This document shows, one piece after another, positions 1 to 58,927 of a DNA stretch of 58,927 bases. The position numbers and the translations under genes are program-made. Origin of the DNA: Desulfobacterales bacterium (GTDB lineage: Bacteria > Desulfobacterota > Desulfobacteria > Desulfobacterales > JAUYIZ01); contig JAUYIZ010000236.1 of the NCBI GenBank assembly GCA_030688615.1, positions 1-58,927 on the forward strand, in the 5' to 3' direction. Positions within the stretch are counted from its first letter, which is position 1, and every line of letters starts with the position of its first letter. The notes beneath the pieces were generated by a model that was given only the letters and a program-made list of their open reading frames with translations, did not search any database and was not told the DNA's origin.

Positions 1-282
1 GGGTTTGGCTTTGATGGAAACCCGTTTGTCCCGGAGCAGCTTGATCAGGTCGGCATCCTGGGGCGCATACACCTTGAAGCGGTTCCGGTTGATATCCGAC
101 ACCAGCAGTTCCTGGCCCTGGATGACGACCTCGGCGATCCGGTCGCTGCTGGTCATATCCAGAAATTCCGAGTAGCTGATTTTTGATTCAGCCGAATGCT
201 GCTGGTTAAAAAGGTTGTAGAGCATCACCATCATCAGCGTGATAACAAGCCATAATGCGATATTTTTGTAAAACGGATTCAA
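1..282 (-). CDS. ftsH: ATP-dependent zinc metalloprotease FtsH, N-terminal part (runs off window start)
   Basis: Manual translation from TTG at 282 (AGGAGG RBS at 292-297): MNPFYKNIALWLVITLMMVMLYNLFNQQHSAESKISYSEFL..., a typical FtsH TM1/periplasmic start; downstream of tilS. Confidence 0.9.
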   Translation of the reverse strand, partial: MNPFYKNIALWLVITLMMVMLYNLFNQQHSAESKISYSEFLDMTSSDRIAEVVIQGQELLVSDINRNRFKVYAPQDADLIKLLRDKRVSIKAKP

Positions 283-310
283 TAGATCCAACCTCCTGAT
301 TTTCTATTTC

Positions 311-451
311 GTGCCCATCCATAAATGGCTATTTTCCGCAATACCTGCGTTGGGCTCCGAATTTCAATCCTCAAAATACTAAATGTATTCCTCCGGTTGG
401 AATTCTCGCCCGCCTTGATCTTGCAAAAACTATCTCATTTATGGATGGCAC
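311..451. mobile_element. 141-bp palindromic MITE-like element, type A termini
   Basis: Terminal IRs GTGCCCATCCATAAATG / CATTTATGGATGGCAC; flanking direct repeat TATTTC (305-310, 452-457); core shared with elements at 26579, 43177, 56927. Confidence 0.8.
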
Positions 452-493
452 TATTTCTCAATCTATAACTGTAATTTTAAACATATTTACCCA

Positions 494-1960
494 TTAGGCA
501 AGCAAAAGTTCTGCAGTTAGGATATTTCCCGTATGGGGCCCCACTTTAACGGCGTCATCAATCCGGTGCCCCGCGATCCATACGATTTTCCCCTGGCTGA
601 GCAAAATGGGACATTTTGACCGTTGGGCCCTGGACACCTTGTGGTCGATGAAATAATTTTTTACTTTTTGTGTGCCGGTCATGCCCAGGGGCGTAAACCG
701 GTCACCCGGGCGGACGTTTCTGACGGTCAGGGGAAGATGCAACCGGTCCATGTCCAAAAAAGCAACCCGGCCGCCCGCCCGCGAAAAATCTGGGAGACCT
801 TTTAAACCGGTCCGGGACAGCTTCAAATGAACGCCCGCCTCCTTGATCCAGAGCATGCCCATATCAGAAATCTGATATTCAAAAAAACCGGGCCCGGAAT
901 CATTCAGGCCGGCTTTTAATTTTGGCCGGCCCCCGCGCAAGGGGGTTTTTTCACGGGACAGGTAAAGAATGTCGTCGTTTTTATGGGCCCGAATACGGGC
1001 CGGAAGGTCAATACTGCCCCGGTCCGGCCCCCGGGTAATAAATTCTATAATCATATCGACATGTTGATAAGTTATCCGTTTTAAATCCCCTTTGATTTTG
1101 ATCAGCGCCATCCGGATCATGCGTCGTGCTGCGGCCCCGTGGACATTCAACAGTTTCGGCACCGAGAGGCTTATGGATGTCTTCCGGGCCTGGATCAGCG
1201 CATTTTCAAAAAGCGGCGCAACCGTCTCATGGGCCCAGTGATCCTCGGACCTCATGACTTCGGCCAGCCGGTTTAGGGTCTGGACGATCCGGGGATTGTA
1301 GTGCTGCTGAATATGCGGAATCAAATGCTGCCGGATTCTGTTTCGCGTCCGGACCGGGTCCTTGTTGGAGGCGTCCAGGTGGTATGGGATGGCATTTGCG
1401 CGCAAAAACTCCAGCAGCTCGGACCGGGACGTCCGGATCAGCGGCCGGATGTACTTGTCCTCCCGCGTCGGGGGAATGCCGGAAAGCCCGAGGGGGCCGC
1501 TGCCCCTGAAAAGGGCCATCAGAACAGTTTCAGCGTTATCTTCCATGTGATGGGCCAGGGCGATGCGGTTGAAATTGTTCTGCCGGGCGGTTTCTTCAAA
1601 AAACAGGTAGCGAAGATGCCGGGCGGCCTCTTCCATGGAAAGCTTGTTTTGGTCCTGGTATTGGCGGACATCCAGTTTTTTCATAAAAAAGGGCAATCCA
1701 TATTTTTTTGCAAGGCAAGCAACGAAACGCGCCTCTTTTTCAGATGCCCGGGGGCGAAGACCGTGATTGAGATGGGCAATCCCAAGTGTTAAGGCGTACT
1801 TGGGGACCAGGGGCAGCAAAAGATGCAACAGAGACACCGAATCCGGTCCTCCGGACACGCAGACCAGTGCGGCATCCCCCACATTGAGCATTTTATGGTC
1901 TGTAATGGTCTGTTCAACAATACGTAATAGCTCGTTATAACCTTTGAGCGATGCTGGCAT
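494..1960 (-). CDS. tilS: tRNA(Ile)-lysidine synthetase
   Basis: PP-loop SGGPDS, AHLNHGLR, AHHMEDNAET, IRPL, RNRIR motifs; C-terminal TilS domain; true start may be slightly downstream. Confidence 0.95.
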   Translation of the reverse strand: MPASLKGYNELLRIVEQTITDHKMLNVGDAALVCVSGGPDSVSLLHLLLPLVPKYALTLGIAHLNHGLRPRASEKEARFVACLAKKYGLPFFMKKLDVRQYQDQNKLSMEEAARHLRYLFFEETARQNNFNRIALAHHMEDNAETVLMALFRGSGPLGLSGIPPTREDKYIRPLIRTSRSELLEFLRANAIPYHLDASNKDPVRTRNRIRQHLIPHIQQHYNPRIVQTLNRLAEVMRSEDHWAHETVAPLFENALIQARKTSISLSVPKLLNVHGAAARRMIRMALIKIKGDLKRITYQHVDMIIEFITRGPDRGSIDLPARIRAHKNDDILYLSREKTPLRGGRPKLKAGLNDSGPGFFEYQISDMGMLWIKEAGVHLKLSRTGLKGLPDFSRAGGRVAFLDMDRLHLPLTVRNVRPGDRFTPLGMTGTQKVKNYFIDHKVSRAQRSKCPILLSQGKIVWIAGHRIDDAVKVGPHTGNILTAELLLA

Positions 1961-2324
1961 GGATCAGCTCGGAAACTTTTTTATCCCACACGCCAAAAAC
2001 GCCGGAGCGAACGGAAACTTCGGTGATCTTTGGCGCGATACTTGTAATGGTTACCACAACCGGTGTCTCGTCGTTGCGCTTGGCGTCTAATCGGGCGCTT
2101 ATTTTATCTGCTGTTTTTTCAGTGATCTTAATCTGCAGGCTGTCCAGCGCTTCAATGCTCAGGTTGAGGATCTTATCATAGGGCTCCGCATAGGTTCTTT
2201 TCAGCTCGCCTTTAAAATAGCTGTACATACCGGAGCCGACCACCGCCCCGCCGACCAGCAGTTCGCAACCCGATATCACCAGACCACAGAAAAACAACAG
2301 AACGATTGCATTTTTTCGCATCAT
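1935..2324 (-). CDS. DUF3568-like lipoprotein
   Basis: Lipobox ISGC, Gly-rich segment, C-terminal TEVSVRSGVFG..D..SELIH..I..RL pattern. Confidence 0.7.
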   Translation of the reverse strand: MMRKNAIVLLFFCGLVISGCELLVGGAVVGSGMYSYFKGELKRTYAEPYDKILNLSIEALDSLQIKITEKTADKISARLDAKRNDETPVVVTITSIAPKITEVSVRSGVFGVWDKKVSELIHASIAQRL

Positions 2325-2402
2325 GGGCGCACCTTTTTTGTTTTTTACAAAACCGTCAATATTTATGTCACGATCGTCCTAATATGTCAACAAAAAATCA
2401 GG

Positions 2403-2449
2403 GTAACCGTTCACGGTTTACAGTTATCGGTTCGCGGTTAAAAAAACTG
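2403..2449. repeat. Heptamer-repeat element, left arm only
   Basis: GTAACCGTTCACGGTTTACAGTTATCGGTTCGCGGTTAAAAAAACTG, identical to 11297-11343. Confidence 0.85.
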
Positions 2450-2500
2450 AAGTTAGCGGAGAATCATGGAGTCTTCTTTGGAATCAATAACCAAAATGCT

Positions 2501-3682
2501 TCAATCGTTGCAAAGCTCAAACAGGGCGGCGGCCCCCATGCCCCCGCCCACACACATGGACACCACACCGTATCTGACCCCGCCCCGCTGCATATTGGCC
2601 AGCAGGGTCGCGCACAATTTCGCGCCGGTGCATCCTAAAGGGTGACCTAAAGCAATGGCGCCGCCGTGGATGTTTACCTTGTTGCTGTCGATTTTAAGCT
2701 CCCGGATGCAGTACAGGGACTGGGAGGCGAAGGCTTCATTGATTTCAAAAAGGCCGATATCTGAAATCTTCATACCGGCCAGATCCATAAGTTTGGGTAT
2801 GGCGTATCTGGGGCCGACCCCCATCTCCCCGGGCCGGCAGCCGACGGTGGCGTAATGTTTCAATCTGGCAACGGGGGTTATGTCCAGCTCCCGCAGCTTG
2901 TTTTCACTCATGATGACCGATGCCGCTGCGCCGTCGGTCATCTGGGAGGAGTTCCCGGCGGTCACACTGCCCCCTGCGGCAAATACGGGCTGAAGTTTGG
3001 CCAGGGTCTCCAAGGTGGTGCCGGGACGTATGCCGTCGTCTGCATGGACCAGGAAACTTTCTTTCTTAAACGTGCCGTCATCCTTTTGGACGTATTGGGC
3101 CGCGGGGGTCGGCACAATTTCCGCAAACAGGTTGTTTTTCACGGCCCGGACGGCCTTTGCCTGGGATTGGCAGGAAAATTCATCCTGTTGTTCCCTGGAA
3201 ACATGGTAGGCCCGGGCAATGTTCTCCGCGGTAATTCCCATGGAAACATAAAGCTCCGCGTGCTTTCGGGCATATTCCGGATGGGGCCGGGCAATATTGC
3301 CGGGCATGGGAACATACGTCATGGATTCGACGCCGCCGCCGATGACGATGTCGGACCAGCCCGCCATCACCCGCAGGGATGCCAGCGCAATCGCTTCAAT
3401 GCCGGACGCGCAGAATCTGTTCACGGTGGCGCCGGAAACTTCCACCGGGAAACCGGCCATCTGGGAAGCCACCCGGCCGATATTCAGGCCCTGCTCGGCT
3501 TCCGGAAATGCACAGCCGATCATGACATCTTCAACATCTTCTTTTTTCAGGTTCGGGGTTTTCCCCACGGCGCCGGAGAGGATGAATGAAAGCAGGTCCT
3601 CGGGACGGGTGTCCTTAAAGGCGCCTTTATTCTGTTTGCAGCCCGGCGTTCGAATGGATGTGACGATGTAGGCGTCTCTCAT
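2501..3682 (-). CDS. fadA: Acetyl-CoA C-acyltransferase (thiolase)
   Basis: NRFCASG, NEAFA, GGAIALGHPLG, SMCVGGGMG thiolase motifs. Confidence 0.93.
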   Translation of the reverse strand: MRDAYIVTSIRTPGCKQNKGAFKDTRPEDLLSFILSGAVGKTPNLKKEDVEDVMIGCAFPEAEQGLNIGRVASQMAGFPVEVSGATVNRFCASGIEAIALASLRVMAGWSDIVIGGGVESMTYVPMPGNIARPHPEYARKHAELYVSMGITAENIARAYHVSREQQDEFSCQSQAKAVRAVKNNLFAEIVPTPAAQYVQKDDGTFKKESFLVHADDGIRPGTTLETLAKLQPVFAAGGSVTAGNSSQMTDGAAASVIMSENKLRELDITPVARLKHYATVGCRPGEMGVGPRYAIPKLMDLAGMKISDIGLFEINEAFASQSLYCIRELKIDSNKVNIHGGAIALGHPLGCTGAKLCATLLANMQRGGVRYGVVSMCVGGGMGAAALFELCND

Positions 3683-3700
3683 TTTTTTCCTCCGGAAAAT

Positions 3701-3842
3701 CCGTTTACAGTTACCGGTTTACAGTTTACGGTTTTTAATCTCCCTGCAGCAGGCAGCGGGAGCTTCAATTCATACTTTCGAATCCTTCCGCTACCTTCTG
3801 CTTTTACACCGTGAACCGCTAACTGTAAACCGTGAACGATTA
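3701..3842. repeat. Heptamer-repeat inverted arms around a ~70-bp spacer
   Basis: GTTTACAGTTACCGGTTTACAGTTTACGG ... CCGTGAACCGCTAACTGTAAACCGTGAAC. Confidence 0.75.
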
Positions 3843-3893
3843 GGTGATTTTTTAGCAAAACAGCTTTGTGCGAAGCCGTCGAGCCTGAGTTGC

Positions 3894-6299
3894 CTAATTT
3901 CTTAGCGGTTTGCCGGTCTCCAGCATATGCTTGACCCTGGCAAGGGTCTTTTCTTCCTGCCAGAAATCGATAAACGCTTCCCTTTCCAGGGCCAGGATGA
4001 CTTCTTCATCCACCTGGCTGTTGTCCCGGACATCGCCGCCGGCAATGACGAAGGCAATCCGCCGGGCGAGAAACGCATCATACTCGGTAATGAATTTGCC
4101 TTCGAGCATGTTGTGAAGTTCCGCTTCCACGAGACCCTGAGCGGCTTGGCCCATGACTTGAATTTTTCGCTTTACCGGCGGCGCATAACCGTCTGCTATC
4201 ATCCGCAAGACCTCTTTTTTCGCTTCACCGATTAGAAAATCCCGGTTGAAAACGATCCGGTCCCGGGGTCCGAGAAAACCGTTTTTCCGCGCGTCGGCCG
4301 CGGAGGCGGAAACCCGGGCCAGGCTGATGGACGTGAAAACCGGGACGAACAGTTTTGCCAGATCCACTTTTGCGACGGTTGCGGGAAGGGTGCAGAGAAA
4401 TTTTTTCCACAAGTTCAGGCACCCGCCGCCTGCCGGCAGAAGGCCCACGCCGATTTCCACCAGCCCCATGTAAAGCTCGGCATGGGCGACGATCCGGTCC
4501 GCGCCCAGGCAGACTTCGCAGCCGCCGCCCAGGGCCATGCCGTAGGGCGCCGCCACGACGGGCAGGCTGGAATATCTGGCGGTTTGAATGCCCTCCTGTC
4601 CTTTCCGGACAAACGCCTCCATTTGCGCATATTTTTTTTCCCCGGCCAGGGCCGCCATGTATTTGAGGTCGCCACCGGCGGAGAAAGCGCCCGGCACGTC
4701 GCCGGTTTGACTGCCGATGACGATTCCTGCGGCGTTCCGCCGGGCATAGTCGAAACTTTCCTGAATAAAGTCCACGATCTCTTCCTGGATCAGATTGAAA
4801 CGGGTGTGAAATTCGATACACCAGACCCCGTCACCCAGGTCGATCAAAGAAGCGCTGCGGCAGGTGTTCACCACCTTGTTGTTCCGTTTGAGCCGCTTTA
4901 AGTCGATCACGTTGCGGTTCACGGGCGCCGGCCGATAATCCCGGGTGGTAAAGTCATAGAACAGGGTTTTATTCTTTTGGACCCGGTAAAAGGACGAATG
5001 GCCGGACGCGAGCATCTGGTTGACGTTGTCCGGAACAACAAACCCGTCCTGCCGCATTTTCCGCACCGATGGTTCTAAACCGATGGCGTCCCAGGTCTCG
5101 AAAGGGCCCATCTGAAAATTGTATCCCCATTTCATCGCGTTGTCGGCCTCCAGGACGGTGGCGGCAATTTCGGGGATTCTGCCGGCGGCATATATGAGAT
5201 GGGATGCCAGGACTTTCCATGCATATCGGGCCCCCTTGTCCTGGCCGAAGACCACGGTTTTCATCTTATCCGGCAGCGATTCGGCTTTGCCTGCTGCCAG
5301 CAGGCAGTCAAAGGCGGGCGTATCGTAGGGTTCGTATTCCAGGGTTTCCGGGTTGATGACCTTGCGCAGGACCTTGCCGTCCCGGGTGAGTTCTGTTTTA
5401 TAAAACCCCGCGCGGGTCTTTTGGCCCAGGAGATTTTTTTGGATCATCTGCTGCACAAAATCCGGCAGTATGAAACAATCCCTGCTTTCGTCATGGGGCA
5501 CCAGATCATGGGTGTGCCCGGCGATCTGGCCCAGGGTGTCCAGCCCCACCAGATCGGCGGTTTTAAACATGGCCGTCTTGGGCCTTCCCATAACCGGGCC
5601 GAAAAGCGCGTCCACCTCGGGGATGGTGAGGCCTTCTGCCAGCATAACCCGGATGGCCAGGATCATGGCATGGAGCCCGATCCGGTTCCCGATGAAGCTG
5701 GGCGTGTCTTTGGCCTGCACAACGCCCTTGCCCAGCCGGTATTGGGCAAAATCGGCCATAAACCCGATTATATCCGGCCGGGTGGCTTTCCCGGGGATAA
5801 TTTCGATCAGCTTCATATACCTGACCGGGTTAAAAAAATGCATGCCGAGGAAGTATTCCTGGAAGTCCTGCCCCAATCCCCGGGACATGGATTTCAGGGG
5901 AATTCCCGAAGTGTTGGTGGAAACCACCGTGTCCGGGCGCCTGACGGTTTCGATGCGTTTTAACAGGGCCTGTTTTATCTTCAGGTTTTCCACCACCGCT
6001 TCGACGATCCAATCGCAGGTGGAAAGCCTGTCAAGGTCATCTTCCAGGTTGCAGAGTTTGACGCGGTCCGCATCGGCAGGGTCCATGAACAACGGCGGCG
6101 CGGCCGCAAGCGCGCTGTCCAGGCCGGCTTTGGCCAGCCGGTTTCTGGCCGCCGTGTCGCTTTTTCCAGCTTCCTTTACATCTGCCGGCACCATATCATA
6201 CAGCAGCGTCCGGATTCCGGCGCTTGCCAGGTGAGCGGCGATGCCGCGTCCCATGATCCCGGCGCCGATGACCGCTGCCCGGGTAATTTTCCGAATCAT
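3894..6299 (-). CDS. fadN: 3-hydroxyacyl-CoA dehydrogenase / enoyl-CoA hydratase (FadN-type)
   Basis: GAGIMG Rossmann motif, HFFNP, C-terminal crotonase (GGGCE, GLVE.GVGL.P), ends TGKPLRN; upstream of thiolase. Confidence 0.9.
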   Translation of the reverse strand: MIRKITRAAVIGAGIMGRGIAAHLASAGIRTLLYDMVPADVKEAGKSDTAARNRLAKAGLDSALAAAPPLFMDPADADRVKLCNLEDDLDRLSTCDWIVEAVVENLKIKQALLKRIETVRRPDTVVSTNTSGIPLKSMSRGLGQDFQEYFLGMHFFNPVRYMKLIEIIPGKATRPDIIGFMADFAQYRLGKGVVQAKDTPSFIGNRIGLHAMILAIRVMLAEGLTIPEVDALFGPVMGRPKTAMFKTADLVGLDTLGQIAGHTHDLVPHDESRDCFILPDFVQQMIQKNLLGQKTRAGFYKTELTRDGKVLRKVINPETLEYEPYDTPAFDCLLAAGKAESLPDKMKTVVFGQDKGARYAWKVLASHLIYAAGRIPEIAATVLEADNAMKWGYNFQMGPFETWDAIGLEPSVRKMRQDGFVVPDNVNQMLASGHSSFYRVQKNKTLFYDFTTRDYRPAPVNRNVIDLKRLKRNNKVVNTCRSASLIDLGDGVWCIEFHTRFNLIQEEIVDFIQESFDYARRNAAGIVIGSQTGDVPGAFSAGGDLKYMAALAGEKKYAQMEAFVRKGQEGIQTARYSSLPVVAAPYGMALGGGCEVCLGADRIVAHAELYMGLVEIGVGLLPAGGGCLNLWKKFLCTLPATVAKVDLAKLFVPVFTSISLARVSASAADARKNGFLGPRDRIVFNRDFLIGEAKKEVLRMIADGYAPPVKRKIQVMGQAAQGLVEAELHNMLEGKFITEYDAFLARRIAFVIAGGDVRDNSQVDEEVILALEREAFIDFWQEEKTLARVKHMLETGKPLRN

Positions 6300-6425
6300 A
6301 TTGCCTCCCCTGCAAAAAAAATCTTGATGCTTGTGCCGTAAGGCCGTTGCGCCCTCTTTTTCATTTTTGTTTATTTTCAGCGTGTGTTATGATACGTCAT
6401 TATATCTTAACAAAAATCAGCCGAA

Positions 6426-6755
6426 TTGGTAAGACAAATAAAAGGATGCCGTCTCGTGCCTGTGGAAAACGATGTGGTTCTGATTTATCTGGAAGACAAG
6501 CCTCTGGCTTTTGCGCGCATCGAGGATATTTCCCGGGACGCCAAAGCCGGCTGGTATCAGGTCAAACTGCTTTTTCTGCAGGTGCCGCTGCGGGCCCTGA
6601 CATGGATATTGAGAGATGTTTACATAGACGGCGCTGAATTTACCATGGATGGGAAAAGGATGCGCCTGGAAAAAGTGGTGTGCCCGGAAGAGAAAACAGA
6701 AGAAAAGAAACCCCCGGCCCGGGTAATTTCCCTGGCGGACCGAAAGAAAAAGTAA
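6426..6755 (+). CDS. Conserved hypothetical protein (start uncertain, possibly GTG near 6462)
   Basis: Protein-like ORF heading the DUF1848-dusB run; C-terminal ARVISLADRKKK. Confidence 0.65.
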   Translation: MVRQIKGCRLVPVENDVVLIYLEDKPLAFARIEDISRDAKAGWYQVKLLFLQVPLRALTWILRDVYIDGAEFTMDGKRMRLEKVVCPEEKTEEKKPPARVISLADRKKK

Positions 6756-6771
6756 TTCTCCCTGTCTGAAC

Positions 6772-7656
6772 ATGGCCCCTTCCCGTCAAATCGTTATTTC
6801 AGCTTCACGGCGCACCGACATCCCCGCATTTTATATGCCCTGGTTCATGGAGTCGATGCGGCGGGGGTTTTTTGAAGTCGTCAATCCCTACAACCGGCAT
6901 GTGTCCCGGGTGGCGGCCACGCCGGATACCGTGCATACCATCGTGTTCTGGTCGAAAAATTTCGGTCCCTTTCTGGACGGCCGTTTCGGGGAAAAGTTAC
7001 AGGGAGCCGGATACAATCTTTTTTTCAACTTCACGATCAATTCCGTTGACTGGCAGATGGAACCCAACATCCCGGCTTTAAACGACCGCCTGGATCAACT
7101 GGCACATATCAGCCGGCAATTCGGCGCCCATGCGGTCCGCTGGCGATTCGACCCCATCTGTGTCTATGCCCTGGACGGGCGGGTGCGGGACAACCTTGCC
7201 GATTTTTCGCGCATTGCCGCCGCGGCCGCCCGATGCGGTCTTACAAAGTGCGTCACAAGCTTCGTGGACGATTATGCCAAAATCCAAAGACGTCTGAAAT
7301 CGCGTGCGGGGTTTTCCTTTATATTCCCGTCCCTGGAACAAAAAATAAAAATCGTGCTGGAAATGAACCGGCTCCTGGAACCCATGGATATTCAACTGAA
7401 TACCTGTTGCGAGAGGCAACTGATGGAAAACCTTCCCCCGGGCAGCGGGGTCGAAAAAAATTCCTGTGTGCCCAACGATTTTTTAGCCGAACTATTCGGG
7501 GGGCAGCTTTCCCGCAAAAAAGACCCGGGCCAGCGTCTCGATAAAGGGTGCGGGTGTCAGGTTTCGATTGACATCGGGTCTTATCAGGACCATCCCTGTT
7601 ACCACAACTGCCTGTTCTGCTATGCCAATCCCAGGCCGCCGGGGGCCGGCCAATGA
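6772..7656 (+). CDS. DUF1848 family protein
   Basis: ISASRRTDIPAFY, VFWSKN, WRFDPI, C-terminal CGC..SIDIG.Y..CYHNCLFCYAN. Confidence 0.85.
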   Translation: MAPSRQIVISASRRTDIPAFYMPWFMESMRRGFFEVVNPYNRHVSRVAATPDTVHTIVFWSKNFGPFLDGRFGEKLQGAGYNLFFNFTINSVDWQMEPNIPALNDRLDQLAHISRQFGAHAVRWRFDPICVYALDGRVRDNLADFSRIAAAAARCGLTKCVTSFVDDYAKIQRRLKSRAGFSFIFPSLEQKIKIVLEMNRLLEPMDIQLNTCCERQLMENLPPGSGVEKNSCVPNDFLAELFGGQLSRKKDPGQRLDKGCGCQVSIDIGSYQDHPCYHNCLFCYANPRPPGAGQ

Positions 7657-8642
7657 AAATCGGAACAATTCACCTGAGCAATCCGACGGTGCTGGCGCCC
7701 CTGGCCGGGGTTTCGAATCTTCCTTTCCGCCTTCTGGCCAGGCAGGCCGGGTGCGCCCTGGTCTATTCCGAGATGATCAGCGCCAACGGTCTCGTTTATG
7801 GCTCCCAAAAAACCAGACAGCTTCTGGACAGTACCCCGGAAGAGAAACCCCTGGCGGTTCAGATTTTCGGTGCGGACCCTTACATCATGTCCGAAGCGGC
7901 CAAAATCGTTGAAAATTCCGGCGCCGGCATTATCGATATTAATTCCGGGTGCTCGGTCAGAAAGATTCTAAAAACAGGCTCCGGCTCCGCGCTGATGAAA
8001 GCGCCTGCCACGGCCCGATCCATTTTCGCGGCCGTTTCCCGGGCGGTGAAAATACCCGTGACCGTGAAAATCCGAACCGGATGGGATCCCTCGGGGGATC
8101 AGGCGGTTCAGCTGGCGCTGCTGGCGCAGGACTGCGGCCTCCAGGCCGTTGCCGTCCACCCGCGAACCGCCGGACAGGGATTCCGGGGCAGGGCCGACTG
8201 GTCCGTTATCGCGGCGGTCAAAGAAAATGTTTCCATCCCTGTTATCGGCAACGGGGACATCATGTCCGCGGAAGATGCCCTGAACATGAGAGATGAAACC
8301 GGCTGTGATGCGGTGATGATCGGAAGGGGCGCCATGGGCAACCCGTTCATATTCTCCCAGGTCCTGGCGCGCTTTAGAGGGGAAGAGCCCGTACCGGCGG
8401 GCCTGGAAGAGCGATTTGAAATCATGGTCCGTTATCTGGACGGCGTGGTAGATTATCTTGGCGAACCACAGGCGTGCTGGCAGCTCAGAAGCCGTCTGAA
8501 CTGGTTCGTCAGGGGCATGCGCTGGAGCAGCCATTTCCGGGAGTCCATCAAGCATATCTCTTCCCGGCAGGAGGCCCTGGAAATTATCGAAGCTTATCGG
8601 GAGCGGCTCAGGGATGAAAAAAAAGCTATTGGGGGGGTCTGA
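7653..8642 (+). CDS. dusB: tRNA-dihydrouridine synthase B
   Basis: LAPLAG, IDINSGC, GSGSALM, VTVKIRTGW, IGNGDI, MIGRG motifs. Confidence 0.92.
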   Translation: MKIGTIHLSNPTVLAPLAGVSNLPFRLLARQAGCALVYSEMISANGLVYGSQKTRQLLDSTPEEKPLAVQIFGADPYIMSEAAKIVENSGAGIIDINSGCSVRKILKTGSGSALMKAPATARSIFAAVSRAVKIPVTVKIRTGWDPSGDQAVQLALLAQDCGLQAVAVHPRTAGQGFRGRADWSVIAAVKENVSIPVIGNGDIMSAEDALNMRDETGCDAVMIGRGAMGNPFIFSQVLARFRGEEPVPAGLEERFEIMVRYLDGVVDYLGEPQACWQLRSRLNWFVRGMRWSSHFRESIKHISSRQEALEIIEAYRERLRDEKKAIGGV

Positions 8643-9585
8643 CCGTGCTGTCGACGCGCGGAAGTTTCCCGGAAACCAGGACGGCTTCGGCCCGGTCTGC
8701 CTGAACTGCCGTCAACTTGATCTGCCCGGTCATGGCCCGGCCGGGTTTGAAAAACTTCAGGCCTCCTTGGCCGGCCAGAATTTCCACGCCGTCAAACACG
8801 TCGAATATCATGCCGGGTTTCAGCCCGGAATTTTCCCCGGGGGAAATGACAATCTGATGGCCGTTTACTGCAACGACATAGCCTTTCCAGGGTTGTCCGG
8901 TGATCACCGCGCCTGTTTTTTTTCCCATGGCGTCTGCCAGTTTCGTGACGGCCGCTGTCAACATGGGGGCGGCTTCGACTTTTCCCGCCCCTGAGGAGGC
9001 CGGGACGGCCTCGCCCGCATCAATGGTGTGGGCGAACTCTTCATCGAGCAGCTTGGCGCCGGTTTCCGTGTCATAAATTTCAAGGACCCCCTGTAAATGC
9101 ACCCGGCGGTGGGTTTTTTTAAACCAGAGGAAACCGCTTTCTTCCTCCTGCCCGCTGATATCGATCACGCCGGCAATCACCAGGGCGTTGAAGCCGAATT
9201 GCCTGCCGGTTTTTGCCAGGGTAAAGTTGTCGGCCCACCCGGCGGGCAGTCTGGGGACCGCCATGAGCTGGCGGGGGAATGTTTTGTCCTGCGGCGTTGA
9301 AACAAGCACCGTGCGGCTTTGTCTGTCCACGGATTGAATAAAAGTGTCCTGAAAAGTTTTGGCAAGGTTTTCATCCATGGAAGAATTGGAAACTTCCGGC
9401 CAGAGGATGCCGACTTTCTGGCTGAGGCCCCGGTCCGCCCCCTTGACGAGGCCCGACGCACCGGATTCCCGGGTTTTGGTAAAGACGGCGCATCCGGTCA
9501 TCCAGAAGACCAAAGCGCATAAAACCAGAAAAACAATCCCGTGAGCCCATGGCCGGGGGGAAAAACTCGGGGGGTTACATTTCAT
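8626..9585 (-). CDS. Putative lipoprotein (CsgG/FlgT-like fold possible)
   Basis: ATG at 9585, hydrophobic signal with lipobox MTGC; YDTETG and C-terminal G.N.GLKPG..FDV beta domain. Confidence 0.6.
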   Translation of the reverse strand: MKCNPPSFSPRPWAHGIVFLVLCALVFWMTGCAVFTKTRESGASGLVKGADRGLSQKVGILWPEVSNSSMDENLAKTFQDTFIQSVDRQSRTVLVSTPQDKTFPRQLMAVPRLPAGWADNFTLAKTGRQFGFNALVIAGVIDISGQEEESGFLWFKKTHRRVHLQGVLEIYDTETGAKLLDEEFAHTIDAGEAVPASSGAGKVEAAPMLTAAVTKLADAMGKKTGAVITGQPWKGYVVAVNGHQIVISPGENSGLKPGMIFDVFDGVEILAGQGGLKFFKPGRAMTGQIKLTAVQADRAEAVLVSGKLPRVDSTVRPPQ

Positions 9586-9979
9586 TTTGCTCCTTATTTC
9601 CGGCAATAACCTGGGTTGTGATTCCGCCCCTGGCTGTAAAGCTTCCTGTGATTTCGATCCATTTTGGACCCAGCAGATCCAGCATGTCATCCAGGATATG
9701 ATTGACGACGTGTTCATAAAAGATGCCGACATTTCTGAACTGCAGCAGATAAAATTTGAGCGATTTCAGTTCAACGATCTTCCTGTCCGGGCGGTAGCGG
9801 ATGGTGATGCGGCCAAAATCCGGCAGGCCGGTCATGGGGCATACCGATGTAAACTCGGGCTGTTCGATGGTAATGTCTATGTCCCGGCGGCCTTTGTACT
9901 GGTAGTCAATCACCTCCAGTACGGTTTTGTCTATGATATCCGGGGAGCTGATGGTGTAACCGGTTTTCTTTTCAGGCAT
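9575..9979 (-). CDS. queF: NADPH-dependent 7-cyano-7-deazaguanine reductase (preQ1 synthase)
   Basis: EFTSVCPMTGLPDFG, VELKSLKFY, RGGI motifs. Confidence 0.95.
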   Translation of the reverse strand: MPEKKTGYTISSPDIIDKTVLEVIDYQYKGRRDIDITIEQPEFTSVCPMTGLPDFGRITIRYRPDRKIVELKSLKFYLLQFRNVGIFYEHVVNHILDDMLDLLGPKWIEITGSFTARGGITTQVIAGNKEQNEM

Positions 9980-10024
9980 TTCTTTATCCTATAACTCAAT
10001 TGATCACACAGAAATTTTCTTTTT

Positions 10025-10113
10025 TTTGACAGGATGAACAGGATGGTTTGAATTTAAAAAGCATCTTACAGACATCCGGGTAATATCCAGTCTATCCTGT
10101 TCATCCTGTCAAA
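10025..10113. repeat. Palindromic element with 9-mer ACAGGAT arms
   Basis: Perfect 20-bp IR TTTGACAGGATGAACAGGAT / ATCCTGTTCATCCTGTCAAA; related to 43096-43168 and 56612-56684. Confidence 0.8.
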
Positions 10114-10200
10114 GTGTTTAAGAGTTCTCCACAGGGCGCTATGTTTCTCTAAATAGAGAATAACAGGTGCCTTGTCAAACTCCATCTTCAATTTTCCGGT

Positions 10201-10998
10201 TCATTTGCCGCGCCATATGGGCGTGCGTTTTTCCATAAAGGCGGCAATGCCTTCCCGGGCATCCGGGCTCATCATGTTCTCCACCATCACCCGGCTGCAA
10301 TATTCGTAGGCGCTCGGAAGGTCTTTGTCTATCTGGTCGTAGAACGCTTTTTTCCCGATTTTCAGGGTGGCCGGGGATTTGGAAGCTATTTTTTCCGCCA
10401 GGGCGAGCGCAGCCTGATCAAGTTCTTCCAGGGGGACCACCCGGTTGACCAGGCCCATTTCATAAGCGCGCCGTGCCGGGATCAGGTCGCCCGCAAGGAG
10501 CATTTCCATGGCATGTTTTCGGGCCACGTTGCGGGACAGGGCCACCATGGGGGTCGAACAAAATAATCCGATGTTCACGCCCGGGGTGGCAAAGGCGGCA
10601 TTTTCTTCGGCTACGGCCAGGTCACAGCTGGCCACCAGTTGGCAGCCCGCGGCCGTGGCGATGCCGTGGACCTTGGCAATGACAGGCTTGGGCGAGCCGG
10701 TGATGGACAGCATCAATTTCGAACAGGTCTGAAATGTTTTTTCGAAAAATGATTGCTCGGTTGCGCGGCACATCTCCGTAAGATCATGGCCCGCACAAAA
10801 TCCTTTGCCGGCACCGGCCAGGATGACCACGTGCACTGCAGGGTCCGCCGACAACGACGCAAAGGCGCCGATCAAGGCTTCCATGCATTCGATGGACAAA
10901 GAATTGTAGGATCGGGGGCGGTTGATGGTAAGGCGGCAGATCCCGTTGTCCTGTTTCCGGAGGACAACGGGACCCGGATCGGTAAATGTCTTGGCCAT
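10201..10998 (-). CDS. Enoyl-CoA hydratase/isomerase (ECHDC3-like)
   Basis: FCAGHDL, ATAAGCQLVASCDL, TPGVNIGLFCSTP. Confidence 0.9.
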   Translation of the reverse strand: MAKTFTDPGPVVLRKQDNGICRLTINRPRSYNSLSIECMEALIGAFASLSADPAVHVVILAGAGKGFCAGHDLTEMCRATEQSFFEKTFQTCSKLMLSITGSPKPVIAKVHGIATAAGCQLVASCDLAVAEENAAFATPGVNIGLFCSTPMVALSRNVARKHAMEMLLAGDLIPARRAYEMGLVNRVVPLEELDQAALALAEKIASKSPATLKIGKKAFYDQIDKDLPSAYEYCSRVMVENMMSPDAREGIAAFMEKRTPIWRGK

Positions 10999-11130
10999 GA
11001 TGCCGGCTCCTTTCGGTCACGCGTTATTTTACAGGCTTCTTCTTGAACTTAAAAAACCTAAATTTTTCTCATGTTTTTGATGTTTGATACTCGATGTTCA
11101 AGTTTTTTTGGCTTGCATATATAAAAGGCT

Positions 11131-11214
11131 CGTCATTCCGGGCGCAGCGAAGCGCAGACCCGGAATCCAGGGATTTGCCGAAGCAGCTGGATTCCCGCCT
11201 GCGCGGGAATGACG
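11131..11214. repeat. REP-like doublet (GTCATTCC...GGAATCCAG; dRS3-like ATTCCC-N8-GGGAAT)
   Basis: CGTCATTCCGGG...CCCGGAATCCAG and inverted CTGGATTCCCGCCTGCGCGGGAATGACG; nested inside an 18-bp perfect IR (11089-11106 / 11218-11235). Confidence 0.8.
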
Positions 11215-11296
11215 GGAAAAACTTGAACATCGAGTGATAGTATATCGAATCGGAAATTGCGTGTCAAATCCTGAGTTTTTACGAATTCATCAATAT

Positions 11297-11375
11297 GTAA
11301 CCGTTCACGGTTTACAGTTATCGGTTCGCGGTTAAAAAAACTGTGAACTGTGAACCGATAACCGTGAACGGTTAC
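11297..11375. repeat. Complete heptamer-repeat palindrome
   Basis: GTAACCGTTCACGG...CCGTGAACGGTTAC with 7-bp periodicity; flanks ATCAATAT / TTCAATAT. Confidence 0.85.
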
Positions 11376-11418
11376 TTCAATATTTGACTTCATTTGAAAG
11401 CTTTGATAGTTTTTCGCC

Positions 11419-14400
11419 ATGAAGCGTTTGAAGCTTTTTACCGGCAACCGGCTGGAAAATCTGGCGGACCTGCTGGCCGGGGTCATCGCCACCCCCCTGC
11501 CTTGCCCCCTGGCTGAAGAAATCATCATCGTCCAGAGCAGAGGAATGGAGCGCTGGGTGTCCCTGCAGCTGGCCGGCCGGCTCGGGGTCTGCGCCAACTG
11601 CCGCTTTCCCTTTCCCAACGCGTTCATGCATGAAATTTTTCGAAAAATTATGCCGGATCTTCCTGAAAAAACCATATTTGATCCGGAATTTCTCACCTGG
11701 AAGATCATCAAGCTTCTTCCGGCCTGTGTCCACCTGCCGGCCTTTGAAAGTTTGCAGCGATATCTTGAGGGCGCCGAACAGGACCTGAAGCTGCTGCAAC
11801 TGGCCGGGCGGATCGCCGACGTTTTTGACCAGTATCTTCTGTTTCGCCCTGAAATGATTTTCCGATGGGAAACCGGAAAGGAAAAACACTGGCAGGCGAT
11901 CCTCTGGAATGAACTGGTCAGGGACAACTACAAGACCCACCGGGCGGCCGTGGGCCAAAGGTTCATGGAGATACTCGCACGATCCGGGCCCCTGCAGGCT
12001 GATTTTCCGGAAAGGATATCCGTTTTCGGCATATCATCCCTGCCCCGGCTCCACCTGCAGGTGCTCGATGCCCTGGCGCAATTTGCGGCGGTCAACCTGT
12101 TTCTGGTGAACCCGTGCAGGGAATTCTGGGGGGACATCCTGTCCGATTGGGAAATGCACAAAGTGAGCGGCCAGACGCGCGCTTTGGCATCTTTGCCCCT
12201 GGCGGAAAAGCAGGATGCGCTGCACATGGATCAGGCCAACAGCCTTCTGGCTTCCATGGGAATGCTGGGCCGGGATTTTTTTGATTTGATCCGGGATATC
12301 GACTGCGAGGAAATTGATTCCTTTCAGGATCCGGGCGACGACACCCTGCTGCATTGTTTACAGTCCGATATTTTACATTTCAGAAACAGAAGCCTGACGC
12401 AAAACGACAAGCGGGTCATTTCCGGCCGGGACACTTCGATTCAGGTGCACTCCTGTCACGGTCCCATGCGGGAGATGGAGGTTCTTTATGACCGGATTTT
12501 AGACATGCTCGAAACCGATGCCGCCCTTGCGGCCCGGGATATTCTCGTCATGACACCGGATATTGAAGCCTATGCCCCCTATATTCAGGCCGTTTTTGAC
12601 ACGGCCGATGATACCAAGAAGATCCCCTTCAGCATCGCCGACCGCAGCGTCCGGCATGAAAACCGGATCGTCGATATGTTTTTTGAAGTACTGGATCTTC
12701 ACGGCAGCCGGTTCGGCGCCGCCCAGGTGCTTTCCCTGCTTGAATCCCGGGCGGTGCGGACAAGGTTTGATCTTTCCGGAGACGATCTGGCACGGGTTAC
12801 CCAGTGGGTTCAGGATATCCGGATTCGATGGGGGGTCGATGGACAGAGCCGGGAAGCGCTGGGGCTGCCGGCATTTTCCGAAAACACCTGGCAGGAGGGG
12901 ATCGATCGGCTGCTCCTGGGTTTTGCTTTGCCGGGGAAAAATGAGCGCATGTTCGCCGGCATGCTCCCCTATGACGACATTGAAGGCCGTGAAGCCGAAG
13001 TGCTGGGCAATTTTATCGCGTTCGTCACGGGCCTGATCACCCGGGTGAAATCCCTGGCTCCGAAGCGGCGCCTCGGCCAATGGGCGCAAGATTTATCCGA
13101 ACTGGTTGCAAGGTTTTTCCCGTCGGACCGGGAAACGGAAGCTGAAATTCAGATTCTGCAAAATGCATTCCATGGTTTACAGGACATTGAAAGGGTTGCC
13201 GGCTTTGATCAGGAGGTCGAATTTCCCACCATCCGTTCCTACCTGCGGCAGAATCTGGAAAAGGTCAGCGGCCGGCACGGTTTTCTTTCCGGCGGGGTGA
13301 CATTCTGTTCCATCCTGCCCATGCGCAGCATCCCGTTTAAAATCATCTGCCTGGTGGGCATGGACGGCGATGCCTATCCGCGGCAGTCAAAAAATGTCGG
13401 GTTCGACCTGTTGTCGCAATTTCCGCAAAAGGGGGACCGGTCCCGGCGCCATGATGACCGGTACCTTTTTCTGGAGGCGCTGCTGTCGGCCAGGCAAAGG
13501 CTGTATATCAGTTATGTGGGGCAGGATATCCAGGATAACAGCCCGATCCCGCCGTCGGTACTGGTCAGTGAAATTTCAGACGTCATTGATCAGGAATTTG
13601 TCATGAGGGAAAAGAAAATATTAGATCATATCCACACCCGGCACCGGCTGCAGGCCTTCAGCCCGCTGTATTTTCAACCGGACGGCGGCACCGGGCGGCA
13701 GGCGCTTTTCAGCTATTCCCGGCAGAATCTGCTGGCCGCCCAAGGCATGCTCCGGCCGGGCCGGGCGGCGAAGTTTTTCTCCGGGGAGCTTGGCGCGCCG
13801 GAAGACGAATATAAAAGACTGGATCTGGACACCCTGTGCGCTTTTTTCCGCCATCCGATAAAGTTTCTGCTCCATCGCCGTCTGGGACTTTTCCTTGAGG
13901 AAAACAGCGCGGTGCTGGAAGAAAAGGAATCCTTTGATATCGACCCGCTGGGAAAATATGCCCTGGCCCAGGAACTGGTGGAAATGAAACTTTCCGGAAA
14001 GGATGCCGGCGGGTTTTTTGTGCGCAGGAAAGCTGCCGGCCAGCTGCCCCCCGGCACCGTGGGAAAGTGCCTGTTCGACGGGCTCCGTCAGCAGGCCGAA
14101 GCGTTTGCGGACAACACCGCAGGGTATCTTCAAGGCCCTGAAAAGCCGGCGATTCAATTCAGCCTGGAACTGTCCGGTTTCCAGGTCAGCGGGAAAATAG
14201 ATGCCGTCTTTTCCCAGCGGCGGGTCCGGTACCGCTATGCAAAAATAAAACCGAAAGACCGCCTGGCCGCCTGGCTCTGCCACCTGGTGATGAATTGCAT
14301 CCGCCAGGACGGCATGCCCAAAACCAGTCTGCTGCTGGGCCTGGATCCGGACAAAAAGGATGCGGGGTCCGCCTGGGAGTTTGTGCCCCTGGATAACAGT

Positions 14401-14712
14401 GAACAGGTGCTTAGCGGCCTGCTTGAAATCTACTGGCAAGGGCTTTGCCGGCCCCTGTGTTTTTTCCCGGCGGCTTCCTGGAAATACGCCCAGCTGGTAC
14501 TGGAAAAAAACAAATCCTGCGAAGATGCGTTGCAGGGCGCCCGCGACACCTGGACGGGCAATGAATTCGTGCCGGGCGAAATGAATGACCTGTATTATGA
14601 CAGGTGCTTTTATAACATGGATCCGCTGGACGGGGAATTTGGCCGCCTGGCCCTGACGGTTTTCGCGCCCCTCATGGCAAACCAGAAACGGGCGCAGGCC
14701 CCGGCGGACTGA
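11419..14712 (+). CDS. recC: Exodeoxyribonuclease V gamma subunit
   Basis: GNRLENL, E.IIVQS.GM.RW, FDQYLLFRP, HSCHGPMRE.E, PMRSIPF. Confidence 0.95.
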   Translation: MKRLKLFTGNRLENLADLLAGVIATPLPCPLAEEIIIVQSRGMERWVSLQLAGRLGVCANCRFPFPNAFMHEIFRKIMPDLPEKTIFDPEFLTWKIIKLLPACVHLPAFESLQRYLEGAEQDLKLLQLAGRIADVFDQYLLFRPEMIFRWETGKEKHWQAILWNELVRDNYKTHRAAVGQRFMEILARSGPLQADFPERISVFGISSLPRLHLQVLDALAQFAAVNLFLVNPCREFWGDILSDWEMHKVSGQTRALASLPLAEKQDALHMDQANSLLASMGMLGRDFFDLIRDIDCEEIDSFQDPGDDTLLHCLQSDILHFRNRSLTQNDKRVISGRDTSIQVHSCHGPMREMEVLYDRILDMLETDAALAARDILVMTPDIEAYAPYIQAVFDTADDTKKIPFSIADRSVRHENRIVDMFFEVLDLHGSRFGAAQVLSLLESRAVRTRFDLSGDDLARVTQWVQDIRIRWGVDGQSREALGLPAFSENTWQEGIDRLLLGFALPGKNERMFAGMLPYDDIEGREAEVLGNFIAFVTGLITRVKSLAPKRRLGQWAQDLSELVARFFPSDRETEAEIQILQNAFHGLQDIERVAGFDQEVEFPTIRSYLRQNLEKVSGRHGFLSGGVTFCSILPMRSIPFKIICLVGMDGDAYPRQSKNVGFDLLSQFPQKGDRSRRHDDRYLFLEALLSARQRLYISYVGQDIQDNSPIPPSVLVSEISDVIDQEFVMREKKILDHIHTRHRLQAFSPLYFQPDGGTGRQALFSYSRQNLLAAQGMLRPGRAAKFFSGELGAPEDEYKRLDLDTLCAFFRHPIKFLLHRRLGLFLEENSAVLEEKESFDIDPLGKYALAQELVEMKLSGKDAGGFFVRRKAAGQLPPGTVGKCLFDGLRQQAEAFADNTAGYLQGPEKPAIQFSLELSGFQVSGKIDAVFSQRRVRYRYAKIKPKDRLAAWLCHLVMNCIRQDGMPKTSLLLGLDPDKKDAGSAWEFVPLDNSEQVLSGLLEIYWQGLCRPLCFFPAASWKYAQLVLEKNKSCEDALQGARDTWTGNEFVPGEMNDLYYDRCFYNMDPLDGEFGRLALTVFAPLMANQKRAQAPAD

Positions 14713-14715
14713 GGA

Positions 14716-17700
14716 GTGTTTATGGGTATCGTCAAGCCGTTTGACATTGCCGGCAGCGCCCTGGAGGGGGTCCGGCTGATCGAAGCCAGCGCCGGCACCG
14801 GCAAAACATACACCATCAGCGGTCTTTTTCTCCGGCTGATCACGGAAAAGCGGTTTACCATGGGTGAAATCCTGGTGGTCACCTTTACCGAAGCCGCCAC
14901 CCAGGAATTAAAGGACCGGATCTACCAGACCCTGCGAAAGGCCCTGCATGCTTTTTCCTGCGGCAGGGCCGAAGATGAGCTGCTCGAAGCGTTGCTCGAG
15001 CAATACCGGGGCCAGGACCCGGGATACGCCGTCCGGGCTGTAAAAGAGGCCCTGCGGGATTTTGATAAAAACGCCATTGTCACCATACACGGCTTCTGCA
15101 ATAAAATGCTCTATGACCACGCGTTTGAAAGCGGAAGTTTGTTTGACACCCGCTTGATCACCGAACAGGGGGATATTAAAAAAGAAATCGTGGAGGACTT
15201 CTGGCGGAGCCATTTTTACCGGGCAACGCCCCTTTTTGTATCCTATTGCCTGAACGTTGCCGCACCCGGCCGCCTTTTTTCACTGGTTCAAAACCAGCTG
15301 CCCGGGGAGTATTTAAAAATCATTCCCCGGGTTCAAATTCCGGACGCCGGGCCGGCGGAAGCAGGATTTATGGAAACTTTCCGGCAGGTTTCCGGCTCAT
15401 GGCCGTCGGTCAGGGAGGAAATCCGGGATATTTTCCTCTTGGCAAACAGTTTGAGCCTTGTGAAATACCGCCCGGAAAACATACCTGCCTACCTTGCCCA
15501 GATGGATGATTACGTGGCTTCCGGCGGCCTGCGGCCGCGGGTGCCGGCCAATGTAATAAAATTTGCCGCCGGCGAAATTGCCAAAGCTGTCAAAAAAGGC
15601 CGGACGGCCCCGCGCCATTTCTTTTTCGATTTGTTCGAAAAACTGCTGGTGCGCCGGCAGGAGCTCGATCAGATCTACGAGCGCACGTTGCTGGGGCTCA
15701 AGGTAAAGTTGTTTGACACCCTGGGGCAGCAGCTGAAGGAAAGAAAAAGATCTAAAAACATTCAGTCCTTCGATGACCTCCTGCTGGACCTGCACGGGGC
15801 GCTTTACAAAGCCGGGGGCGATTTGCTGGCCGGGCGGATCCGGCAGAAATTCAAAGCCGCCCTGATCGACGAATTCCAGGACACGGATCCGGTTCAGTAC
15901 GCAATATTTAAAAAAGTATTTGATCACCCGGACCGCGCCCTTTTTCTCATCGGGGATCCCAAACAGGCCATATACGGATTTCGCGGGGCGGATATTTTTG
16001 CCTACATGGATGCGGCCAGGCATACCGCCGCCCGGTACACGCTGAAAGAAAACTGGCGTTCGGAGCCCGGCCTGGTCCAGGCCCTTAACCTGTTTTTCGG
16101 TAACCGGGACCAAACCTTTGTATATCATGAAATCCCTTTTACCAAGGTTTCGGCCGCCCGGAAGAAAGATCCGGTTTTTTTGCAGGTTAACGGCATGTCC
16201 GCGCCCCCCCTGCAGGTATGGGTGCTGGAGACCGGCCAGGGGGACGGCTCCGGCAGGGCCATGACCCGCAGGATGGCGCGGCAAAAAATCCCGGGCGCCG
16301 TCGCAGGGGAAATCTCCTGCCTGACGGACCCGGGGGGGCAGGAAAGGGCGCTGCTGGGGGTCGAGCCGCTGCAGGAAAGCGATATTGCCGTGCTGGTGTT
16401 GAAAAACAGGGACGGCCGATTGATGCAGGAAGCCCTGGCCGAGTGGAACATTCCCAGCGTGCGCTACGGCACCGAGAATATATTTGACTCCCGGGAAGCC
16501 TATGAAATCCAGGGGCTTCTCGCGGCTGTGGCACAGCCGGGCAGCGACAGCCTGATACGCACGGCGCTGGCGACGGATATGCTCGGGATGAATGCCACAG
16601 CCCTTTACGATCTGAAATCCGATGATGCCCGCTGGGAAGAATGGATCATCAAATTCAGGCAATATCATCACCTGTGGAACACCCGGGGGTTTATCCGGAT
16701 GTTTAAACAGCTCATCCGGGAAGAAAGCATTCTGCCGCGCCTGATGGGCCTGGATAATGGGGAGCGCCGCTGCACCAATTTGCTCCATCTGGTCGAGGTG
16801 CTTCACCATGCCGCCATCAGCGGCAATGAAGGCATGGCCGGTCTGGTCAAGTGGCTCTGCCGCCAGAGAGATGTGAAATCGACCCGGCTGGATGAATACC
16901 AGCTGCGCCTGGAAAGCGACGAGAAAGCGGTAAAAATCGTGACCATTCACAAGAGCAAAGGGCTTGAATACCCCGTGGTATTCTGTCCGTTCATGTGGGA
17001 CGATTTCAGGCCGGCCGGCCCGGCCGGGCCAGTCCGGTTTCATGATGAAGCGGACAACCTGCGGCTGACCCTGGATCTGGGCTCGGAAAATATCGATCAG
17101 CACCGTCAGGCCGCCCAGAAGGAAATGCTGGCTGAAAATCTGCGGCTGCTGTATGTGGCCTTGACCCGGGCCAAAAACCGGTGCTACCTGGTCTTCAGCC
17201 CGATCAACAACGGGGATACCTCGGCGCTGGCTTACCTGTTTAACGGTTCGCAGGACAAAACGAATTTTTCTCAAACCAATGCGCCTGCGGACCCGATGCT
17301 GGACGGGCTTTATCAGCTGCGTGAGCGGGCCGGTGAAACCATCCGGGTGTCTGAAATCCCCGAGCGCCGTCCGGTCCGGGCGGCTTTGCCGCCGGCCGGC
17401 GGCGCGGTGCTTGAAGGGCGCCAGTTTTCAGGGCGCGTCCATGGCCAATGGCAGATATCCAGTTTCACCTCCCTGCAGTCCGGCGGGGTGGATTCGGGCA
17501 TGGACCCGGCGTTTCCCGGCCTGGGACCGGCGGACCCGGAAATCGCGGGCGGCTCGGATGAAGCTGTCGGGCAGTCCGGGGATGATCCGGGCGGCGCGGG
17601 GGACTTTGCCGGAATTTTCTCCTTTCCCAGGGGGCCGAAGCCGGGAATTTTTCTGCATGACCTGCTGGCAAATCTTGATTTCGTCCGGCAGGACAGGGGC

Positions 17701-18354
17701 GCGGTTGATGTGCTGATTCGGGAAAAGCTGGATGCATACGGCTTTGATGGCGCATGGCAGGAGACGATCCGGGATCTTATCGATAACGTCCTGTCCGCAC
17801 CCCTGGCAACGGAGCGGACCGGTTTCAGCCTGTCAAAAATCGACAGCCGGCACCGGGTCAATGAGATGGAATTTTATTTTCCCCTGAAAAGGATTTCGCC
17901 GGAGACCTTCGGGCGGATTTTCAGGGATTTCGGGGCCGGTGAACCGTCCCGGGATTTTCCGACCCGGATGGAGCGGCTGGCCTTTAACCCGGTCCATGGA
18001 TTTATGCGCGGGTTCATGGACCTGGTTTTTCAATTTGAAGGCCGCTTTTACCTGGCGGACTACAAGTCCAATTATCTGGGCCCCCATATCAGACACTATC
18101 ACCGGCGGGCGCTGGTAGAGGTGATGAATGAATCCGGCTATATCCTGCAGTACCACATCTATCTGGTGGCGCTGCATCAATACTTGAAACTGCGGGTTCC
18201 CGGTTATTCCTACGCGACGCATTTCGGCGGGGTTTACTACCTGTTTCTGCGGGGAATGGACCCTGAAAAGGGGGCGGATTACGGCATATTCATGGACCGG
18301 CCCCGCGAACAACTGGTCAATGAATTATGGTCCCGATTGATACAGCAGCCTTAG
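14716..18354 (+). CDS. recB: Exodeoxyribonuclease V beta subunit
   Basis: EASAGTGKT, DEFQDTD, IGDPKQAIY, TIHKSKGLEY, LYVALTRA; nuclease GFMDL...DYKSN. Confidence 0.96.
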   Translation: MFMGIVKPFDIAGSALEGVRLIEASAGTGKTYTISGLFLRLITEKRFTMGEILVVTFTEAATQELKDRIYQTLRKALHAFSCGRAEDELLEALLEQYRGQDPGYAVRAVKEALRDFDKNAIVTIHGFCNKMLYDHAFESGSLFDTRLITEQGDIKKEIVEDFWRSHFYRATPLFVSYCLNVAAPGRLFSLVQNQLPGEYLKIIPRVQIPDAGPAEAGFMETFRQVSGSWPSVREEIRDIFLLANSLSLVKYRPENIPAYLAQMDDYVASGGLRPRVPANVIKFAAGEIAKAVKKGRTAPRHFFFDLFEKLLVRRQELDQIYERTLLGLKVKLFDTLGQQLKERKRSKNIQSFDDLLLDLHGALYKAGGDLLAGRIRQKFKAALIDEFQDTDPVQYAIFKKVFDHPDRALFLIGDPKQAIYGFRGADIFAYMDAARHTAARYTLKENWRSEPGLVQALNLFFGNRDQTFVYHEIPFTKVSAARKKDPVFLQVNGMSAPPLQVWVLETGQGDGSGRAMTRRMARQKIPGAVAGEISCLTDPGGQERALLGVEPLQESDIAVLVLKNRDGRLMQEALAEWNIPSVRYGTENIFDSREAYEIQGLLAAVAQPGSDSLIRTALATDMLGMNATALYDLKSDDARWEEWIIKFRQYHHLWNTRGFIRMFKQLIREESILPRLMGLDNGERRCTNLLHLVEVLHHAAISGNEGMAGLVKWLCRQRDVKSTRLDEYQLRLESDEKAVKIVTIHKSKGLEYPVVFCPFMWDDFRPAGPAGPVRFHDEADNLRLTLDLGSENIDQHRQAAQKEMLAENLRLLYVALTRAKNRCYLVFSPINNGDTSALAYLFNGSQDKTNFSQTNAPADPMLDGLYQLRERAGETIRVSEIPERRPVRAALPPAGGAVLEGRQFSGRVHGQWQISSFTSLQSGGVDSGMDPAFPGLGPADPEIAGGSDEAVGQSGDDPGGAGDFAGIFSFPRGPKPGIFLHDLLANLDFVRQDRGAVDVLIREKLDAYGFDGAWQETIRDLIDNVLSAPLATERTGFSLSKIDSRHRVNEMEFYFPLKRISPETFGRIFRDFGAGEPSRDFPTRMERLAFNPVHGFMRGFMDLVFQFEGRFYLADYKSNYLGPHIRHYHRRALVEVMNESGYILQYHIYLVALHQYLKLRVPGYSYATHFGGVYYLFLRGMDPEKGADYGIFMDRPREQLVNELWSRLIQQP

Positions 18355-20159
18355 CGGCACGCGGGATTTTTGCGCCCCTGGACATTCATTTCGCGCAATT
18401 TATCAGCCGGGTGGCGCAAACCGACGATCCGGATCTCTGGCTGGCCGCTGCCATGGTATCCAGCCATACCCGGCAAGGTCATGTCTGCCTGGACCTTGCC
18501 GCCCTGGCCGGGAAAACAACTGTTTGGCAGGGAAAGGGGGAAGAGACGCCCATGGCCTGGCCGGAACTGGAGGGTTGGCGCAGAAAATTGACGGAAAGCG
18601 CCGTGGTGGGAGAACCCGGAGAGTTTAAACCCCTGATCCTGGATGGCGCCGGCCGGCTTTTTCTTTTCCGCTACTGGGATTACCAGGATCGGCTGGCGCG
18701 TCTGATTTCCCAACGGTTGCGCCCATCAGACTCCGGGGTCGATATTTTACGGGTGCGGGACGGCTTGAAACGGCTTTTCCCGGAAAATCCCGGGGGGGAA
18801 ACCGACTGGCAGAAAGTTGCCGCCTTTACGGCCCTGACCAGAAAATTCTGCATCATCTCCGGAGGGCCCGGGACCGGCAAAACGACCATCATCACAAAAA
18901 TCATGGCCTTGCTGCTGGAACAGCATCCGGCAATGCCGCTCCGAATCGCCTTGGCCGCCCCCACGGGAAAAGCCGCTGCCCGTTTGCAGGCGTCTGTTGC
19001 GCGGACCAAAATAAACCTCGATTGCGGGCCATCCATAAAAAATCTGATTCCGGAAACCGCATCCACCCTGCACCGGCTCCTGGGGGCCGTACCAGGCTCT
19101 CCGTATTTCCGTTACAATGAGAAAAATAAGCTTTCCGTTGACCTGGTGGTGGTGGACGAGGCCTCCATGGTGGATCTGGCCCTCATGTCCAAACTGGTCC
19201 AGGCCCTGCCCGTGAGCGCGCAACTGATTCTGCTGGGGGATAAAGACCAACTGGCTTCGGTGGAAGCCGGCGCCGTCCTGGGGGATTTTTGCACGCCGGA
19301 GAATACCGGCAGGTTTTCAAAGCAATTCTGCCGGGAGTACCGGGAAATTGCCGCCAACGAAATGGCCGTGGAGCAATACGGTGACGGGGGCATCTGCGAT
19401 GCCATCGTCCAGCTTGAAAAAAACTACCGTTTCGGCCAGGACAGCGGTATCGGCCAGGTCAGCCGCGCCGTCAATCAGGGCCGGCCGGACCTGTCCATGG
19501 GGATGCTCAGGGCCGGAAAGTATGAAGATATCAGCTTCAAGGATGCCCCGCCGGCTCAAGACCTGACCCGGCAGATGGCCGCATCCATCGTGCGAGGCTA
19601 CCGCAGCTACCTGGGCGCCGCGGATCCCCTGGAAGCTTTCAAACAATTTGAAACGTTTCGGATTCTGTGCGCGTTCCGGCACGGGCCTTACGGCGTTGTG
19701 GCCGTCAACCGGCTGGCCGAGAAAATCCTCCAGGCGGAAAAACTGCTTTCATTGGCCGGCAAATGGTATCCGGGCCGCCCCATACTGATCCAGCGAAACG
19801 ATTATCACCTCCAACTGTTCAACGGCGATGTGGGGATCATTTGGCCCGACCCCGGGGATAAAGACGACCTCCGGGCGTTTTTCCCGTCTGCGGACGGGGG
19901 CTTTCGAAAAATCCATCCCATGAGACTGCCCGAGCATGAAACGGTTTTTGCCATGACCGTGCATAAAGCACAGGGCTCCGAGTTTGATCACATGCTTTTT
20001 CTTCTGCCGGATACGGATTCGCCGCTCTTAACCCGGGAGCTCATCTACACGGCAATGACCCGTGCAAGAAAAAAAGCCGAGATCTGGGGGACGGAAGATA
20101 TCTTTCAGAATGCGGTTTCCCGGCGGAGTGAGCGAACCGGGTCCGGACTGGTTATTTAG
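18327..20159 (+). CDS. recD: Exodeoxyribonuclease V alpha subunit
   Basis: GGPGTGKT, APTGKAAARL, VDEASMVD, GDKDQL, TVHKAQGSEF, YTAMTRA. Confidence 0.95.
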   Translation: MVPIDTAALAARGIFAPLDIHFAQFISRVAQTDDPDLWLAAAMVSSHTRQGHVCLDLAALAGKTTVWQGKGEETPMAWPELEGWRRKLTESAVVGEPGEFKPLILDGAGRLFLFRYWDYQDRLARLISQRLRPSDSGVDILRVRDGLKRLFPENPGGETDWQKVAAFTALTRKFCIISGGPGTGKTTIITKIMALLLEQHPAMPLRIALAAPTGKAAARLQASVARTKINLDCGPSIKNLIPETASTLHRLLGAVPGSPYFRYNEKNKLSVDLVVVDEASMVDLALMSKLVQALPVSAQLILLGDKDQLASVEAGAVLGDFCTPENTGRFSKQFCREYREIAANEMAVEQYGDGGICDAIVQLEKNYRFGQDSGIGQVSRAVNQGRPDLSMGMLRAGKYEDISFKDAPPAQDLTRQMAASIVRGYRSYLGAADPLEAFKQFETFRILCAFRHGPYGVVAVNRLAEKILQAEKLLSLAGKWYPGRPILIQRNDYHLQLFNGDVGIIWPDPGDKDDLRAFFPSADGGFRKIHPMRLPEHETVFAMTVHKAQGSEFDHMLFLLPDTDSPLLTRELIYTAMTRARKKAEIWGTEDIFQNAVSRRSERTGSGLVI

Positions 20160-20211
20160 GTACATTGTTTCGTAAACCGGATAAAAATACAATGATCCAA
20201 GGAGGCAGAAA

Positions 20212-20634
20212 ATGACCGAACGGCTCAAGACCAATTACGTGGACCATATCAGTATTGCGGTAAAGGACGTAAAGCAGGCGGAAGCGGATTTTAAAAAGGC
20301 CTTCGGCTGGGAACCGGACGGCCGTTACAAGGATATTGCCGAGAAGATACGGGTCAGCTATTTTATGGTGGGCCAGACAGCCGTTGAAATCATGGAAGAC
20401 CTGGACGGGACAGGGGAGGTGGCCCGGTGGATCGAGAAAAACGGCGAGGGGGTGATGGTGCTCTCCTTCAATGTCGACAGCACCGTTGAAGGGCTCGACC
20501 TGCTCATCCGGAACGGCGCGCGGGTGCTCGACCGGGCGCCCCGGTGGGCCGGGGAACTGAAGCGGCACTTTGCTTTTCTGCACCCCAAGGTGGCCCACGG
20601 CGTGTTGACGGAAGTGATCGATGGAACGTACTGA
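20212..20634 (+). CDS. VOC/glyoxalase family protein (methylmalonyl-CoA epimerase-like)
   Basis: DHISIAVKD, VEIME, GEG, FLHPK..HGVLTE. Confidence 0.8.
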   Translation: MTERLKTNYVDHISIAVKDVKQAEADFKKAFGWEPDGRYKDIAEKIRVSYFMVGQTAVEIMEDLDGTGEVARWIEKNGEGVMVLSFNVDSTVEGLDLLIRNGARVLDRAPRWAGELKRHFAFLHPKVAHGVLTEVIDGTY

Positions 20635-20710
20635 CACATAATTCGTTGACGCGGCTTAAATGGATGGTTAGAGTATCAAGGGTAAATAAGGACAAAATAA
20701 GGACGACCCC

Positions 20711-21199
20711 ATGGATTTTAAAACCATCGTCGTGCATCCTGAGAGATGCACCGGCTGCGGGGACTGCGAGATTGCCTGCGCGGCTAAAAGCAGCCAGATC
20801 ACCGGTCCCGGCAATTCCTGCATACGTGTGGTCAGTGAAAATGAGGCGGACAACTTTTTTCTTCCCACGACCTGTCAGCAGTGTGAAGAGCCTCTTTGTC
20901 TTGCCGCCTGTGCCAGCGAGGCGATTTATCGGGACGAGGCCCTGTACAGGATATTGATCCGGCGCGACAAATGTGTCGGATGCCGGATGTGCGTTTCCGC
21001 CTGTCCCTTCGGCGCCATGGGGTTTGATGAGCAACGGGGAAAAGCGTATAAGTGTGATCTGTGCGGGGGCGGGCCCGAATGCGTGAGGGTGTGCGGGGAA
21101 AAGGCCCTGGAATTCACCGACACGAGTATGATCCAGAAACCGATAATGCTGCAGGCTGCCTCCAGGCTGGCCGCGGTGATGCGGCCGCGGCCGTTTTAA
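20711..21199 (+). CDS. 4Fe-4S dicluster protein (DmsB/CooF-like, four cluster motifs)
   Basis: CTGCGDCEIAC, CQQCEEPLC, CVGCRMCVSACP, KCDLC...PECVRVC. Confidence 0.9.
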   Translation: MDFKTIVVHPERCTGCGDCEIACAAKSSQITGPGNSCIRVVSENEADNFFLPTTCQQCEEPLCLAACASEAIYRDEALYRILIRRDKCVGCRMCVSACPFGAMGFDEQRGKAYKCDLCGGGPECVRVCGEKALEFTDTSMIQKPIMLQAASRLAAVMRPRPF

Positions 21200-21219
21200 T
21201 CCGGAAAGGAAAGGCAATC

Positions 21220-21624
21220 ATGACCTTTTTCAGTGTCAATGAAAAATGCAACGGCTGTCTGGCCTGCGTTCAGAATTGTCCTGCCAGTGCATTAAATTAT
21301 ACGGACCGGGAAAACAGTCGCAGGATTTATCATAACATGTCGCTGTGCGCACGCTGTGGCAACTGCTGGCGAATCTGCCCGCAGGGGGCGATTGAATTTC
21401 AGCAGATGTTGCGGGGCCGGTGGGATGAGGTCGCGGCCATGGAGCTGGTCCGTTGCGGGGTCTGCAACGAACCGATTTATACCGCCGGGGCTGAAAAAAC
21501 GCTCACGAAAAAGATCGGCAGAAGTGTTGCGGCGCTCTGTCCCAGACATAAAAATACGGCTCCCATTGGCACCTGGAAGCGGGTCGCAGCCGGAAGAAGC
21601 GTTCCGGCAGGAGATGGAAAATGA
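21220..21624 (+). CDS. 2x[4Fe-4S] ferredoxin-domain protein
   Basis: ATG 21220 after RBS; CNGCLACVQNCP, CARCGNCWRICP, extra CxxC...CP. Confidence 0.85.
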   Translation: MTFFSVNEKCNGCLACVQNCPASALNYTDRENSRRIYHNMSLCARCGNCWRICPQGAIEFQQMLRGRWDEVAAMELVRCGVCNEPIYTAGAEKTLTKKIGRSVAALCPRHKNTAPIGTWKRVAAGRSVPAGDGK

Positions 21625-22295
21625 TTGTAGGAAGCCAGAAACCCTTGGAAGAAATCGTCGCATCCATTTCAACCTACCGTCAGGTGCTTGTTCTGGGCTG
21701 CGGAACATGTGTTTCCGTGTGTCTCACCGGCGGGGAAAGGCAGGCCCGGGCCCTGGCCGATTCGCTGATCCATGCAAACCGGAATGAAACCTGCCCGCCC
21801 GTTTTCAATGTAAATACCATCGAAAGGCAATGCGAGCGGGACTGGATAACGAATTTTCTGGAGGTTCCGGACCATACCGAGGCCATACTTTCCCTGGCCT
21901 GCGGCGCAGGTGTTCAGACGCTGGCAGATGTTTTTCAGGAATTGCCCGTCATTCCGGCCCTGAATACAACTTTCCTCGGGGCCTTGGATGAACCGGGCGT
22001 CTGGAACGAAAAATGCCGTGGATGCGGCGATTGTATCCTCAGCAGCACCGGGGGAATATGTCCAGTGGCGCGTTGTGCCAAAAAGCTTTTCAACGGTCCC
22101 TGCGGCGGATCCGTCAGGGGCAGATGTGAAATCAGCACCGTGATCGGAAGGGATGTCGATTGCGTCTGGCAACTCATCATTGAGCGTCTGGTGAAATTAG
22201 ACAAAATGGACGATTACCATAAAATCCGGTCGCCCAAGGATTGGTCCTGCGAAATCGCCACCGGTCCGCGAAGGCTGGTGCATTCGTCAACCTGA
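21621..22295 (+). CDS. metV: Methylenetetrahydrofolate reductase MetV-like subunit (MTHFR_C domain)
   Basis: GCGTCV.VC..GG, RQCE, LACGAGVQ, CRGCGDC...TGGICP..RC.K...NGPCGG. Confidence 0.8.
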   Translation: MIVGSQKPLEEIVASISTYRQVLVLGCGTCVSVCLTGGERQARALADSLIHANRNETCPPVFNVNTIERQCERDWITNFLEVPDHTEAILSLACGAGVQTLADVFQELPVIPALNTTFLGALDEPGVWNEKCRGCGDCILSSTGGICPVARCAKKLFNGPCGGSVRGRCEISTVIGRDVDCVWQLIIERLVKLDKMDDYHKIRSPKDWSCEIATGPRRLVHSST

Positions 22296-22321
22296 TAGAA
22301 CGCTCTTGATTTTCCGAACTG

Positions 22322-22522
22322 CTAAACCACGGTTACATTAGCTGCGGCGGGACCTTTCGGGCCCTGTTCGATATCAAAGGTGACCCGGTCGCCTTCATTT
22401 AGGGATTTAAAACCCGTGGCGTTGATGGCCGAATGATGAACGAAGACATCCGGCCCGTCTTCCTGTTCGATGAACCCGAAACCCTTCTGGTTACTGAACC
22501 ATTTCACAATTCCATTTGCCAT
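22322..22522 (-). CDS. Cold-shock protein
   Basis: [15 protein letters not shown]...DVFVHHSAI (RNP1/RNP2). Confidence 0.96.
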
Positions 22523-22585
22523 GGTGTTAATTTCCTTCTTCATGTAATAGTAGGACATTCAAACAAATGCCTGGATAATTCGGCC

Positions 22586-22614
22586 TATATACCCAACCGG
22601 AAATCGGATGTCAA
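22586..22614 (-). promoter_or_regulatory. Putative sigma70 promoter of csp
   Basis: TTGACA-N17-TATATA on minus strand, ~65 bp upstream of the ATG. Confidence 0.5.
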
Positions 22615-22629
22615 GCCCATTTTTAAAAA

Positions 22630-22664
22630 GCAGAATTCAGGAGTCAGGAGACAGGAGTCAGAAG
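22630..22664. repeat. Heptamer tandem repeat (CAGGAGT-like)
   Basis: CAGAATT CAGGAGT CAGGAGA CAGGAGT CAGAAGT. Confidence 0.7.
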
Positions 22665-22684
22665 TTGTACTTTTTACGAGGCCG

Positions 22685-25129
22685 TCAAATTTTTGCTTTG
22701 TACAGACGCAGACTGTTGGAAACAACCGAGATGCTGCTCATGGCCATGGCCAGGGCTGCCAGAATCGGATGAATCTGTTTTACAGCGTCCGGGAAGGATT
22801 CAAAGGGGGCCAGGATGCCGGCGGCTATCGGAATCAAGGCGACATTGTAAAAAAAAGCGAGGAAGAGATTTTGTTTGATGGTATTCATGGTCTTCCGGCT
22901 GAGGTTGATGGCTTTGGAAACCCCTGTTAAACTGCCGCTGGACAAAATGATATCACCGGTTTCAATGGCGACATCGGTTCCGGTGCCGATGGCAATGCCG
23001 ATATCGGCCTGGGCAAGGGCCGGCGCATCGTTGATCCCGTCTCCCACCATTCCAACTTTTTCCCCTTTTTGCTGAAGTTCTTGAATCTTTAAGGATTTTT
23101 CCTCCGGTCGTACTTCGGCAAAAACCTCGTCAATGCCGACCTGAGACGCCATGGCCCGGGCCGCCTGCAAATTATCACCTGTCAGCATAACAACCTTCAA
23201 CCCTTGCCGGTGCAGTTGAGCGACGGCTTCTTTGGATTCGGGCTTGAGCCGGTCCGAAACGGATATTAAACCCGACAGCCGATTTCCGCGAACCATGACC
23301 ATGACGGTTTGGCCGGCAGATTGAAAGGAATCGATAGAGTCTGTTGCTTGACTGATGTCGATGTTTAATTCATTGAACCACTTGGGTTTGCCCAGTTTAA
23401 CCGGGTGTCCATCCACGCGCGCCTCCACGCCGGAACCGCCCGTGGCCTTGAAATTTTCAGGATGCCACAGTTCAAGACCCTTGGATTTGGCTTCATTGAC
23501 AATGGCTTTTCCCAAGGGGTGCTCAGAACCCTGTTCCACGGAGGCGGCCAGTTTTAAAAATTTTTCCGGTGTCTGATACAATGGATCAAAAGAAATAATA
23601 TCCGCCACGGACGGTTTTCCGACGGTGATGGTGCCGGTTTTATCCAGAACGATCGTATCCAGGTGCGTTGCATTTTCGAGGGCCGCGCTTTTTTTAAAAA
23701 GAATTCCTCTTTCGGCCCCTTTGCCCGTGCCGGCCATGATGGCCGTGGGGGTGGCAAGGCCCAGGGCACAGGGACAGGCGATGACCAGCACGGCCACCAT
23801 CCGGATCATGGCCGGCACGAATTCACCGGTCATGCCCCACCAGAGCGCAAATGTCAGGCCGGCAATCCCGATGACGGCGGGAACAAAAATTGCCGAGATC
23901 CGGTCAGCAATGGCCTGTATGGGCGCTTTGCTTCCCTGGGCTTCCTGGACCATTTTGATAATTTGAGCCAGGGCGGTTTCTTTGCCCACACGGGTGGCTT
24001 TAAACTTCAAAAGCCCTTGCCCGTTTATGGTGCCGCCCACCACGGTTTCTCCCGGATGCTTGTCCACCGGGATGGGCTCGCCGCTCAACATGGATTCATC
24101 CACGGCCGACTCTCCTTCGAGCACTGCGCCGTCCACCGGGATCCGCTCCCCGGGGCGAACCATGAGGATGTCTCCCGCCTGGACACGGGTCAGGGGAATT
24201 TCCTGTTCAGATCCGTTCACCACGACGGTTGCCGTTTTGGGTTGCAGGCCGATCAGTTTTCGGATGGCGCCGCCGGTCTTGCCTTTGGTTCGGGCTTCGA
24301 GCAGCTTGCCCAGTTTGATGAGGGTTATAATCACAGCGGCGGTTTCAAAATATACGTGGGCTCGGCTGGAAGGGGAAAATAATACAGCCAGGGAATAAAA
24401 ATAGGCCACGGACGATCCCAGGGCGATCAGGACGTCCATATTGGCGCTTTGGTTCCGGATACTTTTAAAGCCCCCCACGTAATAATCCCAGCCGGTGTAG
24501 AACTGGACCGGGGTGGCCAGGACCCAGAACAGCCAGTTGACCCACGATGCGTGGCTCCACGGACCGATCAGAGCAAAGTCCCGTGACATGCTCAAAACAA
24601 ACAGCGGCAGAGAGAAAATAGCCCCGATGATGAATTTTTGCGTCTGATCTTTGATTTCCGCACGGCGGGCGGTCTGCTCGGCATCCTCCGAATCCAGCAG
24701 GTCATCCGGCAGGATGGCGTTGTACCCGGCCTTTTGAATCGCCCGGAGGATATCATCCGGGCCGGAAAGGGTCGGCAGGTATTCCACCGCGGCTCTTTCG
24801 GTGGCAAAATTGACCGAGGCGTTCAGAACGCCCGGCACTTTTCGCTGCAGCGCCTTTTCAATGTTTCCCGCACAATTGACGCAGGTCATGCCGGTGACGG
24901 GCAGGTCCATGCGCACCGCTGCGACGTCGTAACCCGATTTTTTTATCGCGGCCAGGATGTCCCGGATCGCGACCTGTCCGGGCTCAAAGGAAACCGTGGC
25001 CTGCTCGGAGGCAAAGTTGACGGCGATATTTTTAACGCCGTTTAATTTCTTGACCCCCCGCTCGATATTTTGTGCGCAATTGACGCAGGACATACCGGTG
25101 ACGGGGAGGGTGACGGTCTGGTCAGGCAT
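22685..25129 (-). CDS. copA: Copper-translocating P1B-type ATPase
   Basis: Two GMxCxxC HMA domains, CPC, DKTGT, SEHP, GDGIND, YN and MxxSS. Confidence 0.92.
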
Positions 25130-25239
25130 TCAATCACCTTATCTGTTTGACAAGATGGATAAAATAAGGGGACGAAAAACAAAGGGCGGGGTTTTCGTCG
25201 GGGACTGTTTGATTATGGGGCAATCGGCTGTCCCGGTGC

Positions 25240-26535
25240 CTATGAACTGTGAAAAAGATCTTTTTCCGATAAGATGGCCGTCAAGGTGCTATCATCCAGG
25301 TTCATATCCAGCAGCTGTTTCAGGGTCGCCATATGTTGCTGCAAGCGGGCCCTGTCGGTGGATGCGACATAGGACTCGGCCGGCAGCTTGATCTTGGTGT
25401 AATCCACCTGTTTGCCCGCCACCCAGAACTGAAAATCCAGATGCGCTCCGGTGGCCAGGCCGGTACGTCCCACATATCCGATGGTGTCTCCCCGGCGGAC
25501 CTTTTTCCCTGCCTTGATGTCGGCGCCGAAACGCGACAGGTGCGCATACTGGCTGGAATATGTTCCGCTGTGCCGGATCAGGACAAAATTGCCGTCGGTA
25601 TTGTTATAAATGGCCTTCAATACGACGCCGTCTCCCACGCTCATGACTGGGGTGCCGGCCGGGGCGACATAATCGATGGCCGGATGCTTTCGCCGTTCCT
25701 TTAAAATCGGATGTGGTCGGTCCAGGGAAAAACCGGAACTTATGTATCTATATTTCAGGGGAGCCTTCAGGAATGTTTTCGTCAGATTGTTGCCATTTTC
25801 ATCGAAATATCTGTCTCGATTTTTCTCCCTGTAATGATAGATATCATAATTTTTGCCGTGACGGGTCAATCTGGCAGATAAAATGGTTCCCACGTCAACA
25901 GGCTGGTTGCCGACGGTTTTCTCCTCGTAGATCAGTTTGATTTTATCCCCGGTCCGCAGATTCCCAAAATCAACGGTCCCGCCCAGAAGCGTTTTAGTCT
26001 GCAGGACAAGCTTGTTTACCAGGGCCTTGTGCGAGAGCGTCTGCCAGAGCGATGACTCAATGGTTCCTTCGGCAAAGCGGATAAAAGTTTTTACCTCTTT
26101 CTTGCCGGTATAAACCGCAACCGGGGATCTCAGATCAAACACGACATAATCCAGGTCGTTGCGTTCATAGATGAAATACTGCAATCCTTTTTTGGCGGCT
26201 GGATCAATGACGGCATGAAAAGAATTCCCGGCTATCATTTTCCGGACATTGAAAACCGCCGTTGATTTTACAGCGGCCGTGTGTATGACAGGGTAGGGCA
26301 CCTTCCACTGCCTCAGGATCTGTGCCAGGGATTGTCCCGGTTTCACGACACCGCGAATGGTCTTCATGCCGGCGGGAAGGGCGCTGGAGTTGAGGGAGAA
26401 CTGATCAATGACCGAAACCGGAGGTTGCGTTTTATTTTTGGTTTTTGGCGCTGCTTCCGCCCCGGGACGGCTAAACGACAGTAATAGAAGCAGAAAAAAT
26501 GGAAAAAAATACCGGCCTGTTTTTCTCGGTAGCAT
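25240..26535 (-). CDS. M23 family peptidoglycan DD-endopeptidase (MepM/OapA-like)
   Basis: Signal peptide from ATG 26535; HPAIDY, YAHLS, TGAHLDF; the ORF-track 5' extension lies inside a MITE. Confidence 0.85.
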   Translation of the reverse strand: MLPRKTGRYFFPFFLLLLLSFSRPGAEAAPKTKNKTQPPVSVIDQFSLNSSALPAGMKTIRGVVKPGQSLAQILRQWKVPYPVIHTAAVKSTAVFNVRKMIAGNSFHAVIDPAAKKGLQYFIYERNDLDYVVFDLRSPVAVYTGKKEVKTFIRFAEGTIESSLWQTLSHKALVNKLVLQTKTLLGGTVDFGNLRTGDKIKLIYEEKTVGNQPVDVGTILSARLTRHGKNYDIYHYREKNRDRYFDENGNNLTKTFLKAPLKYRYISSGFSLDRPHPILKERRKHPAIDYVAPAGTPVMSVGDGVVLKAIYNNTDGNFVLIRHSGTYSSQYAHLSRFGADIKAGKKVRRGDTIGYVGRTGLATGAHLDFQFWVAGKQVDYTKIKLPAESYVASTDRARLQQHMATLKQLLDMNLDDSTLTAILSEKDLFHSS

Positions 26536-26578
26536 AATTAAATCCGGAATCAGTTGAGAGTGAGCGGGAAAATGCGTC

Positions 26579-26720
26579 AAGACCTTTGCAAAACCCCCTA
26601 TTTTGCCCGATTTCTGTGTCAGGCTCAAATTTTAATCCTCAAAATACTAAATGTATTCCTCCGGTTAAAATTTTCGCCTTCCTTGAACTCGAACAAAATT
26701 TGACATTTTTCAAAGGTCTC
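26579..26720 (+). mobile_element. 142-bp MITE-like element, type B termini
   Basis: AAGACCTTTGCAAAA...TTTTCAAAGGTCTC; TSD GCGTC (26574-26578, 26721-26725). Confidence 0.9.
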
Positions 26721-27086
26721 GCGTCGTATAAGAAGCCCGGGAAAGGCCCTAAGACCCCGTAAACCCAATTTGCAGAATTTAGTAAAAATAAAAGTCGATG
26801 TCAATGATTAATTGAAAAAATCTGTAATACGGGCCCACGGCAAACATCAGCTTCCGTCACAGGGAATTTGACCCGGCATTATTTTCTTGACAAAACGGGC
26901 GGAATTTTTCTAAAGATACAAAATTGTTCCCAATTGAACTTCTGAACCTGGCGGACCAGATCTGCCTGAGAAGCTGATGGGTCAGAGTATCTTCCGCAAC
27001 CCGGATTTTGCGCATCGCGCTCTGCAAGTCACGGCATTCCCCAGCGGGATTCCGGCGAAAAACCTTTAGCATAACAGGAGACGGCC

Positions 27087-28181
27087 ATGAAAAGAAAAGT
27101 CCAGTTTTTAGTAAGCTTGATGGTGATGTTATTTGTCCTTTTGGGCCTTCAACCCGATGCGGCATTTTCATCTTCTCTGCGGGACGAAATGATCGTTAAA
27201 GCCAAAAAAGAAGGGACCCTGGTAATTGCCGGCAGTGTCGCCGACAACATCAAACGTGACCTGATAGGCTTCCAGAAACGGTATCCCTTCATCAAAATCA
27301 GGGATCTGGATCTGAACACCAAATCCGCCGTCAACCGGGTTTCCCTTGAGGCCAAGGCCGGACGGCTGAGCATAGACTGGGTGGGCATCAGCGAGGACGG
27401 CGCGGAGATATTTGTGCGGCGCGGCCTTAACGCTAAATATGAGTTCCCCCACCTGAAGGATTTTGTGCCGGGATCCCAGCCCCCTCACGGGATGTATGTG
27501 GGCGGCGCTGCAAACCTCAGGGTCCAAGGGGTCTATAACACGGATCTCATTAAACCCGAAGAGGTGCCCAAGTCCTGGGAGGAGATGACGGATCCCAGAT
27601 TTAAGGGCAAAACCATGTTTTCCCGGTCGGCCGAGGAGATTCCGGGCCGTTTGGCCTGGCTGTGGCGCGACAAGGACGGGAAATGGGACTGGGACCGGGC
27701 GTTCGATTTTTTCACCAGGCTCAAGGCCCATGACCCGGTCATTGCGAGCGGGTTCGTCAGCGGTACGAATCGGGTCGCCGCAGGCGAAGCGGCCATCTTC
27801 TGGTTCACTCCGCCGGGCCCTGCAGCCCGGATGGCCGTGCTCCAAAAAGCGCCGTTAAGCTTGATCGCCGTTCCCAAGTTCTTCGGTGGCCTTCGCGCCT
27901 GGAGTATTTTCAAGGCCACGCCCCATCCGGCTTCGGCGTGGCTCCTGACCGATTATTTAACCTCTCCTGAAGGACAGTTTGAGCTGACGGAAAGAATAAT
28001 GGGCTTTACGCCTCTGAATAAAAAGGCCCGACTGGGCAAGTTGGCCAATTGGATCGCCGAGCGCGGGGGCACAGTTGAAAACGTGGACTTGATCGATCTG
28101 AGTAAATTAGACGAGATCTACTCTGACGCGGTTCAGGAGAAATCAGAACAATTTTTCTTCAAGCTGCTGGGGCTCAGATAA
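27087..28181 (+). CDS. ABC transporter substrate-binding protein (Fe3+/thiamine-like cluster)
   Basis: Signal peptide; AKKEG, FQKRYPFIK, YNTDL...PKSWEE..DP.FKG, PHP.SA.L..DYL.S.EGQ. Confidence 0.85.
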   Translation: MKRKVQFLVSLMVMLFVLLGLQPDAAFSSSLRDEMIVKAKKEGTLVIAGSVADNIKRDLIGFQKRYPFIKIRDLDLNTKSAVNRVSLEAKAGRLSIDWVGISEDGAEIFVRRGLNAKYEFPHLKDFVPGSQPPHGMYVGGAANLRVQGVYNTDLIKPEEVPKSWEEMTDPRFKGKTMFSRSAEEIPGRLAWLWRDKDGKWDWDRAFDFFTRLKAHDPVIASGFVSGTNRVAAGEAAIFWFTPPGPAARMAVLQKAPLSLIAVPKFFGGLRAWSIFKATPHPASAWLLTDYLTSPEGQFELTERIMGFTPLNKKARLGKLANWIAERGGTVENVDLIDLSKLDEIYSDAVQEKSEQFFFKLLGLR

Positions 28182-28211
28182 CACCCTGCACCTGCAGCTT
28201 CTGGAAGGACA

Positions 28212-28640
28212 CTACTGAACCCTGCGCAGTCGATAAATGAAGGTATCGTCCCAATCCCCCAAGAGCAAATCCCCCTCGGCCGTCAAGCGCCTCACCATGA
28301 ATTTGGGGTGGGAAAATCCTCGCTTTTTCAGTTCCTTGATGAGTATCAGGACGCCTCCCTTGCCGATCCATCCGAAACTGGATTTGACAACCCTGTAGCC
28401 GTCGGTGAATTCTCCCAGCCGCTTGTCCGATATGGACGCCGTCGCATCGGCTGCAAAGCGCCAGATGACCTTGTCCGCCGAATAATCCTCTTTCACCTTG
28501 CCGCCGCTTTCAAACGAGAGCAGCTGCCACTCTCCGACGATTCCTTTGCGCACCTGTTCCGCAGTGAGATCGGCCGCAAAGGCAAATGATGGAAGCATGG
28601 CGATGACGGTTATGACCCAAAGAGCTGATAGCTTTTTCAT
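28212..28640 (-). CDS. Secreted hypothetical protein (lipocalin-like beta barrel possible)
   Basis: ATG 28640 with GGAGG RBS, signal peptide ending AFA, IVGEWQL motif. Confidence 0.6.
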   Translation of the reverse strand: MKKLSALWVITVIAMLPSFAFAADLTAEQVRKGIVGEWQLLSFESGGKVKEDYSADKVIWRFAADATASISDKRLGEFTDGYRVVKSSFGWIGKGGVLILIKELKKRGFSHPKFMVRRLTAEGDLLLGDWDDTFIYRLRRVQ

Positions 28641-28846
28641 TTCTGACCTCCCGAGTTTTTTTGAAAAGTTGCTGACTATATAAACGTATTTAAGGGCTTG
28701 CGCAAAAATGGCCATCTATGGATGGAAACTTTTTATTCAGCCGCATAAAACTCCAGACTCCTGTCTGGAGATGCAGCGGCTCGGCTGAAAGCCGCCAAGC
28801 TTGTTTGTTGGTGCTGAAGATGCCCCCGGCTCCTGCCGGGGGAGGG

Positions 28847-29884
28847 TCACTGAATTTCGATCCCCTCTGATATCAGGTTGAGCACCCGGGTTTTCTCTTC
28901 GGGAAATTTGTACCCTTCGTAGCTGTGGCTGAACAAGAGCCGACCGTTTCGATTGACCCAGTCATTACCGGCGTGGTCGAAACAGACCCGGGATGTGACA
29001 TCCAGCGTTTCTATCATAAGCTTCAGCTCGATTAACCTCTCCCGGGCTGACAGGAGCGTCAGCGTCCCCTTTTCGCACTCCTCATGGATCGGTGTATCAA
29101 GCCACGGTGAAAAGGGGCGGGACCGGATATAATGGGGATTGATGTCGTTTAATACCCGTGCGGTGTTCCTGGCATGATTCTGCCAGTCTTCCCTGCCCCC
29201 CAGGCCGGGCATCCAGTATTCAGACAGCTGAAAACCGGCTTTTATGGCCTTTCGGCCGCCCTCAATATGTTCCTGCGCGGTGACCCCTTTTTTTATTTTT
29301 TTCAACAGGGTCTCATCACCGGTTTCCAGACCCACATGCAGCCGGTCCAGACCCGCCTGCCGGATGCCGGTCAGTTCCTCCAGGGGTTTTCTGGACAGGG
29401 TTTTGGAACGGGCATAGGTGGTGCACCGCTCCAGAGACGGGAACGTGCTGCGAAGGTGCCTGAGCGCCTCCATCAGTTTGCCGCTGTCCATCATCAGGCT
29501 GTTGCCGTCCTGGAGAAAGGCGGTTTTTCCCCCGGACGAGAGCCAGTTGATCACCATGGCGAACCCGTGACTGGTGTTCAGCTCCGGTTCTTTTTCGATC
29601 ATGGCGAGGATCACATCCCGGCTGATCCGCCCTGCATGCCCGAGCGCCAGGGAAAGAGATTGCATGTCCCTGACCAGCCCGGCGATGGAGTCAATATCGC
29701 CCTGGATCTCCTCGAGGCTCCTCAGGGAGAATTTCTCGTGCTTGTACATGCCGCAAAAGGCGCATTGGTTCCACGGGCAGTTCCGGGTAAAGCGCAGCAG
29801 CAAAGAGGAGCTTCCCCCCTCGCTCGGCGGCCTGTACATTCCCACCTCGAAGGCATATTTCCCCATTTTCTCAAGTTCCATCAT
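28847..29884 (-). CDS. Radical SAM protein
   Basis: YRPPSE, CPWNQCAFC, GLETG motifs. Confidence 0.9.
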   Translation of the reverse strand: MMELEKMGKYAFEVGMYRPPSEGGSSSLLLRFTRNCPWNQCAFCGMYKHEKFSLRSLEEIQGDIDSIAGLVRDMQSLSLALGHAGRISRDVILAMIEKEPELNTSHGFAMVINWLSSGGKTAFLQDGNSLMMDSGKLMEALRHLRSTFPSLERCTTYARSKTLSRKPLEELTGIRQAGLDRLHVGLETGDETLLKKIKKGVTAQEHIEGGRKAIKAGFQLSEYWMPGLGGREDWQNHARNTARVLNDINPHYIRSRPFSPWLDTPIHEECEKGTLTLLSARERLIELKLMIETLDVTSRVCFDHAGNDWVNRNGRLLFSHSYEGYKFPEEKTRVLNLISEGIEIQ

Positions 29885-30597
29885 GCAAATCCCTTCTCCC
29901 TGGCACCGAAGCGGTTGTGATGCGCAAAGTCCTTCACATCGCGGCGCACCTGCAGATGCTTTGCCGGCCGGGAAACAGGATAGCCGAAACGGCAGGAAAA
30001 GGCGATGATAAGATCATGCGGGATCCTGAGGATCGTCTTTACTTCAGGCGCCGAACCGAGGGAGCTGACAATATGCAGGCCGATCCCCAGGGATTCGGCC
30101 ATGAGCCACATATTTTCCAGGGCGCAGCCCAGGCTGATTATTCCCAAAAAATCCCCTTCAGAAGCCGGGGCCCTTTTTCCGGGGTCATATACGACCACAA
30201 GCAGGGCGGGGCTTTCCGGCATGGGTCGCTGCAGGGACGCGGTCTCTTTTTCATCCGTTTGGGTCAGCCTGAAATCCGGGTTTCTCCAGGACGGCGGGAA
30301 CATGGTTGCCAAAAGCCCTGTTTTTTTCTTGGACAGCTCTTCTTCAGAAAATGACAGGTGCGGATAGTTTTCCCGGATGAAGGTTTCGGAAATCGGCCGT
30401 TTTATATTTCCAATGGCTTGCAGGATCTCTGGATCATCCACCACGATGATTTCAAAGTTCTGCATGTTGTGGGCCGTCGGCGACCATCGGGCCGCCTCGA
30501 GAATTTTTAATAAATCCTCCCGGGCAACAGGCCGGTCCGGGTCAAAAGGAACTCTCAAGGATTTTCTGTTCCGGATCAGGTTTAAAATATCCGCCAT
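29881..30597 (-). CDS. Nitroreductase family protein
   Basis: RKSLR.F, EAARWSPTAHNMQ, ENMWLMA.SLGIG; ATG 30597 with GGAGG RBS. Confidence 0.88.
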   Translation of the reverse strand: MADILNLIRNRKSLRVPFDPDRPVAREDLLKILEAARWSPTAHNMQNFEIIVVDDPEILQAIGNIKRPISETFIRENYPHLSFSEEELSKKKTGLLATMFPPSWRNPDFRLTQTDEKETASLQRPMPESPALLVVVYDPGKRAPASEGDFLGIISLGCALENMWLMAESLGIGLHIVSSLGSAPEVKTILRIPHDLIIAFSCRFGYPVSRPAKHLQVRRDVKDFAHHNRFGAREKGFA

Positions 30598-30772
30598 AAA
30601 AACCTCCCGTAAGGCAATCTCTGGACCAATCATCGCCATCCCGTCACGGATTCTACAACAATTGTCCGAATATTTCAAAAACTTATTTTTAAGCCGGTTG
30701 CCGGTGTTGAAAATCGATGTTGACAAAAAAATCCGCTTTGGTTATTTGAATTTAATGTCCAAAGGTGAAACA

Positions 30773-31267
30773 ATGAAAGAAAGGCTCAAGCTCACAGAGG
30801 TCTGGTTCAAGCTGGGCCTGTTTATACTTTTCGGACTCCTGTATTTCGTCTCCATGCCATATCCTGCTAAATCAAAACAATTTCCACAACTTATCGCCAT
30901 GATCAGCACGGCCCTGATCGTGATCTCCCTGGTTATGGATTTCACCCGCAAGCAGATTCTGACCGGGGAAATCACCGATGTGGGTGAGACCGAACTGAAG
31001 ATCGTTGACGGAGCAACCCGGAAGGTGAGAAGGGGAAGGTTCTATAAGGCCTGGGGCATCATTCTGATTTCTATGACCGCCGGGTTTTTAGGCGGGTTCC
31101 TTTTCACCACGTGCTCTCTTTTCATGGGCTTTGCCCTGGTTTTCGGGGAGAAAACCCGCAAGGTGCTATATAAAAACACCCTCGTCGCGATCGGGATGAC
31201 CGTACTTATTTATTTAATATTTCAACGGATCATGGGCGTTCCTTTGCTGACAGGAGCCTTCTGGTAG
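30773..31267 (+). CDS. Tripartite tricarboxylate transporter small membrane subunit (TctB-like)
   Basis: Several TM helices, ends F..IMGVPLL.G; upstream of tctA. Confidence 0.75.
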   Translation: MKERLKLTEVWFKLGLFILFGLLYFVSMPYPAKSKQFPQLIAMISTALIVISLVMDFTRKQILTGEITDVGETELKIVDGATRKVRRGRFYKAWGIILISMTAGFLGGFLFTTCSLFMGFALVFGEKTRKVLYKNTLVAIGMTVLIYLIFQRIMGVPLLTGAFW

Positions 31268-31289
31268 GATTGTTGGGGAGACGGTTTTT

Positions 31290-32777
31290 ATGGAAATTAT
31301 CATCCAGGCGGTTATCTTCGTTTTCCAATGGCAGAATCTTGCAGCTTTAACGGCGGGCATGGTTTACGGCATCATCATCGGGGTGCTGCCCGGGCTGGGC
31401 CCTTCCGCAGGGATGGCACTGGCAATTCCCCTGATCTTAAAATGGCCGCCGGCCACCGCACTCATCTTCATGGGAGCTCTTTATAAGTGCAGCAACTATG
31501 GCGGCTCCATCACAGCCATCCTGGTCAATACGCCGGGGGATGCATCCAACGCCGCCACCATCCTGGACGGCTATCCGATGTGCGAAAAAGGCAAGGGCAA
31601 CGTGGCATTGGCCATCAGCGCCACTGCGGCCATGGTGGGGGGGACCATCGGGATGATCTGCCTTATTTTTTCAGCGCCCTTTCTGGCAGAATTCGCCCTA
31701 CGCTTCGGGCCGGCGGAATATTTTCTCACCGCCCTGCTGGCCCTCTCGATCATTGCCGCCGTGGTACAGGGCGCCACCATCAAGGGGCTCATTGCAGCCG
31801 GGCTGGGTTTGATGCTTTCCACGGTGGGCTTTGATGTCATCACCGGACATCTTCGTTTCACTTTTGGCGCCGTGACGCTTGAGGATGGCATCCCCCTGAT
31901 CCAGGCCCTGGTGGGCCTCTTTGCGGTAACCCAGGCCCTGGTTCTGGCCGAGAGCGCGGAAACCATCTCCCGCCTCGGCAAGCTTGCCGGCGGTTTCTGG
32001 GAAGGGGTGGCCATTTATTTTAAACATCCTTACACGGTGCTCCGCTCGGCCGCCATCGGTCTTTTTATCGGCGTCCTGCCGGCCGTGGGGCAAAGTTCCG
32101 CCGGCCTGCTGGCCTGGGCCGAGGCAAAAAGGGAATCCAAGCACCCGGAAACTTTTGGCAGCGGAGACCCGGAAGGGGTGATATCCTCAGAAACTTCCAC
32201 CAGCGCCTGCATGCCCGGAGACCTGGTCTGCACGATCGCGCTGGGCATTCCGGGCAGCGTGGGCGCCGCCATCTTCTTAGGCGTCATGATTATTTTCGGG
32301 GTCATCCCGGGCCCACTGGTATTTCAGGAAAAGGCCGATGTGATTTACAGCCTTTTTGTGGCCCTGATTCTCACCTCCTTTCTGATTTTTTTCGCCGGCA
32401 TGACCATTGCCCGGCACTTTGCGGTCGTGACGCTGCTGGCCAATGAAATCATCGTGCCGCTGATTCTGGTCATCAGCCTGCTGGGAAGCTTTGCCATCCG
32501 GTATCTGATGGTGGATGTCATCATCAGTCTCATTTTCGGGATTCTGGGATACATCATGTTAAAAGGCGGTTTTACGCCGGTGCCGCTCCTGCTGGGGATG
32601 GTGCTGGGCGAAATGGTGGAAACCAATTACCATCGCGCCCTGATGGTATCCGGCGGTTCTTATGGGATCTTTTTTGCTTCGACAATTTGTAAGATTCTAA
32701 TGTTTTTTACTTTTTTGTCATTAGTGGGGCCTTATCTGGGGCCTGTCTGGAAAAAACTAACCATAGGGGAAAAATGA
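31290..32777 (+). CDS. tctA: Tripartite tricarboxylate transporter permease TctA
   Basis: G.LPGLG, YGGSI.AILVNTPG, DGYPM, LGIPGS. Confidence 0.92.
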   Translation: MEIIIQAVIFVFQWQNLAALTAGMVYGIIIGVLPGLGPSAGMALAIPLILKWPPATALIFMGALYKCSNYGGSITAILVNTPGDASNAATILDGYPMCEKGKGNVALAISATAAMVGGTIGMICLIFSAPFLAEFALRFGPAEYFLTALLALSIIAAVVQGATIKGLIAAGLGLMLSTVGFDVITGHLRFTFGAVTLEDGIPLIQALVGLFAVTQALVLAESAETISRLGKLAGGFWEGVAIYFKHPYTVLRSAAIGLFIGVLPAVGQSSAGLLAWAEAKRESKHPETFGSGDPEGVISSETSTSACMPGDLVCTIALGIPGSVGAAIFLGVMIIFGVIPGPLVFQEKADVIYSLFVALILTSFLIFFAGMTIARHFAVVTLLANEIIVPLILVISLLGSFAIRYLMVDVIISLIFGILGYIMLKGGFTPVPLLLGMVLGEMVETNYHRALMVSGGSYGIFFASTICKILMFFTFLSLVGPYLGPVWKKLTIGEK

Positions 32778-32789
32778 AAGGAGAGAAAA

Positions 32790-33752
32790 ATGGTTAAACA
32801 TTTGTCTAAGTTATTGTTTTTTTTATTTGTTGCGGCAATCGGCCTGCTTCTCGTCTGCCCGTCGGCGGACAGTCAGGATTTTCCGCAGAAACCGGTCAAG
32901 TTAATTGCCACTGCCAGAGCAGGCGGCGGAGAGGACGTAGAGGCCCGTGCGGTCGCCCCCTTTCTTGAAAAGCAGTTAGGGGTAAGCGTTCAGGTCGAGA
33001 ATCAGCCCGGGGCAGGCGGAAAGATCGCCTTTGAAAAATTTCAGAAGACCGAACCGGACGGCTACTCGCTGATCGTCACGACCTTTCCCAAAAGCATCAT
33101 CATTGAATATATGGGAAAGGTCGGGTATAAAACGGCGGACTTTACCTCGGTATTTTCCTGGTCCCGCGGCAATCAGCTCCTGGTGGTACATGGGGACAGC
33201 TGGAAGACATTCGATGAGTTTTTAAAAGCAGCCAAGGCAAAAACGCTTGCCGGCGGTCTTTCGGGCAGGGGCAGCACCACCCATCTGGCCGGGCTGGTGG
33301 CGGTGGATGAACTGGGGATCAAGGTCAACTGGGTCCCCTATGAGGGCGCCGCCGGGAGCGTTGCCGCCCTGGCCGGCAAACACCTTGATTTTACGATTTG
33401 TCTGGCGACCTCGGCCGTTCCTCTGATCCGGTCCGGCAAGTTAAGACCCCTCATGCTCTTTGGGGACAAACGTGATCCCTATCTTCCCGATGTCCCCATC
33501 CCGGCGGATTTGGGATTCAATATCACAGCTCTTCCGGCCATGCGTATCGCGCAGGCCCCGCCCAAAACCCCGCCAGCCATCGTAAAGAGGCTGGAAGATG
33601 CCTTTAGCAAGGTCGTGCAGGAACCCGGGTTTATTGAATGGGCTAAAAAAAGGCGGGCGGTCCTGCATCCCACCGGTTCACAGGAATTGGCCAAAATCGT
33701 AACCATGACGTATTCCAAAGTGGAAAAATTCCAGGAGATGTTCAAGAAGTAA
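32790..33752 (+). CDS. tctC: Tripartite tricarboxylate transporter substrate-binding protein (TctC/Bug)
   Basis: FPQKPV, AGGG.D..AR, VENQPGAGG, PDGYSL, VPYEG, PDVP. Confidence 0.9.
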   Translation: MVKHLSKLLFFLFVAAIGLLLVCPSADSQDFPQKPVKLIATARAGGGEDVEARAVAPFLEKQLGVSVQVENQPGAGGKIAFEKFQKTEPDGYSLIVTTFPKSIIIEYMGKVGYKTADFTSVFSWSRGNQLLVVHGDSWKTFDEFLKAAKAKTLAGGLSGRGSTTHLAGLVAVDELGIKVNWVPYEGAAGSVAALAGKHLDFTICLATSAVPLIRSGKLRPLMLFGDKRDPYLPDVPIPADLGFNITALPAMRIAQAPPKTPPAIVKRLEDAFSKVVQEPGFIEWAKKRRAVLHPTGSQELAKIVTMTYSKVEKFQEMFKK

Positions 33753-33759
33753 ACCGCAG

Positions 33760-33804
33760 CAGCGAGCGCACGCCCCGTGCCAAGCCAAGGGGAAGCGCTC
33801 GCTG
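33760..33804. terminator. GC-rich hairpin between convergent genes
   Basis: 10-bp perfect IR CAGCGAGCGC / GCGCTCGCTG; no U-tract. Confidence 0.4.
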
Positions 33805-33880
33805 TCGGCCGCAGGAATCCTTTCAGCCGATCCGGTGGATTTTCATGAAATTGGCCCGGTTTCCCAGAACCGGCGGAGCC

Positions 33881-34372
33881 CTAAGGCTGGCGCATCGTTT
33901 CCGGCGCCGGTTCCACCTGCTCCCAGCGCGAGCCTCGATCCACTCCGAGAGTGTGTACCAGATTGGGTTCGCAGGCAAACAGCAGCGCTTCTTCGGCACT
34001 GTCGTTGATGTGCTGGAAAACCACGCCTTCCGGGCGCAGCGGCAGCATGAGCAGATCCTCTGCCTTCCAGGCGATCTGCTCACCATCCAAAATCGTGCGG
34101 CCGTGGCCCTGTATAAAATAGATGAGCATTCCCCCGGGATGCCGTTGAACGCCGCTGCGACCTGCCGGCAAGATTTCCTGGACATAGATGACGTGGCTCT
34201 GGAGAACGTTTTGGTCCATTTTCGGGTGCATATACCACTTGAGCTTTCCGTGGGGGGTGTTTTCCCAGGGAAGGTTTTTACCCCGGGCAACCGCGGTCCC
34301 GCTCTGCGTCCGGCGGCGCTGTTCGTCTCTGATATCCACCAGCATTTGAAAAAAACTCTTGTTGGAATCCAT
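33881..34372 (-). CDS. Cupin domain protein
   Basis: QRH.GG.LIY..QG.G.TILDG....W...DL..LP...GV..QH.N. Confidence 0.8.
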   Translation of the reverse strand: MDSNKSFFQMLVDIRDEQRRRTQSGTAVARGKNLPWENTPHGKLKWYMHPKMDQNVLQSHVIYVQEILPAGRSGVQRHPGGMLIYFIQGHGRTILDGEQIAWKAEDLLMLPLRPEGVVFQHINDSAEEALLFACEPNLVHTLGVDRGSRWEQVEPAPETMRQP

Positions 34373-34383
34373 TGCTTGCTCCC

Positions 34384-34872
34384 TTATTCCCTGTAGTCGG
34401 GCGAGGTGTCCTTCTGAGTGATCGAACTGGCCAGATAGTCCTTGAACGGTCGAAAACTAAAGGCGATCCACCTGACTTCGTGTTCGGGGTCCAGGTTGAA
34501 ATGCTGGTGCTCCACCCCGCCGGGTTTAATGGGCAGCATGATCAGGTCTCCTGCCTCCCAGTCAAACCGCTGGCCGTCCACGATGCTGTAGCCCTTGCCC
34601 GCGAGCATGTAAATCACGGTCCCGCCCTGATGCACATGTTTGCCCCCCAGAGTCCGGATGCGGTTGGAAAAGACGTTCCAGTCCTGAAGCACAACATCAT
34701 CATTGACTTCCTTTAAGGTATACCATTTGATTAAACCGTGGCGGTTCTGCTCCCACGGGCGGTCTTCGGAGCGGATTAACATTTTTCCCGAACGCTGGCG
34801 GCCGATAAAATCCTGCTGACGTTTCAGGCTTCTGTCATATACGGTGACAGGGTCCTGGCTTTGGTTGGTCAT
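34384..34872 (-). CDS. Cupin domain protein
   Basis: HVHQGG.VIY...GKGYSIVDG.RFDW..GD...LP....V.HQHFN. Confidence 0.85.
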   Translation of the reverse strand: MTNQSQDPVTVYDRSLKRQQDFIGRQRSGKMLIRSEDRPWEQNRHGLIKWYTLKEVNDDVVLQDWNVFSNRIRTLGGKHVHQGGTVIYMLAGKGYSIVDGQRFDWEAGDLIMLPIKPGGVEHQHFNLDPEHEVRWIAFSFRPFKDYLASSITQKDTSPDYRE

Positions 34873-34910
34873 GTGCGCCTCCTTTTAAGGGATGAATAAT
34901 GACGGTTTTG

Positions 34911-35987
34911 CTAAATGAAAATTCCGTCCATATTGATTTTTTCAGCTTCTGCAAACGTCTTCGGCCGCCACTGGGGGTCATTATCCTTGTCCAGCAGCCG
35001 GGACCTGATCCCCTCGAGATAGTCCGGCTGGGTGAGGATGAACCGGGCGGCTTTTTTTTCAATGGCAAAGACCTGTTCCAGGCAGCGTCCCTGGTTGAAC
35101 CGCAACAGCTTCAGCGTTAACTGCGTGGCAATGGGGGATCTTTCGGACAATCGATGGAAAACCCCGTCGCATAGATCGTTGTGAATGCTACACCGGGCAA
35201 GACCGTCCATAATCCGGCTCAGGGACGTTTTCCCTGAAAAGTATTGCCTGACCCATTCATCCAGCTCCGGGTTTGGACGGATATCGTTGGATGACCAGGG
35301 CAGCAGCAGGGCGTTGATCTGATCCAGGGCGCCCTTTTTTTCGCGTCCCGTGAACGCGTTGGCCTTCAGAACGGACAGGGCCCGGTTCACGTTTGCCCGG
35401 GACAGATAGTGAGTTGAAAAACCCAGGCGAAGGGTATCCATACCGGTTATTTCCTGTCCGGTCAATCCCAAATATTCGGGATAGCCTTCGGGACATTTTT
35501 GAAACAGCCATCCCGTGGCGCCGACATCCGGGAAAAAACCGATGCGGGTTTCCGGCATGGCCAGTTGTGTTTTTTCCGTTGCAATGACCGCGTCCGCGCC
35601 GGCGGCCAGGCCCAGGCCGCCTCCCATGGTGATGCCGTCGGCCACGGCCAGAACAGGTTTGGGAAACCGGTGAATGCAAAGGTCCAGGGCGTATTCCTCG
35701 TCAAAAAACTGCATGGCTTCGGGCAGGCGGCCTTCTCTCACGGCAGCAGCCAGGGCCTTGACATCGCCGCCGGCGCAAAATGCCCTGTCCCCGGCGCCCA
35801 TGAGCAGAACCAGCCCGATCTGACTGGAAGCCGCAGCCTGCTCGAGGGCGGCCCGGATTCTTCGGATCATGGGCAGGGTCAGGCTGTTGAGGACATGGGG
35901 CCGATTCAGCACAATGCTCATGGTCTGGTTTTCCACCGTCACGACAACATGGGTTTTTGAATCGAATGAGTCATTCATTTTATGCAA
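34911..35987 (-). CDS. 3-hydroxyisobutyryl-CoA hydrolase-like crotonase
   Basis: AFCAGGD, EEY, GITMGGGLGL, MPETRIGFFPDVG, EGIR..L.DKD..P.W; start may be ATG 35978. Confidence 0.85.
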   Translation of the reverse strand: MHKMNDSFDSKTHVVVTVENQTMSIVLNRPHVLNSLTLPMIRRIRAALEQAAASSQIGLVLLMGAGDRAFCAGGDVKALAAAVREGRLPEAMQFFDEEYALDLCIHRFPKPVLAVADGITMGGGLGLAAGADAVIATEKTQLAMPETRIGFFPDVGATGWLFQKCPEGYPEYLGLTGQEITGMDTLRLGFSTHYLSRANVNRALSVLKANAFTGREKKGALDQINALLLPWSSNDIRPNPELDEWVRQYFSGKTSLSRIMDGLARCSIHNDLCDGVFHRLSERSPIATQLTLKLLRFNQGRCLEQVFAIEKKAARFILTQPDYLEGIRSRLLDKDNDPQWRPKTFAEAEKINMDGIFI

Positions 35988-35988
35988 T

Positions 35989-36091
35989 CATAGAAAACCA
36001 ATTGATAATTTCAATCATACGATGAACTTCCAACAAAGCAAATCCCCTCCGGGGATAACCAAAGCCCGGTCCTCAGGGCCAGGATGTTTAC
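35989..36091. mobile_element. Internally deleted copy of the hairpin-ended element at 37483
   Basis: Same CATAGAAAACC end and 85-bp segment (36007-36091), 80/85 identical to 37692-37776. Confidence 0.7.
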
Positions 36092-36147
36092 CCTGAAAGT
36101 ATATAAATGAAATCCGGATTGATTTCAATCCACCAAAAAGCAATACT

Positions 36148-37458
36148 TCAGCGGGGGTCTTGGTTTTTGGGCAGGGACTGGCGGTAGATCGTCTCGAGTT
36201 CTTGGCACGCTTTATCGAAGGTGTACAGGCAGGTCAGACGAACAAAGCTCTGTTTGACAACCACCCATCCCACCTCCAGGGCGATTCCGAGGGGCGAACC
36301 TTTCCTGAACAACCGGTAAGCCTTCAGGGGCCATTTCACCCAGCGGTAGGCGCCCCATGTCGTTCTGATAAAATTTCGCAGGGATTCGGTCAGTATGCCA
36401 TCGGCGAAAGATTTTATATCGTAAAGCGCTTCAATCCTTATGCCGTGAAATTTTTTTACCAGGGGGACTTTCTCCGTCTCACATATCGATTGGATCCAAG
36501 CCTGGCTCCTTGCCAGAATCGGCCCGAGGGCAGCTTCTTCCAGGGGATGCCCGGCGTCCGGGAAATATTTTTCGGCCACGACGCCGGCTGCTTCCCGCAC
36601 TGCCTGCTGCCAGTCTTTCAGCGTCGGGGTAGAAATAACCATGGCAGTAAAGCCCGCCAATCGACTTCGAATTGCTTTGATCCGGGGGTCTGCGACGCTG
36701 GGTTCTGAAGGCCATAAAGAGTTCAGACCTTCCAGGGTTTCTTCCAGTTCGTCCTCTTGGATCCGAAACGGTTTCCCCTGCTCCTCTTCATCGTAGGCGT
36801 AAATCGCAAGTTTGCCCAGAAACAGGTATACGTCCACCAGCAAGCACCGGGTCAGTGTGAGTATGGTCAATCGGTTCGACAGGTGGGCAACCCATAACAG
36901 GGGGTCGGGCAGAAAAACCAGGCGCAATTGAAAAATTCTCGCAATGGTCTTCTGGTAGCGTCTGTAAAATTTCATGATCCGGTACTTATTTACCCGGCTG
37001 TACCATTCATAAGCCGTACGGATATGGCGGATGCGGACCTGCTTTACCCGCTGAAATCCCGGCCGGTGAAGAATCCGCTCCAACCACTGGACCACTTCCC
37101 GGGCGCAGCTTAATAGCCGGCCGACAGTGATTCTCAGTTCGGGTTTTTCCGCGGATGGATGAAAGCAGGAAGCAATGGAACATAAATATTCCGGCAGGCC
37201 GGCCAATTCTTTCAGCTCCGGCGAGGTGGCCCGCAAGGAGCTCCGGCAATAATCCAGGACGATGGCCAGCGCCTGTTTCCTTTGCTTTCCGGCTGTTTCT
37301 ATTTCGCTTTTCAGGCCGTTTAGCTCATTGCGCAAAGAACGTCGCCAGTTTGAAATACCCCGCATCCGCCAGATGTATATCAAGCTGGCTATCGCAATGG
37401 ATAGGGCGCCATAAGCCAGCAGGCCGCGCATAAATTTCCAGGGTAACCAGGGGTCCAT
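36148..37458 (-). CDS. Hypothetical membrane-anchored helical protein
   Basis: 436-aa ORF with N-terminal TM segment; no recognised motif. Confidence 0.7.
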   Translation of the reverse strand: MDPWLPWKFMRGLLAYGALSIAIASLIYIWRMRGISNWRRSLRNELNGLKSEIETAGKQRKQALAIVLDYCRSSLRATSPELKELAGLPEYLCSIASCFHPSAEKPELRITVGRLLSCAREVVQWLERILHRPGFQRVKQVRIRHIRTAYEWYSRVNKYRIMKFYRRYQKTIARIFQLRLVFLPDPLLWVAHLSNRLTILTLTRCLLVDVYLFLGKLAIYAYDEEEQGKPFRIQEDELEETLEGLNSLWPSEPSVADPRIKAIRSRLAGFTAMVISTPTLKDWQQAVREAAGVVAEKYFPDAGHPLEEAALGPILARSQAWIQSICETEKVPLVKKFHGIRIEALYDIKSFADGILTESLRNFIRTTWGAYRWVKWPLKAYRLFRKGSPLGIALEVGWVVVKQSFVRLTCLYTFDKACQELETIYRQSLPKNQDPR

Positions 37459-37482
37459 TTTTCAAGGGCCTCTTTATTCAGA

Positions 37483-37776
37483 CATAGAAAACCTGGTCCT
37501 TTGGGCCAGGTCAGGGATAGATGGCTCTGCCATGGCGTTTTGGGTATGAAATTACAAATTCCAAGCACCAAATTACAAACAAATCTCAAATTCCAATATT
37601 CAATGACCCCAACCTTCCGGGACGAGACATCGTTTGGATTTTCGAATTTTGGTCATTGGGAATTGTTTGGTATTTGTAATTTGCTATTTGGAATTTCAAT
37701 CATACCATGAACTTCCAACAAAACAAATCCCCTCCGGGGATAACCAAAGCCTGGTCCTGAGGGCCAGGATATTTAC
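37483..37776. mobile_element. Non-autonomous element with IS200/IS605-like subterminal hairpins (PATE-like) carrying inverted heptamer arrays
   Basis: CCTGGTCCTTTGGGCCAGG and CCTGGTCCTGAGGGCCAGG hairpins near the ends; internal AAATTAC/AAATTCC heptamers and their inverse. Confidence 0.65.
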
Positions 37777-37792
37777 TTTCTGCAAGGGTGTT

Positions 37793-38419
37793 TCACATTT
37801 GCCGTGCGAAAGGATTTGTACGCCGTTCCCTGCCGATCGTGGTCTCGGGGCCGTGGCCTGAAAGGACCCGCACGTCATCTCCTAACGGAAACAGCCTGTT
37901 TTGGATACTGGAAATGAGGGTGTCATAATCTCCACCTTGAAAATCGGTGCGTCCGATGGAGCCGGCAAAGAGCGTGTCTCCGGCAAAAACACACGTGTCC
38001 GTGGCAAGTGATACGCCCCCTGGTGTATGTCCGGGGGTATGGATCACTTGCAGTGAGATGTCTCCGACGACAATGACCGCGCCGTCATCGAGGGTTTGAT
38101 CCGGCGGCGGGGAATTTTCCGCGGACAGGCCCCAGACAGAGGCGCTGTCGGACAGTGTTGCCAGCATGTGCGCATCCAGGGCGTGGATTAAAAGGTCGGC
38201 CCGGGTGGCGTCCTTCATTTTCTTGTTCGCAGCCACATGGTCAAAATGGCCATGGGTGTTGATGATATATTTTACCTTTAACCCGGCTTCCGCCAGGGTG
38301 AAAAGTATCCTGTCGGCATCATCCCCCGGATCGATAACCGCAGCCTCTCCGGTTCGTTCACACCCTAAAATAAAGCAGTTTGCCATAATCGGTCCAACGA
38401 CCAGATCCTTGATAATCAA
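37793..38419 (-). CDS. MBL-fold metallo-hydrolase (glyoxalase II/YcbL-like)
   Basis: THGHFDH, HTPGHTPG, GDTLF.GSIGRTD, GHGP.T. Confidence 0.92.
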   Translation of the reverse strand: MIIKDLVVGPIMANCFILGCERTGEAAVIDPGDDADRILFTLAEAGLKVKYIINTHGHFDHVAANKKMKDATRADLLIHALDAHMLATLSDSASVWGLSAENSPPPDQTLDDGAVIVVGDISLQVIHTPGHTPGGVSLATDTCVFAGDTLFAGSIGRTDFQGGDYDTLISSIQNRLFPLGDDVRVLSGHGPETTIGRERRTNPFARQM

Positions 38420-38432
38420 AATATCCTCCCGT

Positions 38433-38461
38433 AACGAAATTGAGCATTTTCCAAAGGTCTC
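38433..38461 (+). repeat. Truncated right end of the type B element
   Basis: AACGAAATTGAGCATTTTCCAAAGGTCTC, near-identical to the end of the 56927 copy. Confidence 0.75.
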
Positions 38462-38708
38462 AGGTTTTTTTCACTCTGTTTTGGGCTTTCGCAATCAGCG
38501 CCACCAGGGTGCCTATCTTCTGTTCCGGCTCGTGATTCAAAAGCGCACTGAAACTGTCTTCCGACAGGTCTGACTTCAGATAGGACACCACATCAAAATG
38601 TTCCCACCAGCAGTCGATAATTTTACCGCAGGGAAGTTCATTGTCGCTGCAATGGCGGCAGTATTGAAATGTCACCGAATGTCCCAGGCGGGGGCATCGG
38701 CGTTTCAT
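38460..38708 (-). CDS. Small Cys-rich hypothetical protein
   Basis: RCPRLGH.V.F.YC.....LPC.KI.DCW; overlaps trpB2 stop (ATGA). Confidence 0.7.
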
Positions 38709-40081
38709 CGGCTCTTTAAAAGTTGCGGTTTGGGAAATTTCTCGAAAATCTTTTCGGATTCCAGGATATCCTTGTCCGTCAAATCAAAATTCGTCAACGC
38801 TCCGCTGAAATATTTTTCATAAGCCGACAGGTCGAGAAGGCCGTGCCCGCTGAAGTTGACCAGGATCACTTTTTCCTTTCCTTCTTCCTTGGCCTTTTTG
38901 GCTTCATTGATGACTTCAGCCAGGGCATGGGTGGTCTCCGGAGCCGGGATGATTCCTTCCGTTCTGGCAAACAGAACTCCTGCTTCATATGCAGCCAGTT
39001 GCGAAATGGATCGCGGGGTGATGATCCCTTCCGTGATCAGCTGGCTTACGGTGGGCGCCATCCCGTGATACCGGAGTCCTCCGGCGTGAAATGGCGGCGG
39101 CACAAAAGCATGCCCCAGGCTGTGCATCGGCAGCAGCGGCGTATAGCCGGCGGTGTCCCCGTGGTCATAAACAAAGGGCGCCTTGGTCATGGTGGGGCAG
39201 GCAGCGGGCTCGACCGGATAAATTTCAACCGCCTTTCCGTTCATCTTATCCAATACGAAGGGAAAGGCGATACCGGCAAAATTGCTTCCGCCGCCGGCGC
39301 AGCCGATGATCACGTCCGGGTACTTGCCGATTTTGTCCAGTTGTTTCCTGGCTTCAAGCCCGATGATCGTCTGATGCAGCATCACATGATTCAGAACACT
39401 TCCCAGGGAATATCTGGACTCGCCGGTCGTATCGCTCACCGCCGCTTCCACCGCTTCGCTGATGGCAATTCCGAGGCTTCCGGGTGTGTCGGGATCTTTC
39501 TTCAGCGCATCACGGCCGGCGTTGGTTTCCGGGCTGGGACTCGGGATGCAGGTCGCCCCCCAGGTCTCCATCATCGCTTTCCGATACGGTTTCTGATCAA
39601 AGCTGACCCGGACCATAAAGACTTTGCATTCCAGCCCGAACTGGGAACATGCAAAGGCCAGGGCGCTTCCCCACTGGCCGGCGCCGGTTTCCGTGACCAT
39701 TTTTTTGATGCCGAAAGCTTTGTTGTAATATGCCTGGGGGACAGCGGTATTGGGTTTGTGGCTGCCCGGAGGACTCACGCTTTCATTTTTGTAATAAATC
39801 TTTGCCGGGGTGCCCAGAGCTTTTTCAAGGTTAAGTGCCCGGACCAATGGGGATGGACGCCAGATACGCAATATGCCCAACACTTCTTGGGGGATGTCAA
39901 TCCATCTTTGCGTACTTACTTCCTGTTCGATCAAGTTCATGGGAAATACCGGTGCAAGCATTTCGGGACCGATGGGTTTCCCGTCCGGCCCCAGAGGCGG
40001 GTTCATCTTGATGTCGGCTAAAATATTGTACCATTGCCTCGGCATCTCATCTTCGGTCAAAAACACCTTTCTTGCTTCCAT
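38705..40081 (-). CDS. trpB2: TrpB-like PLP enzyme (TrpB2)
   Basis: [34 protein letters not shown]; ATG 40081 with AGGAG RBS. Confidence 0.92.
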
Positions 40082-40091
40082 AATCTGCTCC

Positions 40092-40550
40092 TTACATTTG
40101 ATTGGTATGATTGGCGCGATTTTCCCTGTCATTTTCAAGTTCGTTTTTTTCCATGGCGATGCGGATGCTGTCAAGTATGCCGTTGATGAAAGCACCGGAA
40201 TCGTCGTTGCCGTATTTTTTCCCGACATCGATGGCTTCGTTGATGGACACCTTGGGCGGAATATCTTTGCAAAACAGCATTTCAAACACGGCGATCCTGA
40301 TAATGTTCCGGTCCACACAGGACATCCGTTTGATTTTCCAGTGACTGGAAAAACGCTCGATGATCCGGTCGATCCGGGGCTGCATATCCATGACACCCTG
40401 GGATAGCGTATAAAAAAACGGGTCCACTTTTTTTGCAACCATAAAGTTGTTACAGTAAAGTGTCAACATGTCCCCGGAAAGGTTCTGGGCCATGTCCATA
40501 AAAAAGAGGGCCTGCATGGCAAGTTCTCTGGAGCGACGACGACTGCTCAT
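40092..40550 (-). CDS. nusB: Transcription antitermination factor NusB
   Basis: [30 protein letters not shown]. Confidence 0.95.
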
Positions 40551-40552
40551 GG

Positions 40553-41026
40553 TTACGCTTGGTCGAAAAGTTCGACCAGATTGGCCATTTCAACCGCCGC
40601 CATTGCCGCGCTCCAGCCTTTATTGCCGGCTTTTGTTCCTGCCCGCTCAATGGCCTGCTCGATGGTATCGGTCGTAAGGACGCCAAAGATAACCGGGATT
40701 TGCGATTCCAGGCCCACCATGGCCACCCCCTTGGATACTTCGGCGCTGACGTATTCAAAATGCGGCGTGGCCCCACGGATCACGGCGCCGAGGCAAATAA
40801 CGGCGTGGTAGGTGCCCTTGCAGGCAAGTTTTTTTGCCATGAAGGGGATTTCAAACGACCCGGGCACTTTGACGATTACAATGTCGTCCTCCAAGGCGCC
40901 GGTGCGCAGCAGGGCGTCCACCGCGCCGCTGACGAGCTTGTCCGTGATAAAATCGTTGAATCGGCTGGCGACCAGAGCAAACCTCTTTCCTTTGGCAAGG
41001 AGCTTGGCTTCCATGATTTTGGGCAT
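40553..41026 (-). CDS. ribH: 6,7-dimethyl-8-ribityllumazine synthase
   Basis: [33 protein letters not shown]. Confidence 0.96.
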
Positions 41027-41130
41027 ACGTTCCCTCCTGATTTTGTGATGATTTCCTGATGCCTGCGACCTGAATTACCTTAAAACTTAAATCTTAAAAC
41101 TTAAACCTCGAACTTTAGTTCGTTATTATT

Positions 41131-42345
41131 TCACGGCACCACATCCATGTTCAACAGATGGCCCATCTTGGACTTTTTGCAGGACAGATAATTTTTGTTA
41201 AACTCGTTGGGTTTAATTTCTATGGGAACCTGTTCGACGAGTTTAAGGCCATATCCCTCCAGTCCGACCATTTTTTTGGGATTGTTGGTCATGAGCCGCA
41301 TCTGTTTGACGCCCAGATCCACCAGGATCTGCGCGCCGATGCCGTAATTTCTCAGATCCGGTTTAAACCCCAGTTCTTCGTTGGCTTCGACGGTATCCAG
41401 GCCCCCGTCCTGAAGCGCATAGGCCTTGATCTTGTTCACCAGGCCGATTCCCCGGCCTTCCTGGCGGATATAAAGCAGGACGCCGTTTCCCTCTTCTTCC
41501 ATTTTTTCCATGGCCGTATGCAGTTGATCGCCGCAGTCGCAGCGCAGAGAGCCGAAAACATCCCCGGTAAGGCACTCGGAATGCACCCGGACGAGAATGG
41601 GCCGCTCCGGATCAATTTCGCCTTTGATTAAAGCGATGTGCAGCAGGTCGTCCACCTCATTTTCATAAACGACCGTCTTGAAATCCCCTGAGTAACAGGT
41701 GGGGATGAGGGTTTCCGCCGTCCTTTTCACGAAGGACTCGGTGCGCATCCGGTATTCGATCAGATCGGCAATGGTGCAGATGCCCATGCCGTGCTTCTGG
41801 CTGAATTTTTCAAGGGTCGGCATGCGGGCCATGGTCCCGTCTTCATCCATAATTTCGCAGATGACCCCGGCAGGCTTCATGCCTGCCAGGCGGGCCAGAT
41901 CCACGGATCCTTCCGTCTGCCCGGTACGGACGATAACGCCCCCGTTTCTGCTTCTTAAGGGAAATATGTGACCGGGCCTGACCAGGTCCTCGGGTTTTGC
42001 ATCGTCCGCAATGGCGGTCAGGATGGTGGTGGCGCGATCCGCGGCGGAGATCCCGGTAGTCACGCCGCACCGGGCTTCGATGGACACAGTAAAACCGGTT
42101 TCAAACCGCGAAGTGTTGTTCTCCACCATCATGGGCAGGTTGAGCGAATCGATTTTTTCGCCGGTCAAAGCCAGACAGATAAGTCCCCGGCCATGTTTTG
42201 CCATGAAATTTATATCTTCGGGCCTGACTTTTTCTGCGGCCATCATCAGGTCCCCTTCGTTTTCACGATCTTCATCGTCAACCAGAATGACCATGCGGCC
42301 CTGTTTGACTTCCTTTATGGCCTCATCAATGGGAAGTAGCGGCAT
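41131..42345 (-). CDS. ribBA: Bifunctional DHBP synthase / GTP cyclohydrolase II
   Basis: DDEDRENEGD, RVHSECLTGD, RCDCG.QL, QEGRGIG, TNNP.K. Confidence 0.96.
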   Translation of the reverse strand: MPLLPIDEAIKEVKQGRMVILVDDEDRENEGDLMMAAEKVRPEDINFMAKHGRGLICLALTGEKIDSLNLPMMVENNTSRFETGFTVSIEARCGVTTGISAADRATTILTAIADDAKPEDLVRPGHIFPLRSRNGGVIVRTGQTEGSVDLARLAGMKPAGVICEIMDEDGTMARMPTLEKFSQKHGMGICTIADLIEYRMRTESFVKRTAETLIPTCYSGDFKTVVYENEVDDLLHIALIKGEIDPERPILVRVHSECLTGDVFGSLRCDCGDQLHTAMEKMEEEGNGVLLYIRQEGRGIGLVNKIKAYALQDGGLDTVEANEELGFKPDLRNYGIGAQILVDLGVKQMRLMTNNPKKMVGLEGYGLKLVEQVPIEIKPNEFNKNYLSCKKSKMGHLLNMDVVP

Positions 42346-42411
42346 ATATGTATTGTCTCCTGACCCGGCAAGCCGGAATAAGCAACGAACAGAAGTTCGT
42401 TGTAATACTTG

Positions 42412-43077
42412 TTATAGAAAGCCCGATCTGGCAAGCAACTGCATGTCTATGGATGCTTTCGGAGGGCCTGTCCCTTCCTTTCCTTCAGGTTTTCTTGAAA
42501 TAAAACGCGCAACATACTTGCCGAGCATGTCTGTTTCAATATTCACGGGGTCGCCGTTTTTTTTCTCCTGGATCGTGGTAACCCTTGACGTATGTGGGAT
42601 GATACTGACCTCAAAACTGTCCTGGCGGCAAATGTTGACGGTCAGGCTGATGCCGTCCAGCGCAACCGATCCTTTGGGTATCATATAGTCCAGAATAGAT
42701 CCGGGCGCCTGGACGGTAAAAATGACGGCATTGCCCTGGACCTTCCGGCTCCGGATGGTCCCCGTGCCGTCGATGTGGCCGGAAACCAGATGTCCGTCCA
42801 ATCGATCCGAAAGACGCAAAGCGCGCTCCAGGTTGACCCGGGATCCGATTTTGGCCCTGCCGAAAGTGGTCCTGGCAAGGGTTTCCGGCGACACGTCAAC
42901 CTCAAAGTGCTTTGCTTCAAGCGTCACAACGGTCAGACAGGCCCCGTTCACGGCGATGCTGTCGCCGAGGGCTGTTCGGTCCAGCGTAAAATCGGACTTG
43001 ATGCCCAACCGCATCCCCTGTCCGGCCGGTTTTATGGCCGTGATGGAGCCTATCCCTTCGATGATTCCCGTAAACAT
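42412..43077 (-). CDS. ribE: Riboflavin synthase alpha chain
   Basis: MFTGII, NG.CLTV, GHLVSGHID, N.E.D. Confidence 0.95.
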   Translation of the reverse strand: MFTGIIEGIGSITAIKPAGQGMRLGIKSDFTLDRTALGDSIAVNGACLTVVTLEAKHFEVDVSPETLARTTFGRAKIGSRVNLERALRLSDRLDGHLVSGHIDGTGTIRSRKVQGNAVIFTVQAPGSILDYMIPKGSVALDGISLTVNICRQDSFEVSIIPHTSRVTTIQEKKNGDPVNIETDMLGKYVARFISRKPEGKEGTGPPKASIDMQLLARSGFL

Positions 43078-43084
43078 ACTGATA

Positions 43085-43361
43085 AAGCCATTAAAATTTA
43101 GACAGGATCAACAGGATTTATGGGATTTTTTTAAAAAATATCTTGTCAATCCAGTTAATCTTGTCAAAGAGTCCTTGAGACCTTTGCAAAACCCCCTATT
43201 TTGCCCGATTTCTGTGTCAGGCTCAAATTTTAATCCTCAAAATACTCAATGTATTCCTCCGGTTAAAATTTTTGCCTTCCTTGAACTCGAACAAAATTTG
43301 ACATTTTTCAAAGGTCTCTCCTTGCATTTATGTCCAAACATTTTTGAGCTTATTAGTAATT
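43085..43361. repeat. 130-bp ACAGGAT-arm repeat interrupted by a type B element
   Basis: Colinear with the uninterrupted copy at 56601-56730. Confidence 0.85.
43177..43318 (+). mobile_element. 142-bp MITE-like element, type B termini
   Basis: GAGACCTTTGCAAAA...TTTTCAAAGGTCTC; TSD TCCTT (43172-43176, 43319-43323). Confidence 0.92.
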
Positions 43362-43381
43362 CTGTCAAAGAATTCTTTCAA

Positions 43382-44515
43382 TCAACCCGGTTCCCCTGCA
43401 TACCCCTCGATCATGATATCATCGCCGAATCGCTGAACCCGGATGTCCCTGACCCGGATGCATTGATTCATCAAAGCCGGCCCGTTGCCGCTGCAGATCG
43501 GCACGCCGTCATTTCCCCCGAGAATCTTAGGCGCATAAAAGAAGTTGATTTTATCAACGATTCCGGCCTGAAAGGCCGATGCGATGACACGCCCGCCACC
43601 TTCCACCAGCAGGCTGGTTATCCCCATGGCCCCGAGCTGATCCATTAGAATATCCAGGTCGATCAGGCCATTTTCGCCGGGTGACGAGATGACTTTTACG
43701 CCCTTTTTTTCCAGGGCTGTTTTTTTTGAGTTAAACTCTTTACCGGATTTATGGCCGGCGACGACAAGTATCGTATCAGACTCGGAAGCAAGTCGCAAGA
43801 TGTTTGCATTTTCGGAAATTGAAAGGTTTGCGTCCAGAACTACCCTTCGGGGGTCTTTTCCTTCAACTGCGCCGTCAGCGCCGGACAACCGGACGGTCAG
43901 GCTCGGGTCATCCGCCTTTACGGTGCCGATTCCCACCATGACGGCATCCACCGCATGCCTCAGTTGATGGACAAACCTTCTGGCTTCGGGGCCGGACACC
44001 CACCGGGAGTCACCGGTTTTCGTGGCGATCTGGCCGTCCAGCGTTGCAGCGCATTTCACGATGACAAAGGGTCGCCGGGTCCGGATGAATTTGATGAAGC
44101 TTTCGTTCATACGTTCCGCGGTTTCCCGGCAGACCCCGACGCACACCTGGACATGCCTGTCCCTTAAGTATGCGATGCCTCCTCCCTTGACATCCGGATT
44201 GGGATCCTCCATGGCCACCACGACCCGCTTGAGGCCGGACTGTAGAATTTTTTCGGTGCAGGGCGGCGTTCGTCCCTCATGGTTGCAGGGCTCCAGCGTT
44301 ACATAGAGCGTGGCGCCCCTGGAACGGTCCCCGGCATCGTCTATGGCATTGACTTCGGCATGGGCTTTACCGGCGGCCATGTGAAAGCCCTTGCCGACCA
44401 CCCGGTCGTCATTGACCACCACAGCGCCCACCAGGGGATTGGGCGACGTGAAGCCCTGTCCCTTCCGGGCAAGGTCAAGGGCCATCTGCATATAGTGATC
44501 ATCGTTCATATTCAC
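43382..44515 (-). CDS. ribD: Riboflavin biosynthesis deaminase/reductase
   Basis: PNP.VG, HAE, TLEPC.H.GRTPPC, LLVEGG. Confidence 0.95.
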   Translation of the reverse strand: MNMNDDHYMQMALDLARKGQGFTSPNPLVGAVVVNDDRVVGKGFHMAAGKAHAEVNAIDDAGDRSRGATLYVTLEPCNHEGRTPPCTEKILQSGLKRVVVAMEDPNPDVKGGGIAYLRDRHVQVCVGVCRETAERMNESFIKFIRTRRPFVIVKCAATLDGQIATKTGDSRWVSGPEARRFVHQLRHAVDAVMVGIGTVKADDPSLTVRLSGADGAVEGKDPRRVVLDANLSISENANILRLASESDTILVVAGHKSGKEFNSKKTALEKKGVKVISSPGENGLIDLDILMDQLGAMGITSLLVEGGGRVIASAFQAGIVDKINFFYAPKILGGNDGVPICSGNGPALMNQCIRVRDIRVQRFGDDIMIEGYAGEPG

Positions 44516-44525
44516 GTACTCAATG

Positions 44526-44981
44526 CTACTGGTGGGTCAGAAGATTCTTGAGTTCAGCTACAAAATCGTTCACGTCTTTAAATTCCCTGTAGACCGAAGC
44601 AAATCTTACATAGGCAACATCATCGAGCTCGTGGAGTTTTGCCATAATTTTTTCGCCGACAGTTGAAGCTGGGGTCTCCTTGGCGCCGCTTTCCCTCAGG
44701 TCCCGCTCCAGTTCATCCAGGAACTCTTCGATGATATTGATGCTGATATTGCGTTTTTCACAGGCCCGCAGGACACCTGAACGGACTTTCTCACGGCTGA
44801 AGGCCTCGCGCCGCCCGTCTTTTTTAATAATCATCAGCGGAATTTCGTCCATATGCTCATAGGTCGTGAATCTCCGGGCGCATTCGACGCACTCTCTTCG
44901 CCTTCGAATGACATTTCCTTCCTTGCTCAGCCGCGAGTCAATGACCTTGTTGTTCAAATCTCCACAAAATGGACATTTCAT
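44526..44981 (-). CDS. nrdR: Transcriptional repressor NrdR
   Basis: [34 protein letters not shown]. Confidence 0.97.
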
Positions 44982-45001
44982 AGTGGCACCTTTCTTGGGT
45001 C

Positions 45002-45478
45002 TTAAACTTCATCCTGTGCAACCGGCGGCACATGGATGACTTGGACACCTGCTTCGCTGAACATTTCTTCGGACATCCGGTCTGCATAACCTGCCCGGTA
45101 ATAGACCTTTTTGATCCCGGCGTTGATGATCATCTTGGCGCATATGGAGCATGGAAGATTGGTGCAGTAAACGCTCGCATGGCGGATGGATACGCCGTGA
45201 TAGGCGGCCTGTATGATTGCATTTTGTTCGGCATGGATCCCCCGGCACAGCTCATGTCTTTCTCCGGACGGCACCTTGATCTGTTCGCGCAGGCACCCGA
45301 CTTCACTGCAATGCCTGATATGGGAGGGTGCGCCGTTATAGCCGGTGGATAATATCCTTTTGTCCTTTACGATCAGTGCGCCGACGCTGCGCCGCATACA
45401 GGTGGAGCGTTTTGCCACCAGTTCGGTGATGCTCATGAAATATGCCCCCCATGAAGGGCGATCCGTTTGCGGTGCCAT
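45002..45478 (-). CDS. dCMP deaminase family protein (ComEB-like)
   Basis: RPSW..YFM, RSTC, TGYNG, HAEQNA, PCSIC. Confidence 0.9.
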
Positions 45479-45481
45479 GGT

Positions 45482-46744
45482 TCAGAAAACCTCCCCGTTC
45501 AGATGCTGATACACCGGAAAGGCATCACAAAGCTCGCGGACCTGAGACCGGACCTTGCGTATGACGCTTTCATCGCCGGGGGCCCTTAAAACGTCCATGA
45601 TCAGTTGCCCGACGTGGGTCATCTCGTTGATTTTCATGCCCCGTGTCGTTATGGCAGGGGTGCCGATCCGGATGCCGCTGGTGATCAACGGATTTTGTGT
45701 TTCAAAGGGTATCGAATTCTTATTGACCGTGATCCCCGCCCGGTCTAAAGCCTCCTCGGCTTCTTTGCCGGTAAGGTTTAATTTTCTCAAGTCAACGAGC
45801 ATCATATGATTATCCGTGCCGTGGGATACGAGGTCAATGCCTTGTTCCATTAAAAATTCCGCCAGGGTCTTGGCATTCTCGACAATATTTTTCTGGTATA
45901 TTTTAAAGGCCTTTGTTGACGCTTCTTTAAATGTAACCGCTTTGGCCGCGATAATATGCATCAGCGGCCCCCCTTGTATGCCGGGAAACAGCTCTCTGTT
46001 CAGCTTGCGGGCGTGATCTTCCTTGGCCAGAATCAGCCCTCCCCGGGCGCCCCGCAGGGTCTTGTGGGTTGTTGAAGTCACCACGTCGGCAAAGGGTACG
46101 GGGGAAGGGTGCACCCCTCCGGCCACCAGTCCCGCGATGTGGGCCATGTCCACCATCAGGTAGGCGCCGACCGATTTGGCGATTTGTGCAAATATTTTAA
46201 AATCAATAAATCTCGGGTAGGCGCTTGCGCCGGCAACGATCATTTTCGGCCGATGTTGTTCCGCAAGGGATTCCACCATGTCATAGTCAATGATACCGCT
46301 GTCCTGTTTTACCCCATAGTGGATGAAGTTGAAGAGTTTCCCTGAAAAACTGGCCGGACTGCCGTGGGTAAGATGTCCGCCGTGGGAAAGGTTCATGCCC
46401 AATATGGTATCACCGGGTTTTAACAGCGCAAAATAGGCGGTCATATTGGCTTGAGAGCCGGAATGGGGCTGAACATTGGCATAGGCTGCGCCGAAAAGCT
46501 TTTTGGCACGCTGGATGGCCAGGTCTTCGACGATGTCAACATTTTCGCAACCGCCATAAAAGCGCCGGTTCGGATAGCCTTCGGCATATTTATTGGTCAG
46601 CAGACTTCCCTGGACGGCCATTACCGCCGGGCTGGTAAAGTTTTCCGAAGCGATAAGTTCCAGGGTCGTCCTCTGGCGGCAAATCTCGCTTTCAATCGCC
46701 CGGGCGATTTCCTTGTCGATTTTTTCAATGATGTGAAGGTTCAA
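45482..46744 (-). CDS. glyA: Serine hydroxymethyltransferase
   Basis: [29 protein letters not shown]; probable TTG start 46744. Confidence 0.96.
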
Positions 46745-46775
46745 TTTGCAACTCTGCGCATGGTTCTTTTTTTGG

Positions 46776-47252
46776 TTATAAATTCCGACTTTCTCCGAAA
46801 CCATCAAATTTGTCCAGCCGTAATTGATGCCGTCCTCCCTCAAACGGGGTTTCAAGCCAGACCCTGACAATTTCCCCGGCCAGGGCATCTCCCAGGACAC
46901 GACCCCCCAGGACCAGTATGTTGGCATTGTTGTGTCGCCTGCTTTGAATGGCACTGTACAGATCGTTACAAAGGGCTGCCCGGACATGGGGAAACCTGTT
47001 GGCCACCATGGCCATGCCGATTCCGGTGCCGCATAACAGAATGCCGCGCGCATATTTTCCCTGTGAAACTGAAGACGCCACGCAAACACCGAAATCCGGG
47101 TAATCAACGGACGTCTCGTCATGCGTGCCCGCATCCTGCACCTGGATGCCGTTTTGCATGAGATACGCTTTGATTTTTTCTTTTAAAGGGTAGGCTGCGT
47201 GGTCGCAACCCATGATAATCGGCGAAATATCGTTACCCATGGCATTTCCCAT
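46776..47252 (-). CDS. rpiB: Ribose 5-phosphate isomerase B
   Basis: DHA, VDYPD, CGTGIG, HNNAN.L, FEGGRH..R. Confidence 0.95.
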
Positions 47253-47377
47253 ATTCCTTGGTATTCATTTGAAGTTTAGGTCTATATTTTTCTGGTTTGA
47301 ACCGCAAGAAAAAAATTTAAGGGCAGCGATCAACGGGGCAAAAAGGGCATCCGGCGCAAGCAATGGATAATTTCCAT

Positions 47378-47422
47378 TTTTTTTTAACCGTGAACCGGTA
47401 ACTGTAAACCGTGAACGGTTAC
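47378..47422. repeat. Heptamer-repeat element, single arm (reverse orientation)
   Basis: Reverse complement GTAACCGTTCACGGTTTACAGTTACCGGTTCACGGTTAAAAAAA, near-identical to the 2403 and 11297 arms. Confidence 0.8.
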
Positions 47423-47429
47423 GAAATAT

Positions 47430-48671
47430 TTAATGGCGGTATTTTTTTAAAATCAGTGTGGCGTTGGTTCCCCCGAAACCGAATGAGTTGCTCATGGCAT
47501 ACTCCACGTTGGCTTTGCGCGCCACGTTCGGAACATAATCCAGGTCGCATTCTTCACCGGGGTTGTCAAGATTTATGGTGGGGGGTACAATTCCATTCTG
47601 AATGGTCAGCGCTGTGAAAACCGTTTCAATGCCGCCGGAGCCGCCAAGCAGATGACCGGTCATGGATTTTGTCGAGCTGATCATGAGAGAATGGGCCTTT
47701 TCCTTGAACACCTGCTTGACCGCCCGGGTTTCATAAAGGTCGTTCAGGGGCGTGGAGGTTCCGTGGGCATTGATGTAGTCAATTCTGTTATATGAAATTT
47801 TCGCATCGGCCAGCGCTGCCGCCATACACCGTGCAGCGCCATCACCGTCAGGCGGGGGAGACGTCATGTGATACCCGTCTCCGCTCATACCGTAACCGCA
47901 TATTTCAGCATATATTTTTGCTCCTCTCTCCAGGGCGGCTTCGAGGGGTTCGATGATCAGGATACCGCTGCCTTCCCCCACCACGAAACCGTCCCGGTCC
48001 CGGTCAAAGGGCCGCGATGCTTTTTCAGGCGCATCATTGCGGGTGGAAAGCGCCTTCATGGAACCGAAACCCGCAATACACGTGGGTGTGATGACCGCTT
48101 CCAGGCCGCCGGTGATCATGGCATCGGCAGCCCCCCTGCGAACCAGGTTTACGGCATCGCCGATGGCGTGCGTTCCTGCGGCACAAGCCGTGGCCACCGA
48201 AGAATTGGGCCCTTTGGCGCCAAATTGGATGGAAATCATCCCCGGGGCCATATTGCCGATCAGCATGGGGATAAAAAACGGGCTCACCCGTTTGGGTCCC
48301 TTTTCGCGAATCACATTGCTGGTTTTTTCCAGCATTTCGAGCCCGCCCAAACCGCATCCGGTCAAAACGCCGATCCGGTCGCAGTTGCTGCTGTTGATTT
48401 TCAGCCCTGAATCCTCCAGCGCCATATGCGTTGCTGCAATGGAATAGGCAATAAAGAGCTGGGTTCGACGGGCCTCTTTTTTGGGCAGAAAATCTTCAGG
48501 TTTGAAATCCTTGACCTCGCCGGCGATTTTAGTATCGTATTCGGATGTGTTAAAACGGGTGATTTCCGTAATCCCGGACCGACCGCTGCATAAGGCCGTC
48601 CAAGTTTCCTGGACGCCGATCCCCAGCGGTGTCACGAGGCCGACGCCGGTAATAACGACTCTTCGGTCCAA
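47430..48671 (-). CDS. fabF: 3-oxoacyl-ACP synthase II
   Basis: TACAAG, NAHGTST, KSMTGH, NSFGFGG. Confidence 0.96.
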   Translation of the reverse strand: MDRRVVITGVGLVTPLGIGVQETWTALCSGRSGITEITRFNTSEYDTKIAGEVKDFKPEDFLPKKEARRTQLFIAYSIAATHMALEDSGLKINSSNCDRIGVLTGCGLGGLEMLEKTSNVIREKGPKRVSPFFIPMLIGNMAPGMISIQFGAKGPNSSVATACAAGTHAIGDAVNLVRRGAADAMITGGLEAVITPTCIAGFGSMKALSTRNDAPEKASRPFDRDRDGFVVGEGSGILIIEPLEAALERGAKIYAEICGYGMSGDGYHMTSPPPDGDGAARCMAAALADAKISYNRIDYINAHGTSTPLNDLYETRAVKQVFKEKAHSLMISSTKSMTGHLLGGSGGIETVFTALTIQNGIVPPTINLDNPGEECDLDYVPNVARKANVEYAMSNSFGFGGTNATLILKKYRH

Positions 48672-48699
48672 CTATATCCTCCTGCTGCAACCGGATGAG

Positions 48700-48930
48700 T
48701 TACGAGTGTGCATTGATGTAATTGATCGCATCCTGCACGGTAGCCAACTTTTCGGCATCTTCATCGGAGATGTCGATTTCGAATTCTTCTTCCATGGACA
48801 TGATGAGCTCCACCAGGTCCAGCGAGTCCGCGCCCAGATCGTCGGCAAAAGAGGCTTCCGGAACTACTTCCTCGATATCCACACTAAGTTTTTCCGCGAT
48901 GATTTTTTTTACTTTATCCTCGACTGACAT
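48700..48930 (-). CDS. acpP: Acyl carrier protein
   Basis: [16 protein letters not shown]. Confidence 0.97.
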
Positions 48931-48962
48931 TTTTGATGCTCCTCCTTGAGTATTGATTAACT

Positions 48963-49709
48963 TTAAATATACATTCCGCCGCTGACGTGAATCACCTGGC
49001 CGGTAATGTAGGCTGCTTTTTCAGAAGCCAGGAAAGCGACCACATGGGCCACATCCTCAGGCTGGCCGGCGCGCCCCAGCGGGACCTGTTCCAGCATGGC
49101 ATTTCTGGCCTTGTCCGGCATGGCTGCGGTCATATCCGATTCAATGAAACCCGGGGCGACGGCATTTACGGTGATTCCCCTGGAGGCCAGCTCTTTGGCG
49201 GCTGTTTTTGTAAGGCCGATCAGCCCGGCCTTGGAGCCGGAGTAGTTGGCCTGTCCCGCATTGCCTGTCACACCGACCACGGAGGTCGTGTTGATGATGC
49301 GGCCGTATCTTTGCTTCATCATGTGTCTGGCTGCAACCTTGGTGCACAGAAAGGCGCCTTTTAAATTGATATTCATCACCGCATCCCAGTCTTCTTCCTT
49401 CATCCGCACCAGAAGGCCGTCCCGGGTAATCCCGGCATTGTTGACCAGCACGTCGATGCGGCCGGTTTCGCTGACGGCCTGCTCGATAAATTTTGTCATG
49501 TCTTCTTCCGAAGTCACGCTGGCACAGGTGCCGGTTGCCCGGCCACCGGCCCGGACAATGGCCTGTTCCGTGTCCCGGGCCATTGGATCATCAGGGTAAT
49601 AATTAAAATATATGGATGTTCCCGGGCCGGCAAGCGCCAGGCAGATGGCGCGGCCAATACCCCGGGACCCTCCGGTGACCAGGATGGTTTTCTGGGTTGG
49701 ATCCGACAC
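48963..49709 (-). CDS. fabG: 3-oxoacyl-ACP reductase
   Basis: [17 protein letters not shown]...K (YSGSK). Confidence 0.95.
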
Positions 49710-49711
49710 GA

Positions 49712-51382
49712 TTATTTCCTCCTGAATAAAATATCTGCAACATCGTCCATGTCGTTGATGACATTTTGACAGGTTCGGTTAAGGTCATGATAAGAAACGG
49801 CGTCCATAAAATCCGAGATGGTTTTTTCATCCAATACCCCGGTGCCCCGCAATATCGTATTGATATTCCTGGCCACCAGCTGGGCGGTTTCGCTTGCGAA
49901 AATCCTGGACATCAACCGGATCTTATCCGCTTCGGGACGCCGCGCCCGGGCCAGGGCATCCGCCTTGCGGGCCAGGCTGGCCCCCACTTCAACATGGGTC
50001 ATCATGTCGGCCAGTGCGAACATCACATATTGCTTGCGGGTCAAACCGTTCTCATGGGCGCACATGATGGTTTCATTGAGTGCTTTTGCGGCCAGGCCGT
50101 AGGCGCCGCAGCCGGCACCGGGCAGGGAAAGGTCAAGTTTTTCCATTTCAGCGCCGATGGACAGGTAGTGCTCGCCTTTTGTTTTACGGGTTTTTTTCCA
50201 ACGGAACGTGCTGATGATATTCTGCTGAATTTCGCTGGTCCCCTCATAAATACAGGTGATTTTAACATCTCGCTTGATCTTCTCAACCTGGTAGTCGAAA
50301 ATATAGCCGTAACCCCCGAGGGCCTGGATGGCGTCCTCGGCCGCTTTATTTGCCGCTTCCGTGGTGAAATATTTGGAAATGGACCCTTCCACCTCCAGGT
50401 CCTGCTGGCCGGAGTCAAATTTTAAGGCGACTTCTTCCATGTGGGCGGCAGCGGCTTCCAGCCGGACCGCGTGGGGCACAACCAGTTTGTGGGTATATCC
50501 CTGCTTTTCCGACAGGGAAGAGCCGAACTGAATTCTCTCTTTGGCGTAAGGGATAACGATATCAAGCGCTGATTCACCGGCGCCCAGGGCCATGGCGGCC
50601 ACCATCAGCCGGGTGTAGCCGAATACGGCGTTTGCCTGTTTCATGCCTTTTCCGGGAACCCCGCCGATGAGATTGTCCAGCGGGACCCATACATCGTCAA
50701 ATGAAAGCGGAGAGGTATTGGACGCCCGGATGCCGTGCTTTTCCTCACCCTTGCCCGGGGAGAATCCTTTGGTCCCTTTTTCAACAACAAAAAAAGAGGG
50801 CCCCTCCGGAGTTCTGGCCAGCACCGTGACGAAATCCGCGTATCCGCCATTGGATATGAACTGCTTATTTCCGTTAATCCTGTATCCGGTGACCTGTCCG
50901 GCATCGTTGAAAACCGGATCCGCGGTGGTCTTTAAGGCGGCAAGGTTGCTGCCGGCATCCGGTTCGGTCACTGCGTAGGCGACCAGGGCTTTTCCATCCG
51001 CAATGTCGCCCAGCCATTTTTCCTTCTGCGCCTCGGTCCCGCCCACGAGCAAAGGATCCGCCCCGAGCTGAATCGCGAAAAACCCGGTGGCCACGCCCAG
51101 GCATATCTTGGCCATTTCCCGCGTCACCGCACAGCAGTCCCGGGCCCCGCCGCCCGCGCCGCCATAGGCCTCAGGGATGAAAATAAGCTGCAGACCGATG
51201 TCCGGGCCCAGCATCCGGCGAATCGTTTTTTCGGGAAAATATTCCTCTTTGTCAAATTCCAGAATCTGTTCTTTGATCAGAAGCCTTTTTCTCAACTGCC
51301 GGATCGTATCCACCGTCATTTTTCTGGAAGCAGGATCGAGGCCGATTAAATTGTCTGCGGTGGAGCCTGATGCGGCGGCCAT
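49712..51382 (-). CDS. Acyl-CoA dehydrogenase family protein with C-terminal extension
   Basis: AVTEPDAGS, NGNKQFISNG, YAKER.QFG, QALGGYGY, IYEGTSEIQ. Confidence 0.9.
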   Translation of the reverse strand: MAAASGSTADNLIGLDPASRKMTVDTIRQLRKRLLIKEQILEFDKEEYFPEKTIRRMLGPDIGLQLIFIPEAYGGAGGGARDCCAVTREMAKICLGVATGFFAIQLGADPLLVGGTEAQKEKWLGDIADGKALVAYAVTEPDAGSNLAALKTTADPVFNDAGQVTGYRINGNKQFISNGGYADFVTVLARTPEGPSFFVVEKGTKGFSPGKGEEKHGIRASNTSPLSFDDVWVPLDNLIGGVPGKGMKQANAVFGYTRLMVAAMALGAGESALDIVIPYAKERIQFGSSLSEKQGYTHKLVVPHAVRLEAAAAHMEEVALKFDSGQQDLEVEGSISKYFTTEAANKAAEDAIQALGGYGYIFDYQVEKIKRDVKITCIYEGTSEIQQNIISTFRWKKTRKTKGEHYLSIGAEMEKLDLSLPGAGCGAYGLAAKALNETIMCAHENGLTRKQYVMFALADMMTHVEVGASLARKADALARARRPEADKIRLMSRIFASETAQLVARNINTILRGTGVLDEKTISDFMDAVSYHDLNRTCQNVINDMDDVADILFRRK

Positions 51383-51589
51383 CTACTTGGCATCCTTTTT
51401 GACGCTGAGTTCATCTTTGGTCGGAACAACTTTCCGGCCCTTGTAAGTGCCGCAGTTCGGGCAGGCGTTATGGGGTAATTTTCTTTCACCGCACTGGGCA
51501 CAGGTGCCCAGTATCGGGGCATCAATTTTTTGATGCGTGCGCCGTTTGTCCCGCTTTGACTTGGAGGTTTTATGTTTGGGTACTGCCAT
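51383..51589 (-). CDS. rpmF: 50S ribosomal protein L32
   Basis: [17 protein letters not shown], CxxC...CxxCG.YKG. Confidence 0.97.
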
Positions 51590-52156
51590 AAGTAATCTCC
51601 TAACTATTTGTTTTAATTATTTGTTTTAATTATATTACTCTTATGATAAAAGTTAACAATAAGTAATTTAAAACGTGGGCCTTGTCAAGCAATTTTTTAT
51701 TTTTTTTATTTTGTCCTGTTCATGACATGTTTTTCATATTTCATGAACACCCCTCATGGCTTTTGAAAATCCGTGGTGATATTAATTATTTGATAACATT
51801 CATAAAATAAATTAAGTTTTGGTGTCGGCCGTTTTTTTTCTTCATCGCTGCGGGGGCACGGGATTTGAATTCAACCGGCGCATGACGACTACTGCCGAAG
51901 ATCAAAACCATGTATATTGCCGGCTGCTTTTTCCTGATAGTACTCTTAATAAGTAAAAAAAAGCAATCTCATATGATGGGATGAATAATTAAAAATATAT
52001 ATAAAACAATATATTGAAAATAATATGGTATCCACGCCAGTAAAAAATGACTCGTGGTCATGGCTGCTATGAGAAATTCTGGAAATTACTCGATGAACTT
52101 GCCCTAAGTATAATTGACACCTTTGAAAAAAGTCTTGCGAACTGTTAAAAGAGGTA

Positions 52157-53566
52157 ATGATGGATACGATTATCACACGCTTTCCCCCCAGTCCCACCGG
52201 CTTTCTTCACATCGGCGGCGCCCGCACGGCCCTTTTCAACTGGCTGTATGCACGGCATATGAAAGGAAAATTCGTCCTCAGGATTGAAGACACGGACATC
52301 GAACGTTCTTCGCAGGAATCGGTGGATGCCATATTTGAAGCGCTCGAATGGCTGGGGATTGACTGGGACGAAGGTCCCTTTTTTCAGTCTCAAAGGCTTG
52401 CTCTTTACCGGGAGTATTCTAAAAAACTCATCGATGCCGGCCAGGCCTACTATTGCACCTGCCCGCCCGAAAGCCTTGAGCAGATGAGAAAGGCGGCGCT
52501 CGAAGCCGGAGAAAACCCGAAATATAACGGCACATGCCGGGAAAAGGGGCTCGGGCCCTCAGGCCGGGCCGTCATCCGTCTGAAGGCGCCGGTGGCAGGA
52601 ACCACCGTGCTGGAGGATATTATCAAGGGGACGATTGTATTTCAGAATGCCGAGCTGGATGATTTTATCATCGTCAGAAGCGATGGGATGCCGACATACA
52701 ATTTCGCCGTGGTGGTGGATGACCTTACCATGGGGATCAACACCGTCATCCGGGGCGACGATCATGTGATGAACACGCCCAAACAGATACTCATTTATCA
52801 GGCCTTGGAAAGTTCCCTGCCCGCTTTTGGACACGTCCCCATGGTACTGGGCGGCGACCGGAGCCGTTTGAGCAAACGCCACGGCGCCGTGTCCGTGACC
52901 GCCTACAGGGAAATGGGGTATCTTCCGGATGCCGTCATCAATTATCTGGTCCGCCTGGGCTGGTCGTTCGGGGATCAGGAATTTTTCACCAGAAACGAGC
53001 TGATCCAGAAGTTTACCCTGGACAATATCGGCCGGTCGCCGGGAATTTTTAACCCGGAAAAGCTTCTGGCACTGAATGCCGATCATATTAAAAGCGCGGC
53101 GCCGGAATATCTTGCCCGGCACCTGCCCGGGTTTTTAGAAAAAAAAGGATTCATTGCTGCCCAGGGCCCTTTCCTCAACCAGGTCATCGAGACCCTGCAG
53201 ACACGCAGCAAGACCCTTTTGGATATGGCGGACAGTGCCGTGTTCTATTATCAGGGCATCGTCGAATATGAAGAAAAGGCGGCGGATAAATTTCTAACCG
53301 CCCCGTATCTGGAAGCTCTTGAATTGCTTGCGGAACAGTTTGAAAATTTAAACCCGTTTGACCAGCCGAATCTTGAAAATGCATTTAAAACGGTCATGGA
53401 AAAGACCGGGCTGAATTTTGGCAAAATCGCCCAGCCCGTCCGGGTGGCCCTTACTGGAAAAACAGCAAGCCCCGGCATCTTTGAAATCATCCTGGTTCTG
53501 GGAAAATCGCGTGTCATCGCCAGACTCCGGGGGGCCGCTCTATTTATAATGAAACGAGAATCTTAA
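52157..53566 (+). CDS. gltX: Glutamate--tRNA ligase
   Basis: RFPPSPTG.LHIGG, LRIEDTD, IRGDDH, LSKRHG. Confidence 0.96.
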   Translation: MMDTIITRFPPSPTGFLHIGGARTALFNWLYARHMKGKFVLRIEDTDIERSSQESVDAIFEALEWLGIDWDEGPFFQSQRLALYREYSKKLIDAGQAYYCTCPPESLEQMRKAALEAGENPKYNGTCREKGLGPSGRAVIRLKAPVAGTTVLEDIIKGTIVFQNAELDDFIIVRSDGMPTYNFAVVVDDLTMGINTVIRGDDHVMNTPKQILIYQALESSLPAFGHVPMVLGGDRSRLSKRHGAVSVTAYREMGYLPDAVINYLVRLGWSFGDQEFFTRNELIQKFTLDNIGRSPGIFNPEKLLALNADHIKSAAPEYLARHLPGFLEKKGFIAAQGPFLNQVIETLQTRSKTLLDMADSAVFYYQGIVEYEEKAADKFLTAPYLEALELLAEQFENLNPFDQPNLENAFKTVMEKTGLNFGKIAQPVRVALTGKTASPGIFEIILVLGKSRVIARLRGAALFIMKRES

Positions 53567-53587
53567 TGTTGTGAAAGGAGAAAAAAA

Positions 53588-54586
53588 ATGAAAAAGCGAT
53601 TGGGATTTACCATGGGATGCACGTTGCTCTTCGTTTTGCTGTTAGGGTTGCCCGCGATCGTGACGGCCGCTGAGAAGTCACCCGGCATTCTGTCCTTTGC
53701 CACCCTGCCCCAGGGCAGCAGTTCCTATGCCGTGACGGTGGTGGTAAGCGATGTGATGAGCAGGTTTTCCGGGCACAAGGTCACCGTGGAACCGGTGGGA
53801 CCTCCGGGAAAATTCTGGCCGTTGATGGAATCCGGTGAGGTTCACATGGGATTCGGCGCCATCATCACCACCGAAAATATCCTCAAGAGAATGAAGTTGA
53901 CTTCTCAGACCTCGAACATACGCGCCATCGGTTCCGGCCAGTATACCCCCAACGTTTTTCTCGGTCGCGGGGATGCCGGCATCGAAAGCATAGCCGACCT
54001 CAAAGGAAAAAAAGTGCTCACCCACTTTACGTCCGACACCCATAACCGAACGGTAGCGCTCGTTCTTGACCACTACGGTCTGACGGGCAAGGTAACCGAA
54101 CTTAAAATAACATCGCCGCCGATGGTTTATACTTCTCTGACCGAAGGCCGGGTGGATGCCGCTTTCTTTTCCCTGTCGGCCCAGGCCGCAGAGGTGAAAC
54201 GGTCGCGGGGACTTAAGGTGCTGGGATTTCCTGAGGATGTCGTCAACGAGATTTCCAAGAAGGAGCCCTCCCTGATGCCCTATAAGTACCCGAAGGGCTT
54301 TCTGGGTCTTCTGGATAAAGATACCCCTACGATTGCGTACCGGCTGATTCTTTTCATCCATAAAAATGTTCCGGATAATGTAGTATTCGACCTGATGAAA
54401 GCGCTCAACGAGCACCCGAAAGAACTGAAAGCCGGTTTTGCCCTGGCCGCCGAATATACCATGGACGAAATTCCCTGGGAGACCACGCTGCCTTTCCATC
54501 CCGGAGCGATCCGCTTTTATAAAGAAAAGGGCAAATGGAATGACCGTGCCGAGGTCTTGCAGAAGAGACTGCTGGCCGGAAAATAG
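53588..54586 (+). CDS. TAXI family TRAP transporter solute-binding protein
   Basis: AT...GSS.Y, SIADLKGK, GRVDA, PFHPGA.RFYKE.G. Confidence 0.88.
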   Translation: MKKRLGFTMGCTLLFVLLLGLPAIVTAAEKSPGILSFATLPQGSSSYAVTVVVSDVMSRFSGHKVTVEPVGPPGKFWPLMESGEVHMGFGAIITTENILKRMKLTSQTSNIRAIGSGQYTPNVFLGRGDAGIESIADLKGKKVLTHFTSDTHNRTVALVLDHYGLTGKVTELKITSPPMVYTSLTEGRVDAAFFSLSAQAAEVKRSRGLKVLGFPEDVVNEISKKEPSLMPYKYPKGFLGLLDKDTPTIAYRLILFIHKNVPDNVVFDLMKALNEHPKELKAGFALAAEYTMDEIPWETTLPFHPGAIRFYKEKGKWNDRAEVLQKRLLAGK

Positions 54587-54679
54587 GGTTTTGGTAAACG
54601 GTCCGTTCCTTAATTGGGCGGGAAACTCTCGCCGAACTGTAAAAACTACGGGCACAGGCTGACAGGAGGGGGGCCAGTG

Positions 54680-56584
54680 ATGCAGGAATCGAGCAGGACG
54701 AGACAGTTCAGCGGCCCGGCGGGCAAAGTAACTTCCGCGGTTGCGATTATTTTTTCGATATATGAACTGCTTTACGTGCTCGGATTTTTTTCCACCGGCT
54801 ATGCATTCCTGTATCCGGGGCAGTTCCGGGTGCTGGCGCTGGCCCTTATCCTGACCGTGGTCTTTTTATTTCTGCCGGCGCACAAATCCGCACCGCGGGA
54901 TAAGGTCCCCTGGTATGACATCCTTGCGGTGGTTTTATCCTGCCTGGTGTGCGGATATATATTCGTGATTTATGAGGCTCTGGTGGAACGGCCGGTCATC
55001 GCTGCGGCCCATGAAACCGTGCTGGGTATTGTTGCCATCGTCGTTATTTTAGAGGCGGCCCGGCGGGCCGTGGGGATGGTCATACCGGTTCTGGCCGCCG
55101 TTTTCTTTGCCTATGCCCTGTGGTGTGATTATCTGCCCGGGTTTCTGGAGGGCAGGGGATACTCGCTGACCCGGGTGGTTGCCAGTTCCTATCTGTTCGA
55201 TGGCGGCCTGTTCGGTATGGTTCTGCATGTGGTCGTCATCGTAATTTTTATGTTCGTGCTGTTTGGCAGCTTTCTGCAGGCCACCGGCGCCAGCAAGTTT
55301 TTTGTGGATTTATCCCTGGCGCTTTTCGGCCATGTCCGGGGGGGGCCGGCCAAGGCGGCGGTGATCGGCAGCAGCCTCATGGGGATGGTCAACGGCAGTC
55401 CCCTGGCCAACGTTGCCACCACGGGCGTGGTGACCATCCCCATGATGAAAAACCTCGGTTATCGGCCCACCTTTGCCGGCGCGGTGGAATCTGTGGCATC
55501 CACCGGCGGGACGCTCCTGCCCCCGGTAATGGGCGCGACGGCCTTCCTCATGGCTGAATTCCTCCAGATCCCTTATCTTGCCGTATGTGTCGCGGCGCTG
55601 TTGCCGAGTATTCTTTATTATCTTGCGGTCTTTATCATGGTGGATCTTGAAGCGGTGAAATGCGGCCTTGTCGGCATGGACCGCAAGGATTTGCCCTCGC
55701 TGAAAAAAACCTTGAAACAGGGCTGGCATTATCTCCTGCCGGTTGTGGTATTGATATATTACCTGGCTGTTCGTGCGTATTCTCCGGAAGTGTCCTGTGC
55801 CTATGCCCTGGCCGTGCTGCTCGTCGTCAGCGCTTTTAAAAAGGAGACCCGGATGACTTTGAAAAAGCTTATCGACGCATTCGAGGCTACGGCCGTAACG
55901 ATGACGCAGATCGCCCCGGTGGCGTCGGCCATAGGGATCATTGTGACCTGCATCGCGCTGACCGGTTTGGATTTAAGGCTGTCCGGCGGGCTGGTGCAGA
56001 TGGCCGGCGGCAACCTCGCCGTCCTGATGATACTGGCCGCCATAACCAGTTTGATATTGGGCATGGGGGTTCCGCCGTTATCCTCTTACGTCATGCTGGC
56101 CCTTCTGGTGGCGCCGGCTTTTGTCAGCCTGGGCGTGACGCCGATTGGCGCGCACCTGTTCATCCTGTATTTTACCACGATTTCCTTTATCACGCCGCCC
56201 GTATGCGTGGCGGTTTACGTGGCCTCCGGGATTTCCGGCGCCCCGTTCATGCAAACGGGCATTGAGGCCGTTAAGCTGGGGGTGGTGGCATTCATCGTTC
56301 CATTCATGTTTATCCTGCATCCTGTTCTGCTGCTGATGGGAACACCCCTTAAGATCTTCATCGCGGTTCTGACCAGCAGTATCGGCTGTGTCGCGCTGTC
56401 CATCGCCGTCGCCGGTTATTTTTTCAAACCTGTCGCCTGGTCTGAAAGAGCGCTGATGGGCATTGTGGCGCTGCTGTTGATTCATCCGGACTGGTGGAGC
56501 GATGCGCTCGGGCTTGGCGTTTTTGGCATCCTGTTTGTTTTCCACTGGGTGAAAAGAAAGAAAACTCCGGCCCCGGTGACCTGA
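54680..56584 (+). CDS. TRAP transporter fused permease (4TM/12TM)
   Basis: RGGPAKAAV, ASTGG...PPVMGA, LGMG.P, TPPV; ATG 54680 after AGGAGG. Confidence 0.92.
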   Translation: MQESSRTRQFSGPAGKVTSAVAIIFSIYELLYVLGFFSTGYAFLYPGQFRVLALALILTVVFLFLPAHKSAPRDKVPWYDILAVVLSCLVCGYIFVIYEALVERPVIAAAHETVLGIVAIVVILEAARRAVGMVIPVLAAVFFAYALWCDYLPGFLEGRGYSLTRVVASSYLFDGGLFGMVLHVVVIVIFMFVLFGSFLQATGASKFFVDLSLALFGHVRGGPAKAAVIGSSLMGMVNGSPLANVATTGVVTIPMMKNLGYRPTFAGAVESVASTGGTLLPPVMGATAFLMAEFLQIPYLAVCVAALLPSILYYLAVFIMVDLEAVKCGLVGMDRKDLPSLKKTLKQGWHYLLPVVVLIYYLAVRAYSPEVSCAYALAVLLVVSAFKKETRMTLKKLIDAFEATAVTMTQIAPVASAIGIIVTCIALTGLDLRLSGGLVQMAGGNLAVLMILAAITSLILGMGVPPLSSYVMLALLVAPAFVSLGVTPIGAHLFILYFTTISFITPPVCVAVYVASGISGAPFMQTGIEAVKLGVVAFIVPFMFILHPVLLLMGTPLKIFIAVLTSSIGCVALSIAVAGYFFKPVAWSERALMGIVALLLIHPDWWSDALGLGVFGILFVFHWVKRKKTPAPVT

Positions 56585-56600
56585 GCCGCATTTACGAATG

Positions 56601-56730
56601 AAGTCATTAATATTTAGACAGGATCAACAGGATTTGTGGGATTTTTTTTAAAAATATCTTGTCGATCCAGTTCATCTTGTCAAAGAGTCCTTGCGTTTAC
56701 GTCCAAACATTTTTGAGCTACTCAGTAATT
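56601..56730. repeat. 130-bp ACAGGAT-arm repeat (empty site)
   Basis: Matches 43085-43361 minus the 142-bp element and one TCCTT copy. Confidence 0.85.
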
Positions 56731-56926
56731 TCCAGCGATGCGGCCTGCCTGGCGCACGCCGCAATCGCAACGGGATGCAGCGCAGCATCCCGCCAATGGC
56801 GGGAGACTTTTTACGGAACCGTCAAAATTAACTTGACTTCCTGGCCTGATTCAGGTACCAGAAGAATTCCATTGATGCCCGTCCACGATTTTTTGGGGAC
56901 ACAAGGGCGGGCCTGCTTCAAGAGCC

Positions 56927-57068
56927 GAGACCTTTGAAAAATGCTCAATTTCGTTCAAGTTCAAGGAAGGAGAAAATTTTAACCGCAGGAATACATTTAG
57001 TATTTTGAGGATTAAAATTTTAGCCTGACGCCGAAATTGGGCGAAAGGGGGCGTTTTGCAAAGGTTTC
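56927..57068 (-). mobile_element. 142-bp MITE-like element, type B termini (reverse orientation)
   Basis: GAGACCTTTGAAAAA...TTTTGCAAAGGTTTC; TSD GAGCC (56922-56926, 57069-57073). Confidence 0.9.
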
Positions 57069-57098
57069 GAGCCATTTATGGATGGAAACTGACAATAC

Positions 57099-57172
57099 TG
57101 AGGGATCGTTCAGCGGTAGGACGGCGGGTTCTGGCCCCGTTGACCCAGGTTCGAATCCTGGTCCCTCAGCCA
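57099..57172 (+). tRNA. tRNA-Gln(CTG)
   Basis: Cloverleaf: acceptor TGAGGGA/TCCCTCA, anticodon stem GCGGG/CCCGT with loop TT-CTG-GC, T-arm CCAGG-TTCGAAT-CCTGG, encoded CCA. Confidence 0.95.
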
Positions 57173-58060
57173 TGTCATATCAAGGGGTTACAGATTTAAT
57201 TCTGTGACCCTTTTCTTTTTTTCTAATCTATTTCTAACATGAAGCGAAAGTCGGATTAAACATAGAGGGGCCATAAAATCTTTTATTATCATCCAATACC
57301 TTTGAAATACACATTTTTTAATGCTTGTGATCAACCCTTTCTGGCTGCCTGTCCCGTGGTTAAAGTTTTCACAAAGGATGGGGGCCAAGGCCTCCGGTGT
57401 TCATAGGTATGCCTTACCCCGAGATCGTCGATCCTGCGGCCTCTGAGCGAAGCCTCGACCATCTGAACGCATAGACGATGCCCCCGGATAGCGCCGGCCG
57501 CCTTAGGGCACAGCCCTTTGTATCTTGATCGGCCTGATATTCAAAAAAACAGGTTTCAAGGTCAAACCGGCGGTGTGGATATACCAGAAAAAACAGCGTC
57601 AATCGGTTGAGTGATAAGTTGGAGATATACGTAACAAAGGGCGGCTTTATTTAAAGGGGTTATTCAAAAAATATCACAACGAGGCACTGTTTTTAAACGA
57701 AAATGCCCACACCATATGTTGCGGCCGTACCTTTTTTCGAAACTCTTTTGGGGCGCAGATTTCAACCTGTAATGTGCGGACGTAATCGAGGGAAAAAGGG
57801 TATGTTCCGGTCATTTGTTACACCTACCTAATGTTGAACCCCGAACAGTCTTCAAACTTATTGATTATCAATGGAAAGAGAGTATCAGACCGGTTTGGCT
57901 TCTGACCGGCTTCGCCATGATTTGCACATACCAAATCATCATCATTCAAAACCTAACTTCATGGCTATAAAAATTTTTATTAACAATATCAAATTTTTTG
58001 ATTGTATCACAAGCAAATTTAGGCACTACATATTTTTTAGTGGTAGGCGCTTACCCTGTT

Positions 58061-58500
58061 TTAATCGAAATTGTATGAATTCTTAGTATCACAAACAATT
58101 AAAATTTTAGAGACACCTAATTTCTCCCATTCTACGACATGTGGCAGTTTCGCAGCAATAATCGTGGAAACCTGTGCCTCGCTCGCATGGGTCACATCAT
58201 AGTTGAATAGGCCCGAAGTCATTTCGTTTATAACTCGCTCCCGGTCCCCCGCGCTCCCGACTCTCTTATAGTTCACTTTTAGAAACGGGTAACGCTTTTG
58301 AAAAGCCTTGATATACAATTCCCCCTCAGGCTTTCCCTGCTCTTTTTTTCGCAGTGAAATGCCGATGTTTATGGTCCCCCTTCTTTCTTGGCGGCCTGGA
58401 TGTAGGGATCAAGAGGATCTGAAAGCACCGGAAAGGGTTGTGCAGCAATTATTGCGCCACAAACCATGATAGAAAGCACAATTTTTATTAGTCGACGCAT
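58061..58500 (-). pseudogene. Frameshifted, 3'-truncated ABC substrate-binding protein
   Basis: ATG 58500 with AGGAG RBS, signal peptide, AAKKEG, frameshift at G5 run (58376-58380), continues ...AFQKRYPFLKV..., ends at about one third of normal length. Confidence 0.8.
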
Positions 58501-58538
58501 TTTATGCTCCTTTCAAGAATAATTTGGGCTGCCAATTT

Positions 58539-58927
58539 CTATTTCTTCTTTTTAGCTTCACCCCTTACAACCGGCATGCCCATCGCCTGAAAAAGTTCCG
58601 CCAAAATAGCATCTGCGTGGGCAACATCTCTCCACATAGAGTACACAACCCTCTTTCCTTTAAGAACTTCATTGATTTCGTTACCTTCAAAGTGCGGGTG
58701 TCCGGTAAAATCCACATCATCGAGAATGTTCTGAGCTTCCCGGGTGCTTGTCCATGCCACAAACAATATAGCTGCATTGGGATGCTCGGACTTTTCGGGA
58801 ACATAAATTAGTTCACCTGCTCCAACCGGTACCGGCTCGGGAAATACGATACCAAGAGATTTGGACTCACCGTAAACTTGGACCTTTTTAACTTGGTTTC
58901 GGGGCATCCCGCATACTATATGATATG
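58539..58927 (-). CDS. ABC substrate-binding protein, C-terminal part (5' end outside window)
   Basis: FPEPVPV, HPNAA.LF..W..T.EAQ, resembling the C-terminus of 27087-28181. Confidence 0.75.
   Translation of the reverse strand, partial: YHIVCGMPRNQVKKVQVYGESKSLGIVFPEPVPVGAGELIYVPEKSEHPNAAILFVAWTSTREAQNILDDVDFTGHPHFEGNEINEVLKGKRVVYSMWRDVAHADAILAELFQAMGMPVVRGEAKKKK

Follow-up and report, generated by a model that had tools for sequence, protein, structure and literature searches.

Short mobile elements of Desulfobacterales join one covarying hairpin interior to the termini of several IS5-superfamily insertion sequences

MITEs are usually regarded as decayed insertion sequences (ISs) that need their ends alone. 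A 58,927-nt contig of a Desulfobacterales bacterium (JAUYIZ010000236.1; this whole stretch is called the window) raises the question of why short elements with two kinds of ends carry one and the same structured interior. A sequence-only reading had described them as a modular, non-autonomous mobile system whose fold is conserved and may be recognized by an enzyme acting in trans. Having compared the elements across the draft genome and its relatives, we lean towards an explanation in which a hairpin passenger module rides on IS5-superfamily ends, is mobilized in trans and is kept by selection on its single-stranded fold.

The elements of the window and their copies in the genome

All four elements were located where the sequence-only reading had placed them (Table 1). 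They are type II MITEs of about 142 bp, non-coding and equipped with terminal inverted repeats (TIRs) and target-site duplications (TSDs); the individual copies measure 141-142 bp, with TIRs of 16-20 bp and no protein coding. The sole reading frame noticed by eye, a 5-codon ORF (ATG TAT TCC TSY GGT TAA/TGA), was dropped, as it is not conserved and its ATG lies inside a variable loop. The difference in flanking duplications, 6 bp for type A and 5 bp for type B, was recovered, and for B2 the uninterrupted repeat copy elsewhere in the window confirms the duplication. A tRNA-Gln gene (57099-57172) adjoins the short element that hosts B3.

Table 1. Positions of the MITEs and related fragments in the window
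Feature	Position	Strand	Ends and core	Target duplication	Remark
A1, type A MITE, 141 bp	311..451	+	TIR GTGCCCATCCATAAATGG; 33-nt core 366-398	TATTTC (6 bp) at 305-310 and 452-457	matched by the covariance model (R1) at 323-440
B1, type B MITE, 142 bp	26579..26720	+	left end AAGACCTTTGCAAAAC, right end ...TTTTTCAAAGGTCTC; core 26634-26666	GCGTC	
B2, type B MITE, 142 bp	43177..43318	+		TCCTT (5 bp)	within a copy of another ~135-bp repeat
B3, type B MITE	56927..57068	-	core on minus strand	GAGCC at 56922-56926 and 57069-57073	
Short element, host of nested B3	56875..57089	-	A/C-like ends (ATGCCCGTCCACGAT ... CCATTTATGGATGGAAAC)	no clear duplication of its own	boundaries by eye
Solo A/C-like terminus fragment	28700..28729	+	GCGCAAAAATGGCCATCTATGGATGGAAAC		
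Solo right-end fragment of a B element	38430..38461	+	ACGAAATTGAGCATTTTCCAAAGGTCTC		
Uninterrupted copy of the ~135-bp repeat split by B2	56598..56730	+			paralogous empty site (…AAGAGTCCTTGCG…)

B1 and B2 are identical at 139/142 positions, while B3 belongs to a different B subfamily (127/142 identities to B1). A1 and B1 align over their whole length, with 33/33 identities in the core, 83/106 in the interior and 7/18 in the outer 18 bp of each end; A1 is one base shorter than its siblings because a base was lost from its right TIR. The ~100-bp core that the sequence-only reading saw in both types is therefore shared, but its extent was drawn too narrowly, as only the outer 18 bp differ. Likewise, the termini, which had been called unrelated, are different but not wholly so, since a loose G.G.C...AAA skeleton was seen by eye in all end types.

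With up to 6 substitutions allowed, the 33-nt core was found 85 times in the draft genome, in 57 B-type copies, 26 A-type copies and 2 others; the covariance model gave 102 hits, and the family is thus dispersed and multi-copy. Exact 6-bp TSDs flank 15 of 19 complete A copies; exact 5-bp TSDs flank 26 of 44 complete B copies, and a further 8 do so with one mismatch. Element recurrence, TSDs and pairing lie far beyond chance. For the B copy on contig C186, an empty-site allele is present on contig C293 (97% identity over 223 bp), and the comparison of the two gives this copy a 4-bp TSD; current mobility in this genome rests on this one polymorphic site. The 20 sampled relatives all represent other families, in which flanking genes are syntenic without the MITE (e.g. 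G001), and a base-exact empty site was not obtained from them, the syntenic flanks being too diverged.

Insertion sequences with matching termini

The type A ends and a 6-bp TANNTA duplication match ISNCY_1 ISs of 1.7-1.9 kb. The TIR is TAGTGTCCATCCAGAAAC in L157, L158 and L186 (1.68 kb) and TAGTGCCTGAACGAAAAC in L159, L164, L166, L170, L171, L172 and L177 (1.83-1.93 kb), and the TSDs read TAATTA, TAAATA and TACATA. Written as consensus sequences, the IS end GTGTCCATCCA[TG]AAA(T/C) corresponds to the MITE end GTG[CT]CCATCCATAAAT, both with TANNTA duplications. The encoded transposase scores 451 bits on NF033593 (cut-off 325), and an ISNCY_1 transposase of ~464 aa would move type A in trans and produce such 6-bp duplications. 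We take ISDol1 to be the group name of this partner; duplications in the ISDol1 group are 6-7 bp long (ISfinder). No intact autonomous ISNCY_1 element was detected in this genome, a draft that is 92.9% complete in 429 contigs and so does not establish true absence, and a fragment at C107:11169-11660 retains a 200-aa open frame covering positions 10-170 of the 444-position model.

Both of the unlike type B ends match IS5-family (IS5_4) elements of ~1.45 kb. These ISs (L214-L225) end in GAGACCTTTGCATAACCCCC and GAGAG[CG]TTTGAAAAAT and mirror the left/right asymmetry of the MITE, with GAGACCTTTGCA[TA]AACCCCC on one side and GAGA[CG]CTTTGAAAAAT on the other. Their ends were located only through a search for B-like termini and not by automatic TIR detection, which also missed the ends at many ISNCY_1 loci. 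The transposase scores 167 bits on NF033581 (cut-off 140); such an IS5-family (NCBIfam IS5_4) enzyme of ~370 aa would move type B with mostly 5-bp duplications. A TSD was readable in only two of the IS5_4-type ISs examined, with 5 bp in L216 (TATAC) and 6 bp in L218 (AAAACT). The B terminus occurs in 13 of 22 genomes with an IS5_4-type IS versus 72 of 279 without one (Fisher p = 0.002, with related genomes counted although they are non-independent). Within this draft genome, there was no match to an IS5_4-like transposase at E <= 1e-40, and none of the 8 DDE_Tnp_1 loci checked had B-type or other matching TIRs.

Further end types match IS5_3 elements, with the ends GAAGCCATTTCAAAACC or GAGCTTATCCGTAAATAA, and would fit mobilization by elements of that type. 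The only IS of the same genome with A-like ends (C165:178-1102) was rejected as a mobilizer and is regarded as a relative, since it is of IS5_3 type and has a 3-bp TSD (TTA). Neither TIR-pair scans at 600-4500 bp spacing, nor self-BLAST for repeats of at least 400 bp, nor inspection of contig C103 revealed an A- or B-ended IS in this genome. A search of five MITE-rich genomes with NF033580 gave only two weak matches, both of which proved to be ISNCY_1 elements. TSDs of 6 and 2-3 bp track the matching IS groups, as those of 5 bp may do, which supports the proposal that exchangeable ends set the cut geometry.

The similarity between ISs and MITEs ends after ~18-20 bp and is confined to the termini. 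The partner ISs, 0.85-1.9 kb long, code for the transposase and have no hairpin module, and the elements themselves are non-autonomous, as had been supposed. Across 384 kb of IS loci, no partner IS contained the core; it was matched just twice, at L171 and L189, in separate MITE copies, since the one at L189 has B-type ends and the one at L171 has GAGCCA-type ends unlike the TIR of its own IS. Moreover, B-ended elements of 37-42 bp exist without any core.

Both observations speak against the suggestion that the hairpin is recognized by a structure-specific enzyme (HUH/RAYT, integrase, RT or nuclease) that moves the element. The favoured strand of the hairpin and 8 Y1_Tnp (HUH) matches in the genome would suit such an enzyme, but the TIRs and fixed-length TSDs are those of ordinary DDE ISs (ISNCY_1, IS5_4, IS5_3), and we find this mechanism scarcely credible. 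Where Y1_Tnp and core share a contig (C241, C426), they are ~7 and 14 kb apart; the contigs of the remaining listed Y1 matches contain either no core copy or, in C164 and C132, just a B-type copy without the exact core. REP/REPIN-type elements are not known to have TSDs. A REP/REPIN system with a RAYT was rejected because TIRs and TSDs are present and none of the 8 Y1_Tnp matches adjoins a core copy.

Fold, strand asymmetry and end exchange

The whole element folds into a single hairpin whose basal stem is formed by the TIRs. Among 110 sequences, 97.2% of cells are paired, compared with 29-49% when partners are slid, and a second pairing count gave 95.7% versus 22-51%; an alignment mixing both strands of palindromic matches was left out of these counts. 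None of 500 shuffles equalled the observed covariation, although shuffle tests overstate significance because the copies are related. The compensating stem pairs quoted by the sequence-only reading are all present (GAATTTCAA/TTGGAATTC vs AAATTTTAA/TTAAAATTT; GGGC/GCCC vs AGGC/GCCT; TTTG..CGA/TCG..CAAA vs TTCG..CAA/TTG..CGAA), and its central claim, that the fold and not only the sequence is conserved, is upheld, as stems covary around fixed loops. In divergent copies found by the model, the apical stem is ACGTAGC/GCTACG, ACGTAT/ATACG, TTTAT/ATAAA or AATAT/ATATT. The loop motifs TCCTC and CCTSYGG remain unchanged while the stems vary, in copies found by the model and not by pattern. A tandem G.U step is kept in 171/174 copies. 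A canonical kink-turn was considered and dropped, since the internal loop is 3x2 and not 5x2.

Most external copies were gathered by an exact 20-base core pattern, which inflates the apparent conservation of the core. AATAC-N5-GTATT is accordingly present in 174/174 pattern-collected copies, as the search pattern itself fixed those bases, with a variable 5-base spacer. In viral contigs, the pattern gave a single exact match in GC-rich, coding-like sequence without MITE ends, which we read as chance. The two half-sites and spacer, together with A-tracts beside the core and the IHF site known from Correia elements (PMC3184786), would suit a double-stranded site for a dimeric host protein, either an IHF-like bender or a regulator, that is spread by the MITEs. 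This is very improbable, since the half-sites of divergent copies are swapped for unrelated complementary sequences, the two halves are consistently asymmetric and, by eye, no WATCAANNNNTTR match survives the loop variation. IHF, LexA-, BirA- and dif-like sites were dropped after a comparison by eye with consensus sequences.

At least five end classes occur with one and the same interior, and other interiors in turn carry A-like and B-like ends, so that the system is modular as proposed. On a tree of interiors with 160 tips, end type requires 13 Fitch changes, compared with a possible minimum of 4 and a mean of 70.5 for shuffled labels. The closest A- and B-ended interiors are 6.7% apart (median 26%). 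The covariance model found the module in 13 of 21 genomes, which represent 12 of the 20 families sampled; copy numbers reach 137 per genome.

This strong tree structure could also be expected if nothing functional were involved, that is, if one old MITE had diversified, core conservation were a collection bias arising from the exact pattern and the arms had been kept complementary by template switching in quasi-palindromes. The recent bursts that make up the copies within a genome, such as B1 and B2, agree with this reading, as does the missing gene-orientation bias described below. We nevertheless hold it to be improbable. Copies of other families collected by model or BLAST keep TCCTC and CCTSYGG with every stem replaced, including the apical one; the asymmetric loops, although conserved, would be lost through palindrome correction, which would also favour neither strand; and the termini and interior of A1 and B1 are far more diverged than their core.

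The two strands of the module are not equivalent. Folded as RNA, the minus strand is the more stable of the two in 167/174 copies, with a mean difference of 14.8 kcal/mol, and 958 G.U pairs on the favoured strand stand against 368 on the other. The asymmetry has the same direction in all six end classes and also holds outside the core (e.g. 355 vs 78 in B). It is no proof of RNA, since G.T pairs form in single-stranded DNA (ssDNA) too. Orientation relative to flanking genes is unbiased, with the stable strand sense in 47 tandem contexts versus 36 (p = 0.27, from crude gene calls); the split is 20:9 in this genome and 27:27 in the others. Prediction within B1 gave neither a sigma-70-like promoter nor an intrinsic terminator, and sigma-54, sigma-70 and outward -35 promoters were dropped for lack of a consistent match by eye. 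GGA motifs on the favoured strand, CsrA- or Shine-Dalgarno-like, were noted by eye as candidates only.

Alternatively, the fold may matter as ssDNA, with a hairpin that snaps back, for example at a replication fork, and joins the termini for the DDE transposase, while the loop serves as its nucleation point or as the binding site of a host DNA protein. A single hairpin with the TIRs at its base, a strand asymmetry without gene-orientation bias and service with several transposases, as expected of a transposase-independent aid, are consistent with this possibility. Against it, G.T is weak in DNA and the nearly invariant tandem G.U looks more RNA-like, the partner ISs and the 37-42-bp mini elements manage without such a hairpin, and IS5 and ISNCY elements are not known to transpose by way of ssDNA. 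We therefore consider a role as ssDNA unlikely.

In the explanation that we favour, a hairpin module of ~105 bp is bounded by termini of ~18-20 bp that copy IS5-superfamily IS ends; the module does not derive from the partner ISs, and its ends have been exchanged repeatedly. Selection would act on the single-stranded fold of the strand reading AACC-RSAGG-[stem-loop]-UY-GAGGAUU, most likely the transcript and hence RNA. This strand forms an extended hairpin that leaves its stems room to covary while a purine-rich 3x2 internal loop and the tandem G.U step stay fixed. We read the fixed loop and step as a putative site at which a trans-acting factor binds or processes the strand, and such a site would favour persistence or spread of the element, whichever transposase serves it. 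It is possible, though doubtful, that the hairpin itself is the selfish unit, a structured module of RNA or ssDNA whose protein-binding loop stays fixed and which adopts the ends belonging to any IS5-superfamily transposase that happens to be active in its host, from at least three groups. Through such repeated adoption, the module would outlive any single IS lineage across a bacterial order.

Relation to known systems

Apart from tRNA, no Rfam family reached its gathering threshold in the window; near the elements, the best scores were 22 bits for a microRNA precursor (threshold 117) and 14 bits for CRISPR-DR45 (threshold 37). Weak matches to CRISPR-DR9 and DR45 would suit mimicry of a CRISPR repeat by the core, which might then act as a solitary repeat unit or an RNA anti-CRISPR-like decoy. 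The favoured strand of type A reads as a hairpin followed by GAGGAUUGAAAU, and the 32-nt CRISPR repeat of the same genome (C404) ends in GGATTGAAAC on its opposite strand. However, the matches have E-values of 3.5-7 and 11-14 bits (gathering 37-45), the identity spans only 9 bases (GGATTGAAA), on the opposite strand of C404 and in type A copies alone, and the core was not seen to form arrays. In UUGAAA, the G is found in 37/174 copies, with A in 101 and 36 unscored, and covaries as part of a stem pair. The solitary repeat unit was rejected, and we give CRISPR mimicry in general hardly any credence.

The literature searched likewise held no prokaryotic description of these elements, and thus no described IS-derived MITE that would account for them; the supplementary tables of a 2024 MITE census (PMC11602168), which lay outside the search, could list them. 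Their termini match those of the ISNCY "ISDol1" group and IS5-family ISs (NF033593, NF033581, NF033580), as do the TSD lengths, with the 5 bp of type B seen in one of the two readable IS5_4-type TSDs. In the available passages of PMC10969869, type II MITEs are those that share only TIRs with an IS, and our elements resemble them in being small, non-coding, multi-copy and intergenic, with TIRs, a TSD and an IS similarity that stops after ~18-20 bp. They depart from usual MITEs in three respects: the interior is the most conserved part, more so than the TIRs; it has a covarying fold with fixed loop bases; and one interior spans families with the ends of several transposase groups.

Among bacterial elements, bcr1 of Bacillus is similar in its ~155 bp, its 5-bp direct repeats and the compensatory changes that preserve structure at the RNA level (Delihas 2011, PMC3184786). 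It differs in being cruciform-like, with two stem-loops, and confined to one genus, and multiple end types or IS partners are not mentioned in the passages of that review available to us. The same passages describe the Correia elements of Neisseria and ERIC of Enterobacteriaceae as long-hairpin MITEs of 100-160 bp, with embedded motifs (IHF site, promoters), which are co-transcribed and alter mRNA stability. These have a TA target duplication and a single end type, whereas the elements here have TSDs of 5 and 6 bp and partners of ISNCY_1 and IS5 types. No conserved IHF consensus like that of Correia was seen by eye.

The nearest precedent is provided by the coral CMITEs (Wang et al. 2010, PMC2872659), whose authors weigh cross-mobilization by related transposases. 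As far as the available passages of that paper go, the CMITEs are eukaryotic and piggyBac-related, they all retain a single terminal motif, and neither a fold nor covariation is reported. Here, the hosts are bacterial, at least three IS5-superfamily transposase groups are involved, TSDs range from 2 to 6 bp and a defined hairpin has fixed loops. The module reaches more than 100 copies per genome and occurs in many families of sulfate-reducing Desulfobacterales; together with its end classes, it accounts for much of the fragmentation of these genome assemblies and could enter Rfam or IS/MITE libraries for annotation. If the loop binds a factor, the module would offer a tractable bacterial system for the success of non-autonomous elements beyond their TIRs and for how such elements switch transposases, two questions that the coral CMITE authors, in the passages available, left open (PMC2872659).

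Elements and insertion signatures

The four MITEs of the window lie exactly where the sequence-only reading had placed them, and all the compensating stem pairs that it quoted are present in the sequence. A1 and B1 are collinear from end to end, with 7/18 identical positions in the outer 18 bp at each end, 83/106 in the interior and 33/33 in the 33-nt core of the hairpin module. B2 sits within a copy of another repeat of ~135 bp, and an intact copy elsewhere in the window retains the uninterrupted target (…AAGAGTCCTTGCG…). This repeat, in which TCTTGTCAA occurs twice, is present in the genome in at least 35 copies with identities of 81-96%. B3 is nested 5 bp within an A/C-like terminus (type C has A-like ends with a different apical module), which could offer a route to new combinations of ends and interiors.

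Coordinates of features in the window and on other contigs (C numbers) of the same draft genome
Feature	Position	Ends or sequence	Duplication or remark
A1	311-451	TIRs GTGCCCATCCATAAATGG/…CCATTTATGGATGGCAC	6 bp, TATTTC
B1	26579-26720	GAGACCTTTGCAAAAC…TTTTTCAAAGGTCTC	5 bp, GCGTC
B2	43177-43318	GAGACCTTTGCAAAAC…TTTTTCAAAGGTCTC form	5 bp, TCCTT
B3	56927-57068, opposite strand	GAGACCTTTGCAAAAC…TTTTTCAAAGGTCTC form	5 bp, GAGCC
~135-bp repeat, intact	56598-56730		
~135-bp repeat, halves	43120-43176 and 43324-43380		parted by B2
Type C remnants	56875-57089; 28700-28729		first hosts B3
tRNA-Gln (CTG)	57099-57172		10 bp from the A/C-like terminus hosting B3
Type C, 176-177 bp	C11:23-198; C138:3865-4041	A-like ends and subterminal arms	TAAATA, TAGTTC
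B-ended, 190-200 bp	C401:6793-6992; C132:22153-22342	TIR GAGACCTTTGCATAAC	AACCC
Mini B-ended, 37-42 bp	C22:3578-3614; C277:49094-49130; C23:2964-3004; C45:62815-62855; C347:1373-1414		
B copy with inserted ~130-bp element	C401:7983-8173		
IS5_3-type IS, 925 bp	C165:178-1102	TIR GTGCTTATCCGTAAATA	TTA
Y1_Tnp (HUH) match	C164:1820-2182		
CRISPR array	C404:~7800-8430	repeat GTTTCAATCCACGCCCCCGCACGGGGGGCGAC (32 nt)	
CRISPR array	C138:~30-470	repeat …GTCGGAAGGATTGCCCCGATTCGAGGGGATTGAGAC	

The draft genome (G000; 4.78 Mb, 429 contigs, 52% G+C, 92.9% completeness, 6.2% contamination) holds 85 core copies with at most 6 substitutions: 57 B-ended, 26 A-ended and 2 that are rare variants. Exact 6-bp duplications flank 15 of the 19 complete A elements, and their base counts (T at position 1 in 15/15, A at position 2 in 14/15, T at position 5 in 15/15, A at position 6 in 13/15) define the A target as TANNTA. 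Exact 5-bp duplications were found for 26 of the 44 complete B elements, with one mismatch in 8 more. The B copy on C186, with a 4-bp duplication, has an empty allele on C293 (97% identity over 223 bp). Placement is intergenic, as only 2/85 own copies and 2/117 external matches (12 others dropped) lie inside a called ORF. The elements are mobile, non-coding MITEs.

Duplicated targets of B-type insertions are often pyrimidine-rich, both for own copies and for those in the relatives' genomes G004 and G016; TCCTT, the reverse complement of the Shine-Dalgarno-like AAGGA, accounts for 3 of the 26 exact own-genome duplications and recurs in two other genomes. Many pairs of contig ends or segments in the draft overlap at 85-97% identity, which suggests co-assembled strain variants.

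A covariance model of the module (R1) found matches in 13/21 genomes, namely our own and 12 of 20 relatives, no two of which share a family, with 102 matches in G000, 117 in G001 and 137 in G011 (scoring was limited to 150 candidates per genome). An exact core-pattern scan of 185,579 species genomes returned at least 119 stretches, and among the 80 matches listed nearly all belong to Desulfobacterales-type MAGs. Outside that group the list contains two Bacillota, an Actinomycetota and an archaeal bin; a single match of the four is due to chance, and the others carry whole MITEs, perhaps through binning errors.

Partner insertion sequences

TIR-pair scans, self-BLAST and inspection of DDE_Tnp_1 loci revealed no assembled IS with A or B ends in G000, and the partner ISs come from other genomes of the same order. 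For type A, the TIR TAGTGTCCATCCAGAAAC is carried by 1.68-kb ISs (L157, L158, L186) and the TIR TAGTGCCTGAACGAAAAC by 1.83-1.93-kb ISs (L159, L164, L166, L170, L171, L172, L177). The transposase of 463-464 aa (DUF772 and DDE_Tnp_1) reaches 451 bits against NCBIfam NF033593 (ISNCY_1; cut-off 325); among the 301 genomes sampled from the order, its family occurs in 71 (E <= 1e-30), and in G000 as a fragment only. Both size groups are flanked by 6-bp duplications (TAATTA, TAAATA, TACATA). We take these ISs to be ISfinder's ISDol1 group, with duplications of 6-7 bp.

The B-partner ISs (L214-L225) measure ~1.42-1.47 kb and encode a transposase of 360-375 aa that scores 167 bits on NF033581 (IS5_4; cut-off 140). 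Their ends read GAGACCTTTGCATAACCCCC… on one side and GAGAG[CG]TTTGAAAAAT… on the other, and this left/right asymmetry is common to the B MITE (…TTTGCAAAAC versus …TTTGAAAAAT). Duplications were seen at L216 (5 bp, TATAC) and L218 (6 bp) and at none of the remaining loci of this set. The B terminus is present in 85/301 genomes, with a maximum of 129 matches in one, and is more frequent in genomes with an IS5_4-type IS (13/22) than in those without (72/279; Fisher p = 0.002, the genomes being related and not independent). A third group comprises frameshifted IS5_3-type ISs of 850-950 bp, whose ends, GAAGCCATTTCAAAACC (TA duplication) or GAGCTTATCCGTAAATAA (TNA), match further MITE end types. 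G000 itself contains an IS5_3-type IS (C165; DUF4096 and DDE_Tnp_1_2), in which two frames overlap at an A-run, suggesting a programmed frameshift.

The likeness between ISs and MITEs ends after ~18-20 bp. The core was matched only twice across 384 kb of IS loci, both times in MITE copies separate from the local ISs: at L171 with GAGCCA-type ends, unlike the TIR of that locus's IS, and at L189 with B-type ends. As the likeness is limited to the termini and the core is not part of the ISs, the elements are type II MITEs, in the sense used in the review PMC10969869. The IS ends match those of the MITEs, as do the 6-bp duplications for type A and the 5-bp one of L216 for type B, so that the movers are probably ordinary DDE transposases and not the structure-specific enzyme that had been proposed.

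Eight Y1_Tnp (HUH) matches are present in G000 (C164, C241, C223, C132, C51, C426, C5, C280), three of them within 324-340-aa open frames; no core copy adjoins any of the eight. The genome also carries two CRISPR arrays.

Exchange of ends and interiors

The claim of a modular system held, with one interior on many ends and A-like and B ends on other interiors. The same interior is joined to GAGACC…, GTGCCCATCC…, GTGCCTGAACG…, GAGGCAG…, GAAGCC…, GGG[TC]A[TC]CTC… and other ends, as well as to GAGCCAGTTTC… ends with 4-bp duplications (by eye). Eight A-like end pairs in G000 lack the core; five are type C elements (three of 140 bp, two of 176-177 bp), and a fourth 140-bp pair, on C131, is a reverse-strand form of type C at a contig end. 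In the 176-177-bp type C elements the apical module reads …GCGACGTACCTTCGTACGTC…. The 190-200-bp B-ended elements have an unrelated interior without the core and a TIR identical to the IS5_4-type IS end. The five mini B-ended elements have nothing but a short variable loop between their TIRs, and three deletion forms of 70-72 bp have lost the apical half.

On a tree of interiors (160 tips in 5 end classes, leaving aside 14 unclassified copies), the end type changes 13 times, compared with a minimum possible of 4 and a mean of 70.5 (minimum 63) for shuffled labels. The A-ended L059 and L100 differ from the B1-type interiors of G000 at only 6.7% of sites, the median A-B distance being 26%. Ends have therefore been swapped repeatedly, in some cases recently.

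Several MITE copies (L092, L044, L065, L072, L084, L007, L102, L064) contain GC-rich palindromic insertions of 20-35 bp, several of which share one insertion point inside the conserved CCTTGA segment. Other hairpins that occur repeatedly, for example CCCCGCAGTCCCGCCCATGGCGGGACGGGG, lie on C46, C324, C7 and C401.

Fold, strand and known relatives

Each element forms one long hairpin, with folding z-scores from -4.7 to -8.7. The alignment of 110 sequences combined the 4 window elements with 106 of 129 external pattern matches, after removal of 11 at locus edges and 12 with a broken core 3' end. In it, 97.2% of cells are paired, versus 29-49% with partners slid, and none of 500 shuffles matched the observed covariation. 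On the other strand, 174 sequences gave 27 pairs with 95.7% paired versus 22-51% slid, several pairs occurring as three or four Watson-Crick types (e.g., AU 95, GC 52, UA 12, CG 4). Selection on the fold, as first proposed, is supported by covarying stems and fixed loops.

The apical stem seemed invariant because the search pattern fixed its bases. Copies collected by BLAST or covariance model carry AATAT/ATATT, ACGTAGC/GCTACG, ACGTAT/ATACG or TTTAT/ATAAA there, beside unchanged TCCTC and CCTSYGG. A duplex DNA operator is disfavored by this replacement of the stem between kept flanks, and the sequence comparison points to a structure formed by a single strand, in which the loop bases are fixed. 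The favored-strand motif, CC-RSA-GG…UY-GA-GG, corresponds to a 3x2 purine loop adjoining a tandem G.U step. This strand is stabler as RNA in 167/174 elements (mean difference 14.8 kcal/mol; G.U pairs 958 versus 368); the asymmetry has the same direction in all six end classes and extends beyond the central 43 nt. We infer that the relevant strand may act as RNA or ssDNA and that a factor may bind its loop.

No orientation bias relative to flanking genes was found with crude gene calls (tandem contexts 47 vs 36, p = 0.27; 20:9 in the own genome, 27:27 in others), and prediction on B1 returned no promoter- or terminator-like site. Together with the intergenic location of the copies, this argues against a simple role as an RNA at host level.

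Overall, the original observation is real and its interpretation partly right. The interest of the system lies in the fact that, across an order of bacteria, several families of transposase share one structured passenger. The Rfam check suggested at the outset gave no family matching the elements, and full-text searches of articles yielded no description of them. The closest known parallel lies in the coral CMITEs, in which conservation of the internal region exceeds that of the TIRs, a feature left unexplained in PMC2872659. Among bacterial repeats, PMC3184786 describes RNA-level compensatory changes for Bacillus bcr1, and embedded motifs with effects on mRNA for Correia and ERIC elements.
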